Shown: positions 1 through 16,001 of the stretch, one piece after another | How positions within the stretch are numbered: position 1 is the first letter of the stretch | How the letters are laid out: every line of letters starts with the position of its first letter | IMG/VR virus record: IMGVR_UViG_3300045988_160359 | Span: 181,570 to 197,570 of that record | DNA: 16,001 nt | DNA from: a virus | Direction: 5' to 3' (one strand) | Notes under the pieces: model-generated | What the model saw: the letters and a program-made list of their open reading frames with translations, nothing else | Told to the model about the DNA's origin: nothing | The model's database searches: none | Translations under genes and position numbers: made by a program

Positions 1-29
1 CTCATTATAATAAATCCTTTTTTGTTTTT

Positions 30-58
30 ATTATAGCATATTTTTTAATATATGTCAA
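30..58 (-). promoter_or_regulatory. Canonical sigma70-type promoter (TTGACA-N17-TATAAT) reading leftwards out of the window
   Basis: Minus strand reads TTGACA tatattaaaaaatatgc TATAAT (plus-strand TGTCAA at 53-58, ATTATA at 30-35). Spacer is exactly 17 nt. It lies downstream of the terminator of the 198..605 gene and points toward coordinate 1. Confidence 0.55.
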
Positions 59-140
59 TAAATTGGTTAAAAAATTAGTAAGCCATATTTTGATTTGGGT
101 TTTCGGTCTTTGCCCCCGACCTCGCCCGGAGCAGACCCAT

Positions 141-177
141 AGAAAAATGAGGTTAGGAATTAAATCCTAACCTCATT
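141..177 (-). terminator. Rho-independent terminator for the 198..605 gene
   Basis: 13-bp perfect stem (146-158 aatgaggttagga / 165-177 tcctaacctcatt) with loop attaaa. On the minus strand it is followed by a UUUUU run (plus 141-145 aaaaa). It sits 20 nt past the stop codon. Confidence 0.7.
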
Positions 178-197
178 CAAGAATCAGCGTATTCCGA

Positions 198-605
198 TTA
201 AATCTTGCGGTAGCCCATAACCTTGGACTTCTTGCCCTCGGCATTAGCCACAGTCTGCTCAGCCTTCTCGACCTTCTCAGCGCCGACCAGCTTGGTCAAG
301 CGAGCGCCGACCTTAGCAATGGTCACATCCTCGGGCATATCACCCAGGGCATCCATCACAGCATTACGAGTCATAAACTCGGTATCGCTCAGGACGGCAT
401 ACACCTTATCCATCAGCTCGTCAGCCTCGGCCTTCTTAGCTGCGGCGCGCTCCTTAGCCTTGTCGGCCTTCTTGTCCAGCAGGGCAATCTCGTTCTCACA
501 GAACTCGATAATCTTGGTGGGCTCAACATCAGTCTCACCAGTATTCATCGCCTGGATAATAGCCTCATAAAAATCACGCTTAGTGGTGCGATCAGTAGTC
601 TTCAT
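198..605 (-). CDS. Hypothetical Ala/Lys/Glu-rich protein (~135 aa) with a coiled-coil-like middle; GC-rich moron
   Basis: ORF track 198..623 is extended by a TTG alternative start. The true ATG is M7 (MKTTDRTTKRDF...), preceded by an AAAGAGG RBS. The gene body is about 57% GC against about 39% for the window. It has its own promoter copy A and its own terminator. I recognise no family. Confidence 0.7.
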   Translation of the reverse strand: MKTTDRTTKRDFYEAIIQAMNTGETDVEPTKIIEFCENEIALLDKKADKAKERAAAKKAEADELMDKVYAVLSDTEFMTRNAVMDALGDMPEDVTIAKVGARLTKLVGAEKVEKAEQTVANAEGKKSKVMGYRKI

Positions 606-666
606 CTTGTATACCTCTTTCAAAAATTTATTTTTGTTGTAAGGTCTTCCTTTACCTTACATATAT

Positions 667-695
667 ATTATATAATTTTTTTTTAAAAAAATCAA
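667..695 (-). promoter_or_regulatory. Promoter cassette copy A (TTGATT-N17-TATAAT plus conserved leader)
   Basis: Minus strand: TTGATT tttttaaaaaaaaatta TATAAT ATATATGTAAGGTAAAGGAAG. Plus-strand AATCAA at 690-695 and ATTATA at 667-672. The leader contains a 7-bp hairpin, GTAAGGT aaaggaag ACCTTAC. It drives the 198..605 gene. Confidence 0.75.
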
Positions 696-715
696 AATAC
701 TTTATATTGAACCAG

Positions 716-2452
716 TTAAAAGAAGATTTTGCGAGGATTTTCGATTTCGTTCCCGTCTTCATCAATGAAATAACCCTTATCAAAATCGCAATATCCCGTT
801 TTGAGACTTACCCAACTGCGGTTAGGATTGTCTCTGCGATGCTCCATCCAGCCCTTGCCGTTCCAAGGAATAACATCCTGAACAGCATCCTCAGTCATCT
901 TCTCCAAATCCAGATAAGTATGGGAAATGTTCCACTTATCAACAAACTGCTCAACGGGGCCATAATCCTTGATTTCGCCAGAACGAATCTTCTTAGCACA
1001 ACACTCACACAGAGTATCAAAGTTGAGATGAGTGATATAGCCGTTGAACGCGATTTCAAATGTATTATCACTATGGATGAAATGGCGCTCAGGGTCAGGC
1101 AATTGGTCGCGCCAATCTTCACACTTTTCATTGTGGAGGTCAACCTCACGCTGACAAACGGGGCACTCAGCAGTCTCGTTATCATAGCAATCCTGACAAA
1201 TCAAACGGCCCTCAACCTCATACAATTCATCAGCATCGCAATAACGACCGCACTCTTCACATTCGCCATCACCATTACAGCTATGACAAATCAAATCGTT
1301 GGAACTCAGGAGACTTTCATCATAGCCGCTGGAAGTCTTACCGCAGCCCAGACACTCACTCACACCAGAATAATAAATATCAATCTTCTCCGGCAAAGCG
1401 GCATTCAAATACATCAGATGTTCAAAACGGAAATCACTATACATATGACCAGTAGAAAAATTCACAGGAATTTTCTTCTCGCCAACCTGAACAGTGTTCT
1501 CGCAATCGGCGCGATATCGGCAGGTAGTATCACGATACTGATAATGAAGGTTCTTCTCTGCCAGGCTTTTCAGCCAATTCAGGCACTCGCCCACCAGTTC
1601 ATCATTACAATAGGGATACTCGCGAATATTAACAATAACATCGCGGTCAACAACAAACAGGCAACGCCACTTCTTGCTGTTCCAATGACCATCAGGAATG
1701 TCCATCTCATAGTCAGGATTTCGCAGATACGCCACCACGACACAAGGAGAGTTCATCATCTCTACGGTACCCTGACGATAATCACCACAACCCTGCCAGC
1801 TCATACAACTGTCCCAGCCCTCGTTGTTATCACTCATAGTCATATAATCCAGAGGATGAATAGACAGGCACAATTCGCCGGTCAGCTTTTTCTGATTGAG
1901 GATACGAGAATGCTCCAAACGGAACTGCTCAAAGATTTCGTTCCACTCAGGGTTCTCAAAAGTGGCGAGAATCTTACCCAGAATCTTCACGGCCTTAGCA
2001 CCAGTATTCACACGAACGCCATTCACAGTGAACTCAGTGCGGCTCCAAGAGTTATTAGCCAGCATGTAGGAATCAATCAGCCGACAAATATTATCTGCCT
2101 GGTCATCATCCAGACCCAAAGCGGAATAAATATTCCGAGGCCAGAAATTTTCACGAATCAAAGTGTCCATCGCAGAGATACCGTTGCCATCTCCGCGATA
2201 ACGAGCATCGTTGATTTCATCGGCCAACTCTTCGACGCCCTTAGAGAAGTTAAAGGACTTCCTCAGAACAAGCTGCTCACCGAACATCGTATAGAGACGC
2301 TCCTTAGCCTCTGCCCACGGCGCCATCGTGTTCGGCATAGACTGAACATAACAACCAGTCGCATCATATTCATCATTCTTGCCGCCATATGCCTCAATGT
2401 AAGCACGAATCAGATCAATATCTTCCGTAGTCAGGGCGTCATACAGATTCAT
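716..2452 (-). CDS. Large hypothetical protein (578 aa) with a C-terminal cluster of CxxC zinc-ribbon-like motifs
   Basis: Real ATG at 2450-2452 (MNLYDALTT), immediately downstream of cassette B. The composition is protein-like (D/E/K/N/W-rich). The C-terminal third carries CLGC, CHSC, CEEC, CQDC, CPVC and CECC motifs. I did not recognise the family. The antisense strand is also open (707..2506 +). Confidence 0.85.
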   Translation of the reverse strand: MNLYDALTTEDIDLIRAYIEAYGGKNDEYDATGCYVQSMPNTMAPWAEAKERLYTMFGEQLVLRKSFNFSKGVEELADEINDARYRGDGNGISAMDTLIRENFWPRNIYSALGLDDDQADNICRLIDSYMLANNSWSRTEFTVNGVRVNTGAKAVKILGKILATFENPEWNEIFEQFRLEHSRILNQKKLTGELCLSIHPLDYMTMSDNNEGWDSCMSWQGCGDYRQGTVEMMNSPCVVVAYLRNPDYEMDIPDGHWNSKKWRCLFVVDRDVIVNIREYPYCNDELVGECLNWLKSLAEKNLHYQYRDTTCRYRADCENTVQVGEKKIPVNFSTGHMYSDFRFEHLMYLNAALPEKIDIYYSGVSECLGCGKTSSGYDESLLSSNDLICHSCNGDGECEECGRYCDADELYEVEGRLICQDCYDNETAECPVCQREVDLHNEKCEDWRDQLPDPERHFIHSDNTFEIAFNGYITHLNFDTLCECCAKKIRSGEIKDYGPVEQFVDKWNISHTYLDLEKMTEDAVQDVIPWNGKGWMEHRRDNPNRSWVSLKTGYCDFDKGYFIDEDGNEIENPRKIFF

Positions 2453-2486
2453 TTTGTATCATTTCCTTTCTTCATCTTATATATAT

Positions 2487-2515
2487 ATTATATTATAAAT
2501 TTATAAAAAAATCAA
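2487..2515 (-). promoter_or_regulatory. Promoter cassette copy B (TTGATT-N17-TATAAT plus leader), identical to copy H
   Basis: Minus strand: TTGATT tttttataaatttataa TATAAT ATATATATAAGATGAAGAAAGGAAATGATACAAA ATG. Plus 2447-2501 is identical to 15947-16001. The leader holds an 8-codon uORF (MKKGNDTK*) whose stop overlaps the gene ATG (ATGA). Confidence 0.8.
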
Positions 2516-2516
2516 A

Positions 2517-2549
2517 TAAGGGTCTTACCGCCGAAAGGTAAGACCCTTA
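2517..2549 (-). terminator. Rho-independent terminator (bidirectional) ending the upstream operon
   Basis: 13-bp stem taagggtcttacc / ggtaagaccctta with loop gccgaaa. T-runs lie on both sides (minus atttgattttttt, plus tttttgggggg). It abuts promoter B. Confidence 0.8.
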
Positions 2550-2585
2550 TTTTTGGGGGGATGAAATCAACAAACTGGGGATATA

Positions 2586-4076
2586 TTACTTAACCTGATT
2601 CATCAGCATCAGAGGAATGGCCATGTCCTTCATATCGCCATCATTCATCAGCATCAGCATCATAGGGTTAAACGCATTGGTAGAACCATTGGCCTGGCTC
2701 ATCAGCATCATAGGAATCAGCATATCCTTCATATCGGACTTGCCATCCATCAACATCAGCATCCACATATTGCCAAAGGGGTTCTCAGAAGTGGGAGTCT
2801 GGCCCATCAGGTTATCAAACAGAGACACAACCTTGGTAGCGAAATTGAAGCCAAACATATTCTTAGAAGGCATAATAGTCTTCTTCTCACCAGCCACGGG
2901 GTCAATGGCAACCAGGTCGCCGGCCTCGGTCTTGCTGATAACGAACATAGGCTTGCGTGCGTGGATAACGACATCGCCCACCGCAATGTCCTTGATAGCC
3001 ACAGGCATCTTGAACAGGAAATTGGAACCATCGAAATTGAACACATCGACGTCCATCAGGTCGCCAGCGCTCTTATCATAAGCGGTCCAGACGCCAGAAG
3101 CATTCTTAACAGCCATACCATACATAGACATACGGATGGAATCGTTGGTAATCTTACCGAAATCAAAATTGAAACCCTTCATTTTATTCTCCTTTTCTTC
3201 ATTATCCTTTTTTTCGTAATTCTTACAGTTTTTACACAGGTCATCACAGCAAATGCTTACCTGGTCAGCGCAAGGCTTGATAACATCAGCCCTAGTATTA
3301 AGTTTGGCAACAGAAACCAAATCGTCCGCACTAATAGGCTTAGTGCTACTTGTAGTTGCAAACCAATCAAGAGTGAGGCTATCCGGCTTTACGGCATTGG
3401 TAATGGGCTTAGTAGTGCTGGTAGGCACATTCCAATCAATAGTAAAACCATCAAGCGTCTCAGTATTGGTAGTCGCCTTAGTCGCAGTATTATCTGCGAT
3501 TGGACCGCCTGTAATGCCATTCCAATTCAAATTAGAGGGCTGAGTGGTCGCATAAGCAGGTGAATACTTATCAGCATCGGTGTAAATTTTTTCATATACA
3601 TCGTTGTAATAGTTATTGGTTTCCTTATACTGCTTAATGATATTCTTGTAATAATATTTATCGTTAATAGTCATTTCTCTCTTCCAATTCAATTCTGCTG
3701 TGGTAGGCTTCGTAGAAATGACATACTCAGTGGCTTCTTTTACCTCAATATTGCACATCAATACTTTGACAATAAATTGAGGGGTCAACTCATTGACAAG
3801 AAACTGACCGAAGGATTTATCATCAAAATAAAAGTTTGGAACATTTTCAACGAATACTTTTTTTGTATCAACGTCAAAATGAACAGATGTTGGAACGATT
3901 TTATTATCAACTCTGGAACAACGTTCCTTAATTGTCTTACGAATCTTACACCAAGCATCGTAATCAAACTTCTTATATTGCTTTTGCTTGACTGCCTTAT
4001 TAAACTTCTCAAACAGTTCATCGAACGCGGATTGAGAACATTTAACATACAGAGTGGGACTCTTAATTGTTGCCAT
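2586..4076 (-). CDS. Repeat-containing protein (496 aa) with a Thr/Ser-rich repeated linker and a Met-rich C-terminal tandem repeat
   Basis: ATG at 4074-4076 with RBS GGAGGAAGATA. The N-terminal part is very AT-rich (K/N/Y/I). The middle has repeats DWNVPTSTTKPI and DWFATTSSTKPI. The C-terminus carries two 23-aa repeats, NMWMLMLMDGKSDMKDMLIPMMLM and NPMMLMLMNDGDMKDMAIPLMLM. An FNF motif recurs (GFNFDFG, VFNFDGSNF, MFGFNFATK). Confidence 0.85.
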   Translation of the reverse strand: MATIKSPTLYVKCSQSAFDELFEKFNKAVKQKQYKKFDYDAWCKIRKTIKERCSRVDNKIVPTSVHFDVDTKKVFVENVPNFYFDDKSFGQFLVNELTPQFIVKVLMCNIEVKEATEYVISTKPTTAELNWKREMTINDKYYYKNIIKQYKETNNYYNDVYEKIYTDADKYSPAYATTQPSNLNWNGITGGPIADNTATKATTNTETLDGFTIDWNVPTSTTKPITNAVKPDSLTLDWFATTSSTKPISADDLVSVAKLNTRADVIKPCADQVSICCDDLCKNCKNYEKKDNEEKENKMKGFNFDFGKITNDSIRMSMYGMAVKNASGVWTAYDKSAGDLMDVDVFNFDGSNFLFKMPVAIKDIAVGDVVIHARKPMFVISKTEAGDLVAIDPVAGEKKTIMPSKNMFGFNFATKVVSLFDNLMGQTPTSENPFGNMWMLMLMDGKSDMKDMLIPMMLMSQANGSTNAFNPMMLMLMNDGDMKDMAIPLMLMNQVK

Positions 4077-4086
4077 TATCTTCCTC

Positions 4087-4260
4087 CTACCTACGTCGCA
4101 TTACTTCTGACTTAATATAGTCGAGGTCAGACTGCGACAGGTCATCATCGACGTCAATAGTATAATTGCCCGCGTCCGCATGAACCAGCGCGTCAATAAT
4201 ATCTTCTACCTCTTGGGTGTGCTTCGCATAGGGCCAAAACGGGTCATTCATATTAAACAT
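4087..4260 (-). CDS. Small acidic protein (57 aa, MFNMNDPFWPYAKHTQEVEDII...)
   Basis: Not in the ORF track because it is under 60 aa. ATG with an AGGTGATAAATT RBS. Its stop (TAG) lies within the RBS of the 2586..4076 gene. I read the frame codon by codon. Confidence 0.5.
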   Translation of the reverse strand: MFNMNDPFWPYAKHTQEVEDIIDALVHADAGNYTIDVDDDLSQSDLDYIKSEVMRRR

Positions 4261-4298
4261 AATTTATCACCTACGTTATCGAAATTTCGGACATTCTA

Positions 4299-4538
4299 TT
4301 ACCAATTAACGGAATTTCGTGAAGCGCATGCCTCAATCTCATCAATCTTTACTACGCCTTTGAATTCAAGATTGTTCTTCAAACAATTCTTAGCATAGGT
4401 AATCATCACATTGTCCCAATCGCCCTCTTCTTCGGCAATTCTATCAATATAATGATTACCGGCGTCAATGGCATCAGTAAGGAACAGGTAATAATCCTCT
4501 TCTATGTCGAGAATATATTTAATCTTATAGATAGTCAT
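4299..4538 (-). CDS. Hypothetical protein (79 aa)
   Basis: ATG at 4536-4538 overlaps the stop of the upstream gene (TAATG). Acidic, no recognised family. Confidence 0.65.
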   Translation of the reverse strand: MTIYKIKYILDIEEDYYLFLTDAIDAGNHYIDRIAEEEGDWDNVMITYAKNCLKNNLEFKGVVKIDEIEACASRNSVNW

Positions 4539-4852
4539 TAGTAAATATCACACCCATCTACAATTTCATCAGAATCATACAGTTTCTGAAAACATCCGAC
4601 CAAATCTTCATTGTCAATGCGAGTGACAGACTTCATACAACTGAGCCTGTCAAACATATCAGTCAAACGATTGTCCTCAATACCCTCATAATGAATAGTC
4701 CTTACCTGATAATCCTCGTGATGAGGAACGCACAGATGGATATTAATGAAATATGCCAAGCTAACCTTCAACAGACTCTTGTTCTCATCAAACATTACGA
4801 CGTCCTTATCATGATAGCCATCGTCCAGGACCAAAGCCTTAATCATATTCAT
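4538..4852 (-). CDS. Hypothetical protein (~104 aa, MNMIKALVLDDGYHDKD...)
   Basis: Track ORF 4538..4888 begins at a TTG. An in-frame ATG at 4850-4852 is preceded by an AAGGAA RBS. The stop is in TAATG overlap with the next gene. Confidence 0.65.
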   Translation of the reverse strand: MNMIKALVLDDGYHDKDVVMFDENKSLLKVSLAYFINIHLCVPHHEDYQVRTIHYEGIEDNRLTDMFDRLSCMKSVTRIDNEDLVGCFQKLYDSDEIVDGCDIY

Positions 4853-4871
4853 CAATTCCTTTCTTGTTTCA

Positions 4872-5075
4872 TTATACAAAATTTCCAAGTTCTTTTAGCG
4901 AAGTGAAGAATTCACTAGCCATAGTCTCATTGAGTTGAAGGTCAATCTTATCTCCACTAAAATTAGTAATAGAGAAATTGTAGATACCATTTTCCTTATT
5001 GAGACGGATGTTGGTAGCAGATCTATCATCATCAGAGTTGATACAATAAGTTTTGTTAATGGTTAACATATTCAT
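4872..5075 (-). CDS. Hypothetical protein (~67 aa)
   Basis: Track ORF 4872..5078 with a TTG extension. Real ATG at 5073-5075 after an AAAGGAATTG RBS. It overlaps the 3' end of the 57-aa Cys ORF. Confidence 0.6.
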   Translation of the reverse strand: MNMLTINKTYCINSDDDRSATNIRLNKENGIYNFSITNFSGDKIDLQLNETMASEFFTSLKELGNFV

Positions 5076-5229
5076 CAATTCCTTTTAATTCATTATATAA
5101 ATCCATAATCAATCTATGAGAACATTTCAGAGGATATGTTTCCATATCTGTATCATATTTTTTATATGGACATTCATCACATATAAATTCAGTACAGCAT
5201 TCAAGTGCTTTTTTAATTTCTTCTTTCAT
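5056..5229 (-). CDS. Cys-rich mini-protein (57 aa, MKEEIKKALECCTEFICDECPYKKY...CSH), putative Zn-binding
   Basis: Not in the track. Its ATG is the ATAAG-ATG of cassette C, only about 13 nt after the -10, so it is near-leaderless. CCx4CxxC...CxH pattern. The stop overlaps the next gene's start region. Confidence 0.4.
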   Translation of the reverse strand: MKEEIKKALECCTEFICDECPYKKYDTDMETYPLKCSHRLIMDLYNELKGIDEYVNH

Positions 5230-5240
5230 CTTATATATAT

Positions 5241-5269
5241 ATTATATTATATTTTTTTTAAAAAATCAA
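5241..5269 (-). promoter_or_regulatory. Promoter cassette copy C
   Basis: Minus: TTGATT ttttaaaaaaaatataa TATAAT ATATATATAAGATG. Plus AATCAA at 5264-5269 and ATTATA at 5241-5246. The -35 overlaps the stop of the upstream 49-aa ORF. No terminator lies upstream. Confidence 0.75.
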
Positions 5270-5415
5270 TCGAATAGATTTTTACCAAACTCTCTGCGGT
5301 ATGCGTCTTCGAACATATGCCAATTACCGCAGAAATAGGTATCTACATACCAGTCAACCAAATCGGCGTTAACAGCCTCTTTGATAATGCTAGCAAATAC
5401 ATCTGTGTAATCCAT
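5266..5415 (-). CDS. Small protein (49 aa, MDYTDVFASIIKEAVNADLVDWYVDTYFCGNWHMFEDAYRREFGKNLFD)
   Basis: Not in the track. The ATG overlaps the stop of 5415..5723 (TAATG) with a GAGGAGG RBS inside the upstream gene's end. I read the frame codon by codon. Confidence 0.5.
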   Translation of the reverse strand: MDYTDVFASIIKEAVNADLVDWYVDTYFCGNWHMFEDAYRREFGKNLFD

Positions 5416-5723
5416 TAATATGCCTCCTCAACCTGATACCAAGTAGCAAGAGAACGATGAGTATAATAGCGTGTATACGCATCTACCCAAATAGCCTCCT
5501 CAGCCCACTGAATATGTTCTTTGGCCAGCTCATCGCGTACCTGCTCAACATAATAGTCAATAGTATTATCAAAAATAACACCCTGCTCAACCAAATTATC
5601 ATAGAAAGTATCTACAATAATCTGAGCGCGCATATTGACTACGCCGGGGTCACAAACAATAAATGCAGAACGAGCTCGGTCATCAGATCTCAAACCATAT
5701 TTTATATGATAACGATAATTCAT
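5415..5723 (-). CDS. Paralog family member 3 of 3 (102 aa; N-terminal YRYHIKYGL..., C-terminal ...TWYQVEEAY)
   Basis: ATG at 5721-5723. Its RBS GAGGAG lies in the last codons of the upstream paralog. It shares the N-terminal YxIxYGL motif and the C-terminal WYxVE motif with 5726..6082 and 6082..6447. Confidence 0.8.
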   Translation of the reverse strand: MNYRYHIKYGLRSDDRARSAFIVCDPGVVNMRAQIIVDTFYDNLVEQGVIFDNTIDYYVEQVRDELAKEHIQWAEEAIWVDAYTRYYTHRSLATWYQVEEAY

Positions 5724-5725
5724 AA

Positions 5726-6082
5726 TTACAACTCCTCAAATGGGTCATTAATGTCCATCAATTCCGCCTGATACCAAATATGGTCTTCAAGCATATCATT
5801 GTATTTATTAACCCCAAGGGCCCAGAATGATTGACCTTTATATTCCGGACCCACCGGACGTTTGCCAGTCAAATATTTTACTTTATCTCGGTATTCTTCA
5901 ACAAACTCACCAATAGAATGATTCCATTTAAATCTCTTTCCACGAGCCAGAGCTTCAAAATGATTACGAGCAATACATTGAGCATCTTCAAGAGCCTCTT
6001 CAAGACTCTCGCTATAACGAGTCATAGTTATCATATCGCCCACATCATAAGTGCCGTAAGTAAGCAAATATTTATGAAACAT
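5726..6082 (-). CDS. Paralog family member 2 of 3 (~118 aa, MFHKYLLTYGTYD...WYQAELMDINDPFEEL)
   Basis: Track ORF 5726..6097 is extended. Real ATG at 6080-6082 with a GGGAGGAG RBS, in TAATG overlap with the stop of 6082..6447. Confidence 0.8.
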   Translation of the reverse strand: MFHKYLLTYGTYDVGDMITMTRYSESLEEALEDAQCIARNHFEALARGKRFKWNHSIGEFVEEYRDKVKYLTGKRPVGPEYKGQSFWALGVNKYNDMLEDHIWYQAELMDINDPFEEL

Positions 6083-6447
6083 TAGAACTCCTCCCACTCT
6101 TCTTCTATTGGTATTAACGAAGGAGCTATATCAGGGGCTTTTTCTACTTTATACCAAACATAGTCATCAATCATTGACCAGTATAAATTATTAACATAGT
6201 CCCATGTAGCATCCCATTTATCCCAAGTATTAGGTAAATGTAAATCTTTTATTACTTTTTCGTAAACTTTCTTTTGGCTGGGAAATCGGGCACGGTTTTC
6301 ATTCGCTTTACGGAAAAATAAACTATGGGCTACCCGTGCCGCTCGGGATTGAGCCTGTTCTATATTAGAGGCATTAATAAATATACGACCTTTAAATATG
6401 CCTTCATGAATTATATTATATAGACCATACTCAATCTTATACATCAT
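6082..6447 (-). CDS. Paralog family member 1 of 3 (121 aa, MMYKIEYGLYN...WYKVEKAPD...EEEWEEF)
   Basis: ATGATG at 6447 after the cassette D leader AAGGAAGGAAA. Acidic Trp-rich C-terminus. Confidence 0.8.
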   Translation of the reverse strand: MMYKIEYGLYNIIHEGIFKGRIFINASNIEQAQSRAARVAHSLFFRKANENRARFPSQKKVYEKVIKDLHLPNTWDKWDATWDYVNNLYWSMIDDYVWYKVEKAPDIAPSLIPIEEEWEEF

Positions 6448-6479
6448 AAGCCCATTTCCTTCCTTTACCTTATATATAT

Positions 6480-6508
6480 ATTATATAATAATTTTTAATA
6501 AAAATCAA
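6480..6508 (-). promoter_or_regulatory. Promoter cassette copy D
   Basis: Minus: TTGATT tttattaaaaattatta TATAAT ATATATATAAGGTAAAGGAAGGAAATGG. Plus AATCAA at 6503-6508 and ATTATA at 6480-6485. Confidence 0.8.
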
Positions 6509-6517
6509 TAAAAAAAA

Positions 6518-6544
6518 ATAGGGATAGTATTATACTATCCCTAT
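6518..6544 (-). terminator. Rho-independent terminator ending the 8731..6551 operon
   Basis: 12-bp stem atagggatagta / tactatccctat with loop tta. It is followed on the minus strand by an 8-9 nt U-run (plus 6510-6518 A-run) that merges into the region upstream of promoter D's -35. Confidence 0.8.
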
Positions 6545-6550
6545 TATATA

Positions 6551-6718
6551 TTAATGCTCACGAGGGTGAGCTTCCATATATTCCTTAATGCGGTCGCCAT
6601 CATACCGGCTTGGACATTCCGCACATAAAAACGAACCATAGTTCTTACAAACGTGAATATCCTCATTGGTATTCGGGTCCTTGGGGATATTCAACGGGTC
6701 AAACGCACAATAAATCAT
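6551..6718 (-). CDS. Zn-ribbon-like mini-protein (55 aa, MIYCAFDPLNIPKDPNTNEDIHVCKNYGSFLCAECPS...)
   Basis: Not in the track. ATG at 6716-6718 with RBS GAAGAGGTAAAAGA. Cys at C4, C24, C32 and C35. Its stop lies at the base of the terminator. Confidence 0.5.
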   Translation of the reverse strand: MIYCAFDPLNIPKDPNTNEDIHVCKNYGSFLCAECPSRYDGDRIKEYMEAHPREH

Positions 6719-6733
6719 TCTTTTACCTCTTCA

Positions 6734-7045
6734 TCACCAATTCATTTCAATATATACTTTATTGCCCGTCCAGTTATCCATAGCCATACACTCCTTGCGG
6801 ATAGTACTGATAATCAGATTGAATAGACAATTATAATCGAACTCTTCCTTATCCAGATTCTCGTCCATAGAGAGAAAACCATCTTCTACAAAATCAATGC
6901 GAACGAGGTCTTCACTATATAGTTCGCATTGAGTTATGAGCATATCCCACATATCCAAGAAACAGACATCATAAGTTTTAATGGAATGCTTACACAGTTC
7001 GTAGGCATCACTGAATCGAATGACGTGCCACGTATAAATATTCAT
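6734..7045 (-). CDS. Hypothetical protein (~103 aa, MNIYTWHVIRF...)
   Basis: Track ORF 6734..7054 has a TTG extension. The ATG is preceded by AAAGGATTGATTGAT, whose SD lies in the upstream gene's last codons. Confidence 0.7.
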   Translation of the reverse strand: MNIYTWHVIRFSDAYELCKHSIKTYDVCFLDMWDMLITQCELYSEDLVRIDFVEDGFLSMDENLDKEEFDYNCLFNLIISTIRKECMAMDNWTGNKVYIEMNW

Positions 7046-7050
7046 ATCAA

Positions 7051-7341
7051 TCAATCCTTTCTATTGGGATTGCGGATAATAATTTCTTCTACCTCTTGGG
7101 TACGAATAGGATAAGTTTCAGGAATAGCATTGAAGGCATCAATGATACAATCAAGGTCAGTCTGTTGAGCTATTGTAGTGAAATAAGGGCACTCGCCGCC
7201 CTTTGCCATTGGACAAGTCTCAGAATGACTTAGACCCCAACTACAAAACCAAATTGTGCGATCGTTCCAAGGCATATCAGTGGGATTAGAATAAGGACAA
7301 TCTTCTACCTGAGTAGGCATTTTATCAACAAGGATTTTCAT
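7051..7341 (-). CDS. Cys-rich small protein (~96 aa) with repeated CPY motifs (DCPYSNP ... ECPYFTT)
   Basis: Track ORF 7051..7386 is 5'-extended. The ATG for MKILVDKMPTQ follows a perfect GAGGAGA RBS that lies in the last codons of the upstream gene. Confidence 0.7.
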   Translation of the reverse strand: MKILVDKMPTQVEDCPYSNPTDMPWNDRTIWFCSWGLSHSETCPMAKGGECPYFTTIAQQTDLDCIIDAFNAIPETYPIRTQEVEEIIIRNPNRKD

Positions 7342-7726
7342 AAGTAACTGTCTCCTCATAAGTTGGAATAATTGGGCACTTTTCATTTTTCTCTGCTACT
7401 GGACAATGATTAAGAGTCTCACGACACATGGTCATTTCATCGCCAGTCCAACTATTATAATTCAAATAACTCATATCACAATTTGTAGGATTAGGAACGA
7501 AAGAAGTATCCGTATCATAATTGTCAAGATGAATTTCATTCTTCTCATTTTTACACCGCAGACGCCGACCACAATACGGACAATAGTTTATCTGACGCTG
7601 AATATGAATGAAATCATCATCATAATCGCTCCACTCACCGGTCTCAATATCGAAATACCAAGCATCATCAGTGGGATTGTAATAAACTTCGTGGTCATAC
7701 ATCTTCGGATTACAGCAATCACACAT
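7325..7726 (-). CDS. Cys-rich Zn-finger-like protein (~133 aa, MCDCCNPKMYDHE...CPYCGRRLRC...)
   Basis: Track ORF 7325..7741 is extended by TTG. Real ATG at 7724-7726 (GGGGGGAAATGTA ATG) in TAATG overlap with the upstream stop. Has CDCC and CPYCx4C motifs plus further Cys and His. Confidence 0.7.
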   Translation of the reverse strand: MCDCCNPKMYDHEVYYNPTDDAWYFDIETGEWSDYDDDFIHIQRQINYCPYCGRRLRCKNEKNEIHLDNYDTDTSFVPNPTNCDMSYLNYNSWTGDEMTMCRETLNHCPVAEKNEKCPIIPTYEETVTYENPC

Positions 7727-7995
7727 TACATTTCCCCCCAAGGTCTTTCTTCGATTTCACACTCAAACTTTGTCAGACGATACCGCTTATTACTGATATT
7801 TTTAGGAGCGAGACAATCCATCATAAACGCCGCATTGAATTCCATCGGGCCGGTAAACTCCGTAGATTCTCCATTGGCGCGTGCCTTACGAATCAGATTA
7901 CCAACATATGCTTTGGCTTGTGCATCGTTTTCAGCAATGATTACCTGCTTAGTAAACTCCATACCCTGATGGGCGTAATAAATATACATTTTCAT
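7726..7995 (-). CDS. Hypothetical protein (89 aa)
   Basis: ATG at 7993-7995 with a GGAGGTAAGATGAT RBS embedded in the upstream gene's last codons. Confidence 0.75.
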   Translation of the reverse strand: MKMYIYYAHQGMEFTKQVIIAENDAQAKAYVGNLIRKARANGESTEFTGPMEFNAAFMMDCLAPKNISNKRYRLTKFECEIEERPWGEM

Positions 7996-7996
7996 A

Positions 7997-8731
7997 TCAT
8001 CTTACCTCCGCAACACGAGTTAATATAGTCTGATGAATGTTGTGATAGAGATTATAATTCTTCACAGTCCCGCGAATACGATGCTTAGTACCCTCGGGCC
8101 AGTCCTTCGCAGTAGTAGTCCAGAGATAAATGTTTCCGGACTCGTCCTCAAAAGTCATCATATTGGAATGACCATAATTGGTTTCCAGTTTGTAATTACG
8201 AATGACCACAATACTGCGGTCAATGCGCTCACCAACAGCGCCCTGATACTGACTGGGATGCTCTGGCCACAATAAAGCATCAATATTCTCGTGGATTTCG
8301 GCATCAGTCTTCAACTTCTCGTCATCATTACCAACCAGCGCCCACTCCAACTTCATAGGATTACAGTCAGTAGGCAAGTCCTCAGGAAGGTCGATATCAG
8401 AAGGGAAATACCAGCCCCACAGCCGGCAATACCGGGCAGGAGAATACTTAAAATACTCATTGTTTTCATCCATTCCACCATTCTTAAAAATGGTGATATA
8501 ATCATTTACAAAACCCAGAACAATCTTCTGGGTCTTAAAGGGAATGCTCTGCGGTTCAGCGATGCCATACATCTTGTTATATTCGTCCTCGCTATACCAC
8601 CGCACTTGTCTAGTGCTACCGTTCTTGGGGTTCTGGACCTTCACATACTGACGTCCATTAACAGTATATACCTCGCTCACAATGGCGTAGGACTGGAAAG
8701 ACTTCGCTACCATTTGTATCATTCCCTTCAT
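7997..8731 (-). CDS. Hypothetical protein (238-244 aa), first gene of operon E
   Basis: Three in-frame ATGs lie at the 5' end (8731, 8722, 8713). By analogy with the cassette B leader, the third (MVAKSFQSYAIV..., 8713) is homologous to the gene start used in copy B. No family recognised. The N- and C-terminal thirds have a beta-rich, OB-like character (impression only). Confidence 0.8.
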   Translation of the reverse strand: MKGMIQMVAKSFQSYAIVSEVYTVNGRQYVKVQNPKNGSTRQVRWYSEDEYNKMYGIAEPQSIPFKTQKIVLGFVNDYITIFKNGGMDENNEYFKYSPARYCRLWGWYFPSDIDLPEDLPTDCNPMKLEWALVGNDDEKLKTDAEIHENIDALLWPEHPSQYQGAVGERIDRSIVVIRNYKLETNYGHSNMMTFEDESGNIYLWTTTAKDWPEGTKHRIRGTVKNYNLYHNIHQTILTRVAEVR

Positions 8732-8746
8732 TCATCTTATATATAT

Positions 8747-8775
8747 ATTATATAATATTTTTTAATAAAAATCAA
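8747..8775 (-). promoter_or_regulatory. Promoter cassette copy E
   Basis: Minus: TTGATT tttattaaaaaatatta TATAAT ATATATATAAGATGAATGAAGGGAATGATACAAATGG. Plus AATCAA at 8770-8775 and ATTATA at 8747-8752. Confidence 0.8.
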
Positions 8776-8778
8776 AAA

Positions 8779-8807
8779 AAGGGATGAGGTGCTAGACCTC
8801 ATCCCTT
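8779..8807 (-). terminator. Rho-independent terminator ending operon F
   Basis: 12-bp stem (8779-8790 / 8796-8807, aagggatgaggt / acctcatccctt) with loop gctag. Followed on the minus strand by a 7-nt U-run. The lipoprotein gene's stop codon (8799-8801) lies inside the stem. Confidence 0.8.
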
Positions 8808-9485
8808 CAAAATACTTGTATCAATAATTGAAAAATTAGCCCTATGAACGTACAAATCCATATCATCAATTGTGATATGCGTGGTCTTGGGCAAATTCTT
8901 ACAAAGTTCCCAACTAACATCAGACCCGCTATACATTCGGATAGGCTCGCCTGTCTGAGACTGAATCACGACAACACGAGGCTTCACCGTACGCCCGTGA
9001 GACTGTTCGTTAATACACCACCACTGAACAGTCCAATAGTCAGTCCAATTCATACTATACCAAGGTTCATTAACATCAATATAAGCATCATTGGTGCGGA
9101 CGTGAGTATTAATAACCTCAGGAATATTCATATCCAAGATTTCAAGGCGGTTATCGGCAAAAATAATAGTTGAACCGCACGAATCAATCTGCTTGCCGTC
9201 GATATATACAGACATTACAGAGGACATTGTCCAATTATATTCCCAATATCCTTCGGTGCTATAAGTATATTCCTTCACCTTGTTCGGCTCAATATTGAAA
9301 GTAGAGCCGGTTGCGCTCAGCCACAGGTCGCCGGCGTTATCGTAAAAATCAGCATTGAAAGTGATTTTTACTGCTTCATCTTCTGGCTTATCAGTACCGA
9401 GAGTCTCGCCCTTCGGCCCGCCTACACAGCCGGCGCACATCAGAATAATCAAAACCGCCATCAACGCACACAGAAACTTACGCAT
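8799..9485 (-). CDS. Putative lipoprotein (~228 aa) with signal peptide and lipobox (MRKFLCALMAVLIILMCAG|C)
   Basis: Track ORF 8799..9569 is 5'-extended. The ATG at 9483-9485 has a GGGAGGAG RBS and overlaps the upstream stop (TAATG). Basic N-terminus, hydrophobic core and an A-G-C lipobox. The mature part is Trp/Tyr/Asn-rich. Last gene of the operon. Confidence 0.75.
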   Translation of the reverse strand: MRKFLCALMAVLIILMCAGCVGGPKGETLGTDKPEDEAVKITFNADFYDNAGDLWLSATGSTFNIEPNKVKEYTYSTEGYWEYNWTMSSVMSVYIDGKQIDSCGSTIIFADNRLEILDMNIPEVINTHVRTNDAYIDVNEPWYSMNWTDYWTVQWWCINEQSHGRTVKPRVVVIQSQTGEPIRMYSGSDVSWELCKNLPKTTHITIDDMDLYVHRANFSIIDTSILKG

Positions 9486-9735
9486 TAGTCTCCTCCCACC
9501 ATTTGGTAAACGGCATCCAGTGAAGAACAATATCGCCCTCGCAAATATTGCCCCAGACTTCTCCATCATAATCCCAATAACTTACTGAATAACTCTCTTC
9601 GGTCATATCGGGGCGGCCCCGATAAACAGGAGCGGTATGAACGACATAGGCCTTAGCCTTATCTTTAAGAGACGGATAATCACTGGGCACGCTTTCAAGA
9701 GCATTTACCCAACCACTTTTAATTTCAACGCTCAT
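9478..9735 (-). CDS. DUF551-like small protein (85 aa; ...GDIVLHWMPFTKWWEETNA)
   Basis: ATG at 9733-9735 lies inside the last codons of the upstream gene. The C-terminal HWMP motif with a Trp-rich tail and the N-terminal W...L.S.P segment resemble Pfam DUF551, from memory. Confidence 0.45.
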   Translation of the reverse strand: MSVEIKSGWVNALESVPSDYPSLKDKAKAYVVHTAPVYRGRPDMTEESYSVSYWDYDGEVWGNICEGDIVLHWMPFTKWWEETNA

Positions 9736-10018
9736 AAATAATCAAATTTCCTTCCTTATCATATAAGGGCGAGAGTGCTCCATTTGTATAAATATATACG
9801 ACGCCAGTATTTCGGTCAGCGACCGCATATGCATCTCCACCTAGCACCTCGCCCTTATCAACTGGGATAAATAGTTCTCTATCTTCTGGAAATACGATAC
9901 CATTATCTACGGTATTAGGTTTAAATAACGAGAAAATGTTAATAAACATAACCGCCACTAACAGAATCGCCGCAGTCAGGCACGCTGTTCCAAGATATTT
10001 CTTAATCGAATCCAACAT
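9725..10018 (-). CDS. Membrane-anchored small protein, paralog 2 of 2 (~97 aa)
   Basis: N-terminal TM helix (CLTAAILLVAVMFINIF), then FPEDRELFIPVDKGEVLGGDAYAVADRNTGVVYIYTNGALSPLYDKEGNLIIY. This aligns clearly with 10002..10364. The ATG (second codon of the track ORF) lies within the 3' end of the upstream paralog. Confidence 0.8.
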   Translation of the reverse strand: MLDSIKKYLGTACLTAAILLVAVMFINIFSLFKPNTVDNGIVFPEDRELFIPVDKGEVLGGDAYAVADRNTGVVYIYTNGALSPLYDKEGNLIIYER

Positions 10019-10364
10019 CAACTATTTCCTCGCTGGGGTCATATATCATCAATGACCCATCCTCATTATATAGCGGACAAAAACTGCCATATCCACCGAC
10101 GAAAATATACATAACGCCAGTAATAGAATCGGCATACACCGTGGCGGCATGTCCGCATACCTCACCACTATCTATTTTTAGAAATCGCTCACTGTCAATA
10201 GGGAAAAAACTCCCGTCTTGTAGTTCTTCCATTTTGTTCGCTGGACCGTTTACATAACTTTGTTCCATCTTATGGACTGTCTTAACTACTACCCAAATCA
10301 TCATACCCAAGAGTAATATCAGACAGACCCAAATCATAAAACGGTCTAAATCTATCTTCTTCAT
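10002..10364 (-). CDS. Membrane-anchored small protein, paralog 1 of 2 (120 aa)
   Basis: ATG with a GGAGGT RBS. TM helix (FMIWVCLILLLGMMIWVVV), then FPIDSERFLKIDSGEVCGHAATVYADSITGVMYIFVGGYGSFCPLYNEDGSLMIYD. Confidence 0.8.
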   Translation of the reverse strand: MKKIDLDRFMIWVCLILLLGMMIWVVVKTVHKMEQSYVNGPANKMEELQDGSFFPIDSERFLKIDSGEVCGHAATVYADSITGVMYIFVGGYGSFCPLYNEDGSLMIYDPSEEIVDVGFD

Positions 10365-10376
10365 TTGACTACCTCC

Positions 10377-10661
10377 TTAATCGAGATTGCCAAAAATTTG
10401 ATTCATTGCTTTGCGGTATTCAGTTTCGGTGATTTCATCATAGTCGGCTTCGGACTCGTGAAAGTAATAGTCTTCGGTCATACCACGCTTAACGATTTCA
10501 TCGCTATCAAAATACTTAGTCGCAATCTCGTCCAAGTTATCTTCAATAAAGTCGTGAAGTGTATAATAGATTTCGTCCTCAGTATTACCTCTGAAATAGA
10601 CATAGAACTCGTCCTTGTCTCTGAGCGCGGTAGTGATGGTAATATGGAAATATTTAGTCAT
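10377..10661 (-). CDS. Acidic hypothetical protein (94 aa)
   Basis: ATG at 10659-10661 is in ATGA overlap with the stop of the upstream 57-aa ORF. GGGGTGA RBS. Very D/E/Y-rich. Confidence 0.75.
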   Translation of the reverse strand: MTKYFHITITTALRDKDEFYVYFRGNTEDEIYYTLHDFIEDNLDEIATKYFDSDEIVKRGMTEDYYFHESEADYDEITETEYRKAMNQIFGNLD

Positions 10662-10831
10662 TCCGCATCACCCCGATTGATGTAGGTATCAATGATATTC
10701 AGACAATGAGCGATATAACATCCTTCGTCGTTATCCAGTTCGCCATGTTTGACCAAAGCATCAATCTCAGTCCGAATGTTCATCAGACAGGCATTGGCTT
10801 CGACCTTATTAACAGTAGTAGGAATATTCAT
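10658..10831 (-). CDS. Small protein (57 aa, MNIPTTVNKVEANACLMNIRTEIDALVKHGELDNDEGCYIAHCLNIIDTYINRGDAE)
   Basis: Not in the track. Perfect GGAGGGTAAGTA RBS. The ATG is in TAATG overlap with the upstream stop. I read the frame codon by codon. Confidence 0.55.
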   Translation of the reverse strand: MNIPTTVNKVEANACLMNIRTEIDALVKHGELDNDEGCYIAHCLNIIDTYINRGDAE

Positions 10832-11037
10832 TACTTACCCTCCATCATCTTGTCAATGTAATTGCGGAACTCATAAATGCGCTGAATGTCATACTCGGCT
10901 TCCTCAATTTCCTTTTCGTGCATCGCTACACTAATCGCATCAAACAAACCATCCAGACGCTCCAACGCCATATCCAGATTCATCAGTTTGTCGATATAAG
11001 TGCGCGTATCAAAATTATCAGATAATTTCATCTTCAT
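10831..11037 (-). CDS. Small protein (~68 aa, MKMKLSDNFDTRTYIDKLMNLDMALERLDGLF...)
   Basis: Track ORF 10831..11181 is a chimera. Its 5' half overlaps, in another frame, the real 58-aa ORF 11018..11194. The best start is the second ATG of ATGAAGATGAAGATG, 8 nt after GAGGG. Confidence 0.5.
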   Translation of the reverse strand: MKMKLSDNFDTRTYIDKLMNLDMALERLDGLFDAISVAMHEKEIEEAEYDIQRIYEFRNYIDKMMEGK

Positions 11038-11194
11038 CTTCATCACCCTCGACAATCTCCTTGTCATACCACCAAGCCAAATCATCATACGGGCCACAGG
11101 TATTCTCGCGGAGATACTTATAGATTTTCGATTCCGACCAATCACAGGGGACATTGATGAAATTGCGAACAGTGCGCTCATACCAAACTTTCAT
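11018..11194 (-). CDS. Mini-protein paralog (58 aa, MKVWYERTVRNFINVPCDWSESKIYKYLRENTCGPYDDLAWWYDKEIVEGDEDEDEII)
   Basis: Not in the track. GAGGATGTGG RBS. The ATG is in TAATG overlap with the stop of 11194..11391. Paralogous to 11592..11735 (VPxDW..K...K.LREN....Y.D..W). Confidence 0.55.
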   Translation of the reverse strand: MKVWYERTVRNFINVPCDWSESKIYKYLRENTCGPYDDLAWWYDKEIVEGDEDEDEII

Positions 11195-11391
11195 TATTCC
11201 ACATCCTCATACAGATTAGTTTCACAGATAGGGCAATCCGCCCAGCCGTGGGTCTCTTCCTCAGTCCAGTCATCGAAATAGATAGGCTCCCAACACTCAG
11301 GACAGATGAACCAGGCTTCATCACGATTATAAAGAGAACCATAAGTCTCCTTACAATATTTAGCAAGACGGTTAAATTCTCGACGAGCCAT
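11194..11391 (-). CDS. Zn-ribbon mini-protein (65 aa; CPEC...CPIC)
   Basis: Perfect AAGGAGG RBS and an ATG start. Two CxxC pairs about 19 residues apart: FICPECWEP...WADCPICETN. Confidence 0.8.
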   Translation of the reverse strand: MARREFNRLAKYCKETYGSLYNRDEAWFICPECWEPIYFDDWTEEETHGWADCPICETNLYEDVE

Positions 11392-11401
11392 AAGTTCCTC
11401 C

Positions 11402-11590
11402 TTAAATCATTTTAACAGTAGATGCCTGAAACACCACTTCGCCAGTACTCATATCCACAATGAGAAAATCAACGAAAGGAAGAGTACCATAGGCAAATTT
11501 CTTAGTATAAATATCGAATGCTTCCTTGTAGGTATCAAAATCGGTCTCAACAACATCATCGTCATCCCAAATTTCAACAATCTTAAACAT
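11402..11590 (-). CDS. Small acidic protein (~62 aa, MFKIVEIWDDDDVVETDFDTYKEAFDIY...)
   Basis: Track ORF 11402..11695 is 5'-extended in another frame over the 47-aa ORF. The real ATG follows a GAGGGATTGAT RBS, 1 nt after the upstream stop. Confidence 0.55.
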   Translation of the reverse strand: MFKIVEIWDDDDVVETDFDTYKEAFDIYTKKFAYGTLPFVDFLIVDMSTGEVVFQASTVKMI

Positions 11591-11591
11591 A

Positions 11592-11735
11592 TCAATCCCT
11601 CGCATATGACCATTCCATATCATTGTAATCAGCAGGAGCATTCTCTCGGAGCAATTTCTCAACCTCTTTGTCAGTCCAATCATCAGGGACTTCAACTACA
11701 TCAAGGACGGAATAATTCACAAAAACAGTTCTCAT
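11592..11735 (-). CDS. Mini-protein paralog (47 aa, MRTVFVNYSVLDVVEVPDDWTDKEVEKLLRENAPADYNDMEWSYARD)
   Basis: Not in the track. First ORF after cassette F, with leader RBS AAAGGTGATTTCTCA ATG. It aligns with 11018..11194. Confidence 0.55.
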   Translation of the reverse strand: MRTVFVNYSVLDVVEVPDDWTDKEVEKLLRENAPADYNDMEWSYARD

Positions 11736-11764
11736 TGAGAAATCACCTTTCCTTTACCTTATAT

Positions 11765-11793
11765 ATATATTATATTATAAATTTTTAAAAAAA
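11765..11793 (-). promoter_or_regulatory. Promoter cassette copy F
   Basis: Minus: TTGATT tttttaaaaatttataa TATAAT ATATATATAAGGTAAAGGAAAGGTG. Plus AATCAA at 11788-11793 and ATTATA at 11765-11770. Only a weak 6-bp hairpin lies upstream (gagaga...tctctc), so there is no strong terminator here. Confidence 0.75.
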
Positions 11794-11797
11794 TCAA

Positions 11798-12094
11798 TTA
11801 GAGAGAATATTTCTTGATAAAATCTCTCAAACCGTAGTCATAAAGGTCGGCATCAAGCTGGTCATCGTTGATATCGTCGAACGCATTAGGGATTTCGTAG
11901 ATTGCGTAATCATACTCGCGTTCACCCTCCTCGTAGAGGTCGGTCAATGTAGTATAACTATCAATCAGTTCATCACACAAACATCGACCGATTTCATCGG
12001 CCTCACTAAAAGTATTAATGTGGTAGATGCCGCAATTGAAATATCCGTGGAGCCCGCCATAATAGGGCTCAGTTGCGTAAATTGCTACTCTCAC
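11798..12094 (-). CDS. Acidic protein (~98 aa), a possible ArdA-like DNA-mimic or anti-restriction candidate (low confidence)
   Basis: The best start is GTG at 12092-12094. GAGAGGAG lies 7 nt upstream and the GTG is in 4-nt GTGA overlap with the HNH gene's stop. The track's upstream ATG (12121) has no SD. The N-terminal VAIYATEPYYGGLHGYF loosely resembles the ArdA N-terminal IYVANLxxYNxGxLxGxW motif. The C-terminal half is strongly D/E/Y-rich. Confidence 0.6.
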   Translation of the reverse strand: MRVAIYATEPYYGGLHGYFNCGIYHINTFSEADEIGRCLCDELIDSYTTLTDLYEEGEREYDYAIYEIPNAFDDINDDQLDADLYDYGLRDFIKKYSL

Positions 12095-12804
12095 GCTTTT
12101 ACTCCTCTCAAATAATTCCATTTACGAGAATACATAGAACCATTCATACGAATGGTATTGCACAGCTTAAAGAAAAACTTCTCTTCGGTGGTGCTAACCT
12201 TAGAATTGTGCTGACAAAGCCAATCCATAGCCTCCATTGCCGTGCCTCTAAAACCATCATTGTTGATAAAAACAGTATCAAGAGTGATACCCTCTTGAAC
12301 AATGAAGGCGCGACAAGTAGTATCAGTAGTAGTAGCCAGCCATTTACCCAGAATATCGCCGCAGTTTTCCAGAATTTTCCCAGTATCCCGGTCGGTGGGT
12401 TCGGCGGTCTCAATAGGTTTAATAGGCTCAGTACCTGCATTGATTACAACAGGGACAGGGCTCGCCACAATATCATTGTTAGCGCGCATAAGATTCTCGG
12501 CCTGGCTAACCCATTCCAGATTATCAACGCGGTTATTGCGCTTATTGTGATCGAGATGGTCAACAGTGAATGCCTCGCGGTCTTCGATGGGACACCACGT
12601 ATACATTACCAAACGATGTGCCATACGGTTGCCGTGTTTGGTCTTTACAGACACATAGCCGTTCTGAGAATAAATTTTCTTAGGAATAGGACGCTTATGA
12701 ATGTCCTTAAAGTTGCCGAAGTTGGAAACCCAAACTCCATACTCCTTATTAAACTTCCACTTTTCAAACTCAATATGCAAGGTGGGAAAAATCATCATAA
12801 ACAT
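12091..12804 (-). CDS. HNH homing endonuclease (NUMOD4 N-terminal motif plus HNH_3-type core)
   Basis: EFEKWKFNKEYGVWVSNFGNFKD matches the N-terminal signature of phage HNH homing endonucleases. HRLVMYTWCPIEDREAFTVDHLDHNKRNNRVDNLEWVSQAENL is the HNH_3 catalytic motif (DH..-N-N.....NL.W......N). ATG is M2 of the track ORF, with an AAAGGAATTG RBS. It is driven by its own cassette copy G. Confidence 0.85.
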   Translation of the reverse strand: MFMMIFPTLHIEFEKWKFNKEYGVWVSNFGNFKDIHKRPIPKKIYSQNGYVSVKTKHGNRMAHRLVMYTWCPIEDREAFTVDHLDHNKRNNRVDNLEWVSQAENLMRANNDIVASPVPVVINAGTEPIKPIETAEPTDRDTGKILENCGDILGKWLATTTDTTCRAFIVQEGITLDTVFINNDGFRGTAMEAMDWLCQHNSKVSTTEEKFFFKLCNTIRMNGSMYSRKWNYLRGVKA

Positions 12805-12834
12805 CAATTCCTTTCTCTTTTACCTTATATATAT

Positions 12835-12863
12835 ATTATATAATAATTTTTAAAAAAAATCAA
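12835..12863 (-). promoter_or_regulatory. Promoter cassette copy G (drives the HNH endonuclease)
   Basis: Minus: TTGATT ttttttaaaaattatta TATAAT ATATATATAAGGTAAAAGAGAAAGGAATTG ATG. The -35 (plus 12858-12863) lies inside the left arm of the terminator stem at 12860-12898. Confidence 0.8.
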
Positions 12864-12898
12864 TAGAGGATTTTACGTTTGGTAAAATCCTCTATTGA
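12860..12898 (-). terminator. Rho-independent terminator ending operon H
   Basis: 17-bp stem (12860-12876 / 12882-12898; ...atagaggattttac gtttg gtaaaatcctctat...). Followed on the minus strand by a U-run (plus 12852-12857 A-run). It begins 9 nt after the stop of 12907..13191. Confidence 0.8.
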
Positions 12899-12906
12899 CT
12901 AAACTA

Positions 12907-13191
12907 TTAGAAATTGACGTGCGCGTCTACCTGAACGCTATATACAGCCTTGGGTTTCATCTCAGCGAAAGCAACCCACTCTTGATGCCCCTGTTCAGCT
13001 CTCGCTCTATCAGGATATCGCTGAACGATGATAATATCGCCATCGCCCTTCCACATAGCGGTTTCATAGCCCTGGTCCACAGTATCACAAGTGTCAATGG
13101 TATAATCGCCAATAACATCGTGACCCACCTTATCAGCCTTTGAATAATCATTATTCATAATACCGAACATCAAATCAAACAAAGAATCCAT
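12907..13191 (-). CDS. Acidic hypothetical protein (~94 aa, MDSLFDLMFGIMNNDYSKADKV...)
   Basis: Track ORF 12907..13215 is extended. The ATG at 13189-13191 follows a perfect AAGGAGGTACAGT RBS. Confidence 0.75.
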   Translation of the reverse strand: MDSLFDLMFGIMNNDYSKADKVGHDVIGDYTIDTCDTVDQGYETAMWKGDGDIIIVQRYPDRARAEQGHQEWVAFAEMKPKAVYSVQVDAHVNF

Positions 13192-13202
13192 ACTGTACCT
13201 CC

Positions 13203-13595
13203 TTACGGCGCCCAATCTATCGGCTCAATCTCCATCCACCATCCGGCTCTAAACCAACTGGTGAGAGGATTTGACCGAGCCCTCTGACATCTATATACTC
13301 GATAATTAAAATCGTAAACTTTATTATAAATAGTATTGTAGGTAGCTTCATTAGTCTCTGCGTCATCACCATACCGTTCAATGTATCGAACGATATTTGC
13401 GCGTTCCGCATCTATCTGAAACTTATCATAGTCGCAAAGGCGTATAAAGAAACAGACAATGCCTAATGCGAGGAAAGCACAAAGAGCAACTCCTCCGATG
13501 ACACTAATACATTCATTTGTATCAACATCTCGAATCTTATGAAATAGAATGCTACAAATTACAAATACTACAAGAGGCAGCAATAAGAGAATCAT
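13203..13595 (-). CDS. Two-TM membrane protein, paralog 2 of 2 (~130 aa; ...NPLTSWFRAGWWMEIEPIDWAP)
   Basis: The ATG (M3 of the track ORF) is in 4-nt ATGA overlap with the upstream stop, 6 nt after AAGGAGG. Two hydrophobic helices precede a soluble C-terminal domain ending in the TSWFxxxW motif shared with 13592..13996. Confidence 0.8.
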   Translation of the reverse strand: MILLLLPLVVFVICSILFHKIRDVDTNECISVIGGVALCAFLALGIVCFFIRLCDYDKFQIDAERANIVRYIERYGDDAETNEATYNTIYNKVYDFNYRVYRCQRARSNPLTSWFRAGWWMEIEPIDWAP

Positions 13596-13996
13596 TTCCA
13601 TCCTCCTTCTGGAAATTCTACGGTAGTTAGGTCAGCCATCCAAGAGCGACCAAACCAAGAAGTCCATTCGTTGTTATAAGTATCGCGCATCGAGATAACC
13701 AATTCATTGTATTCATCTACATCGTGGACGAGTTCCGAGGTCAGACGAGCATCTTTGCGCCAATACTCATCATTAATACGCAGTTCAAGGAGCGCACGCT
13801 CCTTATCCATCGCGTCTTGGGTGCGGAGGTCAGAATCAAATGGCGTACAGGCACACATCGCCCCGCACACAATAAGACCAATCGCACAGCAAACCGCAAT
13901 TAAGAGAAAAGCCATAGAAATATCACGGTTTTCAAACTTATGGCACAGATAAGCGCTGATAATAAATACTATAATAAACAAAATAGTAGTTAGCAT
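13592..13996 (-). CDS. Two-TM membrane protein, paralog 1 of 2 (134 aa; ...NNEWTSWFGRSWMADLTTVEFPEGGWK)
   Basis: ATG at 13994-13996 overlaps the upstream stop (ATGCTAA). Helices VFIISAYLCHKFENRD and ISMAFLLIAVCCAIGLIVCGAM align with the paralog. Confidence 0.8.
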   Translation of the reverse strand: MLTTILFIIVFIISAYLCHKFENRDISMAFLLIAVCCAIGLIVCGAMCACTPFDSDLRTQDAMDKERALLELRINDEYWRKDARLTSELVHDVDEYNELVISMRDTYNNEWTSWFGRSWMADLTTVEFPEGGWK

Positions 13997-14184
13997 AGAT
14001 GAACAACCTCCACGATAATTTCAGTGGCTTCCACAATAATTGTTATAGACAGAATATTCAAAACTGCCCAAATGAACCATTTGCCCTGCTCACGGTAATA
14101 TTTAAGTATATGATAGGATTTATACATATAAGCAAAAATAACAACCATACAAAGGGCAAATGTAATAATACCAAAAACAGACAT
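13990..14184 (-). CDS. Two-TM membrane mini-protein (~64 aa)
   Basis: Real ATG is M4 of track ORF 13990..14193, after GGGGTGATTACT. Two hydrophobic helices separated by KSYHILKYYREQGKW. Confidence 0.7.
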   Translation of the reverse strand: MSVFGIITFALCMVVIFAYMYKSYHILKYYREQGKWFIWAVLNILSITIIVEATEIIVEVVHLC

Positions 14185-14189
14185 AGTAA

Positions 14190-14366
14190 TCACCCCTGAA
14201 ATAGATTATAAATAATACAGGCCGCGCAAGCAAGAGCGCCAGTAAGTGGGAGAATAATGCTCCATTTATGATTAAGGTAAGGGTCTTCAATGCTCTCTAA
14301 GCCGATAGCAAGGAGGATAATACCAAAACCAAATAAAAGGAGTTGGTTCAAAATATTGAAAAGCAT
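14190..14366 (-). CDS. Two-TM membrane mini-protein (58 aa, MLFNILNQLLLFGFGIILLAIGLESIEDPYLNHKWSIILPLTGALACAACIIYNLFQG)
   Basis: Not in the track. The ATG is in TAATG overlap with the upstream stop, and its own stop TGA lies in the next gene's RBS. I read the frame codon by codon. Confidence 0.55.
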   Translation of the reverse strand: MLFNILNQLLLFGFGIILLAIGLESIEDPYLNHKWSIILPLTGALACAACIIYNLFQG

Positions 14367-14539
14367 TATAACACCTGTTCCTTTATAAAGAATATAGTCA
14401 TAAGAATAAATCCTATAACCTCAAAAATTACTACTATTCCAAAAGGCCATTCTCCATTTTTAAACGCGCACCACATTGTCTCAATCCCTATACAGATAGA
14501 GCCTCCAAGAACCATAAGGAGAATAAGGTGGAATATCAT
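14366..14539 (-). CDS. Two-TM membrane mini-protein (57 aa, MIFHLILLMVLGGSICIGIETMWCAFKNGEWPFGIVVIFEVIGFILMTIFFIKEQVL)
   Basis: Track ORF 14366..14611 is 5'-extended over the upstream gene. The real ATG at 14537-14539 follows a perfect GGAGGAACGCT RBS, in ATGA overlap with the stop of 14536..14724. Confidence 0.65.
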   Translation of the reverse strand: MIFHLILLMVLGGSICIGIETMWCAFKNGEWPFGIVVIFEVIGFILMTIFFIKEQVL

Positions 14540-14724
14540 AGCGTTCCTCCAATCAATTGAACAATGAGGACAATCCACATAGTAATGAGAGCAACTGCGA
14601 CAAGAATACACATAAATGCTATCATAATATCGAATAATTTACTCTCACTCTTTTCGTGGAGAAATGTATTAAAAAAGAAAAAGCCGATACCTGTGAGAAC
14701 GAGAGCAAACAGTATTTTATTCAT
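14536..14724 (-). CDS. Two-TM membrane mini-protein (62 aa)
   Basis: ATG at 14722-14724 with a GGGGAGGAAG RBS, in ATGA overlap with the phosphoesterase stop. Helices ILFALVLTGIGFFFF and IMIAFMCILVAVALITMWIVLIV. Confidence 0.75.
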   Translation of the reverse strand: MNKILFALVLTGIGFFFFNTFLHEKSESKLFDIMIAFMCILVAVALITMWIVLIVQLIGGTL

Positions 14725-15464
14725 TGCGGCTTCCTCCCCAATCGGTAGCCACGCTTACGAGCGTTATACGTGGCTCTATCAATCGTATCGCGATGAATAG
14801 ATACGATGTTCGCGAGATGGCCTTCTTTCATAAATTTATTGAAATTTATAGGCTCGTAGCCAATCACATCAGCGCATACATTAAAGTGATATTTATCATT
14901 TTTATGAGAGCGGGAATGATCGTGCCCGTGAATATTCATACACCAATCACATCCCTTAATAGGCTCGTGAGAGAGCATCAGCTTCTCTCCAATGACTAAA
15001 ACACCAGTGTATACCTCGTCGAAAAGGCGGTTATCGGCGCTGACTTCCCAGCAAGGAACATTGTCGAGAAAATCATAACTATCGGTAATGGAGTAAGCGC
15101 AATCAGGATAGAGACGCTTCATCTCATCCAATGCTTCGTGCTTCTGGAATAGACCCTTATCAAATTTCTGCCTGAAAATCTGACGCTTATAGTTGGAAGC
15201 ACCAGAATCGTGGTTGCCCATTACGAGAATTTTATACTTGGCACGAAGCTGGCACACATAGGAAATATCGCCAACATCACCAAGGATAATCAGCGTATCA
15301 GCCCTGCCACACTTAGCATTAATGCGTTTCACTTGCTCTTCGGCGGAGGGACGGTCAGCATATACGTGAATGAGGTCGGGGTCATTAAAATGCGTATCTG
15401 AAATAATATGACACGTACCGGACGCGCCCCAATACTGAAACGGCGGGTAGAGACCTTCAATCAT
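14721..15464 (-). CDS. Calcineurin-like metallophosphoesterase (Ser/Thr-phosphatase-like), 247 aa
   Basis: MPP signature motifs occur in order: IISDTHF (DxH), LIILGDVGD (GDxxD), LVMGNHD (GNHD) and NIHGHDH (GHxH). ATG at 15462-15464 with an AAGGAGGAGG RBS. Confidence 0.85.
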   Translation of the reverse strand: MIEGLYPPFQYWGASGTCHIISDTHFNDPDLIHVYADRPSAEEQVKRINAKCGRADTLIILGDVGDISYVCQLRAKYKILVMGNHDSGASNYKRQIFRQKFDKGLFQKHEALDEMKRLYPDCAYSITDSYDFLDNVPCWEVSADNRLFDEVYTGVLVIGEKLMLSHEPIKGCDWCMNIHGHDHSRSHKNDKYHFNVCADVIGYEPINFNKFMKEGHLANIVSIHRDTIDRATYNARKRGYRLGRKPQ

Positions 15465-15466
15465 AG

Positions 15467-15697
15467 TTAATCCTCCTCCTTATAAGCGGGAATTCTCGGC
15501 TGAGGCATCGGAATCTCAGCCCAATAATCAGTATCATCAACAGGATAACTTTTTTCAAGACGCCACCAAACATAGTGGCCTTCGCCTTCATCTTCGAGAC
15601 TACATACATCACAGGCGAAAGGATTGCCCGGCTCGAAACATACGAGAACATCAGTTCCAAGTTCAGGTCGCTTCTCAGAAATCAAATGCCACTTCAT
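15467..15697 (-). CDS. DUF551-like protein (76 aa; MKWHLISEKRPELGTDVLV...DYWAEIPMPQP)
   Basis: The N-terminal MKWxxISEKxPE...VLV and the C-terminal W..IPMP pattern match my memory of the DUF551 family common in enterobacterial phages. GAGGAGGATACGCT RBS. Confidence 0.55.
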   Translation of the reverse strand: MKWHLISEKRPELGTDVLVCFEPGNPFACDVCSLEDEGEGHYVWWRLEKSYPVDDTDYWAEIPMPQPRIPAYKEED

Positions 15698-15709
15698 AGC
15701 GTATCCTCC

Positions 15710-15952
15710 TCACATAATCTCATCGAACGCCTGTTCGATTGCGTCATCTTCCCGATAATGATAACTGTCTTCCAGTTCAATGGCTCGTGCAGCGATTCTA
15801 TCCACACAAGCCTCGGACTCAGGGTAGTTTTCAAGAATATAATCGCGCTTGGTAAGGAAACGATACTCATCGTATGCATCTTTAAGGTCATTCATAGTCA
15901 TCTCAACAGTCTGGCCGTATTCAGTTCTGAAACGCATTACAATATCATTCAT
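15710..15952 (-). CDS. Acidic hypothetical protein (80 aa), first gene of operon H
   Basis: ATG at 15950-15952 directly after the cassette H leader. That leader and the first two codons (MN) are identical to those of the 716..2452 gene. Confidence 0.75.
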   Translation of the reverse strand: MNDIVMRFRTEYGQTVEMTMNDLKDAYDEYRFLTKRDYILENYPESEACVDRIAARAIELEDSYHYREDDAIEQAFDEIM

Positions 15953-15986
15953 TTTGTATCATTTCCTTTCTTCATCTTATATATAT

Positions 15987-16001
15987 ATTATATTATAAAT
16001 T
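15987..16001 (-). promoter_or_regulatory. Promoter cassette copy H (partial; -10 and leader only inside the window)
   Basis: 15947-16001 is identical to 2447-2501 (copy B). By that offset the -10 lies at 15987-15992 and the -35 would be just beyond the window end. Confidence 0.6.

Follow-up and report, generated by a model that had tools for sequence, protein, structure and literature searches.

Why would a phage place eight nearly identical promoter-like segments within 16 kb of its genome, each standing at the head of a group of genes? The window analysed here is a stretch of 16,001 nucleotides from an uncultured phage of the human gut, which has a genome of ~190 kb and recodes TAG. Its host probably belongs to the Clostridia, as judged from Bacillota MAG binning and from the style of its promoters and Shine–Dalgarno (SD) sequences. 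No DNA or protein match to GenBank phages was found for the window. The minus strand carries all genes of the window, and the eight segments, called cassettes A to H, are co-oriented with these genes. Pfam and PHROG scans leave nearly all open reading frames (ORFs) of the block without a known function. The block and the features other than the cassettes are as follows.

198..15952, minus strand: one-strand block of ~41 mostly small ORFs (ORF list, Pfam and PHROG scans)
12091-12798, minus strand: HNH endonuclease (Pfam/PHROG scans)
14721-15464, minus strand: metallophosphoesterase (Pfam/PHROG scans)
about 8799-9487, minus strand: DUF5052 lipoprotein (Pfam/PHROG scans)
140..178, minus strand: intrinsic terminator with a 14-bp stem and a U run (fold)
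30..58, minus strand: non-cassette promoter of perfect consensus, TTGACA-17-TGcTATAAT (promoter scan)

Eight gene groups make up this arrangement, each headed by one near-identical promoter copy. The terminator at 140..178 closes the B/A transcription unit after a 135-aa gene, and the surrounding segment (95-200, minus strand) has a predicted fold of -43.7 kcal/mol (z = -5.0). The promoter at 30..58 matches the consensus at 12/12 positions plus the TG, and serves the next gene downstream.

Architecture of the cassettes

A search for the 17-nt core TATAATATATATATAAG yielded eight copies in the window, seven of them exact (cassettes B to H) and one, in cassette A, with a single mismatch (...ATGTAAG). 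Only 0.01 matches are expected and eight were reached in 0/200 shuffles, which confirms that all copies reported in the initial annotation exist. The plus-strand extents given there correspond to real copies, although their minus-strand orientation was missed and the interval for cassette F (11744-11793) clips 4 nt of its -35 hexamer (11792-11797). Besides the orientation, the fused terminators and the TAG-recoding context described below were absent from that annotation.

603..695, minus strand: cassette A; -35 690-695, -10 667-672 (pair 667-695), core 656-672, ATG 603-605
2450..2552, minus strand: cassette B; terminator 2514-2552, -35 2510-2515, -10 2487-2492 (pair 2487-2515), core 2476-2492, ATG 2450-2452
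5227..5269, minus strand: cassette C; -35 5264-5269, -10 5241-5246 (pair 5241-5269), core 5230-5246, ATG 5227-5229
6445..6545, minus strand: cassette D; terminator 6517-6545, -35 6503-6508, -10 6480-6485 (pair 6480-6508), core 6469-6485, ATG 6445-6447
8711..8808, minus strand: cassette E; terminator 8778-8808, -35 8770-8775, -10 8747-8752 (pair 8747-8775), core 8736-8752, ATG 8711-8713
11733..11797, minus strand: cassette F; -35 11792-11797, -10 11769-11774 (pair 11769-11797), core 11758-11774, ATG 11733-11735
12796..12900, minus strand: cassette G; terminator 12858-12900, -35 12858-12863, -10 12835-12840 (pair 12835-12863), core 12824-12840, ATG 12796-12798
15950..16001, minus strand: cassette H, cut by the window edge; -10 15987-15992, core 15976-15992, ATG 15950-15952

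The hexamer pair TTGATT-N17-TATAAT occurs exactly in cassettes A to G, with a chance expectation of 0.41 matches when up to one mismatch is allowed. Its -35 element matches TTGACA at 4/6 positions in 7/7 testable copies, and its -10 element matches the consensus at 6/6 positions in 8/8 copies. A spacing of exactly 17 nt had been claimed for all eight; this stands for seven copies, whereas the -35 element of H, together with its terminator, lies beyond base 16001 and could be read only in the orthologous copy of a related locus (L092), which has a hairpin and then TTGATT-N17-TATAAT. The 17-bp spacers of the window copies consist of A and T only, and downstream of the -10 element is the invariant, A/T-only ATATAT-A/G-TAAG, which occupies the discriminator and start region. 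All eight copies are intergenic and face an ORF start located 0-50 nt past the core. A -35/-10 pair at 17-bp spacing, co-oriented and upstream of an ORF, supports assignment to sigma70-family promoters, and the original reading as promoter plus leader is supported by the sequence and comparative evidence.

Directly upstream of five of the eight copies (B, D, E, G and, via its orthologue, H) stands an intrinsic terminator, and its U-tract continues into the -35 element. The predicted terminator folds are -24.2 kcal/mol for B (z = -6.5), -16.5 for D (z = -4.6), -20.9 for E (z = -5.1) and -24.8 for G (z = -8.8). In cassette G, which precedes the HNH endonuclease gene, the 3′ arm of the terminator includes the TTGA of the -35 element. 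Clade-wide, an upstream fold of -12 kcal/mol or lower is present at 50/216 cassettes versus 19/216 controls. Cassettes A, C and F carry no fused terminator, which suggests that A, located after the 578-aa gene that follows cassette B, serves as an internal booster, and that F does likewise. The -35 element of F abuts the TAA stop (11798-11800) of the upstream gene, and that of C contains the TGA stop (5266-5268) of an upstream 49-aa ORF.

The cassette leaders are C-free and purine-rich (A/G), and the start codon lies about 21-24 nt past AAG. Their SD sequence, AGAAAGGA, found for example in cassette B, is complementary to the 3′ tail of 16S rRNA and differs from the GGAGG type used at internal genes. 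In 6/7 copies the leader is unstructured (minimum free energy 0 to -2.7 kcal/mol, indistinguishable from shuffles); the leader of cassette A, roughly 50 nt long, contains a 5′ stem-loop at 638-661 (-10.7 kcal/mol, z = -3.3). The two leader subfamilies proposed in the initial annotation are real, with identical leaders in B and H, although E and G are looser members of their groups. Identity between B and H extends over at least 55 nt in the window and about 82 nt when L092 is used. Cassette C had been described as truncated, but its core is complete. Its apparent leader is instead coding, because the ATG right after ...TATAAG starts a 57-aa ORF (5056-5229). With its ATG directly after AAG, no SD and a predicted 5′ UTR of about 5 nt, copy C would need translation with almost no leader.

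Conservation in related phages

Orthologous copies differ at only 8 of 1833 positions (0.4%) between -30 and +16, compared with 1.6% from +17 to +49 and about 4-8% in the flanks. This footprint shows, at the level of sequence comparison, that the entire segment from -30 to +16 is under purifying selection, which is weaker in the leader. Conservation beyond what the hexamers need, as initially claimed, is thus confirmed, and it is also evident in a set of 244 sites that were not selected on downstream sequence, where ATATATATAAG is kept with two or fewer mismatches at 136 sites. The spacer consensus of this set ends in TGn; such an extended -10 element is common among relatives, though absent from the window copies.

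The exact 40-nt pattern is present in 84 stretches of viral contigs of 120-200 kb, and the extended consensus occurs in hundreds of copies on phage contigs of this size. Most relatives share no DNA similarity with the window apart from the cassette. A relaxed scan recovered 259 cores, and in 201 cases TTGATT lay at a distance of 17 bp; other -35 variants included TTGAAA, TTGATA, TTGACA and TTGACT, and such TTGAnn variation is the pattern expected for a sigma70-family -35 element. Each orthologous copy keeps its own spacer variant. About 10 cassettes occupy a block of roughly 30 kb, with 8 in the 16-kb window, and in the closest large contig (197 kb) the exact pattern is absent outside the region homologous to the window. 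A scan of 185,579 species genomes of bacteria and archaea found the exact extended motif on 17 contigs only; 15 of these share proteins with the phage loci, arguing that the motif was not copied from a host promoter. Moreover, in bacterial genome collections the motif appears only on phage-like contigs binned with Bacillota.

In relatives, the cassette drives tRNA arrays, suppressor tRNAs included, and noncoding RNA genes. The tRNA genes of four relatives begin -4 to +9 nt from AAG, which puts the start site no later than core position 13, in agreement with the prediction from the TATAAT -10 element. These associations also suggest that the cassette may be a strong promoter of general use, not one restricted to early expression. 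Stop codon use bears on timing as well. No gene in the cassette block needs an in-frame TAG (stops are TAA 24, TGA 16 and TAG 1), whereas genes just downstream of the block in a related locus (L085) carry 1-6 in-frame TAG codons each. The near absence of in-frame TAG from the block fits expression before the code switch.

Proposed role and alternative readings

We consider it likely that the cassette is a compact transcription-punctuation unit of an early, host-takeover-like region, carrying a strong promoter for the host sigma A. Specifically, the terminator hairpin, where present (5/8 copies), would stop the upstream operon. Its U-tract merges into the -35 TTGATT, followed by the A/T spacer, TATAAT, an invariant start region with +1 at about core position 13, and the leader. 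On DNA entry, host RNA polymerase with its primary sigma factor (sigma A) would recognise these promoters, which are predicted to be very strong and easily melted. The outcome would be five or more operons, with A, C and F as internal booster promoters, and the expression of ~40 small genes that are readable in the standard genetic code.

An origin of the repeats as chance AT-rich low-complexity intergenic sequence might be suspected from a segment that is almost entirely A/T and includes a (TA)n run. This candidate is refuted by the copy number (8 matches against 0.01), the fixed spacing, the uniform orientation and the constant position intergenically upstream of an ORF, as well as by the orthologous footprint and the clade-wide 244-site set. 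It is also quite improbable that the cassettes represent a middle/late class or phiKZ/T7-style promoters, recognised by an RNA polymerase or sigma factor that the phage encodes instead of by host sigma A. A contiguous conserved motif of about 45 nt does resemble long phage-polymerase promoters. However, the architecture is of the bipartite sigma70 type rather than the single motif of T7-like or phiKZ/AR9-like polymerases: TTGAnn variation including TTGACA, the fixed 17-bp spacing, frequent TGn and a perfect TATAAT all speak against that reading. Furthermore, non-cassette promoters nearby are perfect sigma70 consensus sequences, the driven genes are small and TAG-free and have the look of early genes, and the large ORFs sampled from 640 kb of related loci, a small set read in the standard code only, included none that resembled a polymerase. 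Somewhat less doubtful, though still unlikely, is that the -10 to +5 segment (TATAATATATATATAAG), and possibly the spacer, additionally binds a phage-encoded or virion-delivered factor, either a repressor that ends early transcription or an activator or polymerase modifier that gives cassettes an advantage over host promoters. The invariance from -6 to +5 goes beyond what known sigma A contacts explain and may reflect an extra factor; conservation there and in the spacer exceeds the needs of sigma70-family recognition. The confinement of the exact extended motif to 17 contigs among the species genomes points the same way, and T4 early promoters have additional consensus regions and respond to the injected Alt protein (PMC2988021). 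Against this, no candidate regulator was identified, the -10 to +5 segment shows dyad symmetry only in its (TA)n tract, and selection for easy melting and escape may by itself favour a sequence of A and T alone.

A tentative alternative, which would complement promoter function and not stand in for it, is that the cassettes serve mainly as recombination substrates, mediating gain, loss and swapping of small genes between copies, with their homogeneity kept by gene conversion. When the window was compared with 19 related loci, ~6-7 of roughly 14 indel or replacement breakpoints abutted a cassette: 2554/2699 at B, 4865/5223 and 5428 at C, 665-719 at A, 6526/6551 at D (three or more alternative inserts) and 11577/11746 at F. 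Relative to random gene junctions this gives a binomial p of 0.04-0.01, although the events are few and not phylogenetically independent. In addition, B and H share their long identical repeat, several metagenome contigs end inside B or H, and the comparable cassettes of T4-type phages, considered below, act in exactly this manner (PMC2839356, PMC4122927). However, half of the events fall at junctions that lack a cassette; a mobile 297-aa gene or a GIY-YIG gene takes part in several of them, and one deletion made use of a repeated RBS region instead. The retention of individual spacer variants by orthologous copies argues that homogenisation is not rapid, and recombination offers no account of why the cassettes are conserved across the clade in unrelated genomic contexts. 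The suggestion in the initial annotation that the cassettes spread recently by recombination therefore does not account for them in the main, but at least one recent duplication or conversion, between B and H, is apparent. The preferred reading remains the early transcription-punctuation unit.

Comparison with known phage systems

In size (about 180-200 kb), gut origin, Firmicutes association and TAG recoding, the phage resembles the stop-codon-recoded clades Jade, Sapphire and Agate (Borges et al. preprint, 10.1101/2021.08.26.457843); there, too, recoded codons are concentrated outside the early region. The phages' own promoters are not described in that preprint, where the word 'promoter' occurs 0 times, or in the theta-ribozyme paper (PMC10879173), where it occurs once, for the T7 promoter of a cloning construct.

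The closest analogues of the cassettes appear to be the T4-type PeSL cassettes, the T4 early promoters and the host-takeover module of the Bacillus phage SPO1. The SPO1 module comprises 26 small early genes, distributed over multiple operons whose promoters and RBSs are strong (PMC6873191, citing Stewart et al. 1998). It shares with the present block a Firmicutes-type sigma A setting, dense small early genes of unknown function and a division into many short operons that each combine a strong promoter with strong translation signals. In contrast, the block described here is longer (at least about 30 kb) and uses the A-rich AGAAAGGA SD rather than GGAGG, and a search of the phage collection found no homology to SPO1, including its genes 37-60.

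T4 early promoters, 'uber' promoters with UP, -35, TGn and -10 elements (Hinton 2010, PMC2988021), are likewise numerous host-polymerase promoters with near-consensus elements and additional phage-specific conserved positions, which are interpreted as optimising competition for host polymerase right after infection. Their -35 element is GTTTAC-like, whereas the cassettes have TTGATT and then a T-run, with the invariant ATATATATAAG past the -10 element; moreover, the UP-element region is little conserved here and no Alt-like modifier is known.

The PeSL (promoter-early stem-loop) cassettes of phages RB49, phi1, PST and nt-1 (Arbiol et al. 2010, PMC2839356; Comeau et al. 2014, PMC4122927) are small repeated units that combine a strong sigma70-like early promoter with a terminator stem-loop, which may precede or overlap the -35 element, and that end in an SD and start codon. 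They are concentrated among small ORFan genes and associated with indels or replacements between close relatives. The present cassettes match the promoter-plus-terminator unit, in 5/8 copies only, and the concentration upstream of ORFans, but their enrichment at breakpoints is only suggestive. They are also far more uniform, with an invariant 17-nt core and an A/T-only spacer, and PeSLs belong to T4-type myoviruses of Gram-negative hosts rather than to another phage lineage that likely infects Gram-positive Clostridia. The lack of a GenBank phage match, together with the association with Bacillota MAGs, indicates an analogue of PeSLs rather than a member of that family. The locus clearly adds a new case to a known phage strategy, and its mechanism is not new.

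The proposed promoter cassettes and their origin

The 17-mer TATAATATATATATAAG occurs eight times on the minus strand of the window, exactly in seven copies and with one mismatch in copy A. Chance would supply 0.01 matches and none of 200 shuffled sequences reaches eight, which bears out the eight-copy repeat proposed in the initial annotation. All plausible genes in the ORF list of the window (about 41, mostly shorter than 150 aa) are likewise on the minus strand.

Cores of the cassette copies, each running from TATAAT to AAG
656–672, minus strand: copy A
2476–2492, minus strand: copy B
5230–5246, minus strand: copy C
6469–6485, minus strand: copy D
8736–8752, minus strand: copy E
11758–11774, minus strand: copy F
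12824–12840, minus strand: copy G
15976–15992, minus strand: copy H

In seven copies, TTGATT lies exactly 17 bp 5′ of TATAAT. Copy H runs past the end of the window; on a contig of 93% identity, its orthologue shows TTGATT at this distance too. Aligned, the copies share a near-pure A/T segment, TTGATTTTTTTAAAAAWTTATWATATAATATATATATAAGRT, followed by purine-rich sequence. The coordinates first assigned to them are correct overall, except that the strand is minus, that the extent of F clips 4 nt of its −35 and that C was wrongly called truncated. The core of C is complete, and the ATG after its AAG is the start codon of a 57-aa ORF (5056–5229). This Cys-rich gene begins directly after the core (5227–5246 region) with no Shine–Dalgarno sequence (SD), and its mRNA would have a 5′ untranslated region of only about 5 nt, given the inferred start site.

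Exact protein matches assign the window to human-gut metagenome contigs of 179–199 kb, and one related locus (L086) is 99.99% identical to positions 1–9190. GenBank phages gave no match to the window, by DNA or with two proteins, and thus no annotated relative exists; scanning the window for Rfam families and tRNAs gave no hits. About ten copies lie on a relative contig (L094:6844 to L085:13437), and an exact 40-nt pattern recovers 84 IMG/VR stretches, mostly on 120–200 kb contigs. Two of these contigs are close relatives of the window (88–95% identity), and for most others the DNA similarity is the 55–80-nt cassette alone.

Selection on the cassette was assessed with 39 distinct orthologous alignments covering seven cassettes; these were anchored on homology in the flanks and so are unbiased by the motif. 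With the first T of TATAAT as the reference point, positions −30 to +16 carry 8 mismatches in 1833 positions, compared with 1.6% at +17 to +49 and divergence of roughly 4–8% in the flanks. Conservation beyond the needs of sigma70, as initially asserted, is therefore upheld. A clade-wide set of 244 TTGANN-N17-TATAAT sites in related loci, chosen without regard to downstream sequence, retains ATATATATAAG with no more than two mismatches at 136 sites. The spacer consensus across the 244 sites is tttt.aaAAAatTaTga, ending in a TGn extended −10, and the −35 varies among TTGATT, TTGACA, TTGAAA, TTGACT and TTGATA, as recognition by region 4 of a sigma70-family factor would predict.

This uniformity could reflect copying from a host promoter, a MITE-like mobile element or recent duplication. 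Among 185,579 bacterial and archaeal species genomes, the 40-nt pattern is present on only 17 contigs, all in Bacillota metagenome-assembled genomes (Lachnospiraceae, Eubacteriales, Gemmiger, Faecalimonas, Clostridium and Tissierellia), and 15 of the 17 have proteins in common with the phage loci. This confines the motif to the phage clade, and we reject a host-promoter copy; a host among the Clostridia is probable, though the hint is weak. Recent spread, suggested initially, also fails as the main cause, as does a mobile element, since spacer variants are copy-specific and retained in each orthologous copy and the consensus is present in unrelated contexts. Thus, the uniformity reflects selection rather than ongoing homogenization. 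Spread has a place in one case: B and H match at every position over 55 nt (2447–2501 and 15947–16001), extending to about 82 nt with the contig that carries the H orthologue (L092) and including the first two codons, ATGAAT, and they do show one recent duplication or conversion. Several metagenome contigs terminate inside B or H, indicating that this repeat breaks assemblies.

Terminators, operons and leaders

Strong intrinsic-terminator hairpins (−16.5 to −24.8 kcal/mol, z −4.6 to −8.8) lie immediately 5′ of B, D, E and G, with U-tracts that extend into TTGATTTTT of the −35; at G, the TTGA of the −35 is itself part of the 3′ stem arm. The H orthologue has its own hairpin. No hairpin is present upstream of A, C or F. 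At F, the stop codon of the upstream gene adjoins the −35, and at C it lies inside the −35, as the TGA within TTGATT. From this distribution of hairpins, the window reads as predicted operons running from H to G, G(+F) to E, E to D, D(+C) to B, and B(+A).

Features at the left end of the window
140–178: terminator closing the B(+A) operon
58–30: promoter outside the cassette class, with perfect consensus TTGACA-17-TGcTATAAT, serving the next gene

Leader conservation is not explained by RNA structure, because six of the seven leaders fold no better than shuffles (minimum free energy 0 to −2.7 kcal/mol); the exception is A, whose longer leader folds into a 5′ stem-loop (−10.7 kcal/mol, z = −3.3). 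Nor does a general ribosome-binding site account for more than part of it. The SD of cassette leaders is A-rich, typically AGAAAGGA, and lies 10–13 nt 5′ of ATG. The Firmicutes 16S rRNA 3′ tail reads ...CCUCCUUUCU, to which we take this SD to be complementary. A module containing GAAAGGAATTGATG does occur at two internal genes, but most others have a GGAGG-type SD at 5–10 nt spacing. A functional upstream ORF in B, E and H, where ATG follows AAG, was also rejected: the putative product in B and H is MKKGNDTK, with a stop overlapping the main ATG, whereas the version in E runs out of frame into the gene, and the clade consensus right after AAG is ATA rather than ATG.

The module GAAAGGAATTGATG(N)ATG is located at 4842–4869, 5065–5092 and 12794–12821, the last in the leader of cassette G. 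A close relative (L014) lacks window positions 4880–5063, the site of a 68-aa gene between the first two modules. The 135-aa gene behind A (198–605) stands alone among cassette-driven genes in having a long structured leader; its GC content is 0.535 over 201–600, compared with about 0.30–0.49 elsewhere in the window, and it has no Pfam or PHROG match. Four very small hydrophobic ORFs (about 58–67 aa) stand in a row at 13990–14724, between larger membrane-protein-like ORFs.

TAG recoding, tRNAs and structured RNAs

In this phage, TAG is recoded. Past the left end of the window, genes that lie just beyond the block (L085:12605–21257 in a relative) carry 1–6 in-frame TAGs each, including those for two radical-SAM-like proteins (508 and 477 aa). 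The 41 ORFs of the window need no TAG read-through, and their stops are TAA (24), TGA (16) and TAG (1). In a published model, early genes remain in standard code (10.1101/2021.08.26.457843). The near-TAG-free block matches this model, which independently supports a putative early role for the cassette block.

Of 298 cassettes in relatives, 19 lie within 150 nt upstream of tRNA genes, two of which encode suppressor tRNA(CUA), 49 and 63 nt downstream (L064 and L106, respectively). All four suppressor tRNA(CUA) genes in the examined loci lie on the same strand as a cassette and 49–400 nt downstream of it, a count with biased ascertainment because the loci were collected around cassettes. A scan for suppressor-tRNA loci independent of cassettes, with an 18-nt non-coding RNA motif, gave mixed contexts.

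Suppressor tRNA(CUA) loci in relatives
L064:10449–10522, minus strand: tRNA
L106:5115–5305: locus
L001:3871–4213: locus
L066:138–647: locus

At L001:5503–6322, no more than 5 nt separate a cassette variant from a downstream tRNA-Ser, after which come a full-length ROOL RNA (Rfam RF03087, 338 bits) and, last, tRNA-Tyr. Another related locus has an 85-bit match to the OLE model beside tRNAs (L021:5210–5602). A structured RNA of about 180 nt also lies behind a cassette, beginning at the predicted +1.

Examples of the roughly 180-nt RNA, with further examples in L119, L127, L130 and L134
L001:3911–4100
L066:178–375
L002:320–519, minus strand

This RNA has a closing stem, AUAUAGC/GCUAUAU, and a long-range GUCCA/UGGAC pairing; of its 39 predicted pairs, 11 show compensatory changes. 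Rfam contains no match to it even at E = 1, and it lies upstream of tRNA arrays, often with a suppressor tRNA. The 18-nt sequence TTTAATAGTGTACATAAA, containing the palindrome TGTACA, occurs once per contig in 29 further viral loci (L119–L147); on these 130–200 kb phage contigs it forms a hairpin loop in several different RNA contexts, and could be a kissing-loop or protein-binding module.

Proposed function and comparison with known systems

A canonical start is the seventh nucleotide after a TATAAT −10, here core position 13. Because tRNA genes in four related loci have their 5′ ends −4 to +9 nt from AAG, transcription must start at or before this position. These distances indirectly support TATAAT as a functional −10 and would place the conserved AAG at about +3 to +5. 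Comparative evidence backs a promoter interpretation, and the best-supported reading is that the cassette combines a very strong promoter for host sigma A holoenzyme, a terminator and a translation-optimized leader. Under this model, the host holoenzyme would transcribe the cassettes immediately after infection, and repeated cassettes and booster promoters would express a block of small genes of about 30 kb as several short operons. The A/T-only stretch from −35 to +2 should melt easily, which is possibly useful on freshly injected DNA.

Known sigma contacts do not account for the invariance of −6 to +5; binding of a phage factor there is a live secondary hypothesis. In the divergent region 5′ of the block in a relative (L094:5650–5760), a promoter-like site within repeated TTGCAA(A)TTGCAA motifs adjoins a divergently transcribed HTH/DUF6291 gene; the arrangement resembles an operator array that a phage regulator would bind where the early block begins. 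A further role in gene shuffling, like that of promoter-early stem-loop (PeSL) cassettes, is plausible. When the window is compared with 19 related loci, about 6–7 of some 14 indel or replacement breakpoints adjoin a cassette (binomial p 0.04–0.01 versus random junctions), and the C slot and the D slot each come with several alternative sets of genes. Many of the events are nonetheless located away from the cassettes and involve genes resembling homing endonucleases. One gene absent from the window, encoding 297 aa with repeated CxCxCGN motifs and a nuclease-like C terminus, occupies different intergenic insertion sites in different relatives. It has 6–8 in-frame TAGs despite lying inside the TAG-free early block, and is probably a mobile homing-type gene.

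The 297-aa gene in relatives and its insertion points
L085:2745–3638 and 9002–9895: gene
L100:5806–6699: gene
Window equivalents ~8004–8019, 2554–2699 and 11346–11402: insertion points

Returning to the sigma A promoter reading, genes and suppressor tRNAs behind host-type promoters bear on the trigger of the code switch, because these phages recode TAG. It is conceivable, if rather unlikely, that the cassette is the clade-wide master promoter of the standard-code phase in a large group of TAG-recoded Clostridia phages, fired by host sigma A on DNA entry so that the TAG-free takeover genes are expressed, with the switch timed by suppressor tRNA accumulation from an always-on early promoter rather than by a dedicated late promoter, and with −6 to +5 as a handle for later silencing of the entire regulon by a phage factor. 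Neither the preprint (10.1101/2021.08.26.457843) nor a theta-ribozyme study (PMC10879173) describes these phages' own promoters. The cassette provides a precise, scannable 45-nt promoter consensus for widespread uncultured 120–200 kb gut and rumen phages, which can delimit the early regulon and improve annotation of operons, tRNA genes and non-coding RNA genes, and it may supply a very strong, compact promoter–terminator part for Firmicutes.

Mechanistically, this is another case of phage-evolved ‘better than consensus’ host promoters, and so the cassette alone leaves current understanding unchanged. It works like the PeSL cassettes of T4-type phages (PMC2839356, PMC4122927), T4 early promoters, whose extra consensus positions are known (PMC2988021), and the multi-promoter host-takeover module of SPO1 (PMC6873191). 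Unlike these systems, it belongs to a different lineage, with no homology found and probable Gram-positive hosts, and what is distinctive here is its extreme uniformity and its link to recoded phages.

What the first reader, a model, noticed from the sequence alone, without database searches (positions are those of the whole stretch)
707..2506. 578-aa CxxC-rich protein whose antisense strand is open for 599 codons
The 716..2452 (-) gene has a clean promoter cassette, ATG and protein-like composition. Its complementary strand carries an uninterrupted 1.8-kb ORF (707..2506 +) with skewed I/L/T/N-rich composition. Such a long stop-free antisense frame is unusual at 40-47% GC and implies the sense frame almost completely avoids TTA, CTA and TCA codons in that register. 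The sense protein ends in at least six CxxC-type pairs (CLGC, CHSC, CEEC, CQDC, CPVC, CECC), which suggests several zinc ribbons. Its N-terminal 350 aa are unrecognised. It has its own cassette (B) and no terminator before cassette A.
Basis: seen in the sequence. Interest (0 to 1): 0.6.

Follow-up and report, generated by a model that had tools for sequence, protein, structure and literature searches.

The report
Codon-bias shadow ORF over phage gene
The 599-codon antisense reading frame is not a gene but a mirror-image by-product of an early phage gene that almost never uses codons ending in A; the real 578-aa product belongs to a large phage protein family of unknown function.

Summary
ORF 716..2452(-) encodes 578 aa, and ORF 707..2506(+) runs 599 codons in exact codon register with it. 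The sense gene has no TTA, CTA or TCA codons and six CxxC pairs. The antisense frame is a by-product, not a gene. Only 6.6% of sense codons end in A. Nine of 24 ORFs in the window have the same fully open mirror frame. Across 78 homologues the number of antisense stops (median 6, range 0-33) tracks the A-ending codon fraction. Antisense dN/dS is 1.06-1.40, against 0.11-0.50 for the sense frame. The antisense amino-acid composition mirrors the sense composition, and all promoters lie on the minus strand.

The window comes from a ~199-kb human-gut phage that reads TAG as a sense codon in a second, A-ending-rich gene class. This gene belongs to the TAG-free class behind a strong sigma-70-type promoter, which I infer to be early. 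The protein belongs to a large unannotated family (4,717 clusters, PHROG 18912). It has a helical N-domain, a highly conserved core with no convincing match to any solved structure, and LIM-like zinc fingers. It heads a conserved five-gene module that includes a paralogue and an M20/M28-like peptidase. Its function is unknown. Low interest for the antisense ORF, moderate for the module.

The parts
716..2452 (-). Real gene g1: 578-aa protein, no in-frame TAG, A3 = 6.6%, first gene of a conserved five-gene module
   Evidence: ORF. Codon table. Sense dN/dS 0.11-0.50 against three orthologues. 2357 homologues and 4717 cluster representatives. Module synteny.
707..2506 (+). 599-codon antisense shadow ORF in register -1; non-coding by-product of the sense gene's codon bias
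   Evidence: 0 stops in register, 26-35 in the other antisense frames. dN/dS 1.06-1.40. Composition mirrors the sense D/N/Y, E/K/Q, R/G/C/S and I/V codons. No Pfam hit. Broken by CTA in 2 of 3 orthologues. Median of 6 stops in 78 homologues.
2036..2452 (-). N-terminal helical domain (aa 1-139)
1397..2035 (-). Conserved alpha/beta core (aa 140-352). Holds most invariant residues, including the motifs SIHPLDYMTMSDN, SCMSW, GDYRQGTVEMMNS, WNSKKWR and YPY
1154..1354 (-). LIM-like zinc-finger module (aa 367-433): C-x2-C-x18-C-x2-C-x5-C-x2-C-x17-C-x2-C, followed by CPVC
   Evidence: CxxC positions. Cys conservation. Family profile matches LIM proteins CRP2/CRP1 at E 3.5e-6 to 3e-4. Prok-RING_4 scores 23.6 bits, below its cut-off of 27.
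998..1009 (-). CECC motif (aa 482-485). By my inference it completes a third zinc site with CPVC 430-433
   Evidence: C482 and C430 are at least 90% conserved. The pairing itself is inferred, not tested.
2471..2515 (-). Promoter cassette B: TTGATT-17-TATAAT embedded in a ~45-bp AT-rich cassette that occurs 8 times in the window, always on the minus strand
   Evidence: 10 of 12 consensus positions. (8 copies; 0.14 expected by chance).
2463..2467 (-). Shine-Dalgarno-like AGGAA, 10 nt upstream of the ATG at 2452
   Evidence: Read directly from the sequence. Similar GGAA or GGTGA elements follow the other cassettes.
2514..2552 (-). Intrinsic-terminator-like hairpin of the upstream 496-aa gene. Its T-run overlaps the -35 hexamer of cassette B
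   Evidence: 16-pair stem, 6 GC pairs, T-rich tail.
667..695 (-). Promoter cassette A (TTGATT-17-TATAAT) for the next gene, g2. No terminator separates it from the g1 stop codon
198..605 (-). g2: conserved 135-aa neighbour (141 aa if read from the TTG at 623). It has the most extreme codon bias in the window (A3 about 1%) and also has an open mirror frame
   Evidence: Conserved directly downstream of g1 in nearly all loci. Only a weak match to PHROG 14735.

Best explanation
The 707..2506(+) ORF is a shadow ORF. In register -1, antisense stops can arise only opposite sense TTA, CTA or TCA codons, and the gene on the minus strand uses none of them because it avoids almost all A-ending codons (A3 = 6.6%). 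That avoidance marks a gene class in a ~199-kb human-gut phage. Genes of this class have no in-frame TAG, and several, including this one, sit behind strong sigma-70-type promoter cassettes. A second class carries in-frame TAG, has 30-40% A-ending codons, and is rich in TTA.

Inferred: the first class is translated early with the host's tRNA pool and standard code. The second class is translated later, with help from phage-encoded tRNAs for A-ending codons and a TAG suppressor.

The real product is a 578-aa protein with a helical N-domain, a highly conserved alpha/beta core that has many invariant polar residues and no convincing solved-structure relative, and a C-terminal LIM-like zinc-finger module. 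It is the first gene of a conserved five-gene module: g1, a 135-aa protein, a ~265-aa Cys-tailed protein, an M20/M28-like metallopeptidase with zinc ribbons, and a full-length paralogue of g1.

Inferred at roughly 30% confidence: g1 is an abundantly made early effector. Its core would be a catalytic or ligand-binding domain, its zinc fingers would dock it onto a protein or nucleic-acid target, and it would act together with the peptidase and the paralogue in host takeover or macromolecule modification.
For: Register and absence of TTA, CTA and TCA.
A3 and full codon table.
Probability of no antisense stop: 0.07 to 0.49 from the biased neighbours, 0.023 from the low-A3 genes, 1e-4 from all other ORFs.
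Nine of 24 window ORFs have fully open mirror frames.
Across 78 IMG/VR homologues the antisense stop count has a median of 6 and a range of 0-33, and correlates with A3 (rho 0.69). Among full-length homologues only this species has zero.
Two of three orthologues carry a CTA.
dN/dS is 0.11-0.50 for the sense frame and 1.06-1.40 for the antisense frame.
The antisense I/L/T/N richness is the mirror of sense D/N/Y, E/K/Q, R/G/C/S and I/V codons.
All 8 promoter cassettes lie on the minus strand.
No Pfam or Rfam hit on the antisense frame or the region.
Two gene classes and in-frame TAG in the 199-kb contig that carries the identical protein. A3 correlates with TAG density (rho 0.48).
Related phages carry tRNA arrays dominated by U34 anticodons, including Leu-UAG, Leu-UAA and Ser-UGA. 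In L050 the array starts about 600 bp downstream of a copy of the same cassette.
Published precedents: codon optimisation explains frame -1 antiparallel ORFs (bioRxiv 10.1101/724807); recoded gut phages keep some genes in standard code, which the authors interpret as early genes (bioRxiv 10.1101/2021.08.26.457843).
Protein: alignment and invariant residues; AF2 pLDDT 90.8; LIM-like profile hits; PHROG 18912; conserved module order in at least 15 loci; g4 matches Peptidase_M28 at 22.8 bits (cut-off 21.3) and a PDB tripeptidase at E 4e-6; g5 shares all three domains with g1.
Against: Measured against its class rather than against itself, the gene is still a mild outlier: P is about 0.003-0.07. 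TTA, CTA and TCA are 0 of 74 Leu and Ser codons, while other A-ending codons in the Ala, Gly, Pro, Thr, Val, Arg and Ile families are 12 of 197 (my tally of the table). Some extra avoidance of these three codons cannot be excluded.
Because TAG is a sense codon in this phage, the CTA codons seen in two orthologues would not interrupt the antisense frame under the recoded code.
The early timing, the host tRNA argument and the phage-tRNA supply are all inferred. No tRNA or suppressor tRNA was seen in the ~38 kb held for this species. The tRNA arrays come from relatives whose g1 homologue is only 30-40% identical.
Confidence: 0.85

Rival explanations
1. The antisense ORF is a real overlapping gene that encodes a 599-aa I/L/T/N-rich protein, perhaps a membrane protein, possibly translated late under the recoded genetic code.
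For: The frame is stop-free for 599 codons. It stays open in the 85%-identical orthologue. In the two more distant orthologues it is interrupted only by TAG, which this phage reads as a sense codon. The class-based probability of no stops is only 0.003-0.07.
Against: dN/dS in the antisense frame is 1.06-1.40, while the sense frame shows purifying selection. The composition is an exact mirror of the sense codon bias. The start is TTG with no Shine-Dalgarno element or promoter cassette, and all 8 cassettes are on the other strand. No family hit. Homologues in other lineages carry up to 33 stops, and the count scales with A3. Eight other ORFs in the window show the same property.
Confidence: 0.02
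2. The absence of TTA, CTA and TCA, and of A-ending codons in general, is not selection for translation by host tRNAs. It could come from transcription- or replication-linked mutational asymmetry on the coding strand (T much greater than A). Alternatively, these genes may be selected to be independent of U34 tRNAs that a host defence, such as an anticodon nuclease, or the phage itself depletes.
For: The coding strand is G- and T-rich throughout the window: GC skew is about -0.2 on the plus strand, and T3 is 0.44 against A3 of 0.07. Related phages carry many U34 tRNAs, which would also fit replacement of depleted host tRNAs.
Against: A3 varies from 0.01 to 0.33 between adjacent genes on the same strand, and it correlates with TAG use. 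A uniform mutational bias cannot produce that pattern. GAA and AAA are still used (25 codons), so U34 tRNAs are not avoided entirely. No anticodon-nuclease evidence was sought or found.
Confidence: 0.12
3. The 578-aa protein is not an enzyme. It is a structural or adaptor protein, for example a nucleic-acid- or protein-binding scaffold, whose conserved core is an interaction surface.
For: No catalytic family was detected by sequence or fold. LIM-like fingers typically mediate binding. The gene is paired with a paralogue, which suggests a hetero-oligomer.
Against: The 54-sequence alignment has 51 invariant columns at about 35% pairwise identity. They are concentrated in aa 160-281 and are rich in His, Asp, Cys, Arg, Lys, Ser and Glu. 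That pattern is more typical of an active site or ligand pocket.
Confidence: 0.3

Closest known systems
Frame -1 antiparallel (shadow) ORFs produced by codon bias (bioRxiv 10.1101/724807; also Silke 1997, recalled from memory and not checked)
   Same: Same register. Antisense stops can lie only opposite TTA, CTA or TCA. The probability formula based on Leu and Ser codon frequencies is the one applied here. The same conclusion follows: codon optimisation of the sense gene explains the ORF.
   Different: The sequence has only about 46% GC, and the cause is avoidance of A-ending codons in one phage gene class rather than high genomic GC. At 599 codons the ORF spans the whole gene.
Stop-codon-recoded gut phages that keep part of their genes in the standard code (Borges et al., bioRxiv 10.1101/2021.08.26.457843; the larger-genome Jade and Sapphire clades)
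   Same: A large human-gut phage genome in which only a subset of genes carries in-frame TAG. This gene is TAG-free.
   Different: Clade membership was not tested. No suppressor tRNA or release factor was seen in the sequence held. The sharp A3 split between the two gene classes was measured here and is not taken from that paper.
LIM domain and other binuclear treble-clef zinc fingers, including Pfam Prok-RING_4
   Same: Eight Cys arranged C-x2-C-x18-C-x2-C ... C-x2-C-x17-C-x2-C. The family profile hits CRP2/CRP1 LIM domains at E 3.5e-6 to 3e-4.
   Different: The linker between the two fingers is x5 rather than x2. All ligands are Cys. Pfam LIM matches only 2 of 54 members at E no better than 0.0057, and Prok-RING_4 falls below its cut-off. 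The domain is attached to an unrelated phage core domain.
PHROG 18912 (phage protein family of unknown function)
   Same: The core domain matches at E 1.3e-7 for g1 and E 3.4e-19 for the paralogue g5.
   Different: The PHROG carries no functional information. No member was found in the INPHARED phage genome collection by tblastn.
GNAT-fold acyltransferases

Membership tests
Overlapping antisense protein-coding gene | Purifying selection on the antisense-frame product | tested here: not met
   Nei-Gojobori dN/dS is 1.06-1.40 in the antisense register and 0.11-0.50 in the sense frame, over 6 orthologue pairs.
Overlapping antisense protein-coding gene | Own expression signals (promoter, ribosome-binding site, canonical start) | tested here: not met
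   The start is TTG. No cassette lies on the plus strand, and the plus-strand sigma-70-like hits do not exceed the shuffled expectation.
Overlapping antisense protein-coding gene | The ORF is conserved across homologues independently of sense codon bias | tested here: not met
   The 78 homologues have a median of 6 antisense stops, and the count tracks A3 (rho 0.69). Two of three orthologues have a CTA.
Codon-bias shadow ORF (frame -1) | Exact codon register with a real gene that lacks TTA, CTA and TCA, with the same property in other biased genes of the genome | tested here: met
   Nine of 24 window ORFs are fully open.
LIM domain (PF00412) | C-x2-C-x16-23-[HC]-x2-C-x2-C-x2-C-x16-21-C-x2-[CHD] pattern, and a score above the Pfam threshold | tested here: inconclusive
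   The spacing is x18 and x17, but the inter-finger linker is x5. PDB LIM proteins are hit by the family profile at E 3.5e-6. Pfam LIM is hit by only 2 of 54 members, at E no better than 0.0057. Zinc binding was not tested.
Prok-RING_4 (PF14447) | Score at or above the gathering threshold of 27 bits | tested here: not met
   23.6 bits over aa 416-439. Only 2 of 54 members match.
PHROG 18912 | Significant profile match over the core domain | tested here: met
   E 1.3e-7 over aa 148-413. The paralogue matches at E 3.4e-19. The family has no known function.
GNAT acyltransferase superfamily | A strong fold match and the CoA pyrophosphate-binding motif in beta4-alpha3 | tested here: not met
Stop-codon-recoded phage (TAG read as sense), standard-code gene class | In-frame TAG in a subset of genes, with this gene free of TAG | tested here: met
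   On the 199-kb contig encoding the identical protein, 13 of 32 called genes carry 1-8 in-frame TAGs and g1 carries none. Among non-TAG residues aligned opposite TAG in orthologues, Q is the most frequent: 10 of 70, with L at 8 and N at 7. This is weak support for TAG = Gln.
Stop-codon-recoded phage (TAG read as sense), standard-code gene class | A phage-encoded suppressor tRNA(CUA) or release-factor change | not tested
   Only about 38 kb of this species' genome could be read, and it holds no tRNA.

The most novel reading that the evidence does not exclude
The conserved module (g1, a 135-aa protein, a Cys-tailed ~265-aa protein, an M20/M28-like peptidase with zinc ribbons, and a g1 paralogue) may be an undescribed early host-takeover or macromolecule-modification system. 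It is found in a very large clade of 100-330-kb gut phages that probably infect Bacillota. It would be built around a protein core domain with no relative among solved structures, tethered by LIM-like zinc fingers.
Probability: 0.3. Interest if true: 0.55.

Novelty: already known. Interest (0 to 1): 0.25.

Why it matters
The headline feature, a 1.8-kb stop-free antisense frame, is a textbook codon-bias artefact. Its practical value is as a warning for gene callers, which could call the wrong strand in low-A3 phage genes.

The context is more useful. This phage writes its genes in two codon dialects. One class is A-ending-poor, TAG-free and, for several genes, sits behind strong sigma-70-type promoters. 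The other is A-ending-rich and TAG-recoded. That gives a simple sequence-only marker for assigning genes to temporal classes in recoded phages.

The sense protein is the first gene of a strongly conserved module that is entirely unannotated. Its family has about 4,700 clusters at 50% identity and a confidently predicted fold that matches no solved structure. It is a reasonable target for structural and functional work, but nothing here yet points to a specific new mechanism.

Tried and rejected
1. Real antisense gene: rejected on dN/dS, composition, expression signals and lack of conservation.
2. Known protein family for the sense product. Pfam gave only a sub-threshold Prok-RING_4 hit. NCBIfam and PADLOC gave nothing. 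The PDB sequence profile hit only LIM proteins, in the C-terminal region.
4. Isolated-phage relatives: megablast of the window and tblastn of g1 and of a more typical family member against INPHARED found nothing.
5. Annotation through neighbours. The g3 family is entirely unannotated. g2 has only a weak match to a PHROG of unknown function. Only g4, the M20/M28-like peptidase, is recognisable.
6. I tried to show tRNAs for A-ending codons in this phage's own genome. An exact-pattern scan with the cassette reached only a sister lineage, whose g1 is 37-38% identical. Two look-ups of window proteins to extend the contig found no exact record.
7. The BFVD lead to Dickeya jumbo phages: the accession I guessed, MH460460, turned out to be phage JA13 (Salmondvirus, 254 kb, almost all genes hypothetical). 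I did not pursue it further.
8. Rfam scan of the window: no hit.
Full report
**1. The observation**

Both ORFs sit at the stated coordinates. ORF 707..2506(+) has 599 codons and a TTG start. ORF 716..2452(-) has 578 codons and an ATG start. The plus-strand frame is the exact codon-by-codon reverse complement of the sense frame. In this register an antisense TAA, TAG or TGA can lie only opposite a sense TTA, CTA or TCA. The sense gene has none of these among 43 Leu and 31 Ser codons. The other two antisense frames carry 35 and 26 stops, and the two off-frames of the sense strand carry 27 and 77. A TTGATT-17-TATAAT promoter lies at 2515..2487(-). A terminator-like hairpin at 2552..2514(-) belongs to the upstream gene. 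No terminator-like site lies between the stop codon at 716 and the next promoter at 695..667(-).

**2. Why the antisense frame is open**

Only 6.6% of the sense codons end in A, against 44% T, 27% G and 22% C. ATA, CCA, TTA, CTA and TCA are absent. ACA, CAA and AGA occur once each. TTA, CTA and TCA all end in A, so their absence is one part of a general avoidance of A-ending codons.

The probability of no antisense stop for this protein sequence depends on the codon table used.

| Codon table | P(no antisense stop) | Call |
|---|---|---|
| Uniform synonymous usage | 9e-11 | 12 |
| All other ORFs of the window | 7e-5 to 1e-4 | 12, 91 |
| ORFs with A3 below 0.15 (window plus L007) | 0.003 | 64 |
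| Low-A3 ORFs of the window (A3 at most 0.115) | 0.023 | 91 |
| The two flanking genes | 0.07 | 91 |
| The four most biased neighbours, no pseudocounts | 0.49 | 12 |
| The gene's own usage | 1 | by construction |

The gene is therefore the longest member, and one of the most biased, of a class in which this outcome is common. Nine of 24 ORFs in the window have a completely open mirror frame. These include the 237-aa gene under the 256-aa antisense ORF at 12073..12843(+). This matches the published account of frame -1 antiparallel ORFs, which uses the same Leu/Ser formula and attributes such ORFs to codon optimisation of the sense gene (bioRxiv 10.1101/724807).

**3. Evidence that the antisense frame is not coding**

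- Against three orthologues (85%, 78% and 53% aa identity), sense dN/dS is 0.11-0.50. The antisense register gives 1.06-1.40.
- The antisense excess of I, L, T and N is the mirror of sense codons. GAT, AAT and TAT become Ile. GAG, AAG and CAG become Leu. CGT, GGT, TGT and AGT become Thr. ATT and GTT become Asn.
- It starts with TTG and has no promoter cassette. All eight cassettes lie on the minus strand.
- It has no Pfam hit, and the window has no Rfam hit.
- Two of the three orthologues carry one CTA. Across 78 family members in IMG/VR the antisense stop count has a median of 6, ranges from 0 to 33, and correlates with A3 (rho 0.69, p = 2e-12). Among the full-length homologues only this phage species reaches zero.

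One caveat remains. TAG is read as a sense codon in this phage (section 4), so the CTA-derived TAGs in the orthologues would not end translation under the recoded code. The dN/dS, composition and expression-signal arguments do not depend on this.

**4. Genomic context**

The identical protein is encoded on human-gut metagenome contigs of 183-199 kb. The more distant orthologue P0007 lies on a 199.5-kb Hadza contig. The window is 100% identical to two of these contigs over the shared stretch. It has no match in INPHARED.

On the 199-kb contig the called genes fall into two classes.
- Genes with no in-frame TAG mostly have A3 of 0.04-0.25 and almost no TTA, CTA or TCA.
- Genes with 1-8 in-frame TAGs tend to have much higher A3, 0.29-0.40 for those with several TAGs, and many TTA codons (up to 37).

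A3 correlates with TAG density (rho 0.48). Among non-TAG residues aligned opposite TAG in orthologues, Gln is the most frequent at 10 of 70. Leu (8) and Asn (7) are close behind, so this is weak support for TAG = Gln.

This is the pattern described for recoded gut phages: only part of the genes use the alternative code, and the authors interpret the standard-code genes as early ones translated by host machinery (bioRxiv 10.1101/2021.08.26.457843).

The window holds eight near-identical ~45-bp cassettes, TTGATTTTT...TATAATATATATATAAG(A/G)T. Each has a sigma-70-type -35/-10 pair spaced by 17 nt and is followed by a GGAA or GGTGA Shine-Dalgarno-like element.

Family members found in genome collections all sit on MAG contigs, mostly binned as Clostridia or other Bacillota. 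Many of these contigs are 150-176 kb long. Together with the promoter and Shine-Dalgarno type, this suggests a Bacillota host. That is an inference.

Related phages carry tRNA arrays dominated by anticodons that start with U: Leu-UAG, Leu-UAA, Ser-UGA, Ile-UAU, Lys-UUU, Glu-UUC, Ala-UGC, Arg-UCU, Pro-UGG, Val-UAC, Gly-UCC and Gln-UUG. In L050 the array begins about 600 bp downstream of a copy of the same promoter cassette. The cassette-sharing contigs encode g1 homologues that are only 37-38% identical, and the other tRNA-bearing loci are 30-38% identical. No tRNA was seen in the ~38 kb held for this species. Phage supply of tRNAs for A-ending codons in this particular phage is therefore inferred, not shown.

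**5. The sense protein**

- Family size. A word-indexed search found 2,357 relatives, none with a Pfam domain or an informative name. A profile search of 1.84 billion cluster representatives found 4,717 at E at most 1e-3 and 1,917 at E at most 1e-30.
- Family hits. PHROG 18912 (unknown function) at E 1.3e-7, and a sub-threshold Prok-RING_4 match. NCBIfam and PADLOC gave nothing.
- Conservation. An alignment of 54 members at about 35% identity has 51 invariant columns. They are concentrated in aa 160-281 (SIHPLDYMTMSDN, W-x-SCMSW, GDYRQGTVEMMNS, WNSKKWR, YPY) and in seven Cys of the C-terminal region.
- Structure. AlphaFold2 gives a confident model, with mean pLDDT 90.8 and pTM 0.75. It has a helical N-domain (aa 1-139), an alpha/beta core (about aa 140-352) and a small-strand zinc region.
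- Core. The strand and helix order of the core resembles a GNAT fold, but the CoA-binding motif is absent. I treat this as a resemblance and not as membership.
- Zinc region. The spacing is C-x2-C-x18-C-x2-C-x5-C-x2-C-x17-C-x2-C. The family profile hits LIM proteins (CRP2 at E 3.5e-6). This is a LIM-like binuclear zinc module, followed by a probable third site made of CPVC and CECC.

**6. A conserved module**

Downstream of the gene lie, in fixed order:
- g2, 135 aa. This is the window gene 198..605(-), with A3 of about 1%.
- g3, about 265 aa, with a C-terminal Cys cluster and no annotation.
- g4, about 330 aa. It matches Peptidase_M28 at 22.8 bits (cut-off 21.3), PHROG 4191 'peptidase' at E 2e-27, and a PDB tripeptidase at E 4e-6. 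It has C-terminal CxxC ribbons.
- g5, 430-540 aa. It is a full-length paralogue of g1: the core HMM scores 79-93 bits, the zinc module 11-28 bits, and PHROG 18912 matches at E 3e-19.

The order g1-g2-g3-g4-g5 holds in at least 15 loci, down to about 30% identity. In this species g5 has one in-frame TAG and an A3 of 0.22. The two paralogues therefore sit in different codon classes.

**7. Mechanism**

Shown: the antisense ORF is a mechanical consequence of the absence of A-ending Leu and Ser codons in a gene under purifying selection.

Inferred with good support: that absence reflects membership of a TAG-free gene class behind strong sigma-70-type promoters, written in codons the host can read before phage tRNAs and the TAG suppressor act.

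Inferred with weak support, about 30%: the protein is an abundant early effector. Its invariant polar core would be catalytic or ligand-binding, and its LIM-like fingers would dock it to a target. It would work with the paralogue and the peptidase.

The rivals are listed separately, each with its test: a real antisense gene (about 2%), a cause of the codon bias other than translational selection (about 12%), and a non-enzymatic scaffold (about 30% for the function question).

**8. Verdict**

The protein does not belong to a well-known family. Its family and module are uncharacterised but already catalogued (PHROG 18912). Interest is low for the antisense ORF and moderate for the module. Overall score: 0.25.

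Noticed in passing
L003 (199,396-bp contig carrying the identical protein), e.g. 18025..19551, 19535..20968, 2745..3638, 9002..9895: The genome uses in-frame TAG as a sense codon in a subset of genes. Genes with several TAGs have 29-40% A-ending codons and many TTA. TAG-free genes mostly have 4-25% A-ending codons. The two codon dialects sit on one strand.
   Followed up: partly
window minus strand: 659-695, 2471-2515, 5225-5270, 6464-6510, 8731-8775, 11753-11800, 12819-12865, 15971-16001: Eight copies of a ~45-bp promoter cassette (TTGATTTTT ... TATAATATATATATAAGRT) with sigma-70-type hexamers spaced by 17 nt, each followed by a Shine-Dalgarno-like element; 0.14 copies expected by chance. The exact 23-mer also occurs in ~190-kb IMG/VR contigs of a sister lineage.
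   Followed up: partly
L050 5539..12966; also L044, L055, L082, L011 15865..20432, L012 17670..19113: Related phages carry arrays of 8-18 tRNAs, mostly with U at the first anticodon position (Leu-UAG, Leu-UAA, Ser-UGA, Ile-UAU, Lys-UUU, Glu-UUC, Ala-UGC, Arg-UCU). These are the tRNAs that read the A-ending codons avoided by the low-A3 genes. In L050 the array starts about 600 bp after a copy of the same promoter cassette.
   Followed up: partly
window 12073..12843(+) over 12091..12807(-); also 223..570(+), 5457..5771(+), 7406..7969(+), 10365..10685(+): Further long antisense ORFs in register with low-A3 genes. Nine of 24 ORFs in the window have a fully open mirror frame.
   Followed up: yes
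window 2586..4076(-): The upstream 496-aa protein ends in two Met-rich repeats (MWMLMLMDGKSDMKDMLIPMMLMSQ ... NPMMLMLMNDGDMKDMAIPLMLMNQ). It has no Pfam, PHROG, NCBIfam or PADLOC hit. Its orthologues are 466-502 aa long.
   Followed up: no
window 198..605(-) (ORF listed as 198..623 with a TTG start): A 135-aa protein with the most extreme codon bias in the window (about 1% A-ending codons). By eye it has a Lys/Ala/Glu-rich helical middle and a possible winged-helix-like C-terminus. It is always found directly downstream of g1 across the phage clade.
   Followed up: partly
window 58..30(-): A perfect sigma-70 consensus promoter (TTGACA-17-TATAAT, with TG before the -10 hexamer; 12 of 12 positions). 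It differs from the repeated cassette and lies upstream of where g3 begins in the related contigs.
   Followed up: no
L003 9002..9895 and 2745..3638; L007 9001..9894: Two 297-aa genes rich in TAG and TTA, inserted among low-A3 genes and absent from the window and from L001, L004 and L009 at the same sites. They have repeated G-x-RFG-x-L-x-V ... C-x-C-x-CG ... SCGC units and a C-terminal RFDFY ... IEY(D/N)G-x-QH segment. They look like mobile homing-endonuclease-type genes, but Pfam finds nothing.
   Followed up: partly
L003 14515..16077 (g5): The g1 paralogue has one in-frame TAG 33 codons before its stop, and 22% A-ending codons. Under the standard code it would be truncated to 487 aa. The two paralogues may therefore be expressed at different times or in different forms.
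   Followed up: no
window 2514..2552(-): The terminator hairpin of the upstream gene shares its T-run with the -35 hexamer of the g1 promoter, giving a compact terminator-promoter junction.
   Followed up: no
L012 4263..6686 and 15537..16382; L011 7299..8105: Relatives in the same clade encode an 807-aa protein with a major-vault-protein shoulder domain, a full sigma-70 family factor, and a Thg1-like tRNA-His guanylyltransferase.
   Followed up: no

Follow-up and report, generated by a model that had tools for sequence, protein, structure and literature searches.

The gene block and its phage

Examination of the window, namely the entire 16,001-nucleotide stretch of DNA analyzed here, revealed some 40 small genes (mean length 128 aa), all of which lie on the minus strand. 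Distributed among these genes, and oriented as they are, are eight promoter cassettes, termed A to H, and the terminators that adjoin several of them. Judging from promoter consensus and context, the window would correspond to an early ('host-takeover'-type) block of an uncultivated human-gut phage with a genome of ~180-200 kb. The phage recodes TAG, as was noticed because sequences used as tblastn queries carry in-frame TAG codons; the early block found in the window uses the standard code.

The affiliation of the phage was considered using several of its proteins and those of its relatives. Megablast of the window against GenBank phages, including Herelleviridae and others, yielded no nucleotide match, nor was a match to the 578-aa protein obtained by tblastn. 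A 44-mer taken from the window had no exact match in IMG/VR. The DUF5052 protein gave matches of only 30-39% identity, with large Lactobacillus phages being the sole cultured phages matched (30%). GyrB from a cassette-bearing contig matched, at no more than 44% identity, uncultivated faecal phage records and a few Listeria, Staphylococcus and Enterococcus phages but also many enterobacterial phages, such that no clear affiliation emerged. When ten large proteins encoded by related loci were compared to PHROGs, matches to tape measure, tail protein, endolysin and RNA-binding protein were returned, with no family assignment. Nothing in the GenBank, tblastn and PHROGs matches appears to point to a T4-like phage. 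The host is probably Gram-positive; the endolysin of one relative, a multi-domain protein with amidase-family matches, can be read as being of the Gram-positive type. No Rfam family was detected in the window, and no tRNA was detected when relatives L061, L062 and L009 were scanned, with the ORF-poor 1.3-kb insert of L062 among the sequence covered.

Eight near-identical promoter cassettes

The cassette is a sequence of ~45 nt of the sigma-70/sigma-A type, TTGATT-N17-TATAAT-ATATATATAAG, together with a leader and SD. A search for TTGATT-N17-TATAATATATAT recovered seven full copies and the H copy, which is cut by the window end, on the minus strand only, when none was expected (200 shuffles). 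Every copy with its -35 inside the window matches 10 of the 12 sigma-70/sigma-A consensus positions, with a spacing of exactly 17 bp. On the basis of this consensus, the cassettes are predicted to be strong sigma-70/sigma-A-type promoters. Pairwise identity among the cassettes is 63-83%, apart from B and H, the most similar pair of the family, which are 99% identical over 70 compared positions. The sequence of promoter B is unchanged in relatives L003 and L009. In plus-strand coordinates, the -10 hexamers start at 672 (A), 2492 (B), 5246 (C), 6485 (D), 8752 (E), 11774 (F), 12840 (G) and 15992 (H). The cassettes and associated elements are as follows:

653-696, minus strand: cassette A, without a terminator; leader hairpin at 638-661
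2447-2515, minus strand: promoter B; -35 at 2515-2510, -10 at 2492-2487, then leader, SD and codons 1-2 of the 578-aa gene
2514-2552, minus strand: predicted terminator B, at the end of the unit containing the 496-aa gene; 16 pairs, -24.2 kcal/mol, z -5.5
4842-4869, minus strand: half-cassette consisting of the leader/SD/start motif AAAGGAATTGATGAATATG; further copies at 5065-5092 and 12794-12821
5226-5270, minus strand: cassette C, without a terminator; the leader ATG at 5229 begins ORF C1
6466-6545, minus strand: predicted terminator D (6545-6517), T9 run and promoter D (-35 at 6508-6503, -10 at 6485-6480)
8732-8808, minus strand: predicted terminator E (8808-8778) and promoter E (-35 at 8775-8770, -10 at 8752-8747), with a B/H-type leader
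11755-11798, minus strand: cassette F, without a terminator; the TAA stop codon of the upstream gene adjoins the -35
12821-12900, minus strand: predicted terminator G (12900-12858) and promoter G (-35 at 12863-12858, -10 at 12840-12835)
15947-16001, minus strand: cassette H, cut by the window end; -10 at 15992-15987, leader, ATG at 15952

The window stops short of both the -35 of cassette H and the terminator belonging to it, the continuation being read in contigs L077, L078 and L061.

Terminators packed against the promoters

In the initial annotation, four cassettes (B, D, E and G) were described as sitting directly against strong terminator hairpins, a description that folding bore out. Together with H, once extended, five of the eight cassettes adjoin strong predicted intrinsic terminators, each comprising a G+C-containing stem and then a U-rich tract, 3' of a stop codon on the coding strand. 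The hairpins at B, D, E and G fold at -18 to -25 kcal/mol (z -5.5 to -9.4), while that of H, read in MEGAHIT contigs L077 and L078 bearing an identical H gene, has a stem unlike that of B and folds at -19.7 kcal/mol. No upstream terminator hairpin was found at cassettes A, C and F.

The two elements are closely interlocked. In B, E, G and H, the stem either comes to within 0-4 nt of the -35 or extends into it; the 3' arm of terminator B shares 2 nt with the -35 of promoter B, and the -35 of G does lie within the stem, as had been noted, with the whole of TTGATT falling within the 3' arm of a 19-pair stem. The accompanying proposal that the U-run of the terminator serves as the tract upstream of the -35 holds for D only, where a T9 run is found. 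In B, E, G and H, the U-tract is instead TTGATTTTTTT itself, that is, the -35 and the T-run of the spacer, broken by the GA of TTGATT.

This arrangement extends beyond the window. The cassette pattern was recovered in 60 stretches of 43 IMG/VR contigs, mostly of 110-200 kb, meaning that at least 43 large gut/rumen viral contigs bear a cassette. Among 121 distinct cassettes from related viral contigs, 44% present a hairpin of at least 7 bp directly upstream, as compared to 7.5% of random windows, with the 3' end of the stem clustering at positions -3 to +2 of the -35. Sigma-A-like variants of the cassette, homogenised separately, are seen in more distant relatives, in some cases with TGnTATAAT.

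Gene gain and loss at the cassettes

The cassettes lie among the small, variable ORFs of a hyperplastic region. Indeed, in relatives encoding a phosphoesterase 54-71% identical to that in the window, only two of the 39 other window genes have a homologue within ±10 kb, and these in just one or two of eight loci. Gene-level indels were sought by comparing the window with close relatives 85-95% identical to it (141926, 140174 and L083/L085). This revealed ten such events, of which six occurred at the edge of a cassette or terminator, where 0.2 per event was expected (P=0.006); the other four fall at plain SD/start microhomologies without a promoter cassette. Orthologous cassette cores differ at ~0-3 positions in the junction alignments, with the aligned DNA as a whole being 88-94% identical. 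Three variable regions directly adjoin promoters C and F:

4872-5229, minus strand: variable ORFs C1 (5056-5229) and C2 (4872-5075), between promoter C and ORF C3
5266-5415, minus strand: 49-aa ORF directly upstream of promoter C, missing in L083
11592-11735, minus strand: variable 47-aa ORF F1, directly after promoter F

Both C1 and C2 are present in the window, one of the two is found in 140174 and neither in 141926 or L083. C2, missing from 140174, is flanked in the window by the half-cassette copies at 4842-4869 and 5065-5092, and the 140174 junction falls within this half-cassette repeat. On the other side of promoter C, the 49-aa ORF ends in a TGA inside the TTGATT of the cassette, and the L083 breakpoint coincides with the upstream edge of the -35. 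F1 is missing at the promoter F site in both 141926 and 140174, and in the distant phage L064 a cassette is immediately followed by a homologue (58%). The F junction is too untidy for a clean excision between cassettes, with the first four codons of the downstream gene differing as well. The C and F breakpoints lie between the -10 and the SD/ATG. Other changes map to terminators: a 297-aa gene has been inserted at the foot of terminator B, and an insertion hot spot just upstream of terminator D presents three states, these being two unrelated genes or nothing.

In a wider comparison, 14 of 53 block boundaries across five genome pairs fall in the cassette zone, as compared to 8.5 expected under a strict gene-junction null, a marginal enrichment (P=0.036). 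Within this zone, boundaries cluster at -2 to -5 and at +46 to +52 of the -35. In a more distant pair, L067 and L074, a 2.6-kb promoter-gene-terminator module is found at two different cassette-bounded sites. A four-gamete argument for recombination between spacer and leader among the eight cassettes was set aside, given that orthologues differ by a single-base G/A at the same leader position.

Related genomes thus differ at cassette junctions, through both indels and replacements at cassette edges, as the initial annotation had led one to expect. Its proposal of gene capture or recombination at the cassettes is likewise supported, with crossover inside the cassettes being suggested by the positions of the breakpoints.

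Probable early promoters that may double as recombination linkers

Taken together, it is likely that the cassettes are early host-type promoters fused to terminators that double as recombination linkers, forming a PeSL-type system in a TAG-recoding phage. According to this proposal, the block would be divided into short transcription units, each opening with a near-identical strong host-type promoter and a conserved leader and SD, and most closing in a terminator packed against or nested in the next promoter, with the T-rich -35 and spacer doubling as the U-tract. The cassettes would fire early via host RNA polymerase, and the terminators would insulate the units from each other. At the same time, the 45-75-nt cassettes would offer portable homology ('linkers') to a phage recombination system, and promoter-gene-terminator modules could be inserted, deleted, swapped or relocated at these linkers. 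Clustering of breakpoints does not of itself prove crossover within a cassette, because a conserved promoter among variable genes bounds blocks of homology in any event.

That last point is at the heart of the main competing explanation, in which the cassettes are ordinary strong early promoters and terminators conserved by selection on expression, genes turn over by illegitimate or microhomology recombination at gene boundaries, and the cassettes appear as ends because they are the sole conserved intergenic sequence. The four indels at SD/start microhomologies, the untidy F junction and the modest significance obtained with the gene-junction null in five pairs agree with this, as does the finding that indels in the host-takeover region of Kayvirus are also bordered by an SD-start direct repeat (PMC6445280). 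Selection on expression does not, however, readily account for the excess of indels at cassette edges, for the three-state site upstream of terminator D, for the movement of a whole module between two cassette-bounded sites, or for each genome having its own homogenised version of the cassette, which suggests exchange among copies. As such, promoters conserved by selection alone are considered an unlikely explanation.

Far less probable still is that the cassettes are promoters recognized by an RNA polymerase or sigma factor of the phage, or operators bound by one of its regulators. While this would explain the long TATAATATATATATAAG block, with conservation reaching 11 nt past the -10 and an invariant AAA in the spacer exceeding the needs of a minimal sigma-70 promoter, the cassettes present two hexamers at an exact 17-bp spacing around a variable, A/T-only spacer, and those of relatives shift towards the textbook TTGACA and TGnTATAAT. 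Promoters of single-subunit polymerases do not have the bipartite -35/-10 form seen here.

The preferred reading of the cassettes as promoters doubling as linkers can be extended, albeit speculatively and with doubt, to a clade-wide gene-cassette system. Here, modules would be cut out, possibly in the form of mini-circles, and could re-enter at any other cassette, within or between co-infecting phages, so supplying the standard-code, host-polymerase-dependent early genes of TAG-recoding gut/rumen phages. The nesting of terminator in promoter would then have been selected as a dual-use, self-contained element of ~75 nt.

The B/H duplicate

Cassettes B and H had been reported as identical over all 55 nt available, up to the second codon of different genes. 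This was indeed so (55/55 nt), with identity ending at 2446 and 15946, past codon 2. Whether it continues beyond the window end had been left for checking: in the independent contigs L077 and L078, identity is exact to ~74 nt, beginning at the foot of the terminator stem, taking in the leader and reaching codon 2, rather than stopping at the promoter, an outcome that would have spoken against recombination. The figure of 55 nt itself probably reflects an assembler k-mer effect at the contig end. That the entire duplicate is an assembly artefact, namely a k-mer overlap copied onto a contig end, is scarcely credible: although the window ends at 15946+55 and SPAdes contig L086 begins at 2446+55, both as a k=55 assembler would behave at a repeat, six independent contigs with an identical H gene (the k127-named L077, L079, L081 and L082 and the NODE contigs L078 and L080), plus the IMG/VR relative L061, read through H with the same sequence and on into a different terminator, and L084 reads through B in the same sample.

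The identity of B and H does not date from a recent event, as it is already present in a relative with 88% identical aligned DNA. When further copies of the B/H-type leader were sought in all loci, only B and H were found in each genome, such that this leader is a lineage-specific pair and not a widespread one. B and H may have come to share promoter, leader and start region by ancestral duplication or gene conversion, and would have been kept identical since.

Likeness to known systems

PeSLs, described in the T4-like phages RB49/phi1, T4/PST and KVP40/nt-1 (Arbiol et al. 2010, PMC2839356; Comeau et al. 2014, PMC4122927), consist of a stem-loop, a sigma-70-like promoter immediately 3' of it, an SD and a start codon, and are repeated among the small ORFs of a plastic region (PMC4122927, PMC2839356). 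Crossovers have been mapped between the -10 and SD/ATG (PMC2839356), and a role as linkers for module exchange has been proposed and partly demonstrated in T4-like phages. The PeSL-like architecture recognized in the initial annotation agrees with the published definition in five of the eight cassettes (B, D, E, G and H). Shared with PeSLs are the composite of stem-loop terminator, sigma-70-like promoter, SD and start codon; the abundance of conserved copies within a plastic region of small ORFs; the replacements and indels seen at the cassettes in close relatives, with breakpoints in the same interval; and the occurrence of 'half' elements and of promoter-ORF-terminator modules able to move.

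The two nonetheless differ. Their sequences are unrelated, the -35 here being TTGATT and the stems not of the G-run/C-run type. The terminator is packed on or nested in the -35, with the U-tract formed by -35 and spacer, whereas that of PeSLs lies upstream of an A/T-rich region, and the conserved block after the -10 is longer here. PeSLs are also characterized by mini-circles, seen by inverse PCR, and by promoter and terminator activity in reporter fusions. The cassettes considered here, with predicted promoters and terminators, belong to an uncultivated TAG-recoding gut phage, probably of a Gram-positive host, that shows no sign of being T4-like. The resemblance is one of analogy, not homology.

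The host-takeover modules of Herelleviridae, in which small early genes form short operons whose promoters and ribosome-binding sites resemble those of strongly expressed genes (PMC6873191), offer a second comparison. As in SPO1 genes 37-60 and the Kayvirus long terminal repeats, dozens of small early genes with host-type -35/-10 promoters are seen, and the SD-start repeat at Kayvirus indels is akin to the half-cassette repeat around ORF C2. On the other hand, nucleotide similarity is not detectable, and a role for cassettes in shuffling is absent from the cited descriptions. Herelleviridae are not known to recode TAG.

The morons of lambdoid/HK97-like phages are genes inserted, with their own promoter and terminator, between two other genes. 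The module that differs in position between L067 and L074 similarly represents an autonomous promoter-gene-terminator unit, which one genome possesses at a site where a relative lacks it. Morons, however, sit in the late operons of temperate phages, whereas the units considered here are arranged in tandem, use one homogenised promoter family and occupy an early region of lytic type.

Implications

Regulatory cassettes that double as recombination linkers would carry the PeSL idea beyond the T4-like phages, in which the papers naming PeSLs in the library searched chiefly discuss these elements, and into a widespread uncultivated group of gut/rumen phages. The data include natural 'before and after' genomes, in the form of one three-state site and one relocated module. 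Host-type promoters are, moreover, tied here to an early block that is in the standard code although the phage recodes TAG, in agreement with the model whereby early genes rely on the machinery of the host until the code is switched (bioRxiv 10.1101/2021.08.26.457843). In practical terms, the cassette pattern serves as a marker with which early regions of related phages can be found. The cassettes also break short-k assemblies; short contigs beginning at cassettes represent such assembly breaks rather than circles.

A family of predicted promoter cassettes within a block of small genes

All sizeable ORFs of the window lie on the minus strand, where some 40 genes, with a mean length of 128 aa, cover 96% of the sequence. 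Distributed among them, on the same strand, are eight copies (A-H) of a cassette of about 45 nt, comprising TTGATT, a 17-nt A/T-only spacer in which a T-run precedes an A-run, TATAAT, ATATATATAAG and a purine-rich leader with its SD. Repeat and pattern searches located the -10 hexamers of these copies.

Starts of the -10 hexamers
672 (-), cassette A
2492 (-), cassette B
5246 (-), cassette C
6485 (-), cassette D
8752 (-), cassette E
11774 (-), cassette F
12840 (-), cassette G
15992 (-), cassette H, cut by the window end

The pattern TTGATT-N17-TATAATATATAT was matched seven times in the window, only on the minus strand, and never in 200 shuffles. In a promoter consensus scan, each cassette scored 10/12 with a spacing of 17 bp. 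Pairwise identity over 70 nt was 63-83%, the exception being the B/H pair, with 99% over the 70 positions compared. The leader of B, E and H reads AAGATGAA.GAAGG.AATGATACAAA, the first part of which is shared by C, while A, D, F and G carry AAGGTAAAGGAAGG.

In type-1 leaders (window 2450-2476, 5056-5229 and 8733-8735, minus strand), an ATG is found 11 nt past the -10 hexamer. In B and H, this ATG opens an 8-codon mini-ORF, the TGA of which overlaps the main start codon (ATGA). The corresponding ATG of C starts C1, a Cys-rich ORF of 57 aa; as C1 is not preceded by an SD, its translation may use an mRNA that is nearly leaderless. The canonical leader/SD of cassette A (GGTAAAGGAAG) is base-paired within a hairpin of 8 bp (window 638-661), and the gene that follows uses a second SD some 45 nt further on, with its ATG at 605. 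The last small gene is followed by a perfect promoter of another type, TTGACA-17-TGcTATAAT (window 30-58, minus strand); beyond it, L084 and L083, contigs that continue past this point, contain larger genes (270, 346 and 520 aa) without Pfam matches.

Predicted promoter-terminator fusions

The initial annotation had described strong hairpins lying directly against B, D, E and G, and a terminator scan recovered all four on the coding strand, with folding energies of -24.2, -18.4, -23.3 and -24.8 kcal/mol (z -5.5 to -9.4). Cassette H likewise adjoins a terminator (-19.7 kcal/mol), the stem of which is unlike that of B. No hairpin was found at A, C or F (folding z +1.1, +0.7 and -1.4, respectively); at F, the stop codon of the upstream gene adjoins the -35 hexamer, and at C, the upstream TGA lies inside TTGATT. 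The -35 hexamer of copy G does lie inside the stem, as had been claimed, with the entire TTGATT being paired within a stem of 19 pairs. The proposal that the terminator U-run doubles as the A/T tract upstream of the -35 holds for D (T9) and had to be revised for B, E, G and H. In these four, the stem ends 0-4 nt short of the -35 hexamer or overlaps it, such that the U-tract of the terminator is TTGATTTTTTT, namely, the -35 hexamer together with the spacer T-run.

At about 12975-13025 of L084 lies another promoter, TTGACT-17-TGTTATAAT, unrelated to the cassettes. A terminator hairpin overlaps its -35 hexamer with both the loop and the 3' arm, and the T8 run serves as its spacer, giving a nested design as in cassette G with a different sequence.

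Distribution of the cassette in related phages

No nucleotide-level similarity to GenBank phages was found. In IMG/VR, TTGATTTTT-N14-TATAATATATATATAAG matched 60 stretches on 43 contigs, mostly of 110-200 kb, several of which hold 4-8 copies. Two of these 43 contigs are close relatives, 140174 (197.7 kb; about 91-95% identical) and 141926 (128 kb; about 88% identical), to which an exact-protein look-up added L083 (a 199-kb scaffold; 94%), L085 and L086. Aligned DNA is overall 88-94% identical between the window and its relatives, and, where junctions were aligned, orthologous cassette cores show about 0-3 differences.

An HMM prepared from the eight cassette cores and run over all loci collected yielded 121 distinct cassettes. 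An uninterrupted hairpin of at least 7 bp, including at least 3 G-C pairs, lies directly upstream of 44% of these, compared to 7.5% of random windows, with the 3' stem end concentrated at -3 to +2 of the -35 hexamer. As part of this set was retrieved by the cassette pattern itself, conservation of the core there is partly by construction. Loci retrieved via a phosphoesterase protein are independent of the pattern, and among these, each sub-lineage presents its own homogenised version.

Cassette versions of sub-lineages
L067 and L074: TTGATTTTTATAAAAAAATATGtTATAATATATATAGAAAG
L063 and L064: TTGAAATTTT…
L065 and L066: TTGACw…TGnTATAAT

These versions have the appearance of sigma-A-type promoters, and concerted evolution of the cassettes within genomes is indicated.

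The gene after promoter B (578 aa; window 716-2452, minus strand) belongs to PHROG 18912 and gives a weak, sub-threshold match to a prokaryotic RING finger. Large homologues occur in further cassette-bearing contigs (L039, L045, L054, L025 and L028), with a cassette being upstream of the homologue in L054. Direct repeats spaced by 99-102 nt (families D6, D8 and D9; window 2594-2763) occupy the 3' end of a 496-aa gene, its most diverged part in L083 (87%), whose version of the protein has 502 aa.

The B/H duplicate

The 55/55 identity of B and H, 13.5 kb apart, is real and stops after codon 2 of two unrelated genes. As the initial annotation had asked, the identity was followed past the window end, where it proved to continue, comprising about 74 nt of exact match from CTTATTTGA at the stem foot to ATGAAT. 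The exact 80-aa H protein was found on several human-gut contigs, and L077 and L078 cross cassette H. The window ends at 15946+55, while the SPAdes contig L086, assembled for another sample, has its first position at 2446+55. Both breaks fall at +55, as when an assembler with k=55 breaks at a repeat longer than k, from which we infer that the window stops at a contig end and that the value of 55 nt reflects k rather than biology. An assembly artefact as the source of the duplicate was excluded by the contigs crossing H, together with L084, from the same sample, which crosses B and is 99.99% identical to window 1-9190.

The B/H pair is old. In 141926 (88% identical overall), both copies are unchanged, and in 140174, the H copy has lost 2 nt, carries one substitution and differs in its gene start. 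In all loci searched, the B/H leader is limited in each genome to B and H. At 11789-11888 of L083, an N run with duplicated flanks lies exactly at cassette A of the scaffold and is a scaffolding artefact.

Changes in gene content at the cassettes

Ten gene-level indels were identified among the window and its close relatives, six of them at the edge of a cassette or terminator (P=0.006, given 8 cassettes among about 40 junctions) and four away from promoter cassettes.

Indels at cassette or terminator edges
Directly after promoter F: F1 (47 aa), absent in both IMG/VR relatives; left breakpoint between -10 and SD
After promoter C, before ORF C3: two ORFs in the window, one in 140174, none in 141926 and L083
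Before promoter C: 49-aa ORF missing in L083; break at the upstream edge of the -35
Before terminator D, after the stop of a 55-aa gene: two events, three states
Foot of terminator B: 297-aa gene with its own terminator, inserted in L083 and L085

Non-cassette indels
ORF C2, downstream of promoter C: flanked by a 19-nt leader/SD/start repeat, AAAGGAATTGATGAATATG
62-aa ORF: between two GGAGGAA SDs
Window 14724-14737: 1.3-kb insert in 140174 (L062 10728-12060)
978-nt insert in L083

The no-ORF state after promoter C has a canonical, B-like leader. Before terminator D, the window and 140174 contain no insert, 141926 contains an ORF of about 100 aa with its own stem top, and L083 contains an unrelated 122-aa TM2/SHOCT gene. 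The repeat AAAGGAATTGATGAATATG represents a 'half-cassette' and occurs a third time, downstream of G. In the 1.3-kb insert, only a few short ORFs (<=59 aa) and no tRNA were found.

When block boundaries were counted automatically in five genome pairs, the cassette zone held 14 of 53, with 8.5 being expected under a gene-junction null (P=0.036) and about 2 under a length-based null; those inside the zone are concentrated at -2 to -5 and +46 to +52 relative to the -35 hexamer. In L067 and L074, an independent pair, a 2.6-kb module comprising promoter, 840-aa gene and terminator has cassettes at both ends in both genomes, and neighbours that differ between the two. In the distant phage L064, a cassette immediately precedes the closest homologue of F1 (58%).

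The cassettes are best read as putative early promoters of a strong, host-type kind, joined to the terminators of the units before them, that would also offer homology for module exchange. Being long, conserved and repeated, they could allow modules to be inserted, lost, replaced or relocated, presumably through crossover inside the cassette. The main alternative, that selection maintains the promoters and indels simply happen at gene boundaries, would account for the four non-cassette indels and the untidy junction at F, yet is a poorer fit to the enrichment at cassette edges, to a site with three states, to the relocation of a module and to a homogenisation specific to each genome. That the cassettes are promoters of a phage polymerase is unlikely, given that their geometry is bipartite with 17-bp spacing and that relatives drift towards the textbook sigma-A consensus.

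The first gene past promoter G encodes an HNH endonuclease (Pfam HNH_3, PHROG 59; window 12091-12807, minus strand). It is present in both IMG/VR relatives (84% aa identity) and is not among the observed indels.

Comparison with PeSLs and other systems

Promoter-early stem-loops (PeSLs), a term used in the literature searched chiefly for T4-like phages, consist of a stem-loop placed immediately before an A/T-rich region and sigma-70-like -35 and -10 boxes, which are followed by an SD and a start codon. These elements are conserved, lie mainly in hyperplastic regions and are tied to indels between close relatives. They have promoter and terminator activity and can give rise to mini-circles, the crossover lying between the -10 and the SD/ATG (PMC4122927, PMC2839356). 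Every PeSL feature that can be tested in sequence is found in the window cassettes, although the sequences are unrelated, and no sign of a T4-like genome was seen in the window phage. As such, the cassettes are considered to work like PeSLs rather than being filed as homologous members. The PeSL-like interpretation first offered is supported as an analogy, with comparative evidence, and the underlying observation of terminator-promoter cassettes and a B/H duplicate stands, with one correction, concerning the U-tract, and an extension. A further resemblance is to the host-takeover modules of SPO1 and Kayvirus, with their small early genes, strong host-type promoters and indels at SD-start repeats (PMC6873191, PMC6445280). 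The window units also resemble tandem 'morons'.

Apparent TAG recoding beyond the window

A survey of stop-codon recoding in gut phages does not mention promoters (bioRxiv 10.1101/2021.08.26.457843). None of the 40 window genes contains an in-frame TAG, and their stop codons are TAA (24), TGA (15) and TAG (1). In L084, a contig of the same strain, the sequence just past the left window edge (11096-17841) holds seven called genes, six of which contain 1-6 in-frame TAG codons; in-frame TGA or TAA never appears in the L084 genes from 11096 onward. This suggests that TAG is recoded (code-15-like) in a later block of the phage, with the cassette-driven block appearing to be its standard-code part.

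Follow-up and report, generated by a model that had tools for sequence, protein, structure and literature searches.

The window analysed here is a stretch of 16,001 nucleotides of viral DNA (IMG/VR record IMGVR_UViG_3300045988_160359, positions 181,570 to 197,570), and as a whole it gave no match to cultured phages by megablast. Its minus strand carries a gene for a protein of 496 amino acids with a methionine-rich C-terminal tail. The gene, its parts and its flanking signals are laid out as follows, in window coordinates:

2586–4076, minus strand: long-form open reading frame, 496 aa plus stop codon, with 120 full-length relatives at 82–95% identity
4083–4088, minus strand: Shine-Dalgarno sequence AGGAGG, 6 nt 5' of the long-form ATG, read from the sequence taggaggaagataATG
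3747–4076, minus strand: N-terminal globular alpha/beta domain, aa 1–110, pI 9.2, delimited by AF2 pLDDT and alignment
3183–3746, minus strand: disordered, acidic Thr/Ser/Asn-rich linker with DWNVPTSTTKPI and DWFATTSSTKPI repeats, aa 111–298
3189–3194, minus strand: candidate internal Shine-Dalgarno sequence AAGGAG (coding for Lys-Glu), 6 nt 5' of the internal ATG
3180–3182, minus strand: predicted internal in-frame start codon, Met299, start of a predicted 198-aa short isoform
2802–3182, minus strand: predicted two-beta-barrel core of the module, aa 299–425
2589–2801, minus strand: Met-rich tail, aa 426–496, an invariant NPFGN motif followed by two helix-loop-helix hairpins
2748–2768, minus strand: hydrophobic helix A1, aa 437–443, MWMLMLM
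2700–2723, minus strand: hydrophobic helix B1, aa 452–459, MLIPMMLM
2646–2666, minus strand: hydrophobic helix A2, aa 471–477, PMMLMLM
2598–2624, minus strand: hydrophobic helix B2, aa 485–493, MAIPLMLMN
2514–2552, minus strand: intrinsic terminator-like hairpin with a 16-bp stem and a T run, directly 3' of the stop codon
2487–2515: promoter-like site for the next gene

The gene belongs to a conserved neighbourhood block, with a 57-aa gene at position -1, a Cys-rich 578-aa gene at +1 and a 141-aa gene at +2. Neighbourhood analysis found no functional clue in the neighbouring genes, which are small, unannotated and of no known function.

An earlier note on this DNA described the protein as a mosaic, and it is indeed a composite of a conserved C-terminal module, a variable disordered linker and an N-terminal domain that other lineages lack or have in a different form. 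The AT-richness that the note saw in the N-terminal coding part is also there, with a GC content of 31–39% over codons 1–200 against 44–55% in the module. Structure prediction with AF2, one of the follow-ups it proposed, gives a pLDDT of 85–95 over residues about 8–107 of the N-terminal domain. This domain carries the motifs F..F...V..K.Y.K..Y..W and D.SFG.FL, and its HMM matches 42 of 83 target ORFs. In the linker, where both of the reported Thr/Ser-rich repeat types are present, pLDDT falls below 50 over aa 139–303; this is the most variable region in close relatives (79% identity, 5% gaps). The reported FNF motifs correspond to nearly invariant positions of the core (N303-F304-D305-F306-G307, N347-F348 and F408-G409-F410-F412).

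The two-beta-barrel core is confidently predicted (pLDDT >90), and a fold search with the full-length model returned analogues of the core domain only, with no structural match for the N-terminal domain. The predicted core may resemble the two-domain (SH3-like plus OB-like) beta-barrel of eIF5A, EF-P and the fungal protein HEX-1 of the Woronin body, with only 13–21% identity over about 70–80 residues. No sequence homology to these proteins was detected: the module profile finds no PDB sequence at E <=1, and there is no Pfam match. Nothing in the phage module points to ribosome binding or to lattice formation, and the likeness may be one of generic SH3/KOW/Tudor-type small-barrel architecture. 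AF2 also places four helices on the tail segments at a pLDDT of 43–57, so that intramolecular packing is predicted there without confidence. Low pLDDT in the tail fits binding to a foreign partner, to lipid or to a membrane equally well.

The tail contains repeat 1, NMWMLMLMDGKSDMKDMLIPMMLM (aa 436–459, window 2700–2771), and repeat 2, NPMMLMLMNDGDMKDMAIPLMLM (aa 470–492, window 2601–2669), which are identical at 16 of 24 positions. The earlier note had read the last 60 or so residues as two Met-rich repeats with over 40% Met; the repeats stand, at lengths of 24 and 23 aa, but their Met share is 35–38% (9/24 and 8/23). Seventeen of the last 65 residues are Met, whereas the background in the family is 3.3% (binomial P about 3e-11). 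The near-repeat reported at the DNA level is real, spanning 44 nt at 84% identity with a spacing of 99 nt, and the DNA also holds a 20-nt repeat family containing CATCAGCATCAG.

The existence of a DNA-level repeat is what speaks for regarding the tail as a frame artefact or as non-coding low-complexity DNA. Absence or frameshifting of the tail in close relatives, raised by the earlier note as grounds for such a reading, is not what we find: the tail is in frame, with zero indels, in all of the 120 closest relatives (82–95% identity). Synonymous changes exceed non-synonymous ones within it (3:0, 6:3 and 6:3), a terminator lies just past the stop codon, and at protein level the tail is conserved in hundreds of homologues, some diverged to about 30% identity. 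Sequence comparison shows the Met-rich tail to be coding and under purifying selection. Since it is kept in all relatives under such selection, it is not a frame artefact; the in-frame tail in relatives, the family-wide conservation and the synonymous excess together leave that reading with practically no chance of being correct.

A search for the Met-repeat module in other phage proteins, likewise proposed earlier, uncovered a large family of 1438 clusters at 50% identity, with >3,900 close relatives of the window protein. The carriers are gut phages of Clostridia with genomes of ~100–200 kb (hosts being assigned from Clostridia MAG bins) and, in small number, jumbo phages of Bacillus. What is conserved is the last 198 aa, the two-beta-barrel core and then four all-hydrophobic helices; the module is C-terminal in every match listed, and the hairpin repeats number 2 to 5 in phages. 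The Met hairpin unit also occurs in secreted proteins of eukaryotic plankton, in 4–9 copies per chain and with no segment of transmembrane length, and none of the 96 matches to these Met-repeat proteins is annotated. Scans of Pfam, PHROG and NCBIfam with the protein, the module, the Bacillus phage homologues and 61 diverse members found no match. For the window protein nothing appeared in Pfam or NCBIfam even at E of 1 or below, and a Phage_scaffold match in one of the 61 diverse members (E 0.0014) lies below any threshold. PDB profile searches with the module and the N-terminal domain gave no significant match, and a literature search on Met-rich phage repeats, phage G gp39 and phage WH1 found nothing relevant. 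This abundant family of gut Clostridia phages is named in no database.

The four-segment architecture of the tail is shown to be family-wide and fixed. Four hydrophobic segments are present exactly in 119 of 146 family representatives, and 535 of their 558 segments are 7–8 aa long. In each hairpin unit, an acidic loop joins an all-hydrophobic helix of 7–8 residues to a second such helix, which opens at a conserved L/M-P. The segments are composed of M (45%), L (25%), P (11%), F (6.5%) and A (5.6%), with I and V together at only 2.4%. Five columns are ~80% M, and across the 146 representatives Met columns swap with L, F, A, W, Y or P, never with His or Cys; in family tails of the same architecture Met ranges from 6% to 29%. 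Because the tail positions accept Leu, Phe and Ala, the conserved property is shown to be a flexible, helix-forming, non-beta-branched hydrophobic surface and not a set of thioether ligands.

These substitutions bear directly on the suggestion, made in the earlier note, that the tail is a Cu(I)/Ag(I)-binding Mets motif in which MxM and MxxM thioethers coordinate soft metal ions. The tail does share dense MxM/MxxM clusters with the Mets motifs of CusF, PcoC/CopC, the CueO Met-rich insert and the Ctr1 ectodomain. Consistent with metal binding are the very high Met density, the bias to Met rather than Leu in several columns, the presence of DMKD-like loops and the homologous units in extracellular eukaryotic proteins, a setting in which ligation by Met makes chemical sense. 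A Cys/His knuckle, CxCGGxCxxH, is added at the end of 42 of the 146 members and hints at some metal involvement in that subset. In CusF, PcoC, Ctr1 and CueO, however, the Mets lie in a polar Gly/Ser/Asp/His context, whereas the residues beside the phage Mets are Leu and Phe, hydrophobic rather than polar. His is absent from the Met-rich part of the family (0.0, with Cys at 0.3%), and in members of the same architecture the Met content can be as low as 6%. The protein lacks a signal peptide (by inspection, no hydrophobic leader either at the N-terminus, MATIKSPTLYVKCSQSAFDE, or at the internal start, MKGFNFDFGK), and no copper-family Pfam or NCBIfam model matched. With Met columns open to L, F, A, W, Y and P and never to His or Cys, we consider copper or silver binding a very remote prospect for this tail, and advise caution in annotating such tails as copper sites by composition alone.

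A membrane or lipid role fares somewhat better, and we regard it as unlikely. The short helices would insert as monotopic hairpins in the host inner leaflet, or bind lipid or a hydrophobic ligand, thereby anchoring the module and the N-terminal cargo with it. In favour, the segments are hydrophobic throughout and AF2 leaves them unpacked on the core, their 2 to 5 repeats are reminiscent of multivalent anchors, and hydrophobic hairpins would be expected to need a non-aqueous environment. Yet the segments are just 7–8 residues long, and the tail has neither a basic-faced amphipathic helix nor a hydrophobic stretch reaching about 18 residues. Membrane segments normally use Ile and Val freely, in contrast to the near-absence of both here. 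Net charge is negative in the tails of 98% of members, with a median of -4, and Arg stands at 0.3%, which is unfavourable at anionic bacterial membranes, and the occurrence of the hairpin unit in secreted eukaryotic proteins also argues against an anchor. The amphipathic membrane segment mentioned in the earlier note fits poorly on the same grounds of uniform hydrophobicity, short length, scarce Ile and Val and acidic tails. A transmembrane protein was rejected, the segments being too short.

At the module boundary lies an in-frame AAGGAG-N6-ATG (window 3194–3180), a candidate ribosome-binding site and start codon that the earlier note missed. Met299 is at least 90% conserved. Of 71 non-redundant junctions, 45 have AGGAG 5' of the ATG that opens the module, as compared with 20 of 2118 control internal ATGs (0.9%; Fisher P 4e-59); its spacing is exactly 9 nt in 39 of the 45, and 19 more junctions have a 4-mer. 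The 30 nt 5' of the internal ATG are 58.5% A, against 30% ORF-wide, and the local folding energy there is -3.4 versus -10.2 kcal/mol. In other lineages the N-terminal parts differ or are missing and the Shine-Dalgarno–ATG pair is still kept. Where other lineages have the module as a gene of its own, that gene begins at this same position (L064, 208 aa; Edson, 268 aa), and Bacillus phage Edson has tandem paralogues, one long (493 aa) and one short (268 aa). At the level of sequence, then, the gene is shown to carry a conserved internal Shine-Dalgarno motif and ATG exactly at the module boundary. Because this motif is conserved, the synonymous codons around it are constrained and its context is A-rich and unstructured, the gene probably makes both a long 496-aa and a short 198-aa isoform.

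Alternatively, the site could be a conserved Lys-Glu...Met peptide where two domains meet, or a translational pause site, with the long form as the only product. AGGAG stands in one codon phase in 44 of the 45 cases, always as x-Glu, and part of its conservation could for this reason be a Lys-Glu preference, in a linker end that is generally rich in Lys, Glu and Asn. Synonymous codon choice speaks against such a preference: the Lys-Glu pair at codons -5/-4 is written AAGGAG in 33 of 42 cases and AAAGAA in none of the 42, as against 13% and 45% elsewhere (P 1e-21). In variants that encode Lys-Gly-Asn (AAAGGAAAT) or Glu-Glu (GAGGAG), the nucleotides are preserved and the amino acids are not, and the Shine-Dalgarno motif shifts together with the ATG, 3–9 codons from the FxFG motif. 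Stand-alone genes that open at that very Met, and the A-rich, unstructured context, also count against a peptide or pause site, which we judge improbable.

In-frame short isoforms that co-assemble with a long form have precedents (PMC9430671, PMC4777826, PMC7098653, PMC12203907), among them the two-polypeptide, single-gene endolysins of Firmicutes phages: Lys170, LysIME-EF1, CTP1L/CD27L and phi2638A (PMC9430671, PMC7098653, PMC4777826, PMC12203907). As in those endolysins, an in-frame internal Shine-Dalgarno motif and ATG sit at the boundary of the C-terminal domain, the long and predicted short products end alike in small beta-barrels, the N-terminal part varies and the hosts are Firmicutes. 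Unlike them, the phage protein described here has no peptidoglycan-hydrolase or other known domain at its N-terminus, its C-terminal module has no sequence relationship to known cell-wall-binding domains, its Met-hairpin tail has no counterpart there, and its gene lies outside any recognisable lysis cassette. An endolysin was rejected, Pfam finding no catalytic domain in the window protein or in the 61 diverse members. A displayed N-terminal domain in the long form and co-assembly of the isoforms would be analogous to the endolysin arrangement, and the strategy of one gene and two in-frame polypeptides, documented mainly for endolysins, would extend to a new and widespread phage protein.

Nested in-frame phage genes of the lambda C/Nu3 type, in which the C-terminal part of an ORF is also translated from an internal start, offer another comparison. 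The present gene is like them in that the C-terminal part of a longer ORF has its own predicted internal start, and unlike them in showing no protease or scaffold homology and in lying outside a head-gene cluster. A scaffold or protease was rejected, for want of homology or context.

Taking the tail and the internal start together, we propose, at a confidence just short of even, that the tail ends an autonomous 198-aa phage module whose Met hairpins associate with one another, and that the gene gives co-assembling long and short isoforms. We infer that the hairpins are not stably solvent-exposed in the monomer; they would pack against the hairpins of other chains to form a plastic, Met-lined hydrophobic core. 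Both isoforms would co-assemble through their common module, the short one being a predicted product of ~22 kDa with the N-terminus MKGFNFDFG, and the long form would present its basic N-terminal domain on a flexible linker of ~190 aa. A plastic hydrophobic surface for association is the function that we favour for the tail, and the presence of 4–9 units in one eukaryotic chain and 2 to 5 in phages counts in favour of hairpin-on-hairpin packing. The 'methionine bristles' of the SRP54/Ffh M domain and the Met patches of calmodulin are Met-lined, plastic hydrophobic binding surfaces. The phage tail is like these in having helices of flexible, unbranched Met that would bury variable hydrophobic partners, and differs in that no sequence or fold relationship was detected and its helices are two turns long, in tandem hairpin repeats.

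The hairpins might also act as weak multivalent 'stickers' with Gly/Asn/Gln spacers in a redox-sensitive or condensate-forming domain, its assembly being tuned by reversible Met oxidation in the way proposed for Met-rich low-complexity domains. The G/N/Q/S-rich linkers between hairpins, the 2–9 units per chain and the specific favouring of Met over Leu are consistent with this. Fixed segment length, fixed Pro and Asp positions and the invariant NPFGN point instead to a defined fold and not to low complexity, and gut-anaerobe hosts (Clostridia MAG bins) would see little oxidant exposure; we hold a sticker domain to be quite improbable.

The preferred reading, hairpin association in co-assembling isoforms, can be extended to the eukaryotic relatives in a more speculative form, which we put forward as rather unlikely. 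The 'methionine hairpin' would be an undescribed autonomous repeat of ~30 aa ([ND]-P-M-M-h-h-h-M, acidic loop, D-h-L-P-h-M-h-M) that builds assemblies with a Met core. Gut phages and Bacillus jumbo phages would carry it at the end of a nested-isoform module forming a hetero-oligomeric scaffold, and in marine eukaryotes it would have been recruited into secreted proteins or shared horizontally with them. That a distinctive helical hairpin repeat rich in Met is found both in phages and in secreted eukaryotic proteins raises the structural question of why Met is used rather than Leu; simple hydrophobic packing does not account for so strong a bias towards Met (about 80% M at five columns).

The methionine-rich C-terminus of the 496-aa protein is real, under selection and part of a large unnamed family. 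Its tandem repeat was recognized in the earlier note and is confirmed here as two near-identical units within the last 61 residues, sharing 16 of 24 positions. The proportion of Met had been put at over 40% and is slightly lower (9/24 and 8/23, or 35-38%); the last 65 residues nevertheless hold 17 Met (binomial P ~3e-11 against a family-wide background of 3.3%). The near-repeat noticed in the DNA is present too, as 44 nt at 84% identity with 99-nt spacing, together with a 20-nt repeat family of the CATCAGCATCAG type. Nor is the tail absent or frameshifted in relatives, the outcome that the note had named as refuting it: all 120 of the closest (82-95% identity, 100% coverage) keep it without indels, and changes within it are synonymous in excess (synonymous:non-synonymous 3:0, 6:3 and 6:3).

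2586..4076, minus strand: 496-aa ORF
2700-2771, minus strand (aa 436-459): repeat 1, NMWMLMLMDGKSDMKDMLIPMMLM
2601-2669, minus strand (aa 470-492): repeat 2, NPMMLMLMNDGDMKDMAIPLMLM

AlphaFold2 models of the full protein and of its C-terminal 198 aa (aa 299-496, hereafter the module) delimit four regions.

Residues 8-107: N-terminal alpha/beta domain, pLDDT 85-95, pI 9.2
Residues ~108-303: disordered, acidic linker rich in Thr, Ser and Asn, the region varying most among close relatives
Residues 305-420: all-beta core, pLDDT >90
Residues 426-496: Met-rich tail, four short helices, pLDDT 43-57

The previously described linker repeats, FNF motifs and AT-rich 5' half of the ORF are all found; GC content shifts markedly within the ORF, from 31-39% across codons 1-200 to 44-55% in the module (reaching 55% in codons 351-400), the window mean being 40.5%. 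The N-terminal domain is 91.5% identical among close relatives, its HMM matches 42 of 83 target ORFs, the rest having other N-termini or none, and it has no detectable relative by PDB profile search or fold search.

Searches of Pfam, PHROG, NCBIfam and PDB sequences with the protein, its parts and its homologues gave no match. Among 50,697 cultured phage records there are relatives for the C-terminal ~195 aa only; they come from a phage scaffold of the human gut and from the Bacillus phages Edson, vB_BceM_WH1 and G (gp39). When aa 299-496 served as query for an exhaustive HMMER scan, 1438 clusters at 50% identity were obtained, and in every match listed the module is C-terminal, following 0-560 residues of other sequence. 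The IMG/VR relatives lie mostly on contigs of 100-200 kb, a 201-kb human-gut contig encodes a protein near-identical to ours, and among 185,579 species genomes the module occurs on just 18 MAG contigs, mostly in Clostridia/Bacillota bins, and in no isolate. The module is therefore carried by large gut-Clostridia phages, with Bacillus jumbo phages as outliers; the strong AGGAG ribosome-binding sites are compatible with Firmicutes hosts. We only infer a lytic lifestyle, from the zero isolate-genome matches. One 402-kb viral contig (IMGVR_UViG_3300032167_000002) has two different family copies ~200 kb apart (loci L025 and L034; 423 and 432 aa), and is either a megaphage with two paralogues or an assembly chimera joining two related phages of ~200 kb each.

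Of 146 family representatives, 119 carry exactly four hydrophobic segments downstream of an invariant NPFGN motif, and 535 of 558 segments span 7-8 residues. Helix A is followed by an acidic loop, helix B (in which an L/M-P is conserved) and a Gly/Asn-rich spacer, and the series then recurs once, each helix pair forming what we call a Met hairpin; the gut clade has 2 repeats, phage G and Edson gp2050 ~3 each, and Edson gp2060 5. Segments consist of M (45%), L (25%), P (11%), F (6.5%) and A (5.6%), with I and V together just 2.4%, and Met ranges from 6 to 29% among tails of identical architecture. A Cys/His knuckle of the H-x-C-x-C-G-G-x-C-G-x-H type, which could be a small metal-binding site, extends the tail in 42 of the 146 (e.g., proteins P0127, P0129, P0132 and P0139); the window protein is without it.

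The Met clusters had suggested a Cu(I)/Ag(I) Mets motif, for which conserved thioether, His or Cys ligands, polar context and export are predicted. All of these predictions fail: columns holding Met in the window protein are 50-85% Met across the family, only hydrophobic residues (L, F, A, W, Y, P) take its place, His or Cys is never seen there among the 146 representatives, the Met-rich part contains no His, the segments are hydrophobic rather than polar, and by inspection no hydrophobic leader follows either the long-form or the internal start. A copper site is thus not supported, and metal binding by the tail Met is very unlikely. The alternative suggestion of an amphipathic membrane helix fits poorly as well, the segments being too short, uniformly hydrophobic and depleted in beta-branched residues, with acidic rather than basic flanks (98% of members have net acidic tails, and Arg is 0.3% of the Met-rich part); membrane or ligand binding is unlikely. 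A transmembrane helix was rejected for the same shortness, few beta-branched residues and acidic flanks. The conserved feature is a series of short, flexible, strongly helix-forming hydrophobic helices, which must be buried somewhere. That the tail acts as a redox or condensate sticker is very unlikely.

At the module boundary we identified a probable internal start site.

3182-3180, minus strand: internal ATG (Met299, module start), preceded by gaaAAGGAGaataaaATG

An in-frame ATG stands 3-9 codons upstream of a conserved FxFG motif in 71 non-redundant homologous junctions. AGGAG precedes it in 45, with a spacing of exactly 9 nt in 39, and a 4-mer SD precedes it in 19 more, as against AGGAG at 20 of 2118 other internal in-frame ATGs of these loci (Fisher P 4e-59) and at 32% of first-ATG gene starts. 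The motif shifts together with the ATG and its amino acids differ (KEN, KEK, KED, KES, KGN as AAAGGAAAT, EEE as GAGGAG). Lys-Glu at codons -5/-4 is written AAGGAG in 33 of 42 cases and AAAGAA in none, compared with 13% and 45% in neighbouring genes (P 1e-21). Adenine makes up 58.5% of the 30 nt upstream (30% over the whole ORF), and the -35..+25 region folds at -3.4 kcal/mol (control windows, -10.2). Modules starting at this Met are separate genes in several lineages (loci L064-L066, 208 aa; L067; L081; Edson gp2060), and tandem paralogues in Edson, of 493 aa (L001:2364-3845; coiled-coil-like N-terminus, three Leu-rich hairpins) and 268 aa (L001:3983-4789; stand-alone, five Met hairpins), are the two-gene equivalent of nested long and short forms. 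The gene thus very probably gives two predicted products, of 496 and 198 aa, with the module common to both; that this SD-ATG is not a start is very unlikely. Both forms are likely real, since the long form has an AGGAGG of its own before its ATG and the N-domain is conserved.

A nested two-isoform arrangement is already a known phage gene organization. In the two-polypeptide endolysins of Firmicutes phages, an internal start produces free C-terminal domains that oligomerize with the full-length chain (PMC9430671, PMC4777826, PMC7098653, PMC12203907). The window gene has the same layout, but its family lacks a catalytic domain (absent from 61/61 diverse members), and endolysin identity was rejected. 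By analogy, we suggest that the shared module would self-associate, with short forms as the majority of subunits and a minority bearing the basic N-terminal domain through a flexible ~190-aa tether. The Met hairpins are proposed as the source of plastic hydrophobic contacts because their exposure in a monomer is untenable and AlphaFold2 leaves them unpacked on the core. What is new here is an abundant family with a predicted two-isoform arrangement and an apparently undescribed Met-hairpin repeat.

With the stand-alone Edson protein as query, about 100 (96) proteins, none annotated, were found in marine and JGI metatranscriptomes (e.g., P0278, P0279, P0283, P0287, P0288, P0290, P0293, P0294, P0296 and locus L104:4-1209 of JGI sample 3300037050). 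They have 4-9 copies of the unit M-D-P-M-M-M-M-x-L-M-G-D-D-S-x-x-M-K-D-L-L-P-L-M-M-M-x-G-G, no beta-barrel core, Cys-containing domains of ~90 aa between units, and signal-peptide-like N-termini. A 27-position HMM built from the gut-phage unit alone scores 20-25 bits per unit, the best of 300 composition-matched shuffles reaching 8.4, so the similarity is order-specific and not compositional. One of the contigs that encode them is an mRNA with a poly(A) tail and an AATAAA signal, so these proteins are eukaryotic. So many hairpins per soluble, secreted-looking chain favours the idea of hairpins packing on each other.

The ORF is surrounded by many small unannotated genes, and is probably the last in its transcription unit because a terminator-like hairpin and a promoter-like site follow it.

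2514-2552, minus strand: strong terminator-like hairpin, 16-bp stem, directly after the stop codon
Within 2487-2552, minus strand: promoter-like site for the next gene, TTGATT-17-TATAAT, overlapping the hairpin
716-2452, minus strand: adjoining (+1) 578-aa Cys-rich protein, many CxxC pairs
198-623: conserved 141-aa gene (+2)
4087-4260: 57-aa acidic gene (-1)
8799-9569, minus strand: DUF5052 protein, lipoprotein-like leader (Pfam E 4e-35)
12091-12807, minus strand: HNH_3 homing-type endonuclease
14721-15464, minus strand: calcineurin-like metallophosphoesterase

The last three are the sole annotatable neighbours in the window. The 578-aa protein has a weak Prok-RING_4 match and a match to phrog_18912 (function not assigned); its family is present at 58 of ~83 loci, directly downstream in 36 instances, and the 141-aa and 57-aa genes accompany it as a conserved block. 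Small proteins that begin with a hydrophobic helix are the products of two pairs of tandem, overlapping paralogues, at 9725-10364 (minus strand; 98 and 120 aa, C-terminal ...GVxYIY..G..SPLY..GxLxIY) and 13203-13996 (minus strand; 132 and 134 aa, C-terminal ...TSWFxxxW).

What the first reader, a model, noticed from the sequence alone, without database searches (positions are those of the whole stretch)
5415..6447. Tandem triplet of paralogous about 100-120-aa proteins behind cassette D
Genes 6082..6447, 5726..6082 and 5415..5723 share an N-terminal YxIxYGL/TYG motif (MMYKIEYGLYN, MFHKYLLTYGTYD, MNYRYHIKYGLRSDD), a central A..A..hF helix and a C-terminal WY(K/Q)VE motif with an acidic tail (EEEWEEF, DPFEEL, EEAY). 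They are translationally coupled through TAATG overlaps. Tandemly diversified paralog arrays at the start of phage early operons are typical of host-interaction or anti-defence proteins under diversifying selection.
Basis: seen in the sequence. Interest (0 to 1): 0.65.

Follow-up and report, generated by a model that had tools for sequence, protein, structure and literature searches.

The report
Three-paralog small-protein operon in gut phage
Three neighbouring small genes of an uncultured ~200-kb human-gut phage are true but ancient copies of one previously undescribed protein family that is gained, lost, fused and reshuffled between phage strains; this is typical of phage host-interaction genes, and its actual function is still unknown.

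Summary
Genes A (6082..6447), B (5726..6082) and C (5415..5723), all on the minus strand, are homologous. Profile-profile E-values are A-B 2.4e-9 and A-C/B-C about 1.6e-4. All three alignments are full-length and collinear, and they score above all 42 control comparisons. AlphaFold gives A and C the same beta-beta-alpha-alpha-alpha-beta topology.

With a 49-aa ORF the genes form one unit behind a terminator plus sigma70-type promoter cassette. This cassette is one of eight in the window.

The family is tiny: 13 clusters among 1.84 billion representatives. It has no Pfam, PHROGs, NCBIfam, PADLOC or PDB sequence match. It is confined to ~195-200-kb human-gut phage contigs.

Array content varies between strains:
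- A-B-C, the usual form
- an in-frame A/B fusion made by crossover at the shared WYxxE codons
- C alone behind its own promoter
- extra subfamilies D, E and F

A and B are fast-evolving and reassorted. C is strongly constrained. No gene has omega above 1, so diversifying selection is not shown.

The shared "acidic tail" is largely the embedded GAGGAG ribosome-binding site of the next gene.

Function is inferred only: probably early-expressed, stand-alone host-binding proteins. This is a new family of an ordinary kind.

The parts
6517..6545 (-). Intrinsic-terminator-like hairpin (13-bp stem, then a T-run) ending the upstream unit
   Evidence: sequence
6469..6508 (-). Sigma70-type promoter cassette: -35 TTGATT, 17-nt spacer, -10 TATAAT, within the repeat TATATAATATATATATAAG. 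One of 8 copies in the window.
   Evidence: 8 matches, 0.03 expected by chance
6457..6464 (-). Shine-Dalgarno sequence (AGGAAGGA) of gene A
6082..6447 (-). Gene A, 121 aa. Fast-evolving family member with a disordered C-terminal tail (residues 104-121).
6142..6168 (-). Codons DDYVWYKVE of A. This is the conserved stretch shared with B where the crossover that made the A/B fusion allele occurred; the junction lies right after the E codon.
6088..6095 (-). GGGAGGAG inside A's last codons (W-E-E). It is the Shine-Dalgarno sequence of gene B.
5726..6082 (-). Gene B, 118 aa, ATG at 6082 overlapping A's stop (TAATG). Fast-evolving family member.
5762..5788 (-). Codons EDHIWYQAE of B, the partner of the crossover motif in A
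5732..5737 (-). GAGGAG inside B's last codons (E-E). It is the Shine-Dalgarno sequence of gene C.
5415..5723 (-). Gene C, 102 aa. The most constrained family member. In other phage lineages it occurs alone behind its own promoter.
5423..5429 (-). GAGGAGG inside C's last codons (E-E-A). It is the Shine-Dalgarno sequence of the 49-aa gene.
5266..5415 (-). 49-aa ORF, fourth gene of the unit (TAATG overlap with C). Conserved (omega about 0.07-0.13). No match to the family profile.
5230..5269 (-). Next promoter cassette (TTGATT, 17-nt spacer, TATAAT, plus the repeat), marking the downstream boundary of the unit

Best explanation
A, B and C are ancient paralogues of one lineage-restricted family of small (100-123 aa), soluble, mildly acidic, aromatic-rich alpha/beta proteins.

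Fold and organisation:
- The predicted fold is a beta-hairpin, three helices and a C-terminal strand.
- The conserved N-terminal YxxxYG and C-terminal WYxxE motifs are the first and last strands.
- Together with a 49-aa ORF the genes form one transcription unit. It is driven by a strong sigma70-type promoter cassette, inside a region of many such cassettes and small ORFs.
- The region belongs to an uncultured ~195-200-kb human-gut phage.
- Translation is coupled. The ribosome-binding site of each downstream gene is written into the last Glu-Glu codons of the preceding gene.

How the locus evolves:
- Whole-gene cassettes are gained and lost.
- Unequal crossover occurs at the conserved WYxxE codons.
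- Alleles are reassorted between strains.
- A and B change fast and C is held nearly constant.

Most likely mechanism (inferred, not shown): host RNA polymerase transcribes these genes early, and each protein acts on its own as a binder of a host or host-defence component. The conserved sheet plus helices 2-3 would be the scaffold. The variable hairpin loop, helix 1 and tail would be the specificity surface.

Confidence by part: real paralogous family with this fold, operon structure and dynamics, about 0.95; early host-directed binder or inhibitor role, about 0.4.
For: Paralogy:
- Shuffle z-scores.
- hhalign A-B E 2.4e-9, A-C and B-C about 1.6e-4, all full length. These exceed all 42 controls.
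- Five invariant residues in the joint alignment.
- A natural in-frame A/B recombinant joined exactly at the shared motif, seen in three samples that differ at 6-7 of 641 nt.

Fold:
- AF2 model of A: pLDDT 81, pTM 0.69.
- AF2 model of C: pLDDT 93, pTM 0.79.

Operon:
- Terminator, promoter and Shine-Dalgarno sequences.
- GAGGAG is invariant in all loci. It moves into a spacer in exactly those loci whose B tail lacks EE.

Independence of the members:
- C alone at 90-93% identity, behind its own terminator and promoter, in L027-L030.
- E and F members are solitary.

Restricted family:
- 13 of 1.84e9 representative clusters.
- No Pfam, PHROGs, NCBIfam, PADLOC, PDB or INPHARED hit.

Rate asymmetry:
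- At similar dS, dN is 0.19 for A, 0.15 for B and 0.008 for C.
- Allele classes at 90% identity: 7, 7 and 3, reassorted.

Context:
- The region resembles the SPO1 host-takeover module, which has small genes and many strong promoters and ribosome-binding sites (PMC6873191).
- Neighbouring genes hit phage families, including an HNH endonuclease and a phosphoesterase.
Against: - No functional evidence of any kind. There is no homologue of known function.
- Early timing is inferred only from promoter-like consensus sequences. Overall, promoter-like sites in the scanned region are not more frequent than in shuffles; it is the repeated cassette that is non-random.
- Omega is below 1 everywhere, and no positively selected site was detected.
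- The host is unknown.
- Both AF2 models used the same joint alignment, so their agreement is not fully independent.
Confidence: 0.5

Rival explanations
1. A, B and C are subunits of one hetero-oligomeric complex. They duplicated and subfunctionalised, which would explain why they are kept together, in fixed order and translationally coupled.
For: - The order A-B-C is fixed in most loci, including a distant lineage.
- Stop/start overlaps and embedded Shine-Dalgarno sequences favour equimolar synthesis.
- In SPO1, products of one host-takeover operon can act together (PMC6873191).
Against: - C occurs alone at 90-93% identity behind its own promoter.
- An A/B fusion that removes one whole subunit persists in three samples.
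- E and F members are solitary.
- A and B alleles reassort freely. Tightly co-adapted subunits would resist this.
Confidence: 0.15
2. They have a phage-internal role rather than a host-directed one. For example, they could be accessory regulators of phage transcription or replication, or chaperones.
For: - C is extremely constrained (dN 0 at dS 0.41). That fits a conserved phage partner as well as it fits a conserved host target.
- No anti-defence or inhibitor homology was found.
Against: - A and B are dispensable and variable, and the cassettes are mobile.
- The genes lie among small promoter-flanked ORFs rather than in replication or structural modules.
Confidence: 0.2
3. They are Dmd-like antitoxins: direct inhibitors of host toxin or abortive-infection nucleases, like T4 Dmd acting on LsoA/RnlA.
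Against: - The family has two extra helices.
Confidence: 0.06
4. The resemblance is chance or compositional bias, so these are not homologous genes.
For: The single-sequence A-C and B-C scores are only marginal (z about 3).
Against: - Profile comparisons and their controls.
- Shared invariant residues.
- Same predicted topology.
- A natural recombinant at the shared motif.
- One HMM retrieves all three groups at E <= 1e-35 from 1.84e9 proteins.
Confidence: 0.02

Closest known systems
SPO1 host-takeover module (Bacillus phage SPO1 genes 37-60; PMC6873191)
   Same: - A cluster of mostly small genes arranged in many short operons.
- Each operon has a strong host-type promoter and a strong ribosome-binding site.
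- Most products have no homologues.
- Here there are 8 promoter cassettes in 16 kb and GAGGAG Shine-Dalgarno sequences.
   Different: - No sequence similarity to SPO1.
- Early expression, cytotoxicity and location in a terminal redundancy are untested here.
- I did not check whether the SPO1 module contains a comparable family; no three-member paralog family with strain-to-strain cassette shuffling came up in the passages read.
T4 Dmd antitoxin (PDB 5HY3 chain B)
   Different: - Dmd has 57-60 aa, and the family carries two additional helices.
- The score is the same as for unrelated cellular proteins (eL20, PaaB, PurS).
- No functional link.
Other small phage inhibitor folds: T7 Gp2 (2WNM), AcrIC9 (8HJJ), AcrIE2 (7CHQ)
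   Different: The scores are in the noise range. There is no sequence similarity, and no anti-CRISPR-associated regulator gene was noted next to the array.
Uncharacterised viral proteins in BFVD: A0A8S5RUJ0, A0A345BPB3, A0A345BPB1
   Same: - Full-length Foldseek matches of similar size (114, 129 and 100 aa). The best has E 8.7e-4 and TM 0.53-0.56.
- Two of the hits have near-consecutive accession numbers. They may therefore be near-neighbour genes of one phage, which would also be a possible paralog pair.
   Different: 12-14% identity. They have no annotation, and I could not retrieve their sequences or context.
Gene 'accordion' or unequal-crossover dynamics of viral host-range paralog arrays (for example poxvirus K3L; from my own knowledge, not tested here)
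   Same: Array contraction by homologous recombination between tandem paralogs. Here it is an in-frame A/B fusion that removes exactly one repeat unit.
   Different: The paralogs here are ancient (20-28% identity). The crossover used only about 30 nt of conserved motif. No recent amplification was seen.

Membership tests
The YxxxYG...WYxxE family itself (A, B, C as members of one family) | Significant full-length profile-profile similarity between the three ortholog groups | tested here: met
   (E 2.4e-9, 1.6e-4, 1.7e-4); controls (best control score 19.3 against 27-55)
The YxxxYG...WYxxE family itself (A, B, C as members of one family) | Same predicted fold topology (beta-beta-alpha-alpha-alpha-beta) | tested here: met
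   Caveat: both models used the same joint alignment.
SPO1-type host-takeover / early accessory module | Small genes in many short operons, each with a strong host-type promoter and a strong ribosome-binding site | tested here: met
   definition from PMC6873191
SPO1-type host-takeover / early accessory module | Expressed early in infection, with products that shut off or redirect host processes | not testable with these tools
   The phage is uncultured and no expression or phenotype data are available.
T4 Dmd antitoxin family | Sequence membership (a family-model match) | tested here: not met
   [not shown]
T4 Dmd antitoxin family | Fold match clearly above generic alpha/beta modules | tested here: inconclusive
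   [not shown]
Known anti-defence proteins (anti-CRISPR and others) | Homology or a strong fold match to a characterised anti-defence protein | tested here: not met
   - No PDB sequence hit.
- No dedicated anti-defence HMM library was available.
DNA-mimic proteins (Ocr, ArdA, SPO1 Gp44 type) | Strongly acidic protein with a large net negative charge | tested here: not met
   pI and net charge: A 5.9 / -2; B 5.0 / -7; C 4.8 / -7. This is only mildly acidic.
SSB C-terminal-tail mimics (acidic disordered tail ending in an aromatic or hydrophobic residue) | A conserved acidic tail whose conservation is explained at the protein level | tested here: inconclusive
   - The A tail is disordered (pLDDT < 50) and ends in EEWEEF.
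- But the EE is encoded by the invariant GAGGAG Shine-Dalgarno sequence of the next gene.
- The EE disappears when that sequence moves into a spacer.

The most novel reading that the evidence does not exclude
The locus is a modular counter-defence or host-range locus of a widespread group of ~200-kb human-gut phages, built from a new inhibitor fold family. C would neutralise a conserved host target. The rapidly changing, reassorting A and B copies, and the optional D, E and F copies, would track variable host defence or surface-independent immunity proteins. Array remodelling (fusion, loss, cassette transfer between promoter repeats) would be the adaptive mechanism.
Probability: 0.25. Interest if true: 0.55.

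Novelty: new member of a known kind. Interest (0 to 1): 0.33.

Why it matters
If the inferred role is right, this is an uncharacterised family of small phage effectors from abundant, uncultured large gut phages.

It has a useful natural contrast: one invariant member and two hypervariable ones, plus natural fusion and single-gene variants. Those variants could guide target discovery.

Two smaller points are of general use for reading raw phage sequence:
- Shared "acidic C-terminal tails" in coupled phage operons can be a by-product of embedded Shine-Dalgarno sequences rather than a protein motif.
- A 30-nt conserved motif is enough for in-frame unequal crossover between 25%-identical paralogs.

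As it stands, the finding is a well-documented piece of phage dark matter, not a new mechanism.

Tried and rejected
- **Identifying the phage.** Megablast of the whole window against INPHARED gave no match. So did tblastn of A, B, C and the 247-aa phosphoesterase; the 578-aa protein gave only one weak partial hit (27% identity over 19% of the query, E 6e-4) to an unannotated 4.4-kb human-faecal 'Bacteriophage sp.' fragment. IMG/VR holds only two relatives. Walking out of the window with the 141-aa edge gene failed because there is no exact match on record. Phage taxonomy and host therefore remain unknown.
- **Function by homology.** Pfam, PHROGs, NCBIfam, PADLOC and PDB sequence searches gave nothing above noise.
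- **SSB-tail-mimic idea for the acidic tails.** Downgraded after finding that the EE codons are the next gene's Shine-Dalgarno sequence.
- **The 49-aa ORF as a truncated family member** (it contains DWYVD). Not supported: no HMM hit at E <= 10.
- **Stop-codon recoding in L014.** The database protein P0115 has Q where the DNA has TAG. Rejected as unnecessary: an in-frame GTG start downstream of the TAG gives a normal N-terminus.
- **Apparent dN/dS above 1 for the DUF5052 gene, and an odd value for the 244-aa gene.** These are artefacts of using an over-long ORF and mismatched extents. The proteins are 91-97% identical among the close relatives, including the L012 lineage (59-69% only in the far more distant L015/L016 lineage), with omega 0.03-0.09.
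- **Site-wise selection.** A crude parsimony counting test found no site with a significant nonsynonymous excess. Power is low, and recombination violates the single-tree assumption.

Full report
**1. What is in the window**

All plausible genes in the 16-kb window lie on the minus strand. Most are small. GC content is 40.5%.

The three genes of the finding are:
- A = 6082..6447, 121 aa
- B = 5726..6082, 118 aa. The ATG at 6082 is used by all orthologs; the GTG at 6097 in the ORF list is an artefact of ORF extension.
- C = 5415..5723, 102 aa

There are two small corrections. B reads WYQAE. The B/C junction is TAATTATG, a 2-nt spacer, whereas A/B and C/49-aa are TAATG overlaps.

**2. Is the resemblance more than chance?**

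Yes.

Single-sequence Smith-Waterman scores against 1000 shuffles:
- A-B: z = 6.4, reached by 0 of 1000 shuffles
- A-C: z = 2.9, reached by 19 of 1000
- B-C: z = 3.3, reached by 10 of 1000

I collected orthologs of each gene: 30, 27 and 51 clusters. I aligned them separately and compared the profiles with hhalign:
- A-B: 96% probability, E 2.4e-9, 106 columns
- A-C: E 1.6e-4, 95 columns
- B-C: E 1.7e-4, 97 columns

Each alignment runs from the N-terminal YxxxYG to the C-terminal WYxxE without rearrangement.

As an empirical null I compared the same three profiles with ortholog alignments of 14 unrelated neighbouring genes, 42 comparisons in all. The best control scored 19.3 over 13 columns. 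The paralog comparisons scored 27-55 over 95-106 columns.

The joint alignment has invariant Y3, Y7, G8, Y89 and W98 (A numbering). A36, D68, W82, Y99 and E102 are nearly invariant.

A profile of the joint alignment, searched against 1.84 billion cluster representatives, retrieved all three groups at E <= 1e-35. It found only 13 clusters in total.

**3. Structure**

AlphaFold2 with the joint alignment gave these models:
- A: pLDDT 81, pTM 0.69. Strands 2-9 and 18-25, helices 29-50, 58-69 and 80-94, strand 97-103. The tail (104-121) is modelled with low confidence; residues 115-121 fall below pLDDT 50.
- C: pLDDT 93, pTM 0.79. The same order of elements.

The two conserved motifs are the first and last strands. 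Because both models share one alignment, their agreement is supportive rather than independent.

Foldseek against BFVD gave one full-length match at E 8.7e-4 (A0A8S5RUJ0, TM 0.53-0.56). It also gave two weaker hits with near-consecutive accession numbers (A0A345BPB1 and A0A345BPB3). All three are uncharacterised. The afdb50 library was unavailable.

Pfam, PHROGs, NCBIfam, PADLOC, PDB sequence and INPHARED searches were negative.

The proteins have no obvious signal peptide or membrane segment (by inspection only). They are mildly acidic, with pI 5.9, 5.0 and 4.8, and contain 15-17% aromatic residues.

**4. Operon anatomy**

Directly upstream of A lie three elements:
- a terminator-like hairpin (6517-6545)
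- a sigma70-type promoter: TTGATT, 17-nt spacer, TATAAT (6480-6508)
- a Shine-Dalgarno sequence

The promoter is embedded in a repeat, TATATAATATATATATAAG. The repeat occurs 8 times on the minus strand of the window, against 0.03 expected by chance. The next copy, at 5230-5269, follows the 49-aa ORF (5266..5415).

The unit is therefore A-B-C-49aa. The 49-aa ORF does not match the family profile.

The multi-promoter, small-gene layout resembles the SPO1 host-takeover module (PMC6873191). Neighbouring genes hit phage families, including an HNH endonuclease, a phosphoesterase and DUF5052.

**5. The acidic tails are largely a nucleotide signal**

The terminal Glu-Glu of A (WEEF), B (FEEL) and C (VEEAY) is always encoded as GAGGAG. 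This sits 5-8 nt upstream of the next ATG, so it is the Shine-Dalgarno sequence of the downstream gene.

GAGGAG is invariant at these positions in all related loci that keep the EE tails; the distant L012 lineage has GGGAGGAA before B. In the two divergent lineages where B ends in PFNSL or PFESL, with no EE, a Shine-Dalgarno sequence appears instead in a short spacer after the stop codon: TAAGGAGACATT-ATG and TAAGGAGGAACT-ATG.

GAA and GAG are used equally in the window overall.

It also weakens my own passing idea of an SSB-tail mimic.

**6. Distribution and array dynamics**

All relatives come from human-gut metagenome contigs. The long ones are 179-201 kb.

A census of 37 loci shows several architectures.

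- **A-B-C-49aa.** This is the majority form. It also occurs as A'-B'-C' in a distant lineage, where A is 45%, B 51% and C 71% identical to the window copies. In that same lineage the neighbouring DUF5052 and 244-aa proteins are still 91-92% identical. The triplication is therefore old.
- **A/B fusion followed by C.** A 109-aa in-frame fusion with the A body and the B tail, followed directly by C, occurs in three independent samples. Their sequences differ at 6-7 of 641 nt. DNA alignment places the junction immediately after the shared ...TGGTAT-AAA-GTA-GAA (WYKVE) codons. This is unequal homologous recombination within about 30 nt of conserved motif, and it removes exactly one unit.
- **C alone.** C occurs alone at 90-93% identity, with or without the 49-aa gene, in L027-L030. 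There it sits in a rearranged cassette context, directly behind its own terminator, TGTTATAAT promoter and Shine-Dalgarno sequence. One sample holds both this type and an A-B-C type.
- **Further subfamilies.** D (123 aa) follows C or the 49-aa gene in L011 and L018. E (P0115) lies behind the homolog of window gene 4538..4888. F (P0117) lies upstream of the zinc-finger-like 55-aa gene in a more distant phage.

Copy number and composition therefore do vary, and members can exist alone. This argues against an obligate A-B-C complex.

**7. Selection**

Gene-wide omega by two methods:

| Gene | Pairwise Nei-Gojobori omega | Tree-based counting omega |
|---|---|---|
| A | 0.28 | 0.47 |
| B | 0.28 | 0.25 |
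| C | 0.10 | 0.14 |
| 49-aa ORF | about 0.07 | 0.13 |
| 55-aa zinc-finger-like gene | about 0.055 | 0.07 |

Local neighbours range from 0.055 to 0.28 in the pairwise analysis. The values for DUF5052 and the 244-aa gene are artefacts. No site showed a significant nonsynonymous excess in the counting test.

At matched synonymous divergence the asymmetry is striking:
- Window against L001: dN is 0.193 for A and 0.153 for B. It is 0.008 for C and for the 49-aa gene, and 0.02 for DUF5052.
- Window against L033: C has dN 0 at dS 0.41, while A is only 65% identical.

In A, nonsynonymous changes concentrate in residues 21-40 and in the tail. Residues 55-103 are almost invariant.

At 90% identity there are 7 A classes, 7 B classes and 3 C classes among 17 full triplets. 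They are combined in reassorted ways.

Conclusion: A and B are fast-evolving and recombining, and C is strongly constrained. Diversifying selection is possible for parts of A and B but is not demonstrated.

**8. Interpretation**

Shown:
- A real, narrow, previously undescribed protein family.
- Three ancient paralogs in one coupled transcription unit behind a repeated promoter cassette.
- Cassette-level gain and loss, unequal crossover and allele shuffling.
- Purifying selection on all members, with very different strengths.

Inferred:
- Early, host-polymerase-dependent expression.
- Action as stand-alone binders of host or host-defence components.
- The invariant sheet and helix 2-3 part as scaffold, and the variable hairpin, helix 1 and tail as specificity surface.

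Rivals, all less likely, are a hetero-oligomeric complex, a phage-internal role and a specifically Dmd-like antitoxin role. Chance similarity is excluded.

**9. Verdict**

This is a new family of a familiar kind: variable small accessory genes of a large phage. I found no evidence of a new mechanism.

The most useful by-products are three:
- the Shine-Dalgarno explanation of the acidic tails
- the documented in-frame A/B crossover
- the contrast between invariant C and hypervariable A and B, which gives a handle for target discovery

Noticed in passing
window 656-674, 2476-2494, 5230-5248, 6469-6487, 8736-8754, 11758-11776, 12824-12842, 15976-15994 (all minus strand): Eight copies of a promoter cassette, (T/A)ATATAATATATATATAAG, with TTGATT about 17 nt upstream where checked. 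Chance expectation is 0.03. The cassettes divide the region into short operons. They are plausible recombination substrates for the cassette shuffling seen between related phages (L027-L030 carry the same small genes in a different order).
   Followed up: partly
window 9725-10021 and 10002-10364 (-); 13203-13601 and 13592-13996 (-); 11018-11194 and 11592-11735 (-): Three more paralog pairs in the same window. The first two pairs are adjacent overlapping genes; the third pair lies about 400 nt apart. The first pair are membrane-anchored proteins with weak DUF6440 hits (blastp E 9e-15). The second pair are about 133-aa membrane proteins (E 1.5e-5). The third pair are 47-58-aa acidic proteins (E 2.7e-8). 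Local gene duplication is a general feature of this region.
   Followed up: partly
window 4538-4888 (-): The 116-aa gene downstream of the operon is as variable as A and B. It is 44-99% identical across loci, with omega 0.24-0.44. In one relative (L014) it is directly followed by a solitary family member (subfamily E).
   Followed up: partly
window 8799-9485 (-): DUF5052 protein. The true start is the ATG at 9485 (228 aa, as called in all relatives), not the 256-aa ORF in the list. Its N-terminus, MRKFLCALMAVLIILMCAGC, looks like a lipoprotein signal with a lipobox. The protein is highly conserved (91-97% identity, omega 0.06-0.09). It might be a membrane-anchored exclusion or host-surface protein.
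   Followed up: partly
window 12091-12807 (-), with 11798-12121 and 12907-13215; L027 4083-4688: An HNH endonuclease gene and a promoter cassette lie between two small genes (107 aa and 102 aa). Homologs of those two genes are fused into one 202-aa protein in L027-L030, with the 107-like part first (blastp E 2e-15 and 7e-14). This is a domain fusion or fission with rearrangement.
   Followed up: partly
L009 3202-3570, L012 4815-5207, L015 5196-5546: In several relatives a TM2/SHOCT-domain membrane protein gene is inserted between the 55-aa zinc-finger-like gene and gene A. It is absent from the window. This is another optional cassette at the same promoter junction.
   Followed up: no
L014 323-334: The database protein P0115 reads Q where the contig has an in-frame TAG, so the gene caller used a recoded genetic table for this contig. 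An in-frame GTG start downstream of the TAG makes recoding unnecessary for this gene. I did not test whether some relatives of this phage group use TAG recoding.
   Followed up: partly
BFVD hits A0A345BPB1 and A0A345BPB3: Two of the three best viral fold matches have near-consecutive UniProt accession numbers. They may therefore be near-neighbour genes in one unrelated phage, which would hint at a similar paralog pair elsewhere. Sequences and context could not be retrieved.
   Followed up: no

Follow-up and report, generated by a model that had tools for sequence, protein, structure and literature searches.

The gene at the centre of this analysis is, as predicted from sequence and fold, a genuine and intact HNH endonuclease gene of the I-HmuI type, and it looks like a long-resident gene under selection rather than a recent insertion that brought its own promoter, because all relatives found have it in the same position. 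The window, a stretch of 16,001 nucleotides from IMG/VR record IMGVR_UViG_3300045988_160359, belongs to an uncultured ~200-kb gut phage of an abundant lineage. We consider it probable that the product is a functional, free-standing, site-specific HNH endonuclease that has become fixed in its clade as a long resident, and its mode of action is probably that of a nicking enzyme. The features of the locus are collected in Table 1.

Table 1. Features at the nuclease locus, with positions counted from the first letter of the window
Feature	Position	Strand	Details
Upstream gene F7	12907..13191	minus	94 aa; last gene of preceding operon
Predicted intrinsic terminator of upstream operon	12858..12900	minus	19-bp stem, 5-nt loop, T8 run 12857-12850
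Cassette copy before nuclease	12809..12863	minus	-35 TTGATT 12863-12858, 17-nt spacer, -10 TATAAT 12840-12835
HNH endonuclease CDS	12091..12804	minus	237 aa from ATG 12804; stop TGA 12093-12091
N-terminal catalytic module	12469..12804	minus	Residues 1-112; NUMOD4-like beta region and beta-beta-alpha-metal HNH_3 core
HNH_3 core match	12490-12624	minus	Residues 61-105; Pfam
Linker	12358..12468	minus	Residues 113-149; predicted disordered, indel-rich, pLDDT 35-48
C-terminal alpha/beta domain	12094..12357	minus	Residues 150-237; orphan by sequence
Acidic gene F8	11798..12094	minus	98 aa, pI ~4, motif IYA..YGGLHG; downstream of nuclease
Next cassette copy	11735..11804	minus	-35 11797-11792 abuts TAA stop of acidic gene

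The product was matched by Pfam HNH_3 (PF13392; E = 2.9e-10, 40.1 bits against a cutoff of 24.8) and by PHROG 59 (E = 2e-25) and PHROG 959 (E = 1e-16), both labelled "HNH endonuclease"; HNH_3 also matched all 22 aligned homologues. By sequence profile, its sole significant relative of solved structure was I-HmuI (PDB: 1u3e; E = 3e-8). A first-pass annotation had proposed an HNH_3 core in a free-standing gene like those of I-HmuI and the Mob enzymes, a proposal it would have given up had no significant HNH_3 or NUMOD4 match appeared, and these searches, along with the fold comparison below, bear it out. The same annotation described the N-terminal motif as NUMOD4-like, which is fair as a statement of likeness but falls short of family membership: NUMOD4 (PF07463) reached 15.7 bits against a cutoff of 23.4 (E = 0.018), and although 15 of the 22 homologues matched at E ≤ 0.05 (best E = 6e-4), none rose above the cutoff. 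Two other HNH types were set aside, the terminase-associated one with packaging genes absent nearby and the family being HNH_3/I-HmuI-like, and the AP2-fused one with zero AP2 matches in the profile search. A search for near-identical DNA in GenBank phages gave no match, and tblastn returned only distant HNH genes (<40% identity) in phages of Enterococcus, Staphylococcus and Lactococcus. Because the relative L002 has ATA where the window has ATG 12804 and most database homologues begin MMIFPTL or MIIFPTL, ATG 12798 is probably the conserved start, and the product would then have 235 aa.

The catalytic centre can be read from the alignment to I-HmuI. D82, H83, N95 and N104 of the ORF product align to D74, H75, N87 and N96 in 1u3e, and these columns are invariant across the 22 homologues, which range from 42 to 90% identity. 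Beta-beta-alpha-metal enzymes use a general-base His, metal-ligand Asp and Asn, and a structural Asn, the roles that we take the four I-HmuI residues to have and that were reportedly assigned by Shen and colleagues in 2004. The structure model of the N-terminal module has a pLDDT of 80-93, and Foldseek against the PDB returned 1u3e at E = 6.9e-7 with a probability of 1.00, the runner-up standing at E = 0.57, even though identity in the fold alignment is only ~18%. The window nuclease and I-HmuI, from Bacillus phage SPO1, thus have in common an N-terminal beta region with an HNH_3 core, the D-H...N...N catalytic set and, as predicted for the window nuclease, an elongated shape built of modules in which DNA binding falls to a distinct C-terminal part. 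They differ in that I-HmuI is an intron-encoded nicking enzyme whereas the window nuclease is free-standing, and in that the I-HmuI C-terminus is a helix-turn-helix whereas that of the window nuclease is an alpha/beta domain without sequence relatives outside its own phage group.

This C-terminal domain, putatively the DNA-binding and specificity module, had only four representatives among 1.84 billion proteins, so that a widespread shared module can be discarded on sequence grounds. It comes in two allele classes within the clade, the class other than the window's being represented by L017, and in P0135 it is joined to a non-HNH N-terminus. The C-terminal domain and F8 are mosaic between lineages, the C-terminal alleles being arranged mosaically relative to the flanks, and the boundary of the mosaic segment falls in the linker region, where identity among relatives drops to 40-70% and omega rises to 0.25-0.54.

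Upstream of the gene lies the predicted terminator of the preceding operon, with a fold of -24.8 kcal/mol (z = -7.6; none of 200 shuffles equally stable) and compensatory stem changes in L001, L002, L017 and L024. The -35 element of the cassette sits inside the 3' arm of the terminator stem, as the first-pass annotation had noticed, although the stem extends further than it had it, over 12900-12858; its placement of the nuclease also stands, as the first gene behind terminator and cassette in this genome. Downstream of the -10 the cassette continues with ATATATATAAGG and then a Shine-Dalgarno AAAGGA at 12814-12809. Judged by consensus, it would act as a sigma-70 promoter, with transcription predicted to start near 12828. 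A 40-nt pattern (family D1) finds seven copies of the cassette in the window against none expected from 200 shuffles, and all seven are on the minus (coding) strand upstream of ORFs. Strong hairpins (-21 to -25 kcal/mol) precede four of the seven, the nuclease copy included, with weak folds at the other three. The next cassette is one of the latter, its best upstream fold reaching only -9.7 kcal/mol, and because a strong hairpin is absent there transcription likely reads through from the nuclease unit past the acidic gene. The two cassettes bounding nuclease and acidic gene lie 1066 nt apart. Scanning the window for Rfam families and for tRNAs gave no matches.

The GTG start of F8 (12094-12092) overlaps the nuclease stop codon as GTGA, an overlap already described in the first-pass annotation and borne out in the sequence, and a Shine-Dalgarno GAGAGGAG precedes it at 12109-12102. 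In relatives the junction is ATGA or a 1-nt overlap, and F8 would be translationally coupled to the nuclease with this coupling conserved in all relatives. Pfam and PHROG searches with F7 and F8 gave no matches. Seven distant F8 homologues, at only 28-45% identity and in non-syntenic surroundings, have no HNH gene within 4 kb, and three of these seven lie directly behind a promoter cassette; conversely, an F8 homologue adjoins none of eight distant HNH homologues. Because each occurs without the other, HNH and F8 do not form an obligate pair, and a nuclease-immunity pair of the colicin type was rejected as an obligate arrangement.

Among relatives, the nuclease was found directly upstream of F8 in 27 of 27 loci, three of them carrying it as an N-terminally deleted fusion. 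The loci derive from IMG/VR, ENA, Logan and MGnify-type contigs and include F10-anchored ones, picked irrespective of the nuclease. The first-pass annotation had looked to relatives for an empty site between terminator and acidic gene, and had named an identical context in all relatives as the outcome that would speak against its proposal. No empty site was found among close relatives with the nuclease, F8, F7, the phosphoesterase F2, F17 and F10 as anchors, and it is the identical context that was seen in every relative found. Relatives at distances in between did not turn up: identity in F2 is at least 85% in relatives with the nuclease and at most 68% in the others, where all small genes differ. 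The latter relatives are uninformative because none of the small genes is common to them. An in-frame deletion of the first 78 nuclease residues (P0108) occurs in at least nine contigs, including genomes of 174 kb and 198 kb, and P0134 is a frameshifted remnant; the nuclease is therefore dispensable for viability.

The position of the cassette is less constant. It stands directly upstream of the nuclease in 17 of 23 informative loci, and is absent there from L015, L016 and L025 and from the three deletion-fusion loci. In L015 and L025 it precedes the gene upstream of the nuclease instead, with a 79-aa F7 homologue between cassette and nuclease (the short L016 is uninformative on this point). 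Because it precedes the upstream gene in this lineage, the cassette is no part of a nuclease unit, and the claim that the nuclease carries its own cassette does not hold for these three loci. No copy of a cassette-nuclease unit was found elsewhere in the related genomes.

Divergence and composition give no sign of recent insertion, because the dS of the nuclease matches that of its flanks and its composition is unremarkable. The catalytic N-domain shows an omega of 0.04-0.08 at a dS of 0.44-1.34; for the same pairs of genomes the flanks give a dS of about 0.2-1.9. Relative to other genes in the window, the nuclease has |z| < 1 for GC, GC3 and skew alike, which excludes foreign composition. No other segment of the neighbourhood is as conserved as the catalytic domain: against L015 and L025 the dN of this domain is 0.045-0.07, compared with 0.43-0.64 for the flanking genes. 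Decay would be expected of a homing gene that is purely selfish and has reached fixation. The strong constraint would therefore point either to ongoing homing into genomes outside those seen here or to a benefit to the phage.

More distant homologues (L003-L010) resemble the nuclease only in the N-terminal ~113 aa, at 43-56% identity. These genes occur in other large phages with different C-terminal domains and in different contexts, such as phosphoesterase-HNH-RNA ligase and RNA ligase-HNH-kinase, and seven of the eight lie directly behind a hairpin and promoter, compared with a rough count of only ~17-20% cassette-proximal genes in these loci. The different contexts, together with the F8 homologues that lack a nuclease, fit an old insertion.

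From these observations we propose the following course of events, in which most steps are read from sequence comparison. The locus appears to lie in a promoter-dense early region of the phage, where host sigma-70/sigma-A RNA polymerase would start at the cassette just past the terminator of the upstream operon and produce a two-gene transcript of nuclease and F8, with translation coupled through the GTGA. The protein would run from a constrained catalytic module through a disordered linker of ~35 residues to a small C-terminal alpha/beta domain, which most likely binds DNA and sets the choice of target. We infer that the HNH gene entered an existing cassette-then-F8 operon before the clade diversified, in which case the promoter would have been co-opted and not brought. 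The first-pass annotation had left both options standing; co-option is the more plausible of the two, with distant F8 homologues found behind a cassette but without the nuclease. Afterwards the nuclease may have been inherited vertically under purifying selection, while recombination in the linker would have swapped alleles of the C-terminal domain, and the cassette of terminator and promoter may have moved independently of the nuclease. Its role is most likely the cutting of DNA of co-infecting related phages that lack the nuclease or carry the other allele, and the outcome could be gene conversion of the homing type or interference competition.

Two other readings deserve weight. The view of the first-pass annotation was that of an actively mobile homing gene, moving with or via its own terminator/promoter cassette in the manner of the PeSL cassettes, which mediate ORF shuffling in T4-type phages (PMC2839356, PMC4122927). 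The resemblance is considerable: like PeSLs, the window cassettes are repeated ~70-nt intergenic elements, AT-rich, with a sigma-70 consensus promoter and a Shine-Dalgarno, often with a stem-loop into which the -35 may extend, and they are dense among small ORFans. As with PeSLs, cassettes border some of the indels that distinguish close relatives. The flanking of the nuclease-F8 unit by two cassette copies, the swapped C-terminal domains and varied contexts of the family in other large phages, and the preference of the distant homologues for positions behind a hairpin and promoter all favour mobility as well. Yet the phage group is a different one, there is no sequence similarity to PeSLs, the strong hairpin is limited to four of the seven copies and, unlike in PeSL shuffling, it is the cassette that changed its place among the genes, whereas the nuclease kept its own. 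Active mobility also has to contend with the same site in all 27 relatives and zero empty sites, with a nuclease of flank-like dS and ordinary composition, with its persistence in L015, L016 and L025, where it lacks its own cassette, and with the missing second copy of a cassette-nuclease unit, so that we regard it as quite unlikely.

The other reading holds that the nuclease has been domesticated as an early enzyme beneficial to the phage, possibly nicking host DNA at takeover or acting against rival phages or satellites, in which case the coupled acidic F8 protein might serve as its partner or modulate it. Here the comparison with the Mob-type genes of T4, such as MobE (PMC2988022), is instructive. 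They too are intergenic HNH genes in the orientation of their neighbours, with a promoter immediately upstream, a terminator close by and a start/stop overlap with the neighbour that suggests translational coupling. However, endonuclease-specific promoters in T4 are middle or late and never early (PMC2988022), whereas the window nuclease has a host-type cassette of consensus sequence, in common with a block of small early-type ORFs; moreover, T-even phages vary in the mob and seg genes they possess, and these genes adjoin conserved ones that contain their targets, whereas the window nuclease is invariant among its relatives and flanked by small ORFans. Very strong, long-term purifying selection, greatest on the catalytic domain, and the coupling to F8 in all relatives agree with domestication. 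Against it stand the deletion fusions, by which the enzyme is non-essential, the occurrence of F8 and HNH homologues each without the other, and an early timing of expression that is read from the promoter sequence only. We consider domestication unlikely, and its most specific form, an early nicking enzyme for takeover or interference with the C-terminal alleles as alternative specificities and F8 as a modulator or DNA-mimic partner, distinctly improbable. The long-resident, site-specific endonuclease remains the reading that we prefer.

On that reading the nuclease is, judging by its sequence, an ordinary new case of a known enzyme type with an orphan C-terminal domain of DNA-binding-like character, and holds no conceptual novelty. 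What it adds is a free-standing I-HmuI-type HNH gene held at one locus under strong purifying selection across deep divergence, a persistence that runs counter to the simple cycle of invasion, fixation and decay expected for homing genes. It also places PeSL-like terminator/promoter cassettes in an abundant, uncultured lineage of ~200-kb gut phages and indicates that such cassettes can change position independently of the genes they serve. The practical value lies in a correct annotation and in defined natural variants for testing the enzyme: two alleles of the C-terminal domain, a lineage lacking the cassette before the nuclease and a fusion with a deleted N-terminus. A smaller variation is found in the linker, where the window and P0001 carry ~9 extra residues at a point where the remaining full-length homologues have a gap of 9 alignment columns; this stretch, TEPIKPIETAEPT, looks like a short tandem duplication.

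Every plausible gene of the window is encoded on the minus strand, and a 256-aa ORF at 12073-12843 (+), which covers the whole nuclease gene on the other strand, is most likely a shadow ORF. The HNH_3 core that the first-pass annotation had assigned to the gene was confirmed by Pfam (residues 61-105, E=2.9e-10, 40.1 bits against a cutoff of 24.8) and by agreement with PHROG 59 and 959, both HNH endonuclease (E=2e-25 and 1e-16). The NUMOD4-like motif proposed alongside was recovered at residues 14-54 but is sub-threshold, scoring 15.7 bits where the cutoff is 23.4. The conserved start is probably ATG 12798, because ATA replaces the first ATG in the relative L002 and most homologues begin with MMIFPTL.

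Coordinates of the nuclease gene, the terminator upstream of it and the deletion-fusion variant
Feature	Coordinates	Strand	Description
Nuclease ORF	12091..12804	minus	translation of 237 aa
Terminator hairpin	12900-12858	minus	19-bp stem, 5-nt loop, T8 tail
Deletion-fusion variant	L021:6001-6669; L022:1833-2501; L023:3565-4233		equivalent to window about 12570-13780

Searching with a profile of 22 homologues retrieved a single solved relative, I-HmuI (1u3e, E=3e-8), which was also the only significant match of the AlphaFold model in a Foldseek search of the PDB (E=6.9e-7, probability 1.0). Residues D82, H83, N95 and N104 are aligned to the catalytic set of I-HmuI and do not vary among homologues of 42-90% identity. 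With this significant profile and fold match and equivalent catalytic residues, the predicted protein qualifies as an HNH_3/I-HmuI-like endonuclease. In the model, residues 113-149 form a disordered linker between an N-terminal domain (pLDDT 80-93) and a C-terminal domain, both confident; the structural matches of the C-terminal domain are weak in score yet consistently DNA-binding proteins. Searched exhaustively with phmmer, 1.84 billion representatives yielded four proteins with the C-terminal domain, one of which joins it to a non-HNH N-terminus while two resemble truncated or frameshifted remnants; by sequence, the domain is an orphan. No database protein comes nearer than 90% identity, and the nearest locus, L073, reaches 95%. 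The linker (window 12358-12468) carries about 9 extra residues in the window and in the database variant P0001, seen as a 9-column gap in other full-length homologues; the extra stretch resembles a short tandem duplication (TEPIKPIETAEPT vs ATAEPT in about 100 other variants).

The terminator and promoter cassette described upstream of the nuclease are both present. The hairpin has a dG of -24.8 kcal/mol (z=-7.6; 0/200 shuffles equally stable), and its 3' arm contains the -35 element TTGATT (12863-12858) of a promoter, TTGATT-17-TATAAT, of sigma-70/sigma-A consensus. The cassette family is represented seven times in the window, always on the minus strand, where 0 matches to the 40-nt pattern are expected; a strong hairpin stands immediately upstream of four and of none of the other three. 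About 40 small ORFs make up the region, with a cassette every 1-3 kb, and the block resembles the host-takeover module of SPO1. T4-type phages have similar hyperplastic regions, rich in PeSLs (PMC2839356, PMC4122927), and in form the cassettes here appear to match the PeSL description.

Downstream, the overlap reported between the nuclease stop and the next gene also holds: TGA (12093-12091) overlaps the GTG start (12094-12092) of F8, an acidic 98-aa protein (pI ~4) with a Shine-Dalgarno sequence, GAGAGGAG, ahead of its start. The F8-type family (window 11798-12094, L051:13956-14267, L084-L089; motif IYA..YGGLHGMY, pI ~4, 98 to ~129 aa) occurs in several phage contigs that are rich in cassettes but unrelated, and is without a match in Pfam or PHROG.

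No GenBank phage is a near match to the window. Its relatives are metagenomic contigs of ~175-200 kb, and two IMG/VR contigs also match; ENA record names among them include Hadza-labelled assemblies, and from these sample names we infer a gut origin for the phage. The only named relatives of the neighbouring DUF5052 protein are in Lactobacillus phages.

To the first-pass annotation the nuclease looked like a mobile gene, and it proposed looking for an empty site in relatives lacking it. Searches anchored on six genes (the nuclease, F8, the upstream 94-aa gene F7, the phosphoesterase F2, F17, and F10, two genes downstream) found no nuclease-less junction in any relative: the nuclease lies directly upstream of F8 in all 27 loci containing F8, and is also present in the two informative loci anchored on F10, representatives of six more places like them. 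Relatives with F2 at <=68% identity share only larger genes (F2, F17, DUF5052, 496-aa and 578-aa genes) and are uninformative on this site, since they have no small genes in common with the window. In Nei-Gojobori comparisons of the window with six relatives, the catalytic domain had an omega of 0.04-0.08 and a dS of 0.44-1.34, similar to that of F6b, F7 and F10 when the same genomes are paired; compared with L015/L025, the lineage furthest away, its dN was 0.045-0.07 and theirs 0.43-0.64. GC, GC3 and GC skew were within 1 standard deviation of the window's other genes. Because dS is like that of the flanks, omega is low and dN is far below that of the flanks, the nuclease has been at this site as long as the adjoining genes have and is under tighter constraint than any other segment around it, the reverse of what a newly arrived gene or a selfish gene in decay would show. 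It is not polymorphic for presence or absence, its dS is not reduced and its composition is not odd, so in these population tests it does not behave as a currently mobile homing gene; the earlier annotation was correct, its evolutionary reading over-reaching.

Nor does the nuclease carry its cassette as a unit, as had been proposed. Terminator and cassette lie directly upstream in 17 of the 23 loci with enough upstream sequence, whereas in L015, L016 and L025 a 79-aa F7 homologue is followed by a short promoterless spacer and then the nuclease, the cassette being upstream of F7 instead in L015 and L025. The cassette has changed position while the nuclease and F8 stayed, and is not part of the nuclease gene. 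Co-option of a resident promoter is suggested by distant F8 homologues. The flanks of seven such homologues (28-45% identity, common motif IYA..YGGLHG) contain no HNH-family ORF, and in three cases (L085, L088, L089) a promoter cassette comes immediately before the F8 homologue, the layout expected before insertion of the nuclease between promoter and F8; at this identity, the evidence is distant and the reading suggestive.

The family as a whole behaves as a modular, context-hopping gene. Eight distant homologues on other large phage contigs (L003-L010) share 43-56% identity over the N-terminal ~113 aa only, with unrelated C-terminal parts and different neighbours. Seven of the eight stand directly behind a hairpin, T-run and promoter, or ~5/6 as independent cases because some of these contexts are mutually related; by a rough count, ~1 in 5 or 6 genes in these loci are cassette-proximal. 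The homologue is flanked by metallophosphoesterase and RNA ligase in L003, L009 and L010, and by RNA ligase and a polynucleotide-kinase-like protein in L008. In these four loci (about 4600-8200 each) it sits inside an apparent RNA-repair gene cluster, together with a metallophosphoesterase, an RNA ligase that has a PHA02142 OB-fold and a protein resembling AAA_33/tRNA-ligase kinases; the phosphoesterase of the window (14721-15464) is ~2 kb upstream of the nuclease.

The C-terminal domain falls into two allele classes (the window, L001, L002 and L025 vs L017, L024 and L015; between-class dN ~0.33) that are mosaic relative to the flanks, and identity collapses in the linker, which together indicate recombination inside the gene. 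In the P0108 variant (L021-L023; at least 9 contigs, among them contigs of 174 kb and 198 kb), an in-frame deletion at GCG(T) microhomology joins residues 1-72 of a membrane protein encoded upstream (window gene 13592-13996) to the nuclease at 'FTVDH'. Two genes are lost, along with the cassette and nuclease residues 1-78. Because this N-terminal deletion circulates, an intact nuclease is dispensable for viability.

Host polymerase would transcribe the nuclease from about 12828, with F8 translation probably coupled to it. This host-type promoter differs from the seven endonuclease-specific promoters of T4 free-standing homing genes, which are middle or late, never early (PMC2988022). The protein may nick specific sites under direction of its C-terminal domain, cutting the DNA of relatives that infect the same cell, with homing-type gene conversion or interference as the outcome; alternatively, it may serve a phage-beneficial early nuclease function.

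Assemblies break at repeated cassettes, so cassette-flanked rearrangements are less visible in short metagenomic contigs of this phage, many of which (L073-L075, L092-L094) start ~20-70 nt upstream of the first post-cassette gene. Cassettes 15947-16001 and 2447-2501 match at 100% across the available 55 nt, a stretch that takes in the 5' leader and the first codons of the downstream genes (ATGATACAAAATGAAT); as they are far closer to each other than to other copies, recent duplication or gene conversion is suggested. A ~150-nt segment (11580-11735) directly downstream of cassette 11735-11804, containing a 47-aa ORF (11592-11735), is shared by the window, L017 and L076 and absent from L001, L002, L024, L015 and L025. 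Other indels among close relatives adjoin cassettes (window about 6526-6551), and some do not (14538-14737). Elsewhere, genes 10002-10364 and 9725-10021 (window 9725-10364) are adjacent tandem paralogues, ~41-44% identical, whose homologues have a weak precomputed DUF6440 match.

Follow-up and report, generated by a model that had tools for sequence, protein, structure and literature searches.

Four lineage-restricted genes for predicted two-helix membrane mini-proteins in an early-type operon of a human-gut phage

Four short genes, here called A to D, lie in tandem on the minus strand of a human-gut phage with a genome of roughly 200 kb (IMG/VR record IMGVR_UViG_3300045988_160359, positions 181,570-197,570). 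They are real protein-coding genes under purifying selection, and on balance we read them as lineage-restricted accessory genes of an early-type operon, encoding two-transmembrane (2-TM) hairpins that would each act alone at a membrane target. The evidence comes from the window—the whole 16,001-nt stretch of DNA that was analysed—together with about 50 related human-gut metagenome loci that served as the comparison set. The ten genes of the operon run from 15992 to 12858 on the minus strand, with the following features:

15955..16001, minus strand: operon promoter; the 17-mer TATAATATATATATAAG lies at 15976-15992 and the -35 part falls beyond the window end.
15710..15952, minus strand: gene 1, an 80-aa acidic soluble protein with no hydrophobic segment and no family match (dN/dS 0.06).
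15467..15697, minus strand: gene 2, a 76-aa soluble protein with no hydrophobic segment (dN/dS 0.19).
14721..15464, minus strand: gene 3, a 247-aa calcineurin-like (Metallophos) phosphoesterase (PF00149, E 6e-8; phrog_547, E 8.5e-22).
14536..14724, minus strand: A, 62 aa, predicted 2-TM protein, an optional cassette (hydropathy, alleles and haplotypes).
14366..14539, minus strand: B, 57 aa, predicted 2-TM protein, an optional cassette; the start is ATG 14539, not GTG 14611.
14190..14366, minus strand: C, 58 aa, predicted 2-TM protein, in every haplotype seen (hydropathy and alleles).
13990..14184, minus strand: D, 64 aa, predicted 2-TM protein, in every haplotype seen; the start is ATG 14184.
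13592..13996, minus strand: E, 134 aa, a predicted N-terminal 2-TM hairpin followed by a helical C-terminal domain (family profile and AF2 model).
13203..13601, minus strand: F, 132 aa (130 aa from ATG 13595), a paralog of E (dN/dS 0.16).
12907..13191, minus strand: G, a 94-aa soluble protein by hydropathy scan, the final gene of the operon.
12858..12900, minus strand: intrinsic terminator at the operon end, made of a 19-bp stem and then a T run.

An earlier note on this DNA had placed four ORFs here, each with a pair of hydrophobic helices parted by a short polar loop; all four are present on the minus strand with those coordinates and lengths, and a Kyte-Doolittle scan agrees with the layout. 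The TM calls for A-D come from hydropathy only (19-residue scan, cut-off 1.6), which places two segments, and no more, over the cut-off in every protein: 2-23 and 25-62 in A, 0-26 and 28-57 in B, 0-28 and 33-56 in C, and 0-24 and 34-64 in D. The loop had been described as containing Lys/Glu and Trp. The Trp is present and invariant in B, C and D, whereas A, with the loop HEKSESKLFD, carries Lys and Glu there and lacks Trp. The loops of A, B and C are acidic, and that of D is basic (KSYHILKYYREQGKW, K+R=4); from these features we infer membrane insertion and topology, with D predicted to sit loop-in by the positive-inside rule. The C-terminal tails read GGTL, KEQVL, NLFQG and IIVEVVHLC from A to D, the last being acidic and hydrophobic.

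The genes were also said to be chained by ATGA or TAATG overlaps behind strong ribosome-binding sites, which holds in part. ATGA overlaps join the phosphoesterase gene to A and A to B, and a TAATG overlap joins B to C, but C and D are separated (TGA, 5 nt, ATG); D and E then overlap by 7 nt (ATGCTAA). Similarly, the Shine-Dalgarno sites 5' of A (GGGGAGGAAG) and B (GGAGGAACGCT) are strong, but weak sites precede C (AAGGAACAGGTG) and D (GGGGTGA). A mechanical ORF list with a 60-aa threshold does hide or misplace part of the array, as had been pointed out—B appears as an 81-aa GTG-extended frame, D as a 67-aa frame from GTG, and C falls below 60 aa. The genes were not missed by public gene callers, however: all four stand at these lengths, as "hypothetical protein", in the gene calls of NCBI, IMG, ENA and Logan.

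The coding status of A-D is supported by their alleles, which number 8 to 15 for each gene and keep the reading frame. There are eight intact alleles of A, along with one frameshifted copy in a contig of 1x coverage. All 13 alleles of B are 57 aa and all 11 alleles of D are 64 aa; among the 15 alleles of C, 13 are 58 aa, one (L037) is annotated at 61 aa with another start, and one is 56 aa, with TAG in place of the CAG (Gln57) codon. Suppressor tRNAs that could back a recoding of TAG were not found in the loci of related phages scanned. Protein sequences differ by up to 34% between alleles, with invariant polar motifs in D (KYYREQG), B (FKNG and KEQVL) and C (NLF). Pooled dN/dS is 0.35 for A, 0.27 for B, 0.17 for C and 0.40 for D; in the most divergent pair it is below 1 for every gene (P = 0.005 for A, 0.0004 for B, 4e-6 for C and 0.01 for D). 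Conservation of the antisense frames of A-D was looked for across alleles and not found. The values for A and D (0.35-0.40) are two to six times those of their neighbours, which could reflect relaxed constraint instead of an arms race.

The array follows the phosphoesterase gene as part of six consecutive genes for small predicted membrane proteins, A-D and then the pair E and F, as the earlier note had proposed. We assigned 40 minus-strand genes in the window, by our own choice of ORFs and starts, and most encode fewer than 130 aa. Just 9 of the 40 have a hydrophobic segment, and the six 2-TM genes are consecutive; by our own arithmetic, random gene order would produce this run with a chance of 35/C(40,6), or about 9e-6. 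The 16-kb window holds eight minus-strand copies of the promoter motif where chance would give 0.32, and seven of the eight match exactly. The aligned copies give TTGATT-N17-TATAAT with a conserved AT-rich extension, and the other seven drive operons of small acidic proteins. This looks like a strong sigma-70/sigma-A-like promoter of the host-RNAP (early) type. Because of the resemblance to the sigma-70-like type, the promoter suggests early expression of the array operon, in line with the early-type assignment made before.

Searches for relatives of A-D returned no family match in Pfam, PHROG, NCBIfam or PADLOC, and defence, anti-defence, holin and superinfection-exclusion families gave none in profile searches; in particular, the PADLOC defence profiles had no match to A-G at E<=1. 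INPHARED had no match to the region or the phosphoesterase in DNA and protein searches. Allele alignments of A-D, run as profiles against IMG/VR, returned the same two contigs only, and none for A. A GTDB genome scan with D had no match, and a JGI metagenome scan with C returned the same phage group alone, at 69% identity or more. Concatenated A-D had no match in a word index of 5.8 billion proteins; this negative is weak because the index evidently fails to return close relatives known from exact-match tables. A similar array is absent 3' of more distant phosphoesterase homologs (L003-L016). Mutual paralogy of A-D was considered and rejected (pairwise hhalign probability below 2%). To the reach of these searches, the four appear unrelated to each other and are seen in this phage group alone.

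The neighbouring E and F were said to be paralogous, and hhalign bears this out (probability 92%, E 8e-7). Their family carries the motif EFN..V....NPWTSWF....IEPI in proteins of about 110-150 aa, nearly all of them full-length matches. A profile search yields 159 clusters at E<=1e-3, and by this measure the family is widespread, and unnamed, in other large phage-like contigs, where the members examined stand alone, without A-D. The E family had no match in Pfam, PHROG or the PDB. An AF2 model of E (pLDDT 78) has helices at 2-20, 26-50, 60-75 and 83-108 and backs the TM calls for E alone. The N-terminal E/F hairpin on its own matches the family at 96-98% probability. Against the same family, hhalign gives 52% over 46 columns for A, 71% over 22 columns for B, 37% for C and 7.5% for D, values that TM-helix composition could explain; against the E/F allele profiles, A-D all fall below 2%. 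A word-indexed protein search with concatenated E and F gave a single type of return, a fusion protein. A genome scan with back-translated NPWTSWF gave at least 120 loci, mostly by chance, with one true E/F homolog among the matches listed. One homolog-bearing contig is binned with a Mediterraneibacter MAG, the only hint of the host. A likeness of the E/F C-terminal motif to LemA was considered and set aside, as 66 members had no Pfam LemA match.

The array gains and loses single genes from strain to strain. Among 33 distinct haplotypes, 16 are ABCD, 9 are A-CD, 4 are -BCD and 4 are --CD, so that A is missing from 8 of the 33 and B from 13, while C, D and the E hairpin occur in all. Co-conservation of the array in related loci, which the earlier note had put forward as a check, holds for C and D; A and B come and go. 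The counts are biased because the loci were recovered by searching with array genes (A, B, C, D or E) or with the phosphoesterase, and the metagenome assemblies may be chimeric. A fifth cassette, X, is seen in L002 and L188; every combination of presence and absence of A, B and X occurs, with C and D fixed in the phage group. All junction arrangements retain a Shine-Dalgarno site with ATGA, GTGA or TAATG coupling. The 3' end of the phosphoesterase gene holds the Shine-Dalgarno sequence GGGGAGGAA and the ATGA overlap, which are used by any next cassette—without A and B, the phosphoesterase couples straight to C. Translational coupling is therefore kept in every arrangement, since the swaps occur at the conserved Shine-Dalgarno and start-codon junction. 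Homing-endonuclease genes lie beside the locus and have also invaded it (HNH, GIY-YIG and a third that is endonuclease-like); in one lineage, which recurs in several samples, an in-frame HNH fusion has removed the C-terminal domain of E and all of F and G. That A, B and X come and go while C and D stay would suit accessory genes used in competition, and is specific to no single suggested function.

On the accessory reading, A-D would be transcribed within the ten-gene operon from its sigma-70/sigma-A-like promoter, with translation coupled to the upstream phosphoesterase gene. Each hairpin of about 60 aa would insert into the host cytoplasmic membrane through its two transmembrane helices and act independently, early in infection, on a membrane-located target. 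The target may be the DNA-entry apparatus of competing phages, in superinfection exclusion like that of T4 Imm or HK97 gp15; alternatively, it may be a membrane protein of the host, as for host-takeover inhibitors of the SPO1 type. By analogy with such systems, a part in superinfection exclusion or host takeover seems the most likely role; the functions named in the earlier note (superinfection exclusion, defence sensing or inhibition, membrane remodelling) are guesses where A-D are concerned. A bolder extension, which we regard as rather improbable, is that X, A, B, C, D and E/F form a modular battery of hairpins whose cassettes are swapped at the Shine-Dalgarno and start junction. Each would neutralise a different membrane threat—the proteins by which rival phages bring in their DNA, or host defence effectors anchored in the membrane—so that strain content would record an arms race in the gut, with E/F as the conserved core in large gut phages.

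Other readings of the array have to be weighed against this one. The tight coupling of six consecutive 2-TM genes would be expected if A-D, E and F made up one hetero-oligomeric complex in the membrane, serving as a channel, a scaffold or an anchor, with its stoichiometry set by that coupling; the constancy of C, D and the E hairpin, and the weak, in-register alignment of A with the E/F-family hairpin (52% in hhalign), point the same way. However, each of A, B and X is lacking in some natural genomes whose other genes are intact, the lineage lacking the E C-terminal domain, F and G recurs, and E/F-family members occur elsewhere without A-D. We consider such a complex unlikely, and an obligate one is disfavoured—A-D behave as accessory cassettes and not as subunits of one machine—although a smaller core of C, D and the E hairpin may exist. 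The same losses of A and B count in favour of the idea that A-D are weakly constrained or decaying, de novo-like filler ORFs, kept for the ribosome-binding and coupling signals of E, F and G. That idea gains from their orphan status, from the elevated dN/dS of A and D and from the ease with which hydrophobic peptides arise from T-rich sequence. Against it, all four genes have dN/dS significantly under 1, lengths stay constant among alleles as diverged as those described above, and several polar motifs of the loops and tails are invariant; nor is filler needed, because in haplotypes that lack A and B the coupling runs straight from the phosphoesterase to C. We judge it very unlikely.

Very unlikely, too, is a lysis cassette of class II holins, pinholins or antiholins. 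The class II format, as in S21, is two transmembrane helices in some 60-70 residues, which A-D match by prediction, and tandem small membrane genes can form holin/antiholin sets. Holins typically carry a charged, hydrophilic C-terminal cytoplasmic tail, however, and no such tail is seen in A-D. Endolysin and spanin genes are absent from the operon, and none was recognised among the window proteins scanned, a set with a minority of the small ORFs in it. Additionally, the promoter is common to the seven other operons of small acidic proteins and is early-type, not late, and the Pfam, PHROGs and NCBIfam searches gave no holin match, the best being unrelated membrane families with E above 0.001. 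The dispensability of A and B in natural haplotypes also speaks against lysis.

Of all classes of phage genes, those for small membrane proteins are understood least, and several known examples determine which phage prevails in a co-infected cell. Here an abundant gut phage offers four orphan families with coding status shown and a natural haplotype series (ABCD, A-CD, -BCD, --CD and X+)—a ready-made genetic design for testing the roles of such genes. The E/F family, with its 159 clusters and no Pfam or PHROG entry, merits a family definition. Current views are not overturned, because arrays of small membrane genes are common in the early and accessory regions of large phages; as an accessory region of a phage, the locus is of an ordinary kind.

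Several known systems resemble the array in part. Class II holins and pinholins (S21) share the size and two predicted TM helices of A-D, and differ in operon context, promoter class, tail chemistry and the outcome of profile searches. The hyperplastic accessory regions and morons of large phages are similar in that single small genes are present or absent in collinear genomes, with homing endonucleases near. Classical morons carry their own promoter and terminator, whereas the A-D and X cassettes are exchanged at a conserved Shine-Dalgarno and start junction with coupling kept. The host-takeover genes of SPO1 are small, early and clustered, and their short operons each have a strong promoter of host type and a strong ribosome-binding site; no gene is needed by itself, and the targets are host processes, the products described acting on cytoplasmic ones in a paper that makes no mention of membranes (PMC6873191). 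The window has eight repeated promoters, GGAGG-type Shine-Dalgarno sites and mostly small genes in common with them; A-D differ in lacking homology to the SPO1 genes and in being predicted membrane proteins. T4 Imm, a membrane protein of 9.3 kDa (83 aa), binds the tape-measure protein and so blocks genome entry, and HK97 gp15 is similar (bioRxiv 10.64898/2026.03.06.709160). A-D have no PHROG or Pfam match and no detected sequence similarity to either, and here four to five unrelated proteins stand in tandem; Imm is modelled with four helices (bioRxiv 10.64898/2026.03.06.709160), in contrast to the predicted two-helix hairpins. Imm and gp15 are small phage-made proteins that work at the cytoplasmic membrane and are not essential; A-D are alike in being small, phage-encoded and predicted by hydropathy to be membrane-bound, with A and B dispensable in natural haplotypes. 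A further likeness is the loop Trp—W50 matters functionally in Imm (bioRxiv 10.64898/2026.03.06.709160), and a loop Trp is invariant in B, C and D.

Every plausible gene of the window lies on the minus strand, and the four open reading frames (ORFs) claimed in the earlier note, here A to D, were found at the coordinates it gave. A 19-residue Kyte–Doolittle scan bore out its claim of two hydrophobic helices per ORF—in each, a polar loop of 10–15 residues parts two hydrophobic segments. The flanking genes are also as described, with a Metallophos phosphoesterase gene (PPase) upstream and a paralogous two-transmembrane (2-TM) pair, E and F, downstream.

Features of the window
14536–14724, minus strand: A, 62 aa, two hydrophobic segments
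14366–14539, minus strand: B, 57 aa, two hydrophobic segments
14190–14366, minus strand: C, 58 aa, two hydrophobic segments
13990–14184, minus strand: D, 64 aa, two hydrophobic segments
656–672, 2476–2492, 5230–5246, 6469–6485, 8736–8752, 11758–11774, 12824–12840, 15976–15992, minus strand: promoter copies, 17-mer motif
12858–12900, minus strand: terminator, 19-bp stem
12091–12804, minus strand: HNH_3 gene after G (last gene of the operon), beyond the operon end
8799–10364, minus strand: membrane/secreted protein cluster, DUF6440 and DUF5052

Other parts of the description need adjustment. Chaining by ATGA or TAATG holds for PPase/A and A/B (ATGA) and for B/C (TAATG), but C and D are separated by a 5-nt gap without overlap; D overlaps E by 7 nt. 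Strong Shine-Dalgarno sites, ascribed to all four genes, precede A (GGGGAGGAAG) and B (GGAGGAACGCT), whereas those of C and D are weak, and a loop tryptophan, said to occur in every protein, is absent from A. The D loop is strongly basic (K+R=4) and the D C-terminal end acidic, so by the positive-inside rule this loop is probably cytoplasmic; the loops of A–C are net-acidic with almost no positive charges, leaving the orientation of these proteins in the membrane uncertain. Only 9 of the 40 minus-strand genes (a set reflecting our own choice of ORFs and starts) have any hydrophobic segment, and the six 2-TM genes among them stand in a row; by our arithmetic, such an unbroken row has a chance of ~9e-6 if gene order is random. 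In the separate cluster at 8799–10364, two DUF6440 proteins in tandem (120 and 97 aa) both have a hydrophobic segment at the N-terminus, and a DUF5052 protein of 228 aa carries a lipoprotein-like signal (LMCAGC).

A–D face the same way and are coupled members of a single operon that has a host-type promoter. The minus strand carries eight copies of the 17-mer TATAATATATATATAAG, seven of which are exact, where chance alone would give 0.32; their ~45-bp alignment, TTGATT-N17-TATAAT plus the AT-rich extension ATATATATAAG(G/A)T(A/G)AA, reads as a strong sigma-70/sigma-A-type promoter. Because one copy (15976–15992) precedes the first gene of the operon and a terminator lies at 12858–12900—followed directly by the next promoter copy and then the HNH endonuclease gene—the predicted transcription unit comprises ten genes: two encoding small acidic proteins, PPase, A–D, E, F, and G (94 aa, soluble). 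With its eight promoters on one strand, the 16-kb window is a series of short operons whose products are small and mostly acidic, a layout that appears regulon-like and early-type; likeness to host promoters and this gene content suggest that the promoter class is early.

Around 50 related loci were reached by way of PPase, an E-HNH fusion (P0001), and look-ups of exact A–D matches; all come from human-gut metagenomes (IMG/VR, ENA, Logan, and JGI), and their longest contigs measure 197–201 kb. Frames are intact and of fixed length in the distinct protein alleles (A 8, B 13, C 15, D 11) at divergences up to 34%, with three exceptions: a frameshifted A in one 1x-coverage contig, the C allele of L046, in which TAG replaces the Gln57 codon CAG, and the C allele of L037, whose annotation gives 61 aa from another start. 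Pooled Nei–Gojobori dN/dS is 0.35 (A), 0.27 (B), 0.17 (C), and 0.40 (D), compared with 0.06–0.19 in neighbouring genes, and for the most divergent allele pair alone the non-synonymous deficit has P = 0.005 (A), 0.0004 (B), 4e-6 (C), and 0.01 (D); A–D are under purifying selection. Invariant polar motifs (KYYREQG in D, FKNG and KEQVL in B, NLF in C) are kept, and antisense open frames vanish or alter in length from haplotype to haplotype. We are highly confident that A–D are real membrane mini-protein genes. That they had been missed is true of the first-stage 60-aa threshold only: the NCBI, IMG, ENA, and Logan gene calls already hold all four as "hypothetical protein", in 90%-identity clusters of 9–65 members. 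The region is a mosaic throughout: each gene comes in discrete, divergent alleles shuffled from one genome to another (69–100% identity for PPase, 74–100% for the two upstream genes), so the allele divergence of A–D is not in itself unusual.

The cassettes are gained and lost individually. Among 33 distinct PPase-to-E sequences, ABCD occurs 16 times, A-CD 9, -BCD 4, and --CD 4 (a dash marks an absent cassette; counts are biased by how loci were found), with C and D present in every locus. Two haplotypes also have an optional fifth cassette, X (52 aa, MIVIFILGIV...AVILLGV), placed after PPase and before A; in L188 its start shares ATGA with the PPase stop, and its own stop lies 1 nt ahead of the A start. 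Translational coupling is kept in every arrangement—ATGA at PPase>A, PPase>X, A>B, and A>C, GTGA at PPase>B, and TAATG at PPase>C and B>C—and each time the next cassette makes use of the GGAGGAA Shine-Dalgarno site within the 3' end of the gene before it. The first codons of B differ between PPase-adjacent and A-adjacent alleles, so the arrangements are old alternatives, not fresh deletions.

Features of related loci
L002 7900–8058; L188 1268–1426: X, two hydrophobic segments
L039 681–1316; L045 3546–4181; L048 3564–4199: GIY-YIG/NUMOD1 gene directly upstream of PPase, in some genomes only
L021 8001–8669, also L022–L025: E-HNH fusion P0001, in-frame deletion
L049 1282–2115; L035 5171–6004: 277-aa insert ORF, in-frame TAG 4 and 3 times

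The locus is also a target of mobile (homing) endonuclease genes, with such genes at its borders and an endonuclease-like insert between PPase and A in L002, L035, L049, and L194. In the fusion, E residues 1–73 are joined to the HNH C-terminal part, which starts at about residue 79. The in-frame deletion behind it takes away the E soluble domain, the whole of F and G, and the terminator together with the promoter that follows; since nine contigs from several samples carry the deletion, these elements are dispensable in nature. The 277-aa insert is full length but for its TAG codons; a distant phage gene (L054 3085–3528) has an in-frame TAG-TAG, and the L046 C allele has TAG at about 1612–1617, where all other alleles have CAG (Gln). 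TAG is the stop in only 1 of 40 window genes, and no suppressor tRNA was found in the related loci examined; TAG recoding is possible.

In profile–profile comparison, A–D did not score as related to one another (probability below 2%). When their hairpins were compared with the broad E/F family, A reached 52%, B 71% (over only 22 columns), C 37%, and D 7.5%, where a positive control gave 96–98%; the A–D scores are probably due to shared transmembrane composition. A–D have no significant match among Pfam, PHROG, NCBIfam, or PADLOC families and no relatives beyond this phage group in IMG/VR (A–D), GTDB genomes (D query), or JGI metagenomes (C query), and in more distant phages (PPase 35–71% identity) unrelated genes follow PPase instead; on these searches A–D are lineage-restricted orphans.

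E (134 aa) and F (132 aa) both combine a 2-TM hairpin with a helical domain and belong to a widespread, unnamed family of proteins of about 135 aa. A search with their profile through 1.84 billion representatives retrieved 159 clusters (50% identity level) at E<=1e-3. Almost all of these are ~110–150 aa with full-length matches, and their common motif is AERE.LVYQLE...EFN.KV....NPWTSWF....IEPI; Pfam, PHROG, and PDB gave no sequence match. An AF2 model (21 sequences, pLDDT 78) has helices at 2–20, 26–50, 60–75, and 83–108, and resembles only generic helical hairpins and two uncharacterised phage proteins in BFVD, none informative. Members (P0102–P0249) occur on large phage-like metagenomic contigs of 119–224 kb (L052, L054, L056, L163). 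Distant ones are single copies on 119–175 kb contigs among small early-looking genes, sometimes near another small membrane ORF and, in the contigs examined, never near A–D. One (L163 132–548) lies on CAKRDI010000001.1 (224,385 bp), from an uncultured Mediterraneibacter MAG bin of a Hadza gut sample; the contig is probably a phage that was put into the bin of its host or taken for the host. Combined with the strong GGAGG sites it weakly hints at a Bacillota host, and by itself, likewise weakly, at Lachnospiraceae as the hosts of this phage clade.

In the mechanism we propose, the operon would be expressed early, the A–D products would enter the cytoplasmic membrane as hairpins, and each would act independently, because A, B, X, and the E tail with F and G can each be missing while the rest is intact. 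The same absences disfavour an obligate A–F complex; a smaller core complex of C, D, and the E hairpin is possible. A lysis (holin) role is disfavoured as well, since no lysin was recognised in the operon or in those window genes that were scanned, the promoter is early-type, the charged C-terminal tails typical of holins are missing, and no holin profile matches. Taken as one statement, real membrane mini-protein genes whose products act as independent accessories at the membrane is an account we lean towards slightly.

The functions suggested earlier (superinfection exclusion, defence-system sensing or inhibition, membrane remodelling) are reasonable candidates; we rate superinfection exclusion as the specific function less likely than not. 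The two best functional analogies are T4 Imm with the similar HK97 gp15, and the SPO1 host-takeover genes. T4 Imm is a phage membrane protein that blocks rival genome entry and binds the tape-measure protein, its loop tryptophan contributing to activity (bioRxiv 10.64898/2026.03.06.709160), and the SPO1 early host-takeover genes are small, highly expressed, and laboratory-dispensable (PMC6873191). A–D are new orphan members of a known feature, the small-membrane-protein arrays in accessory/early regions of large phages; to it they add a tidy cassette polymorphism and a widespread unnamed neighbour family, E/F.
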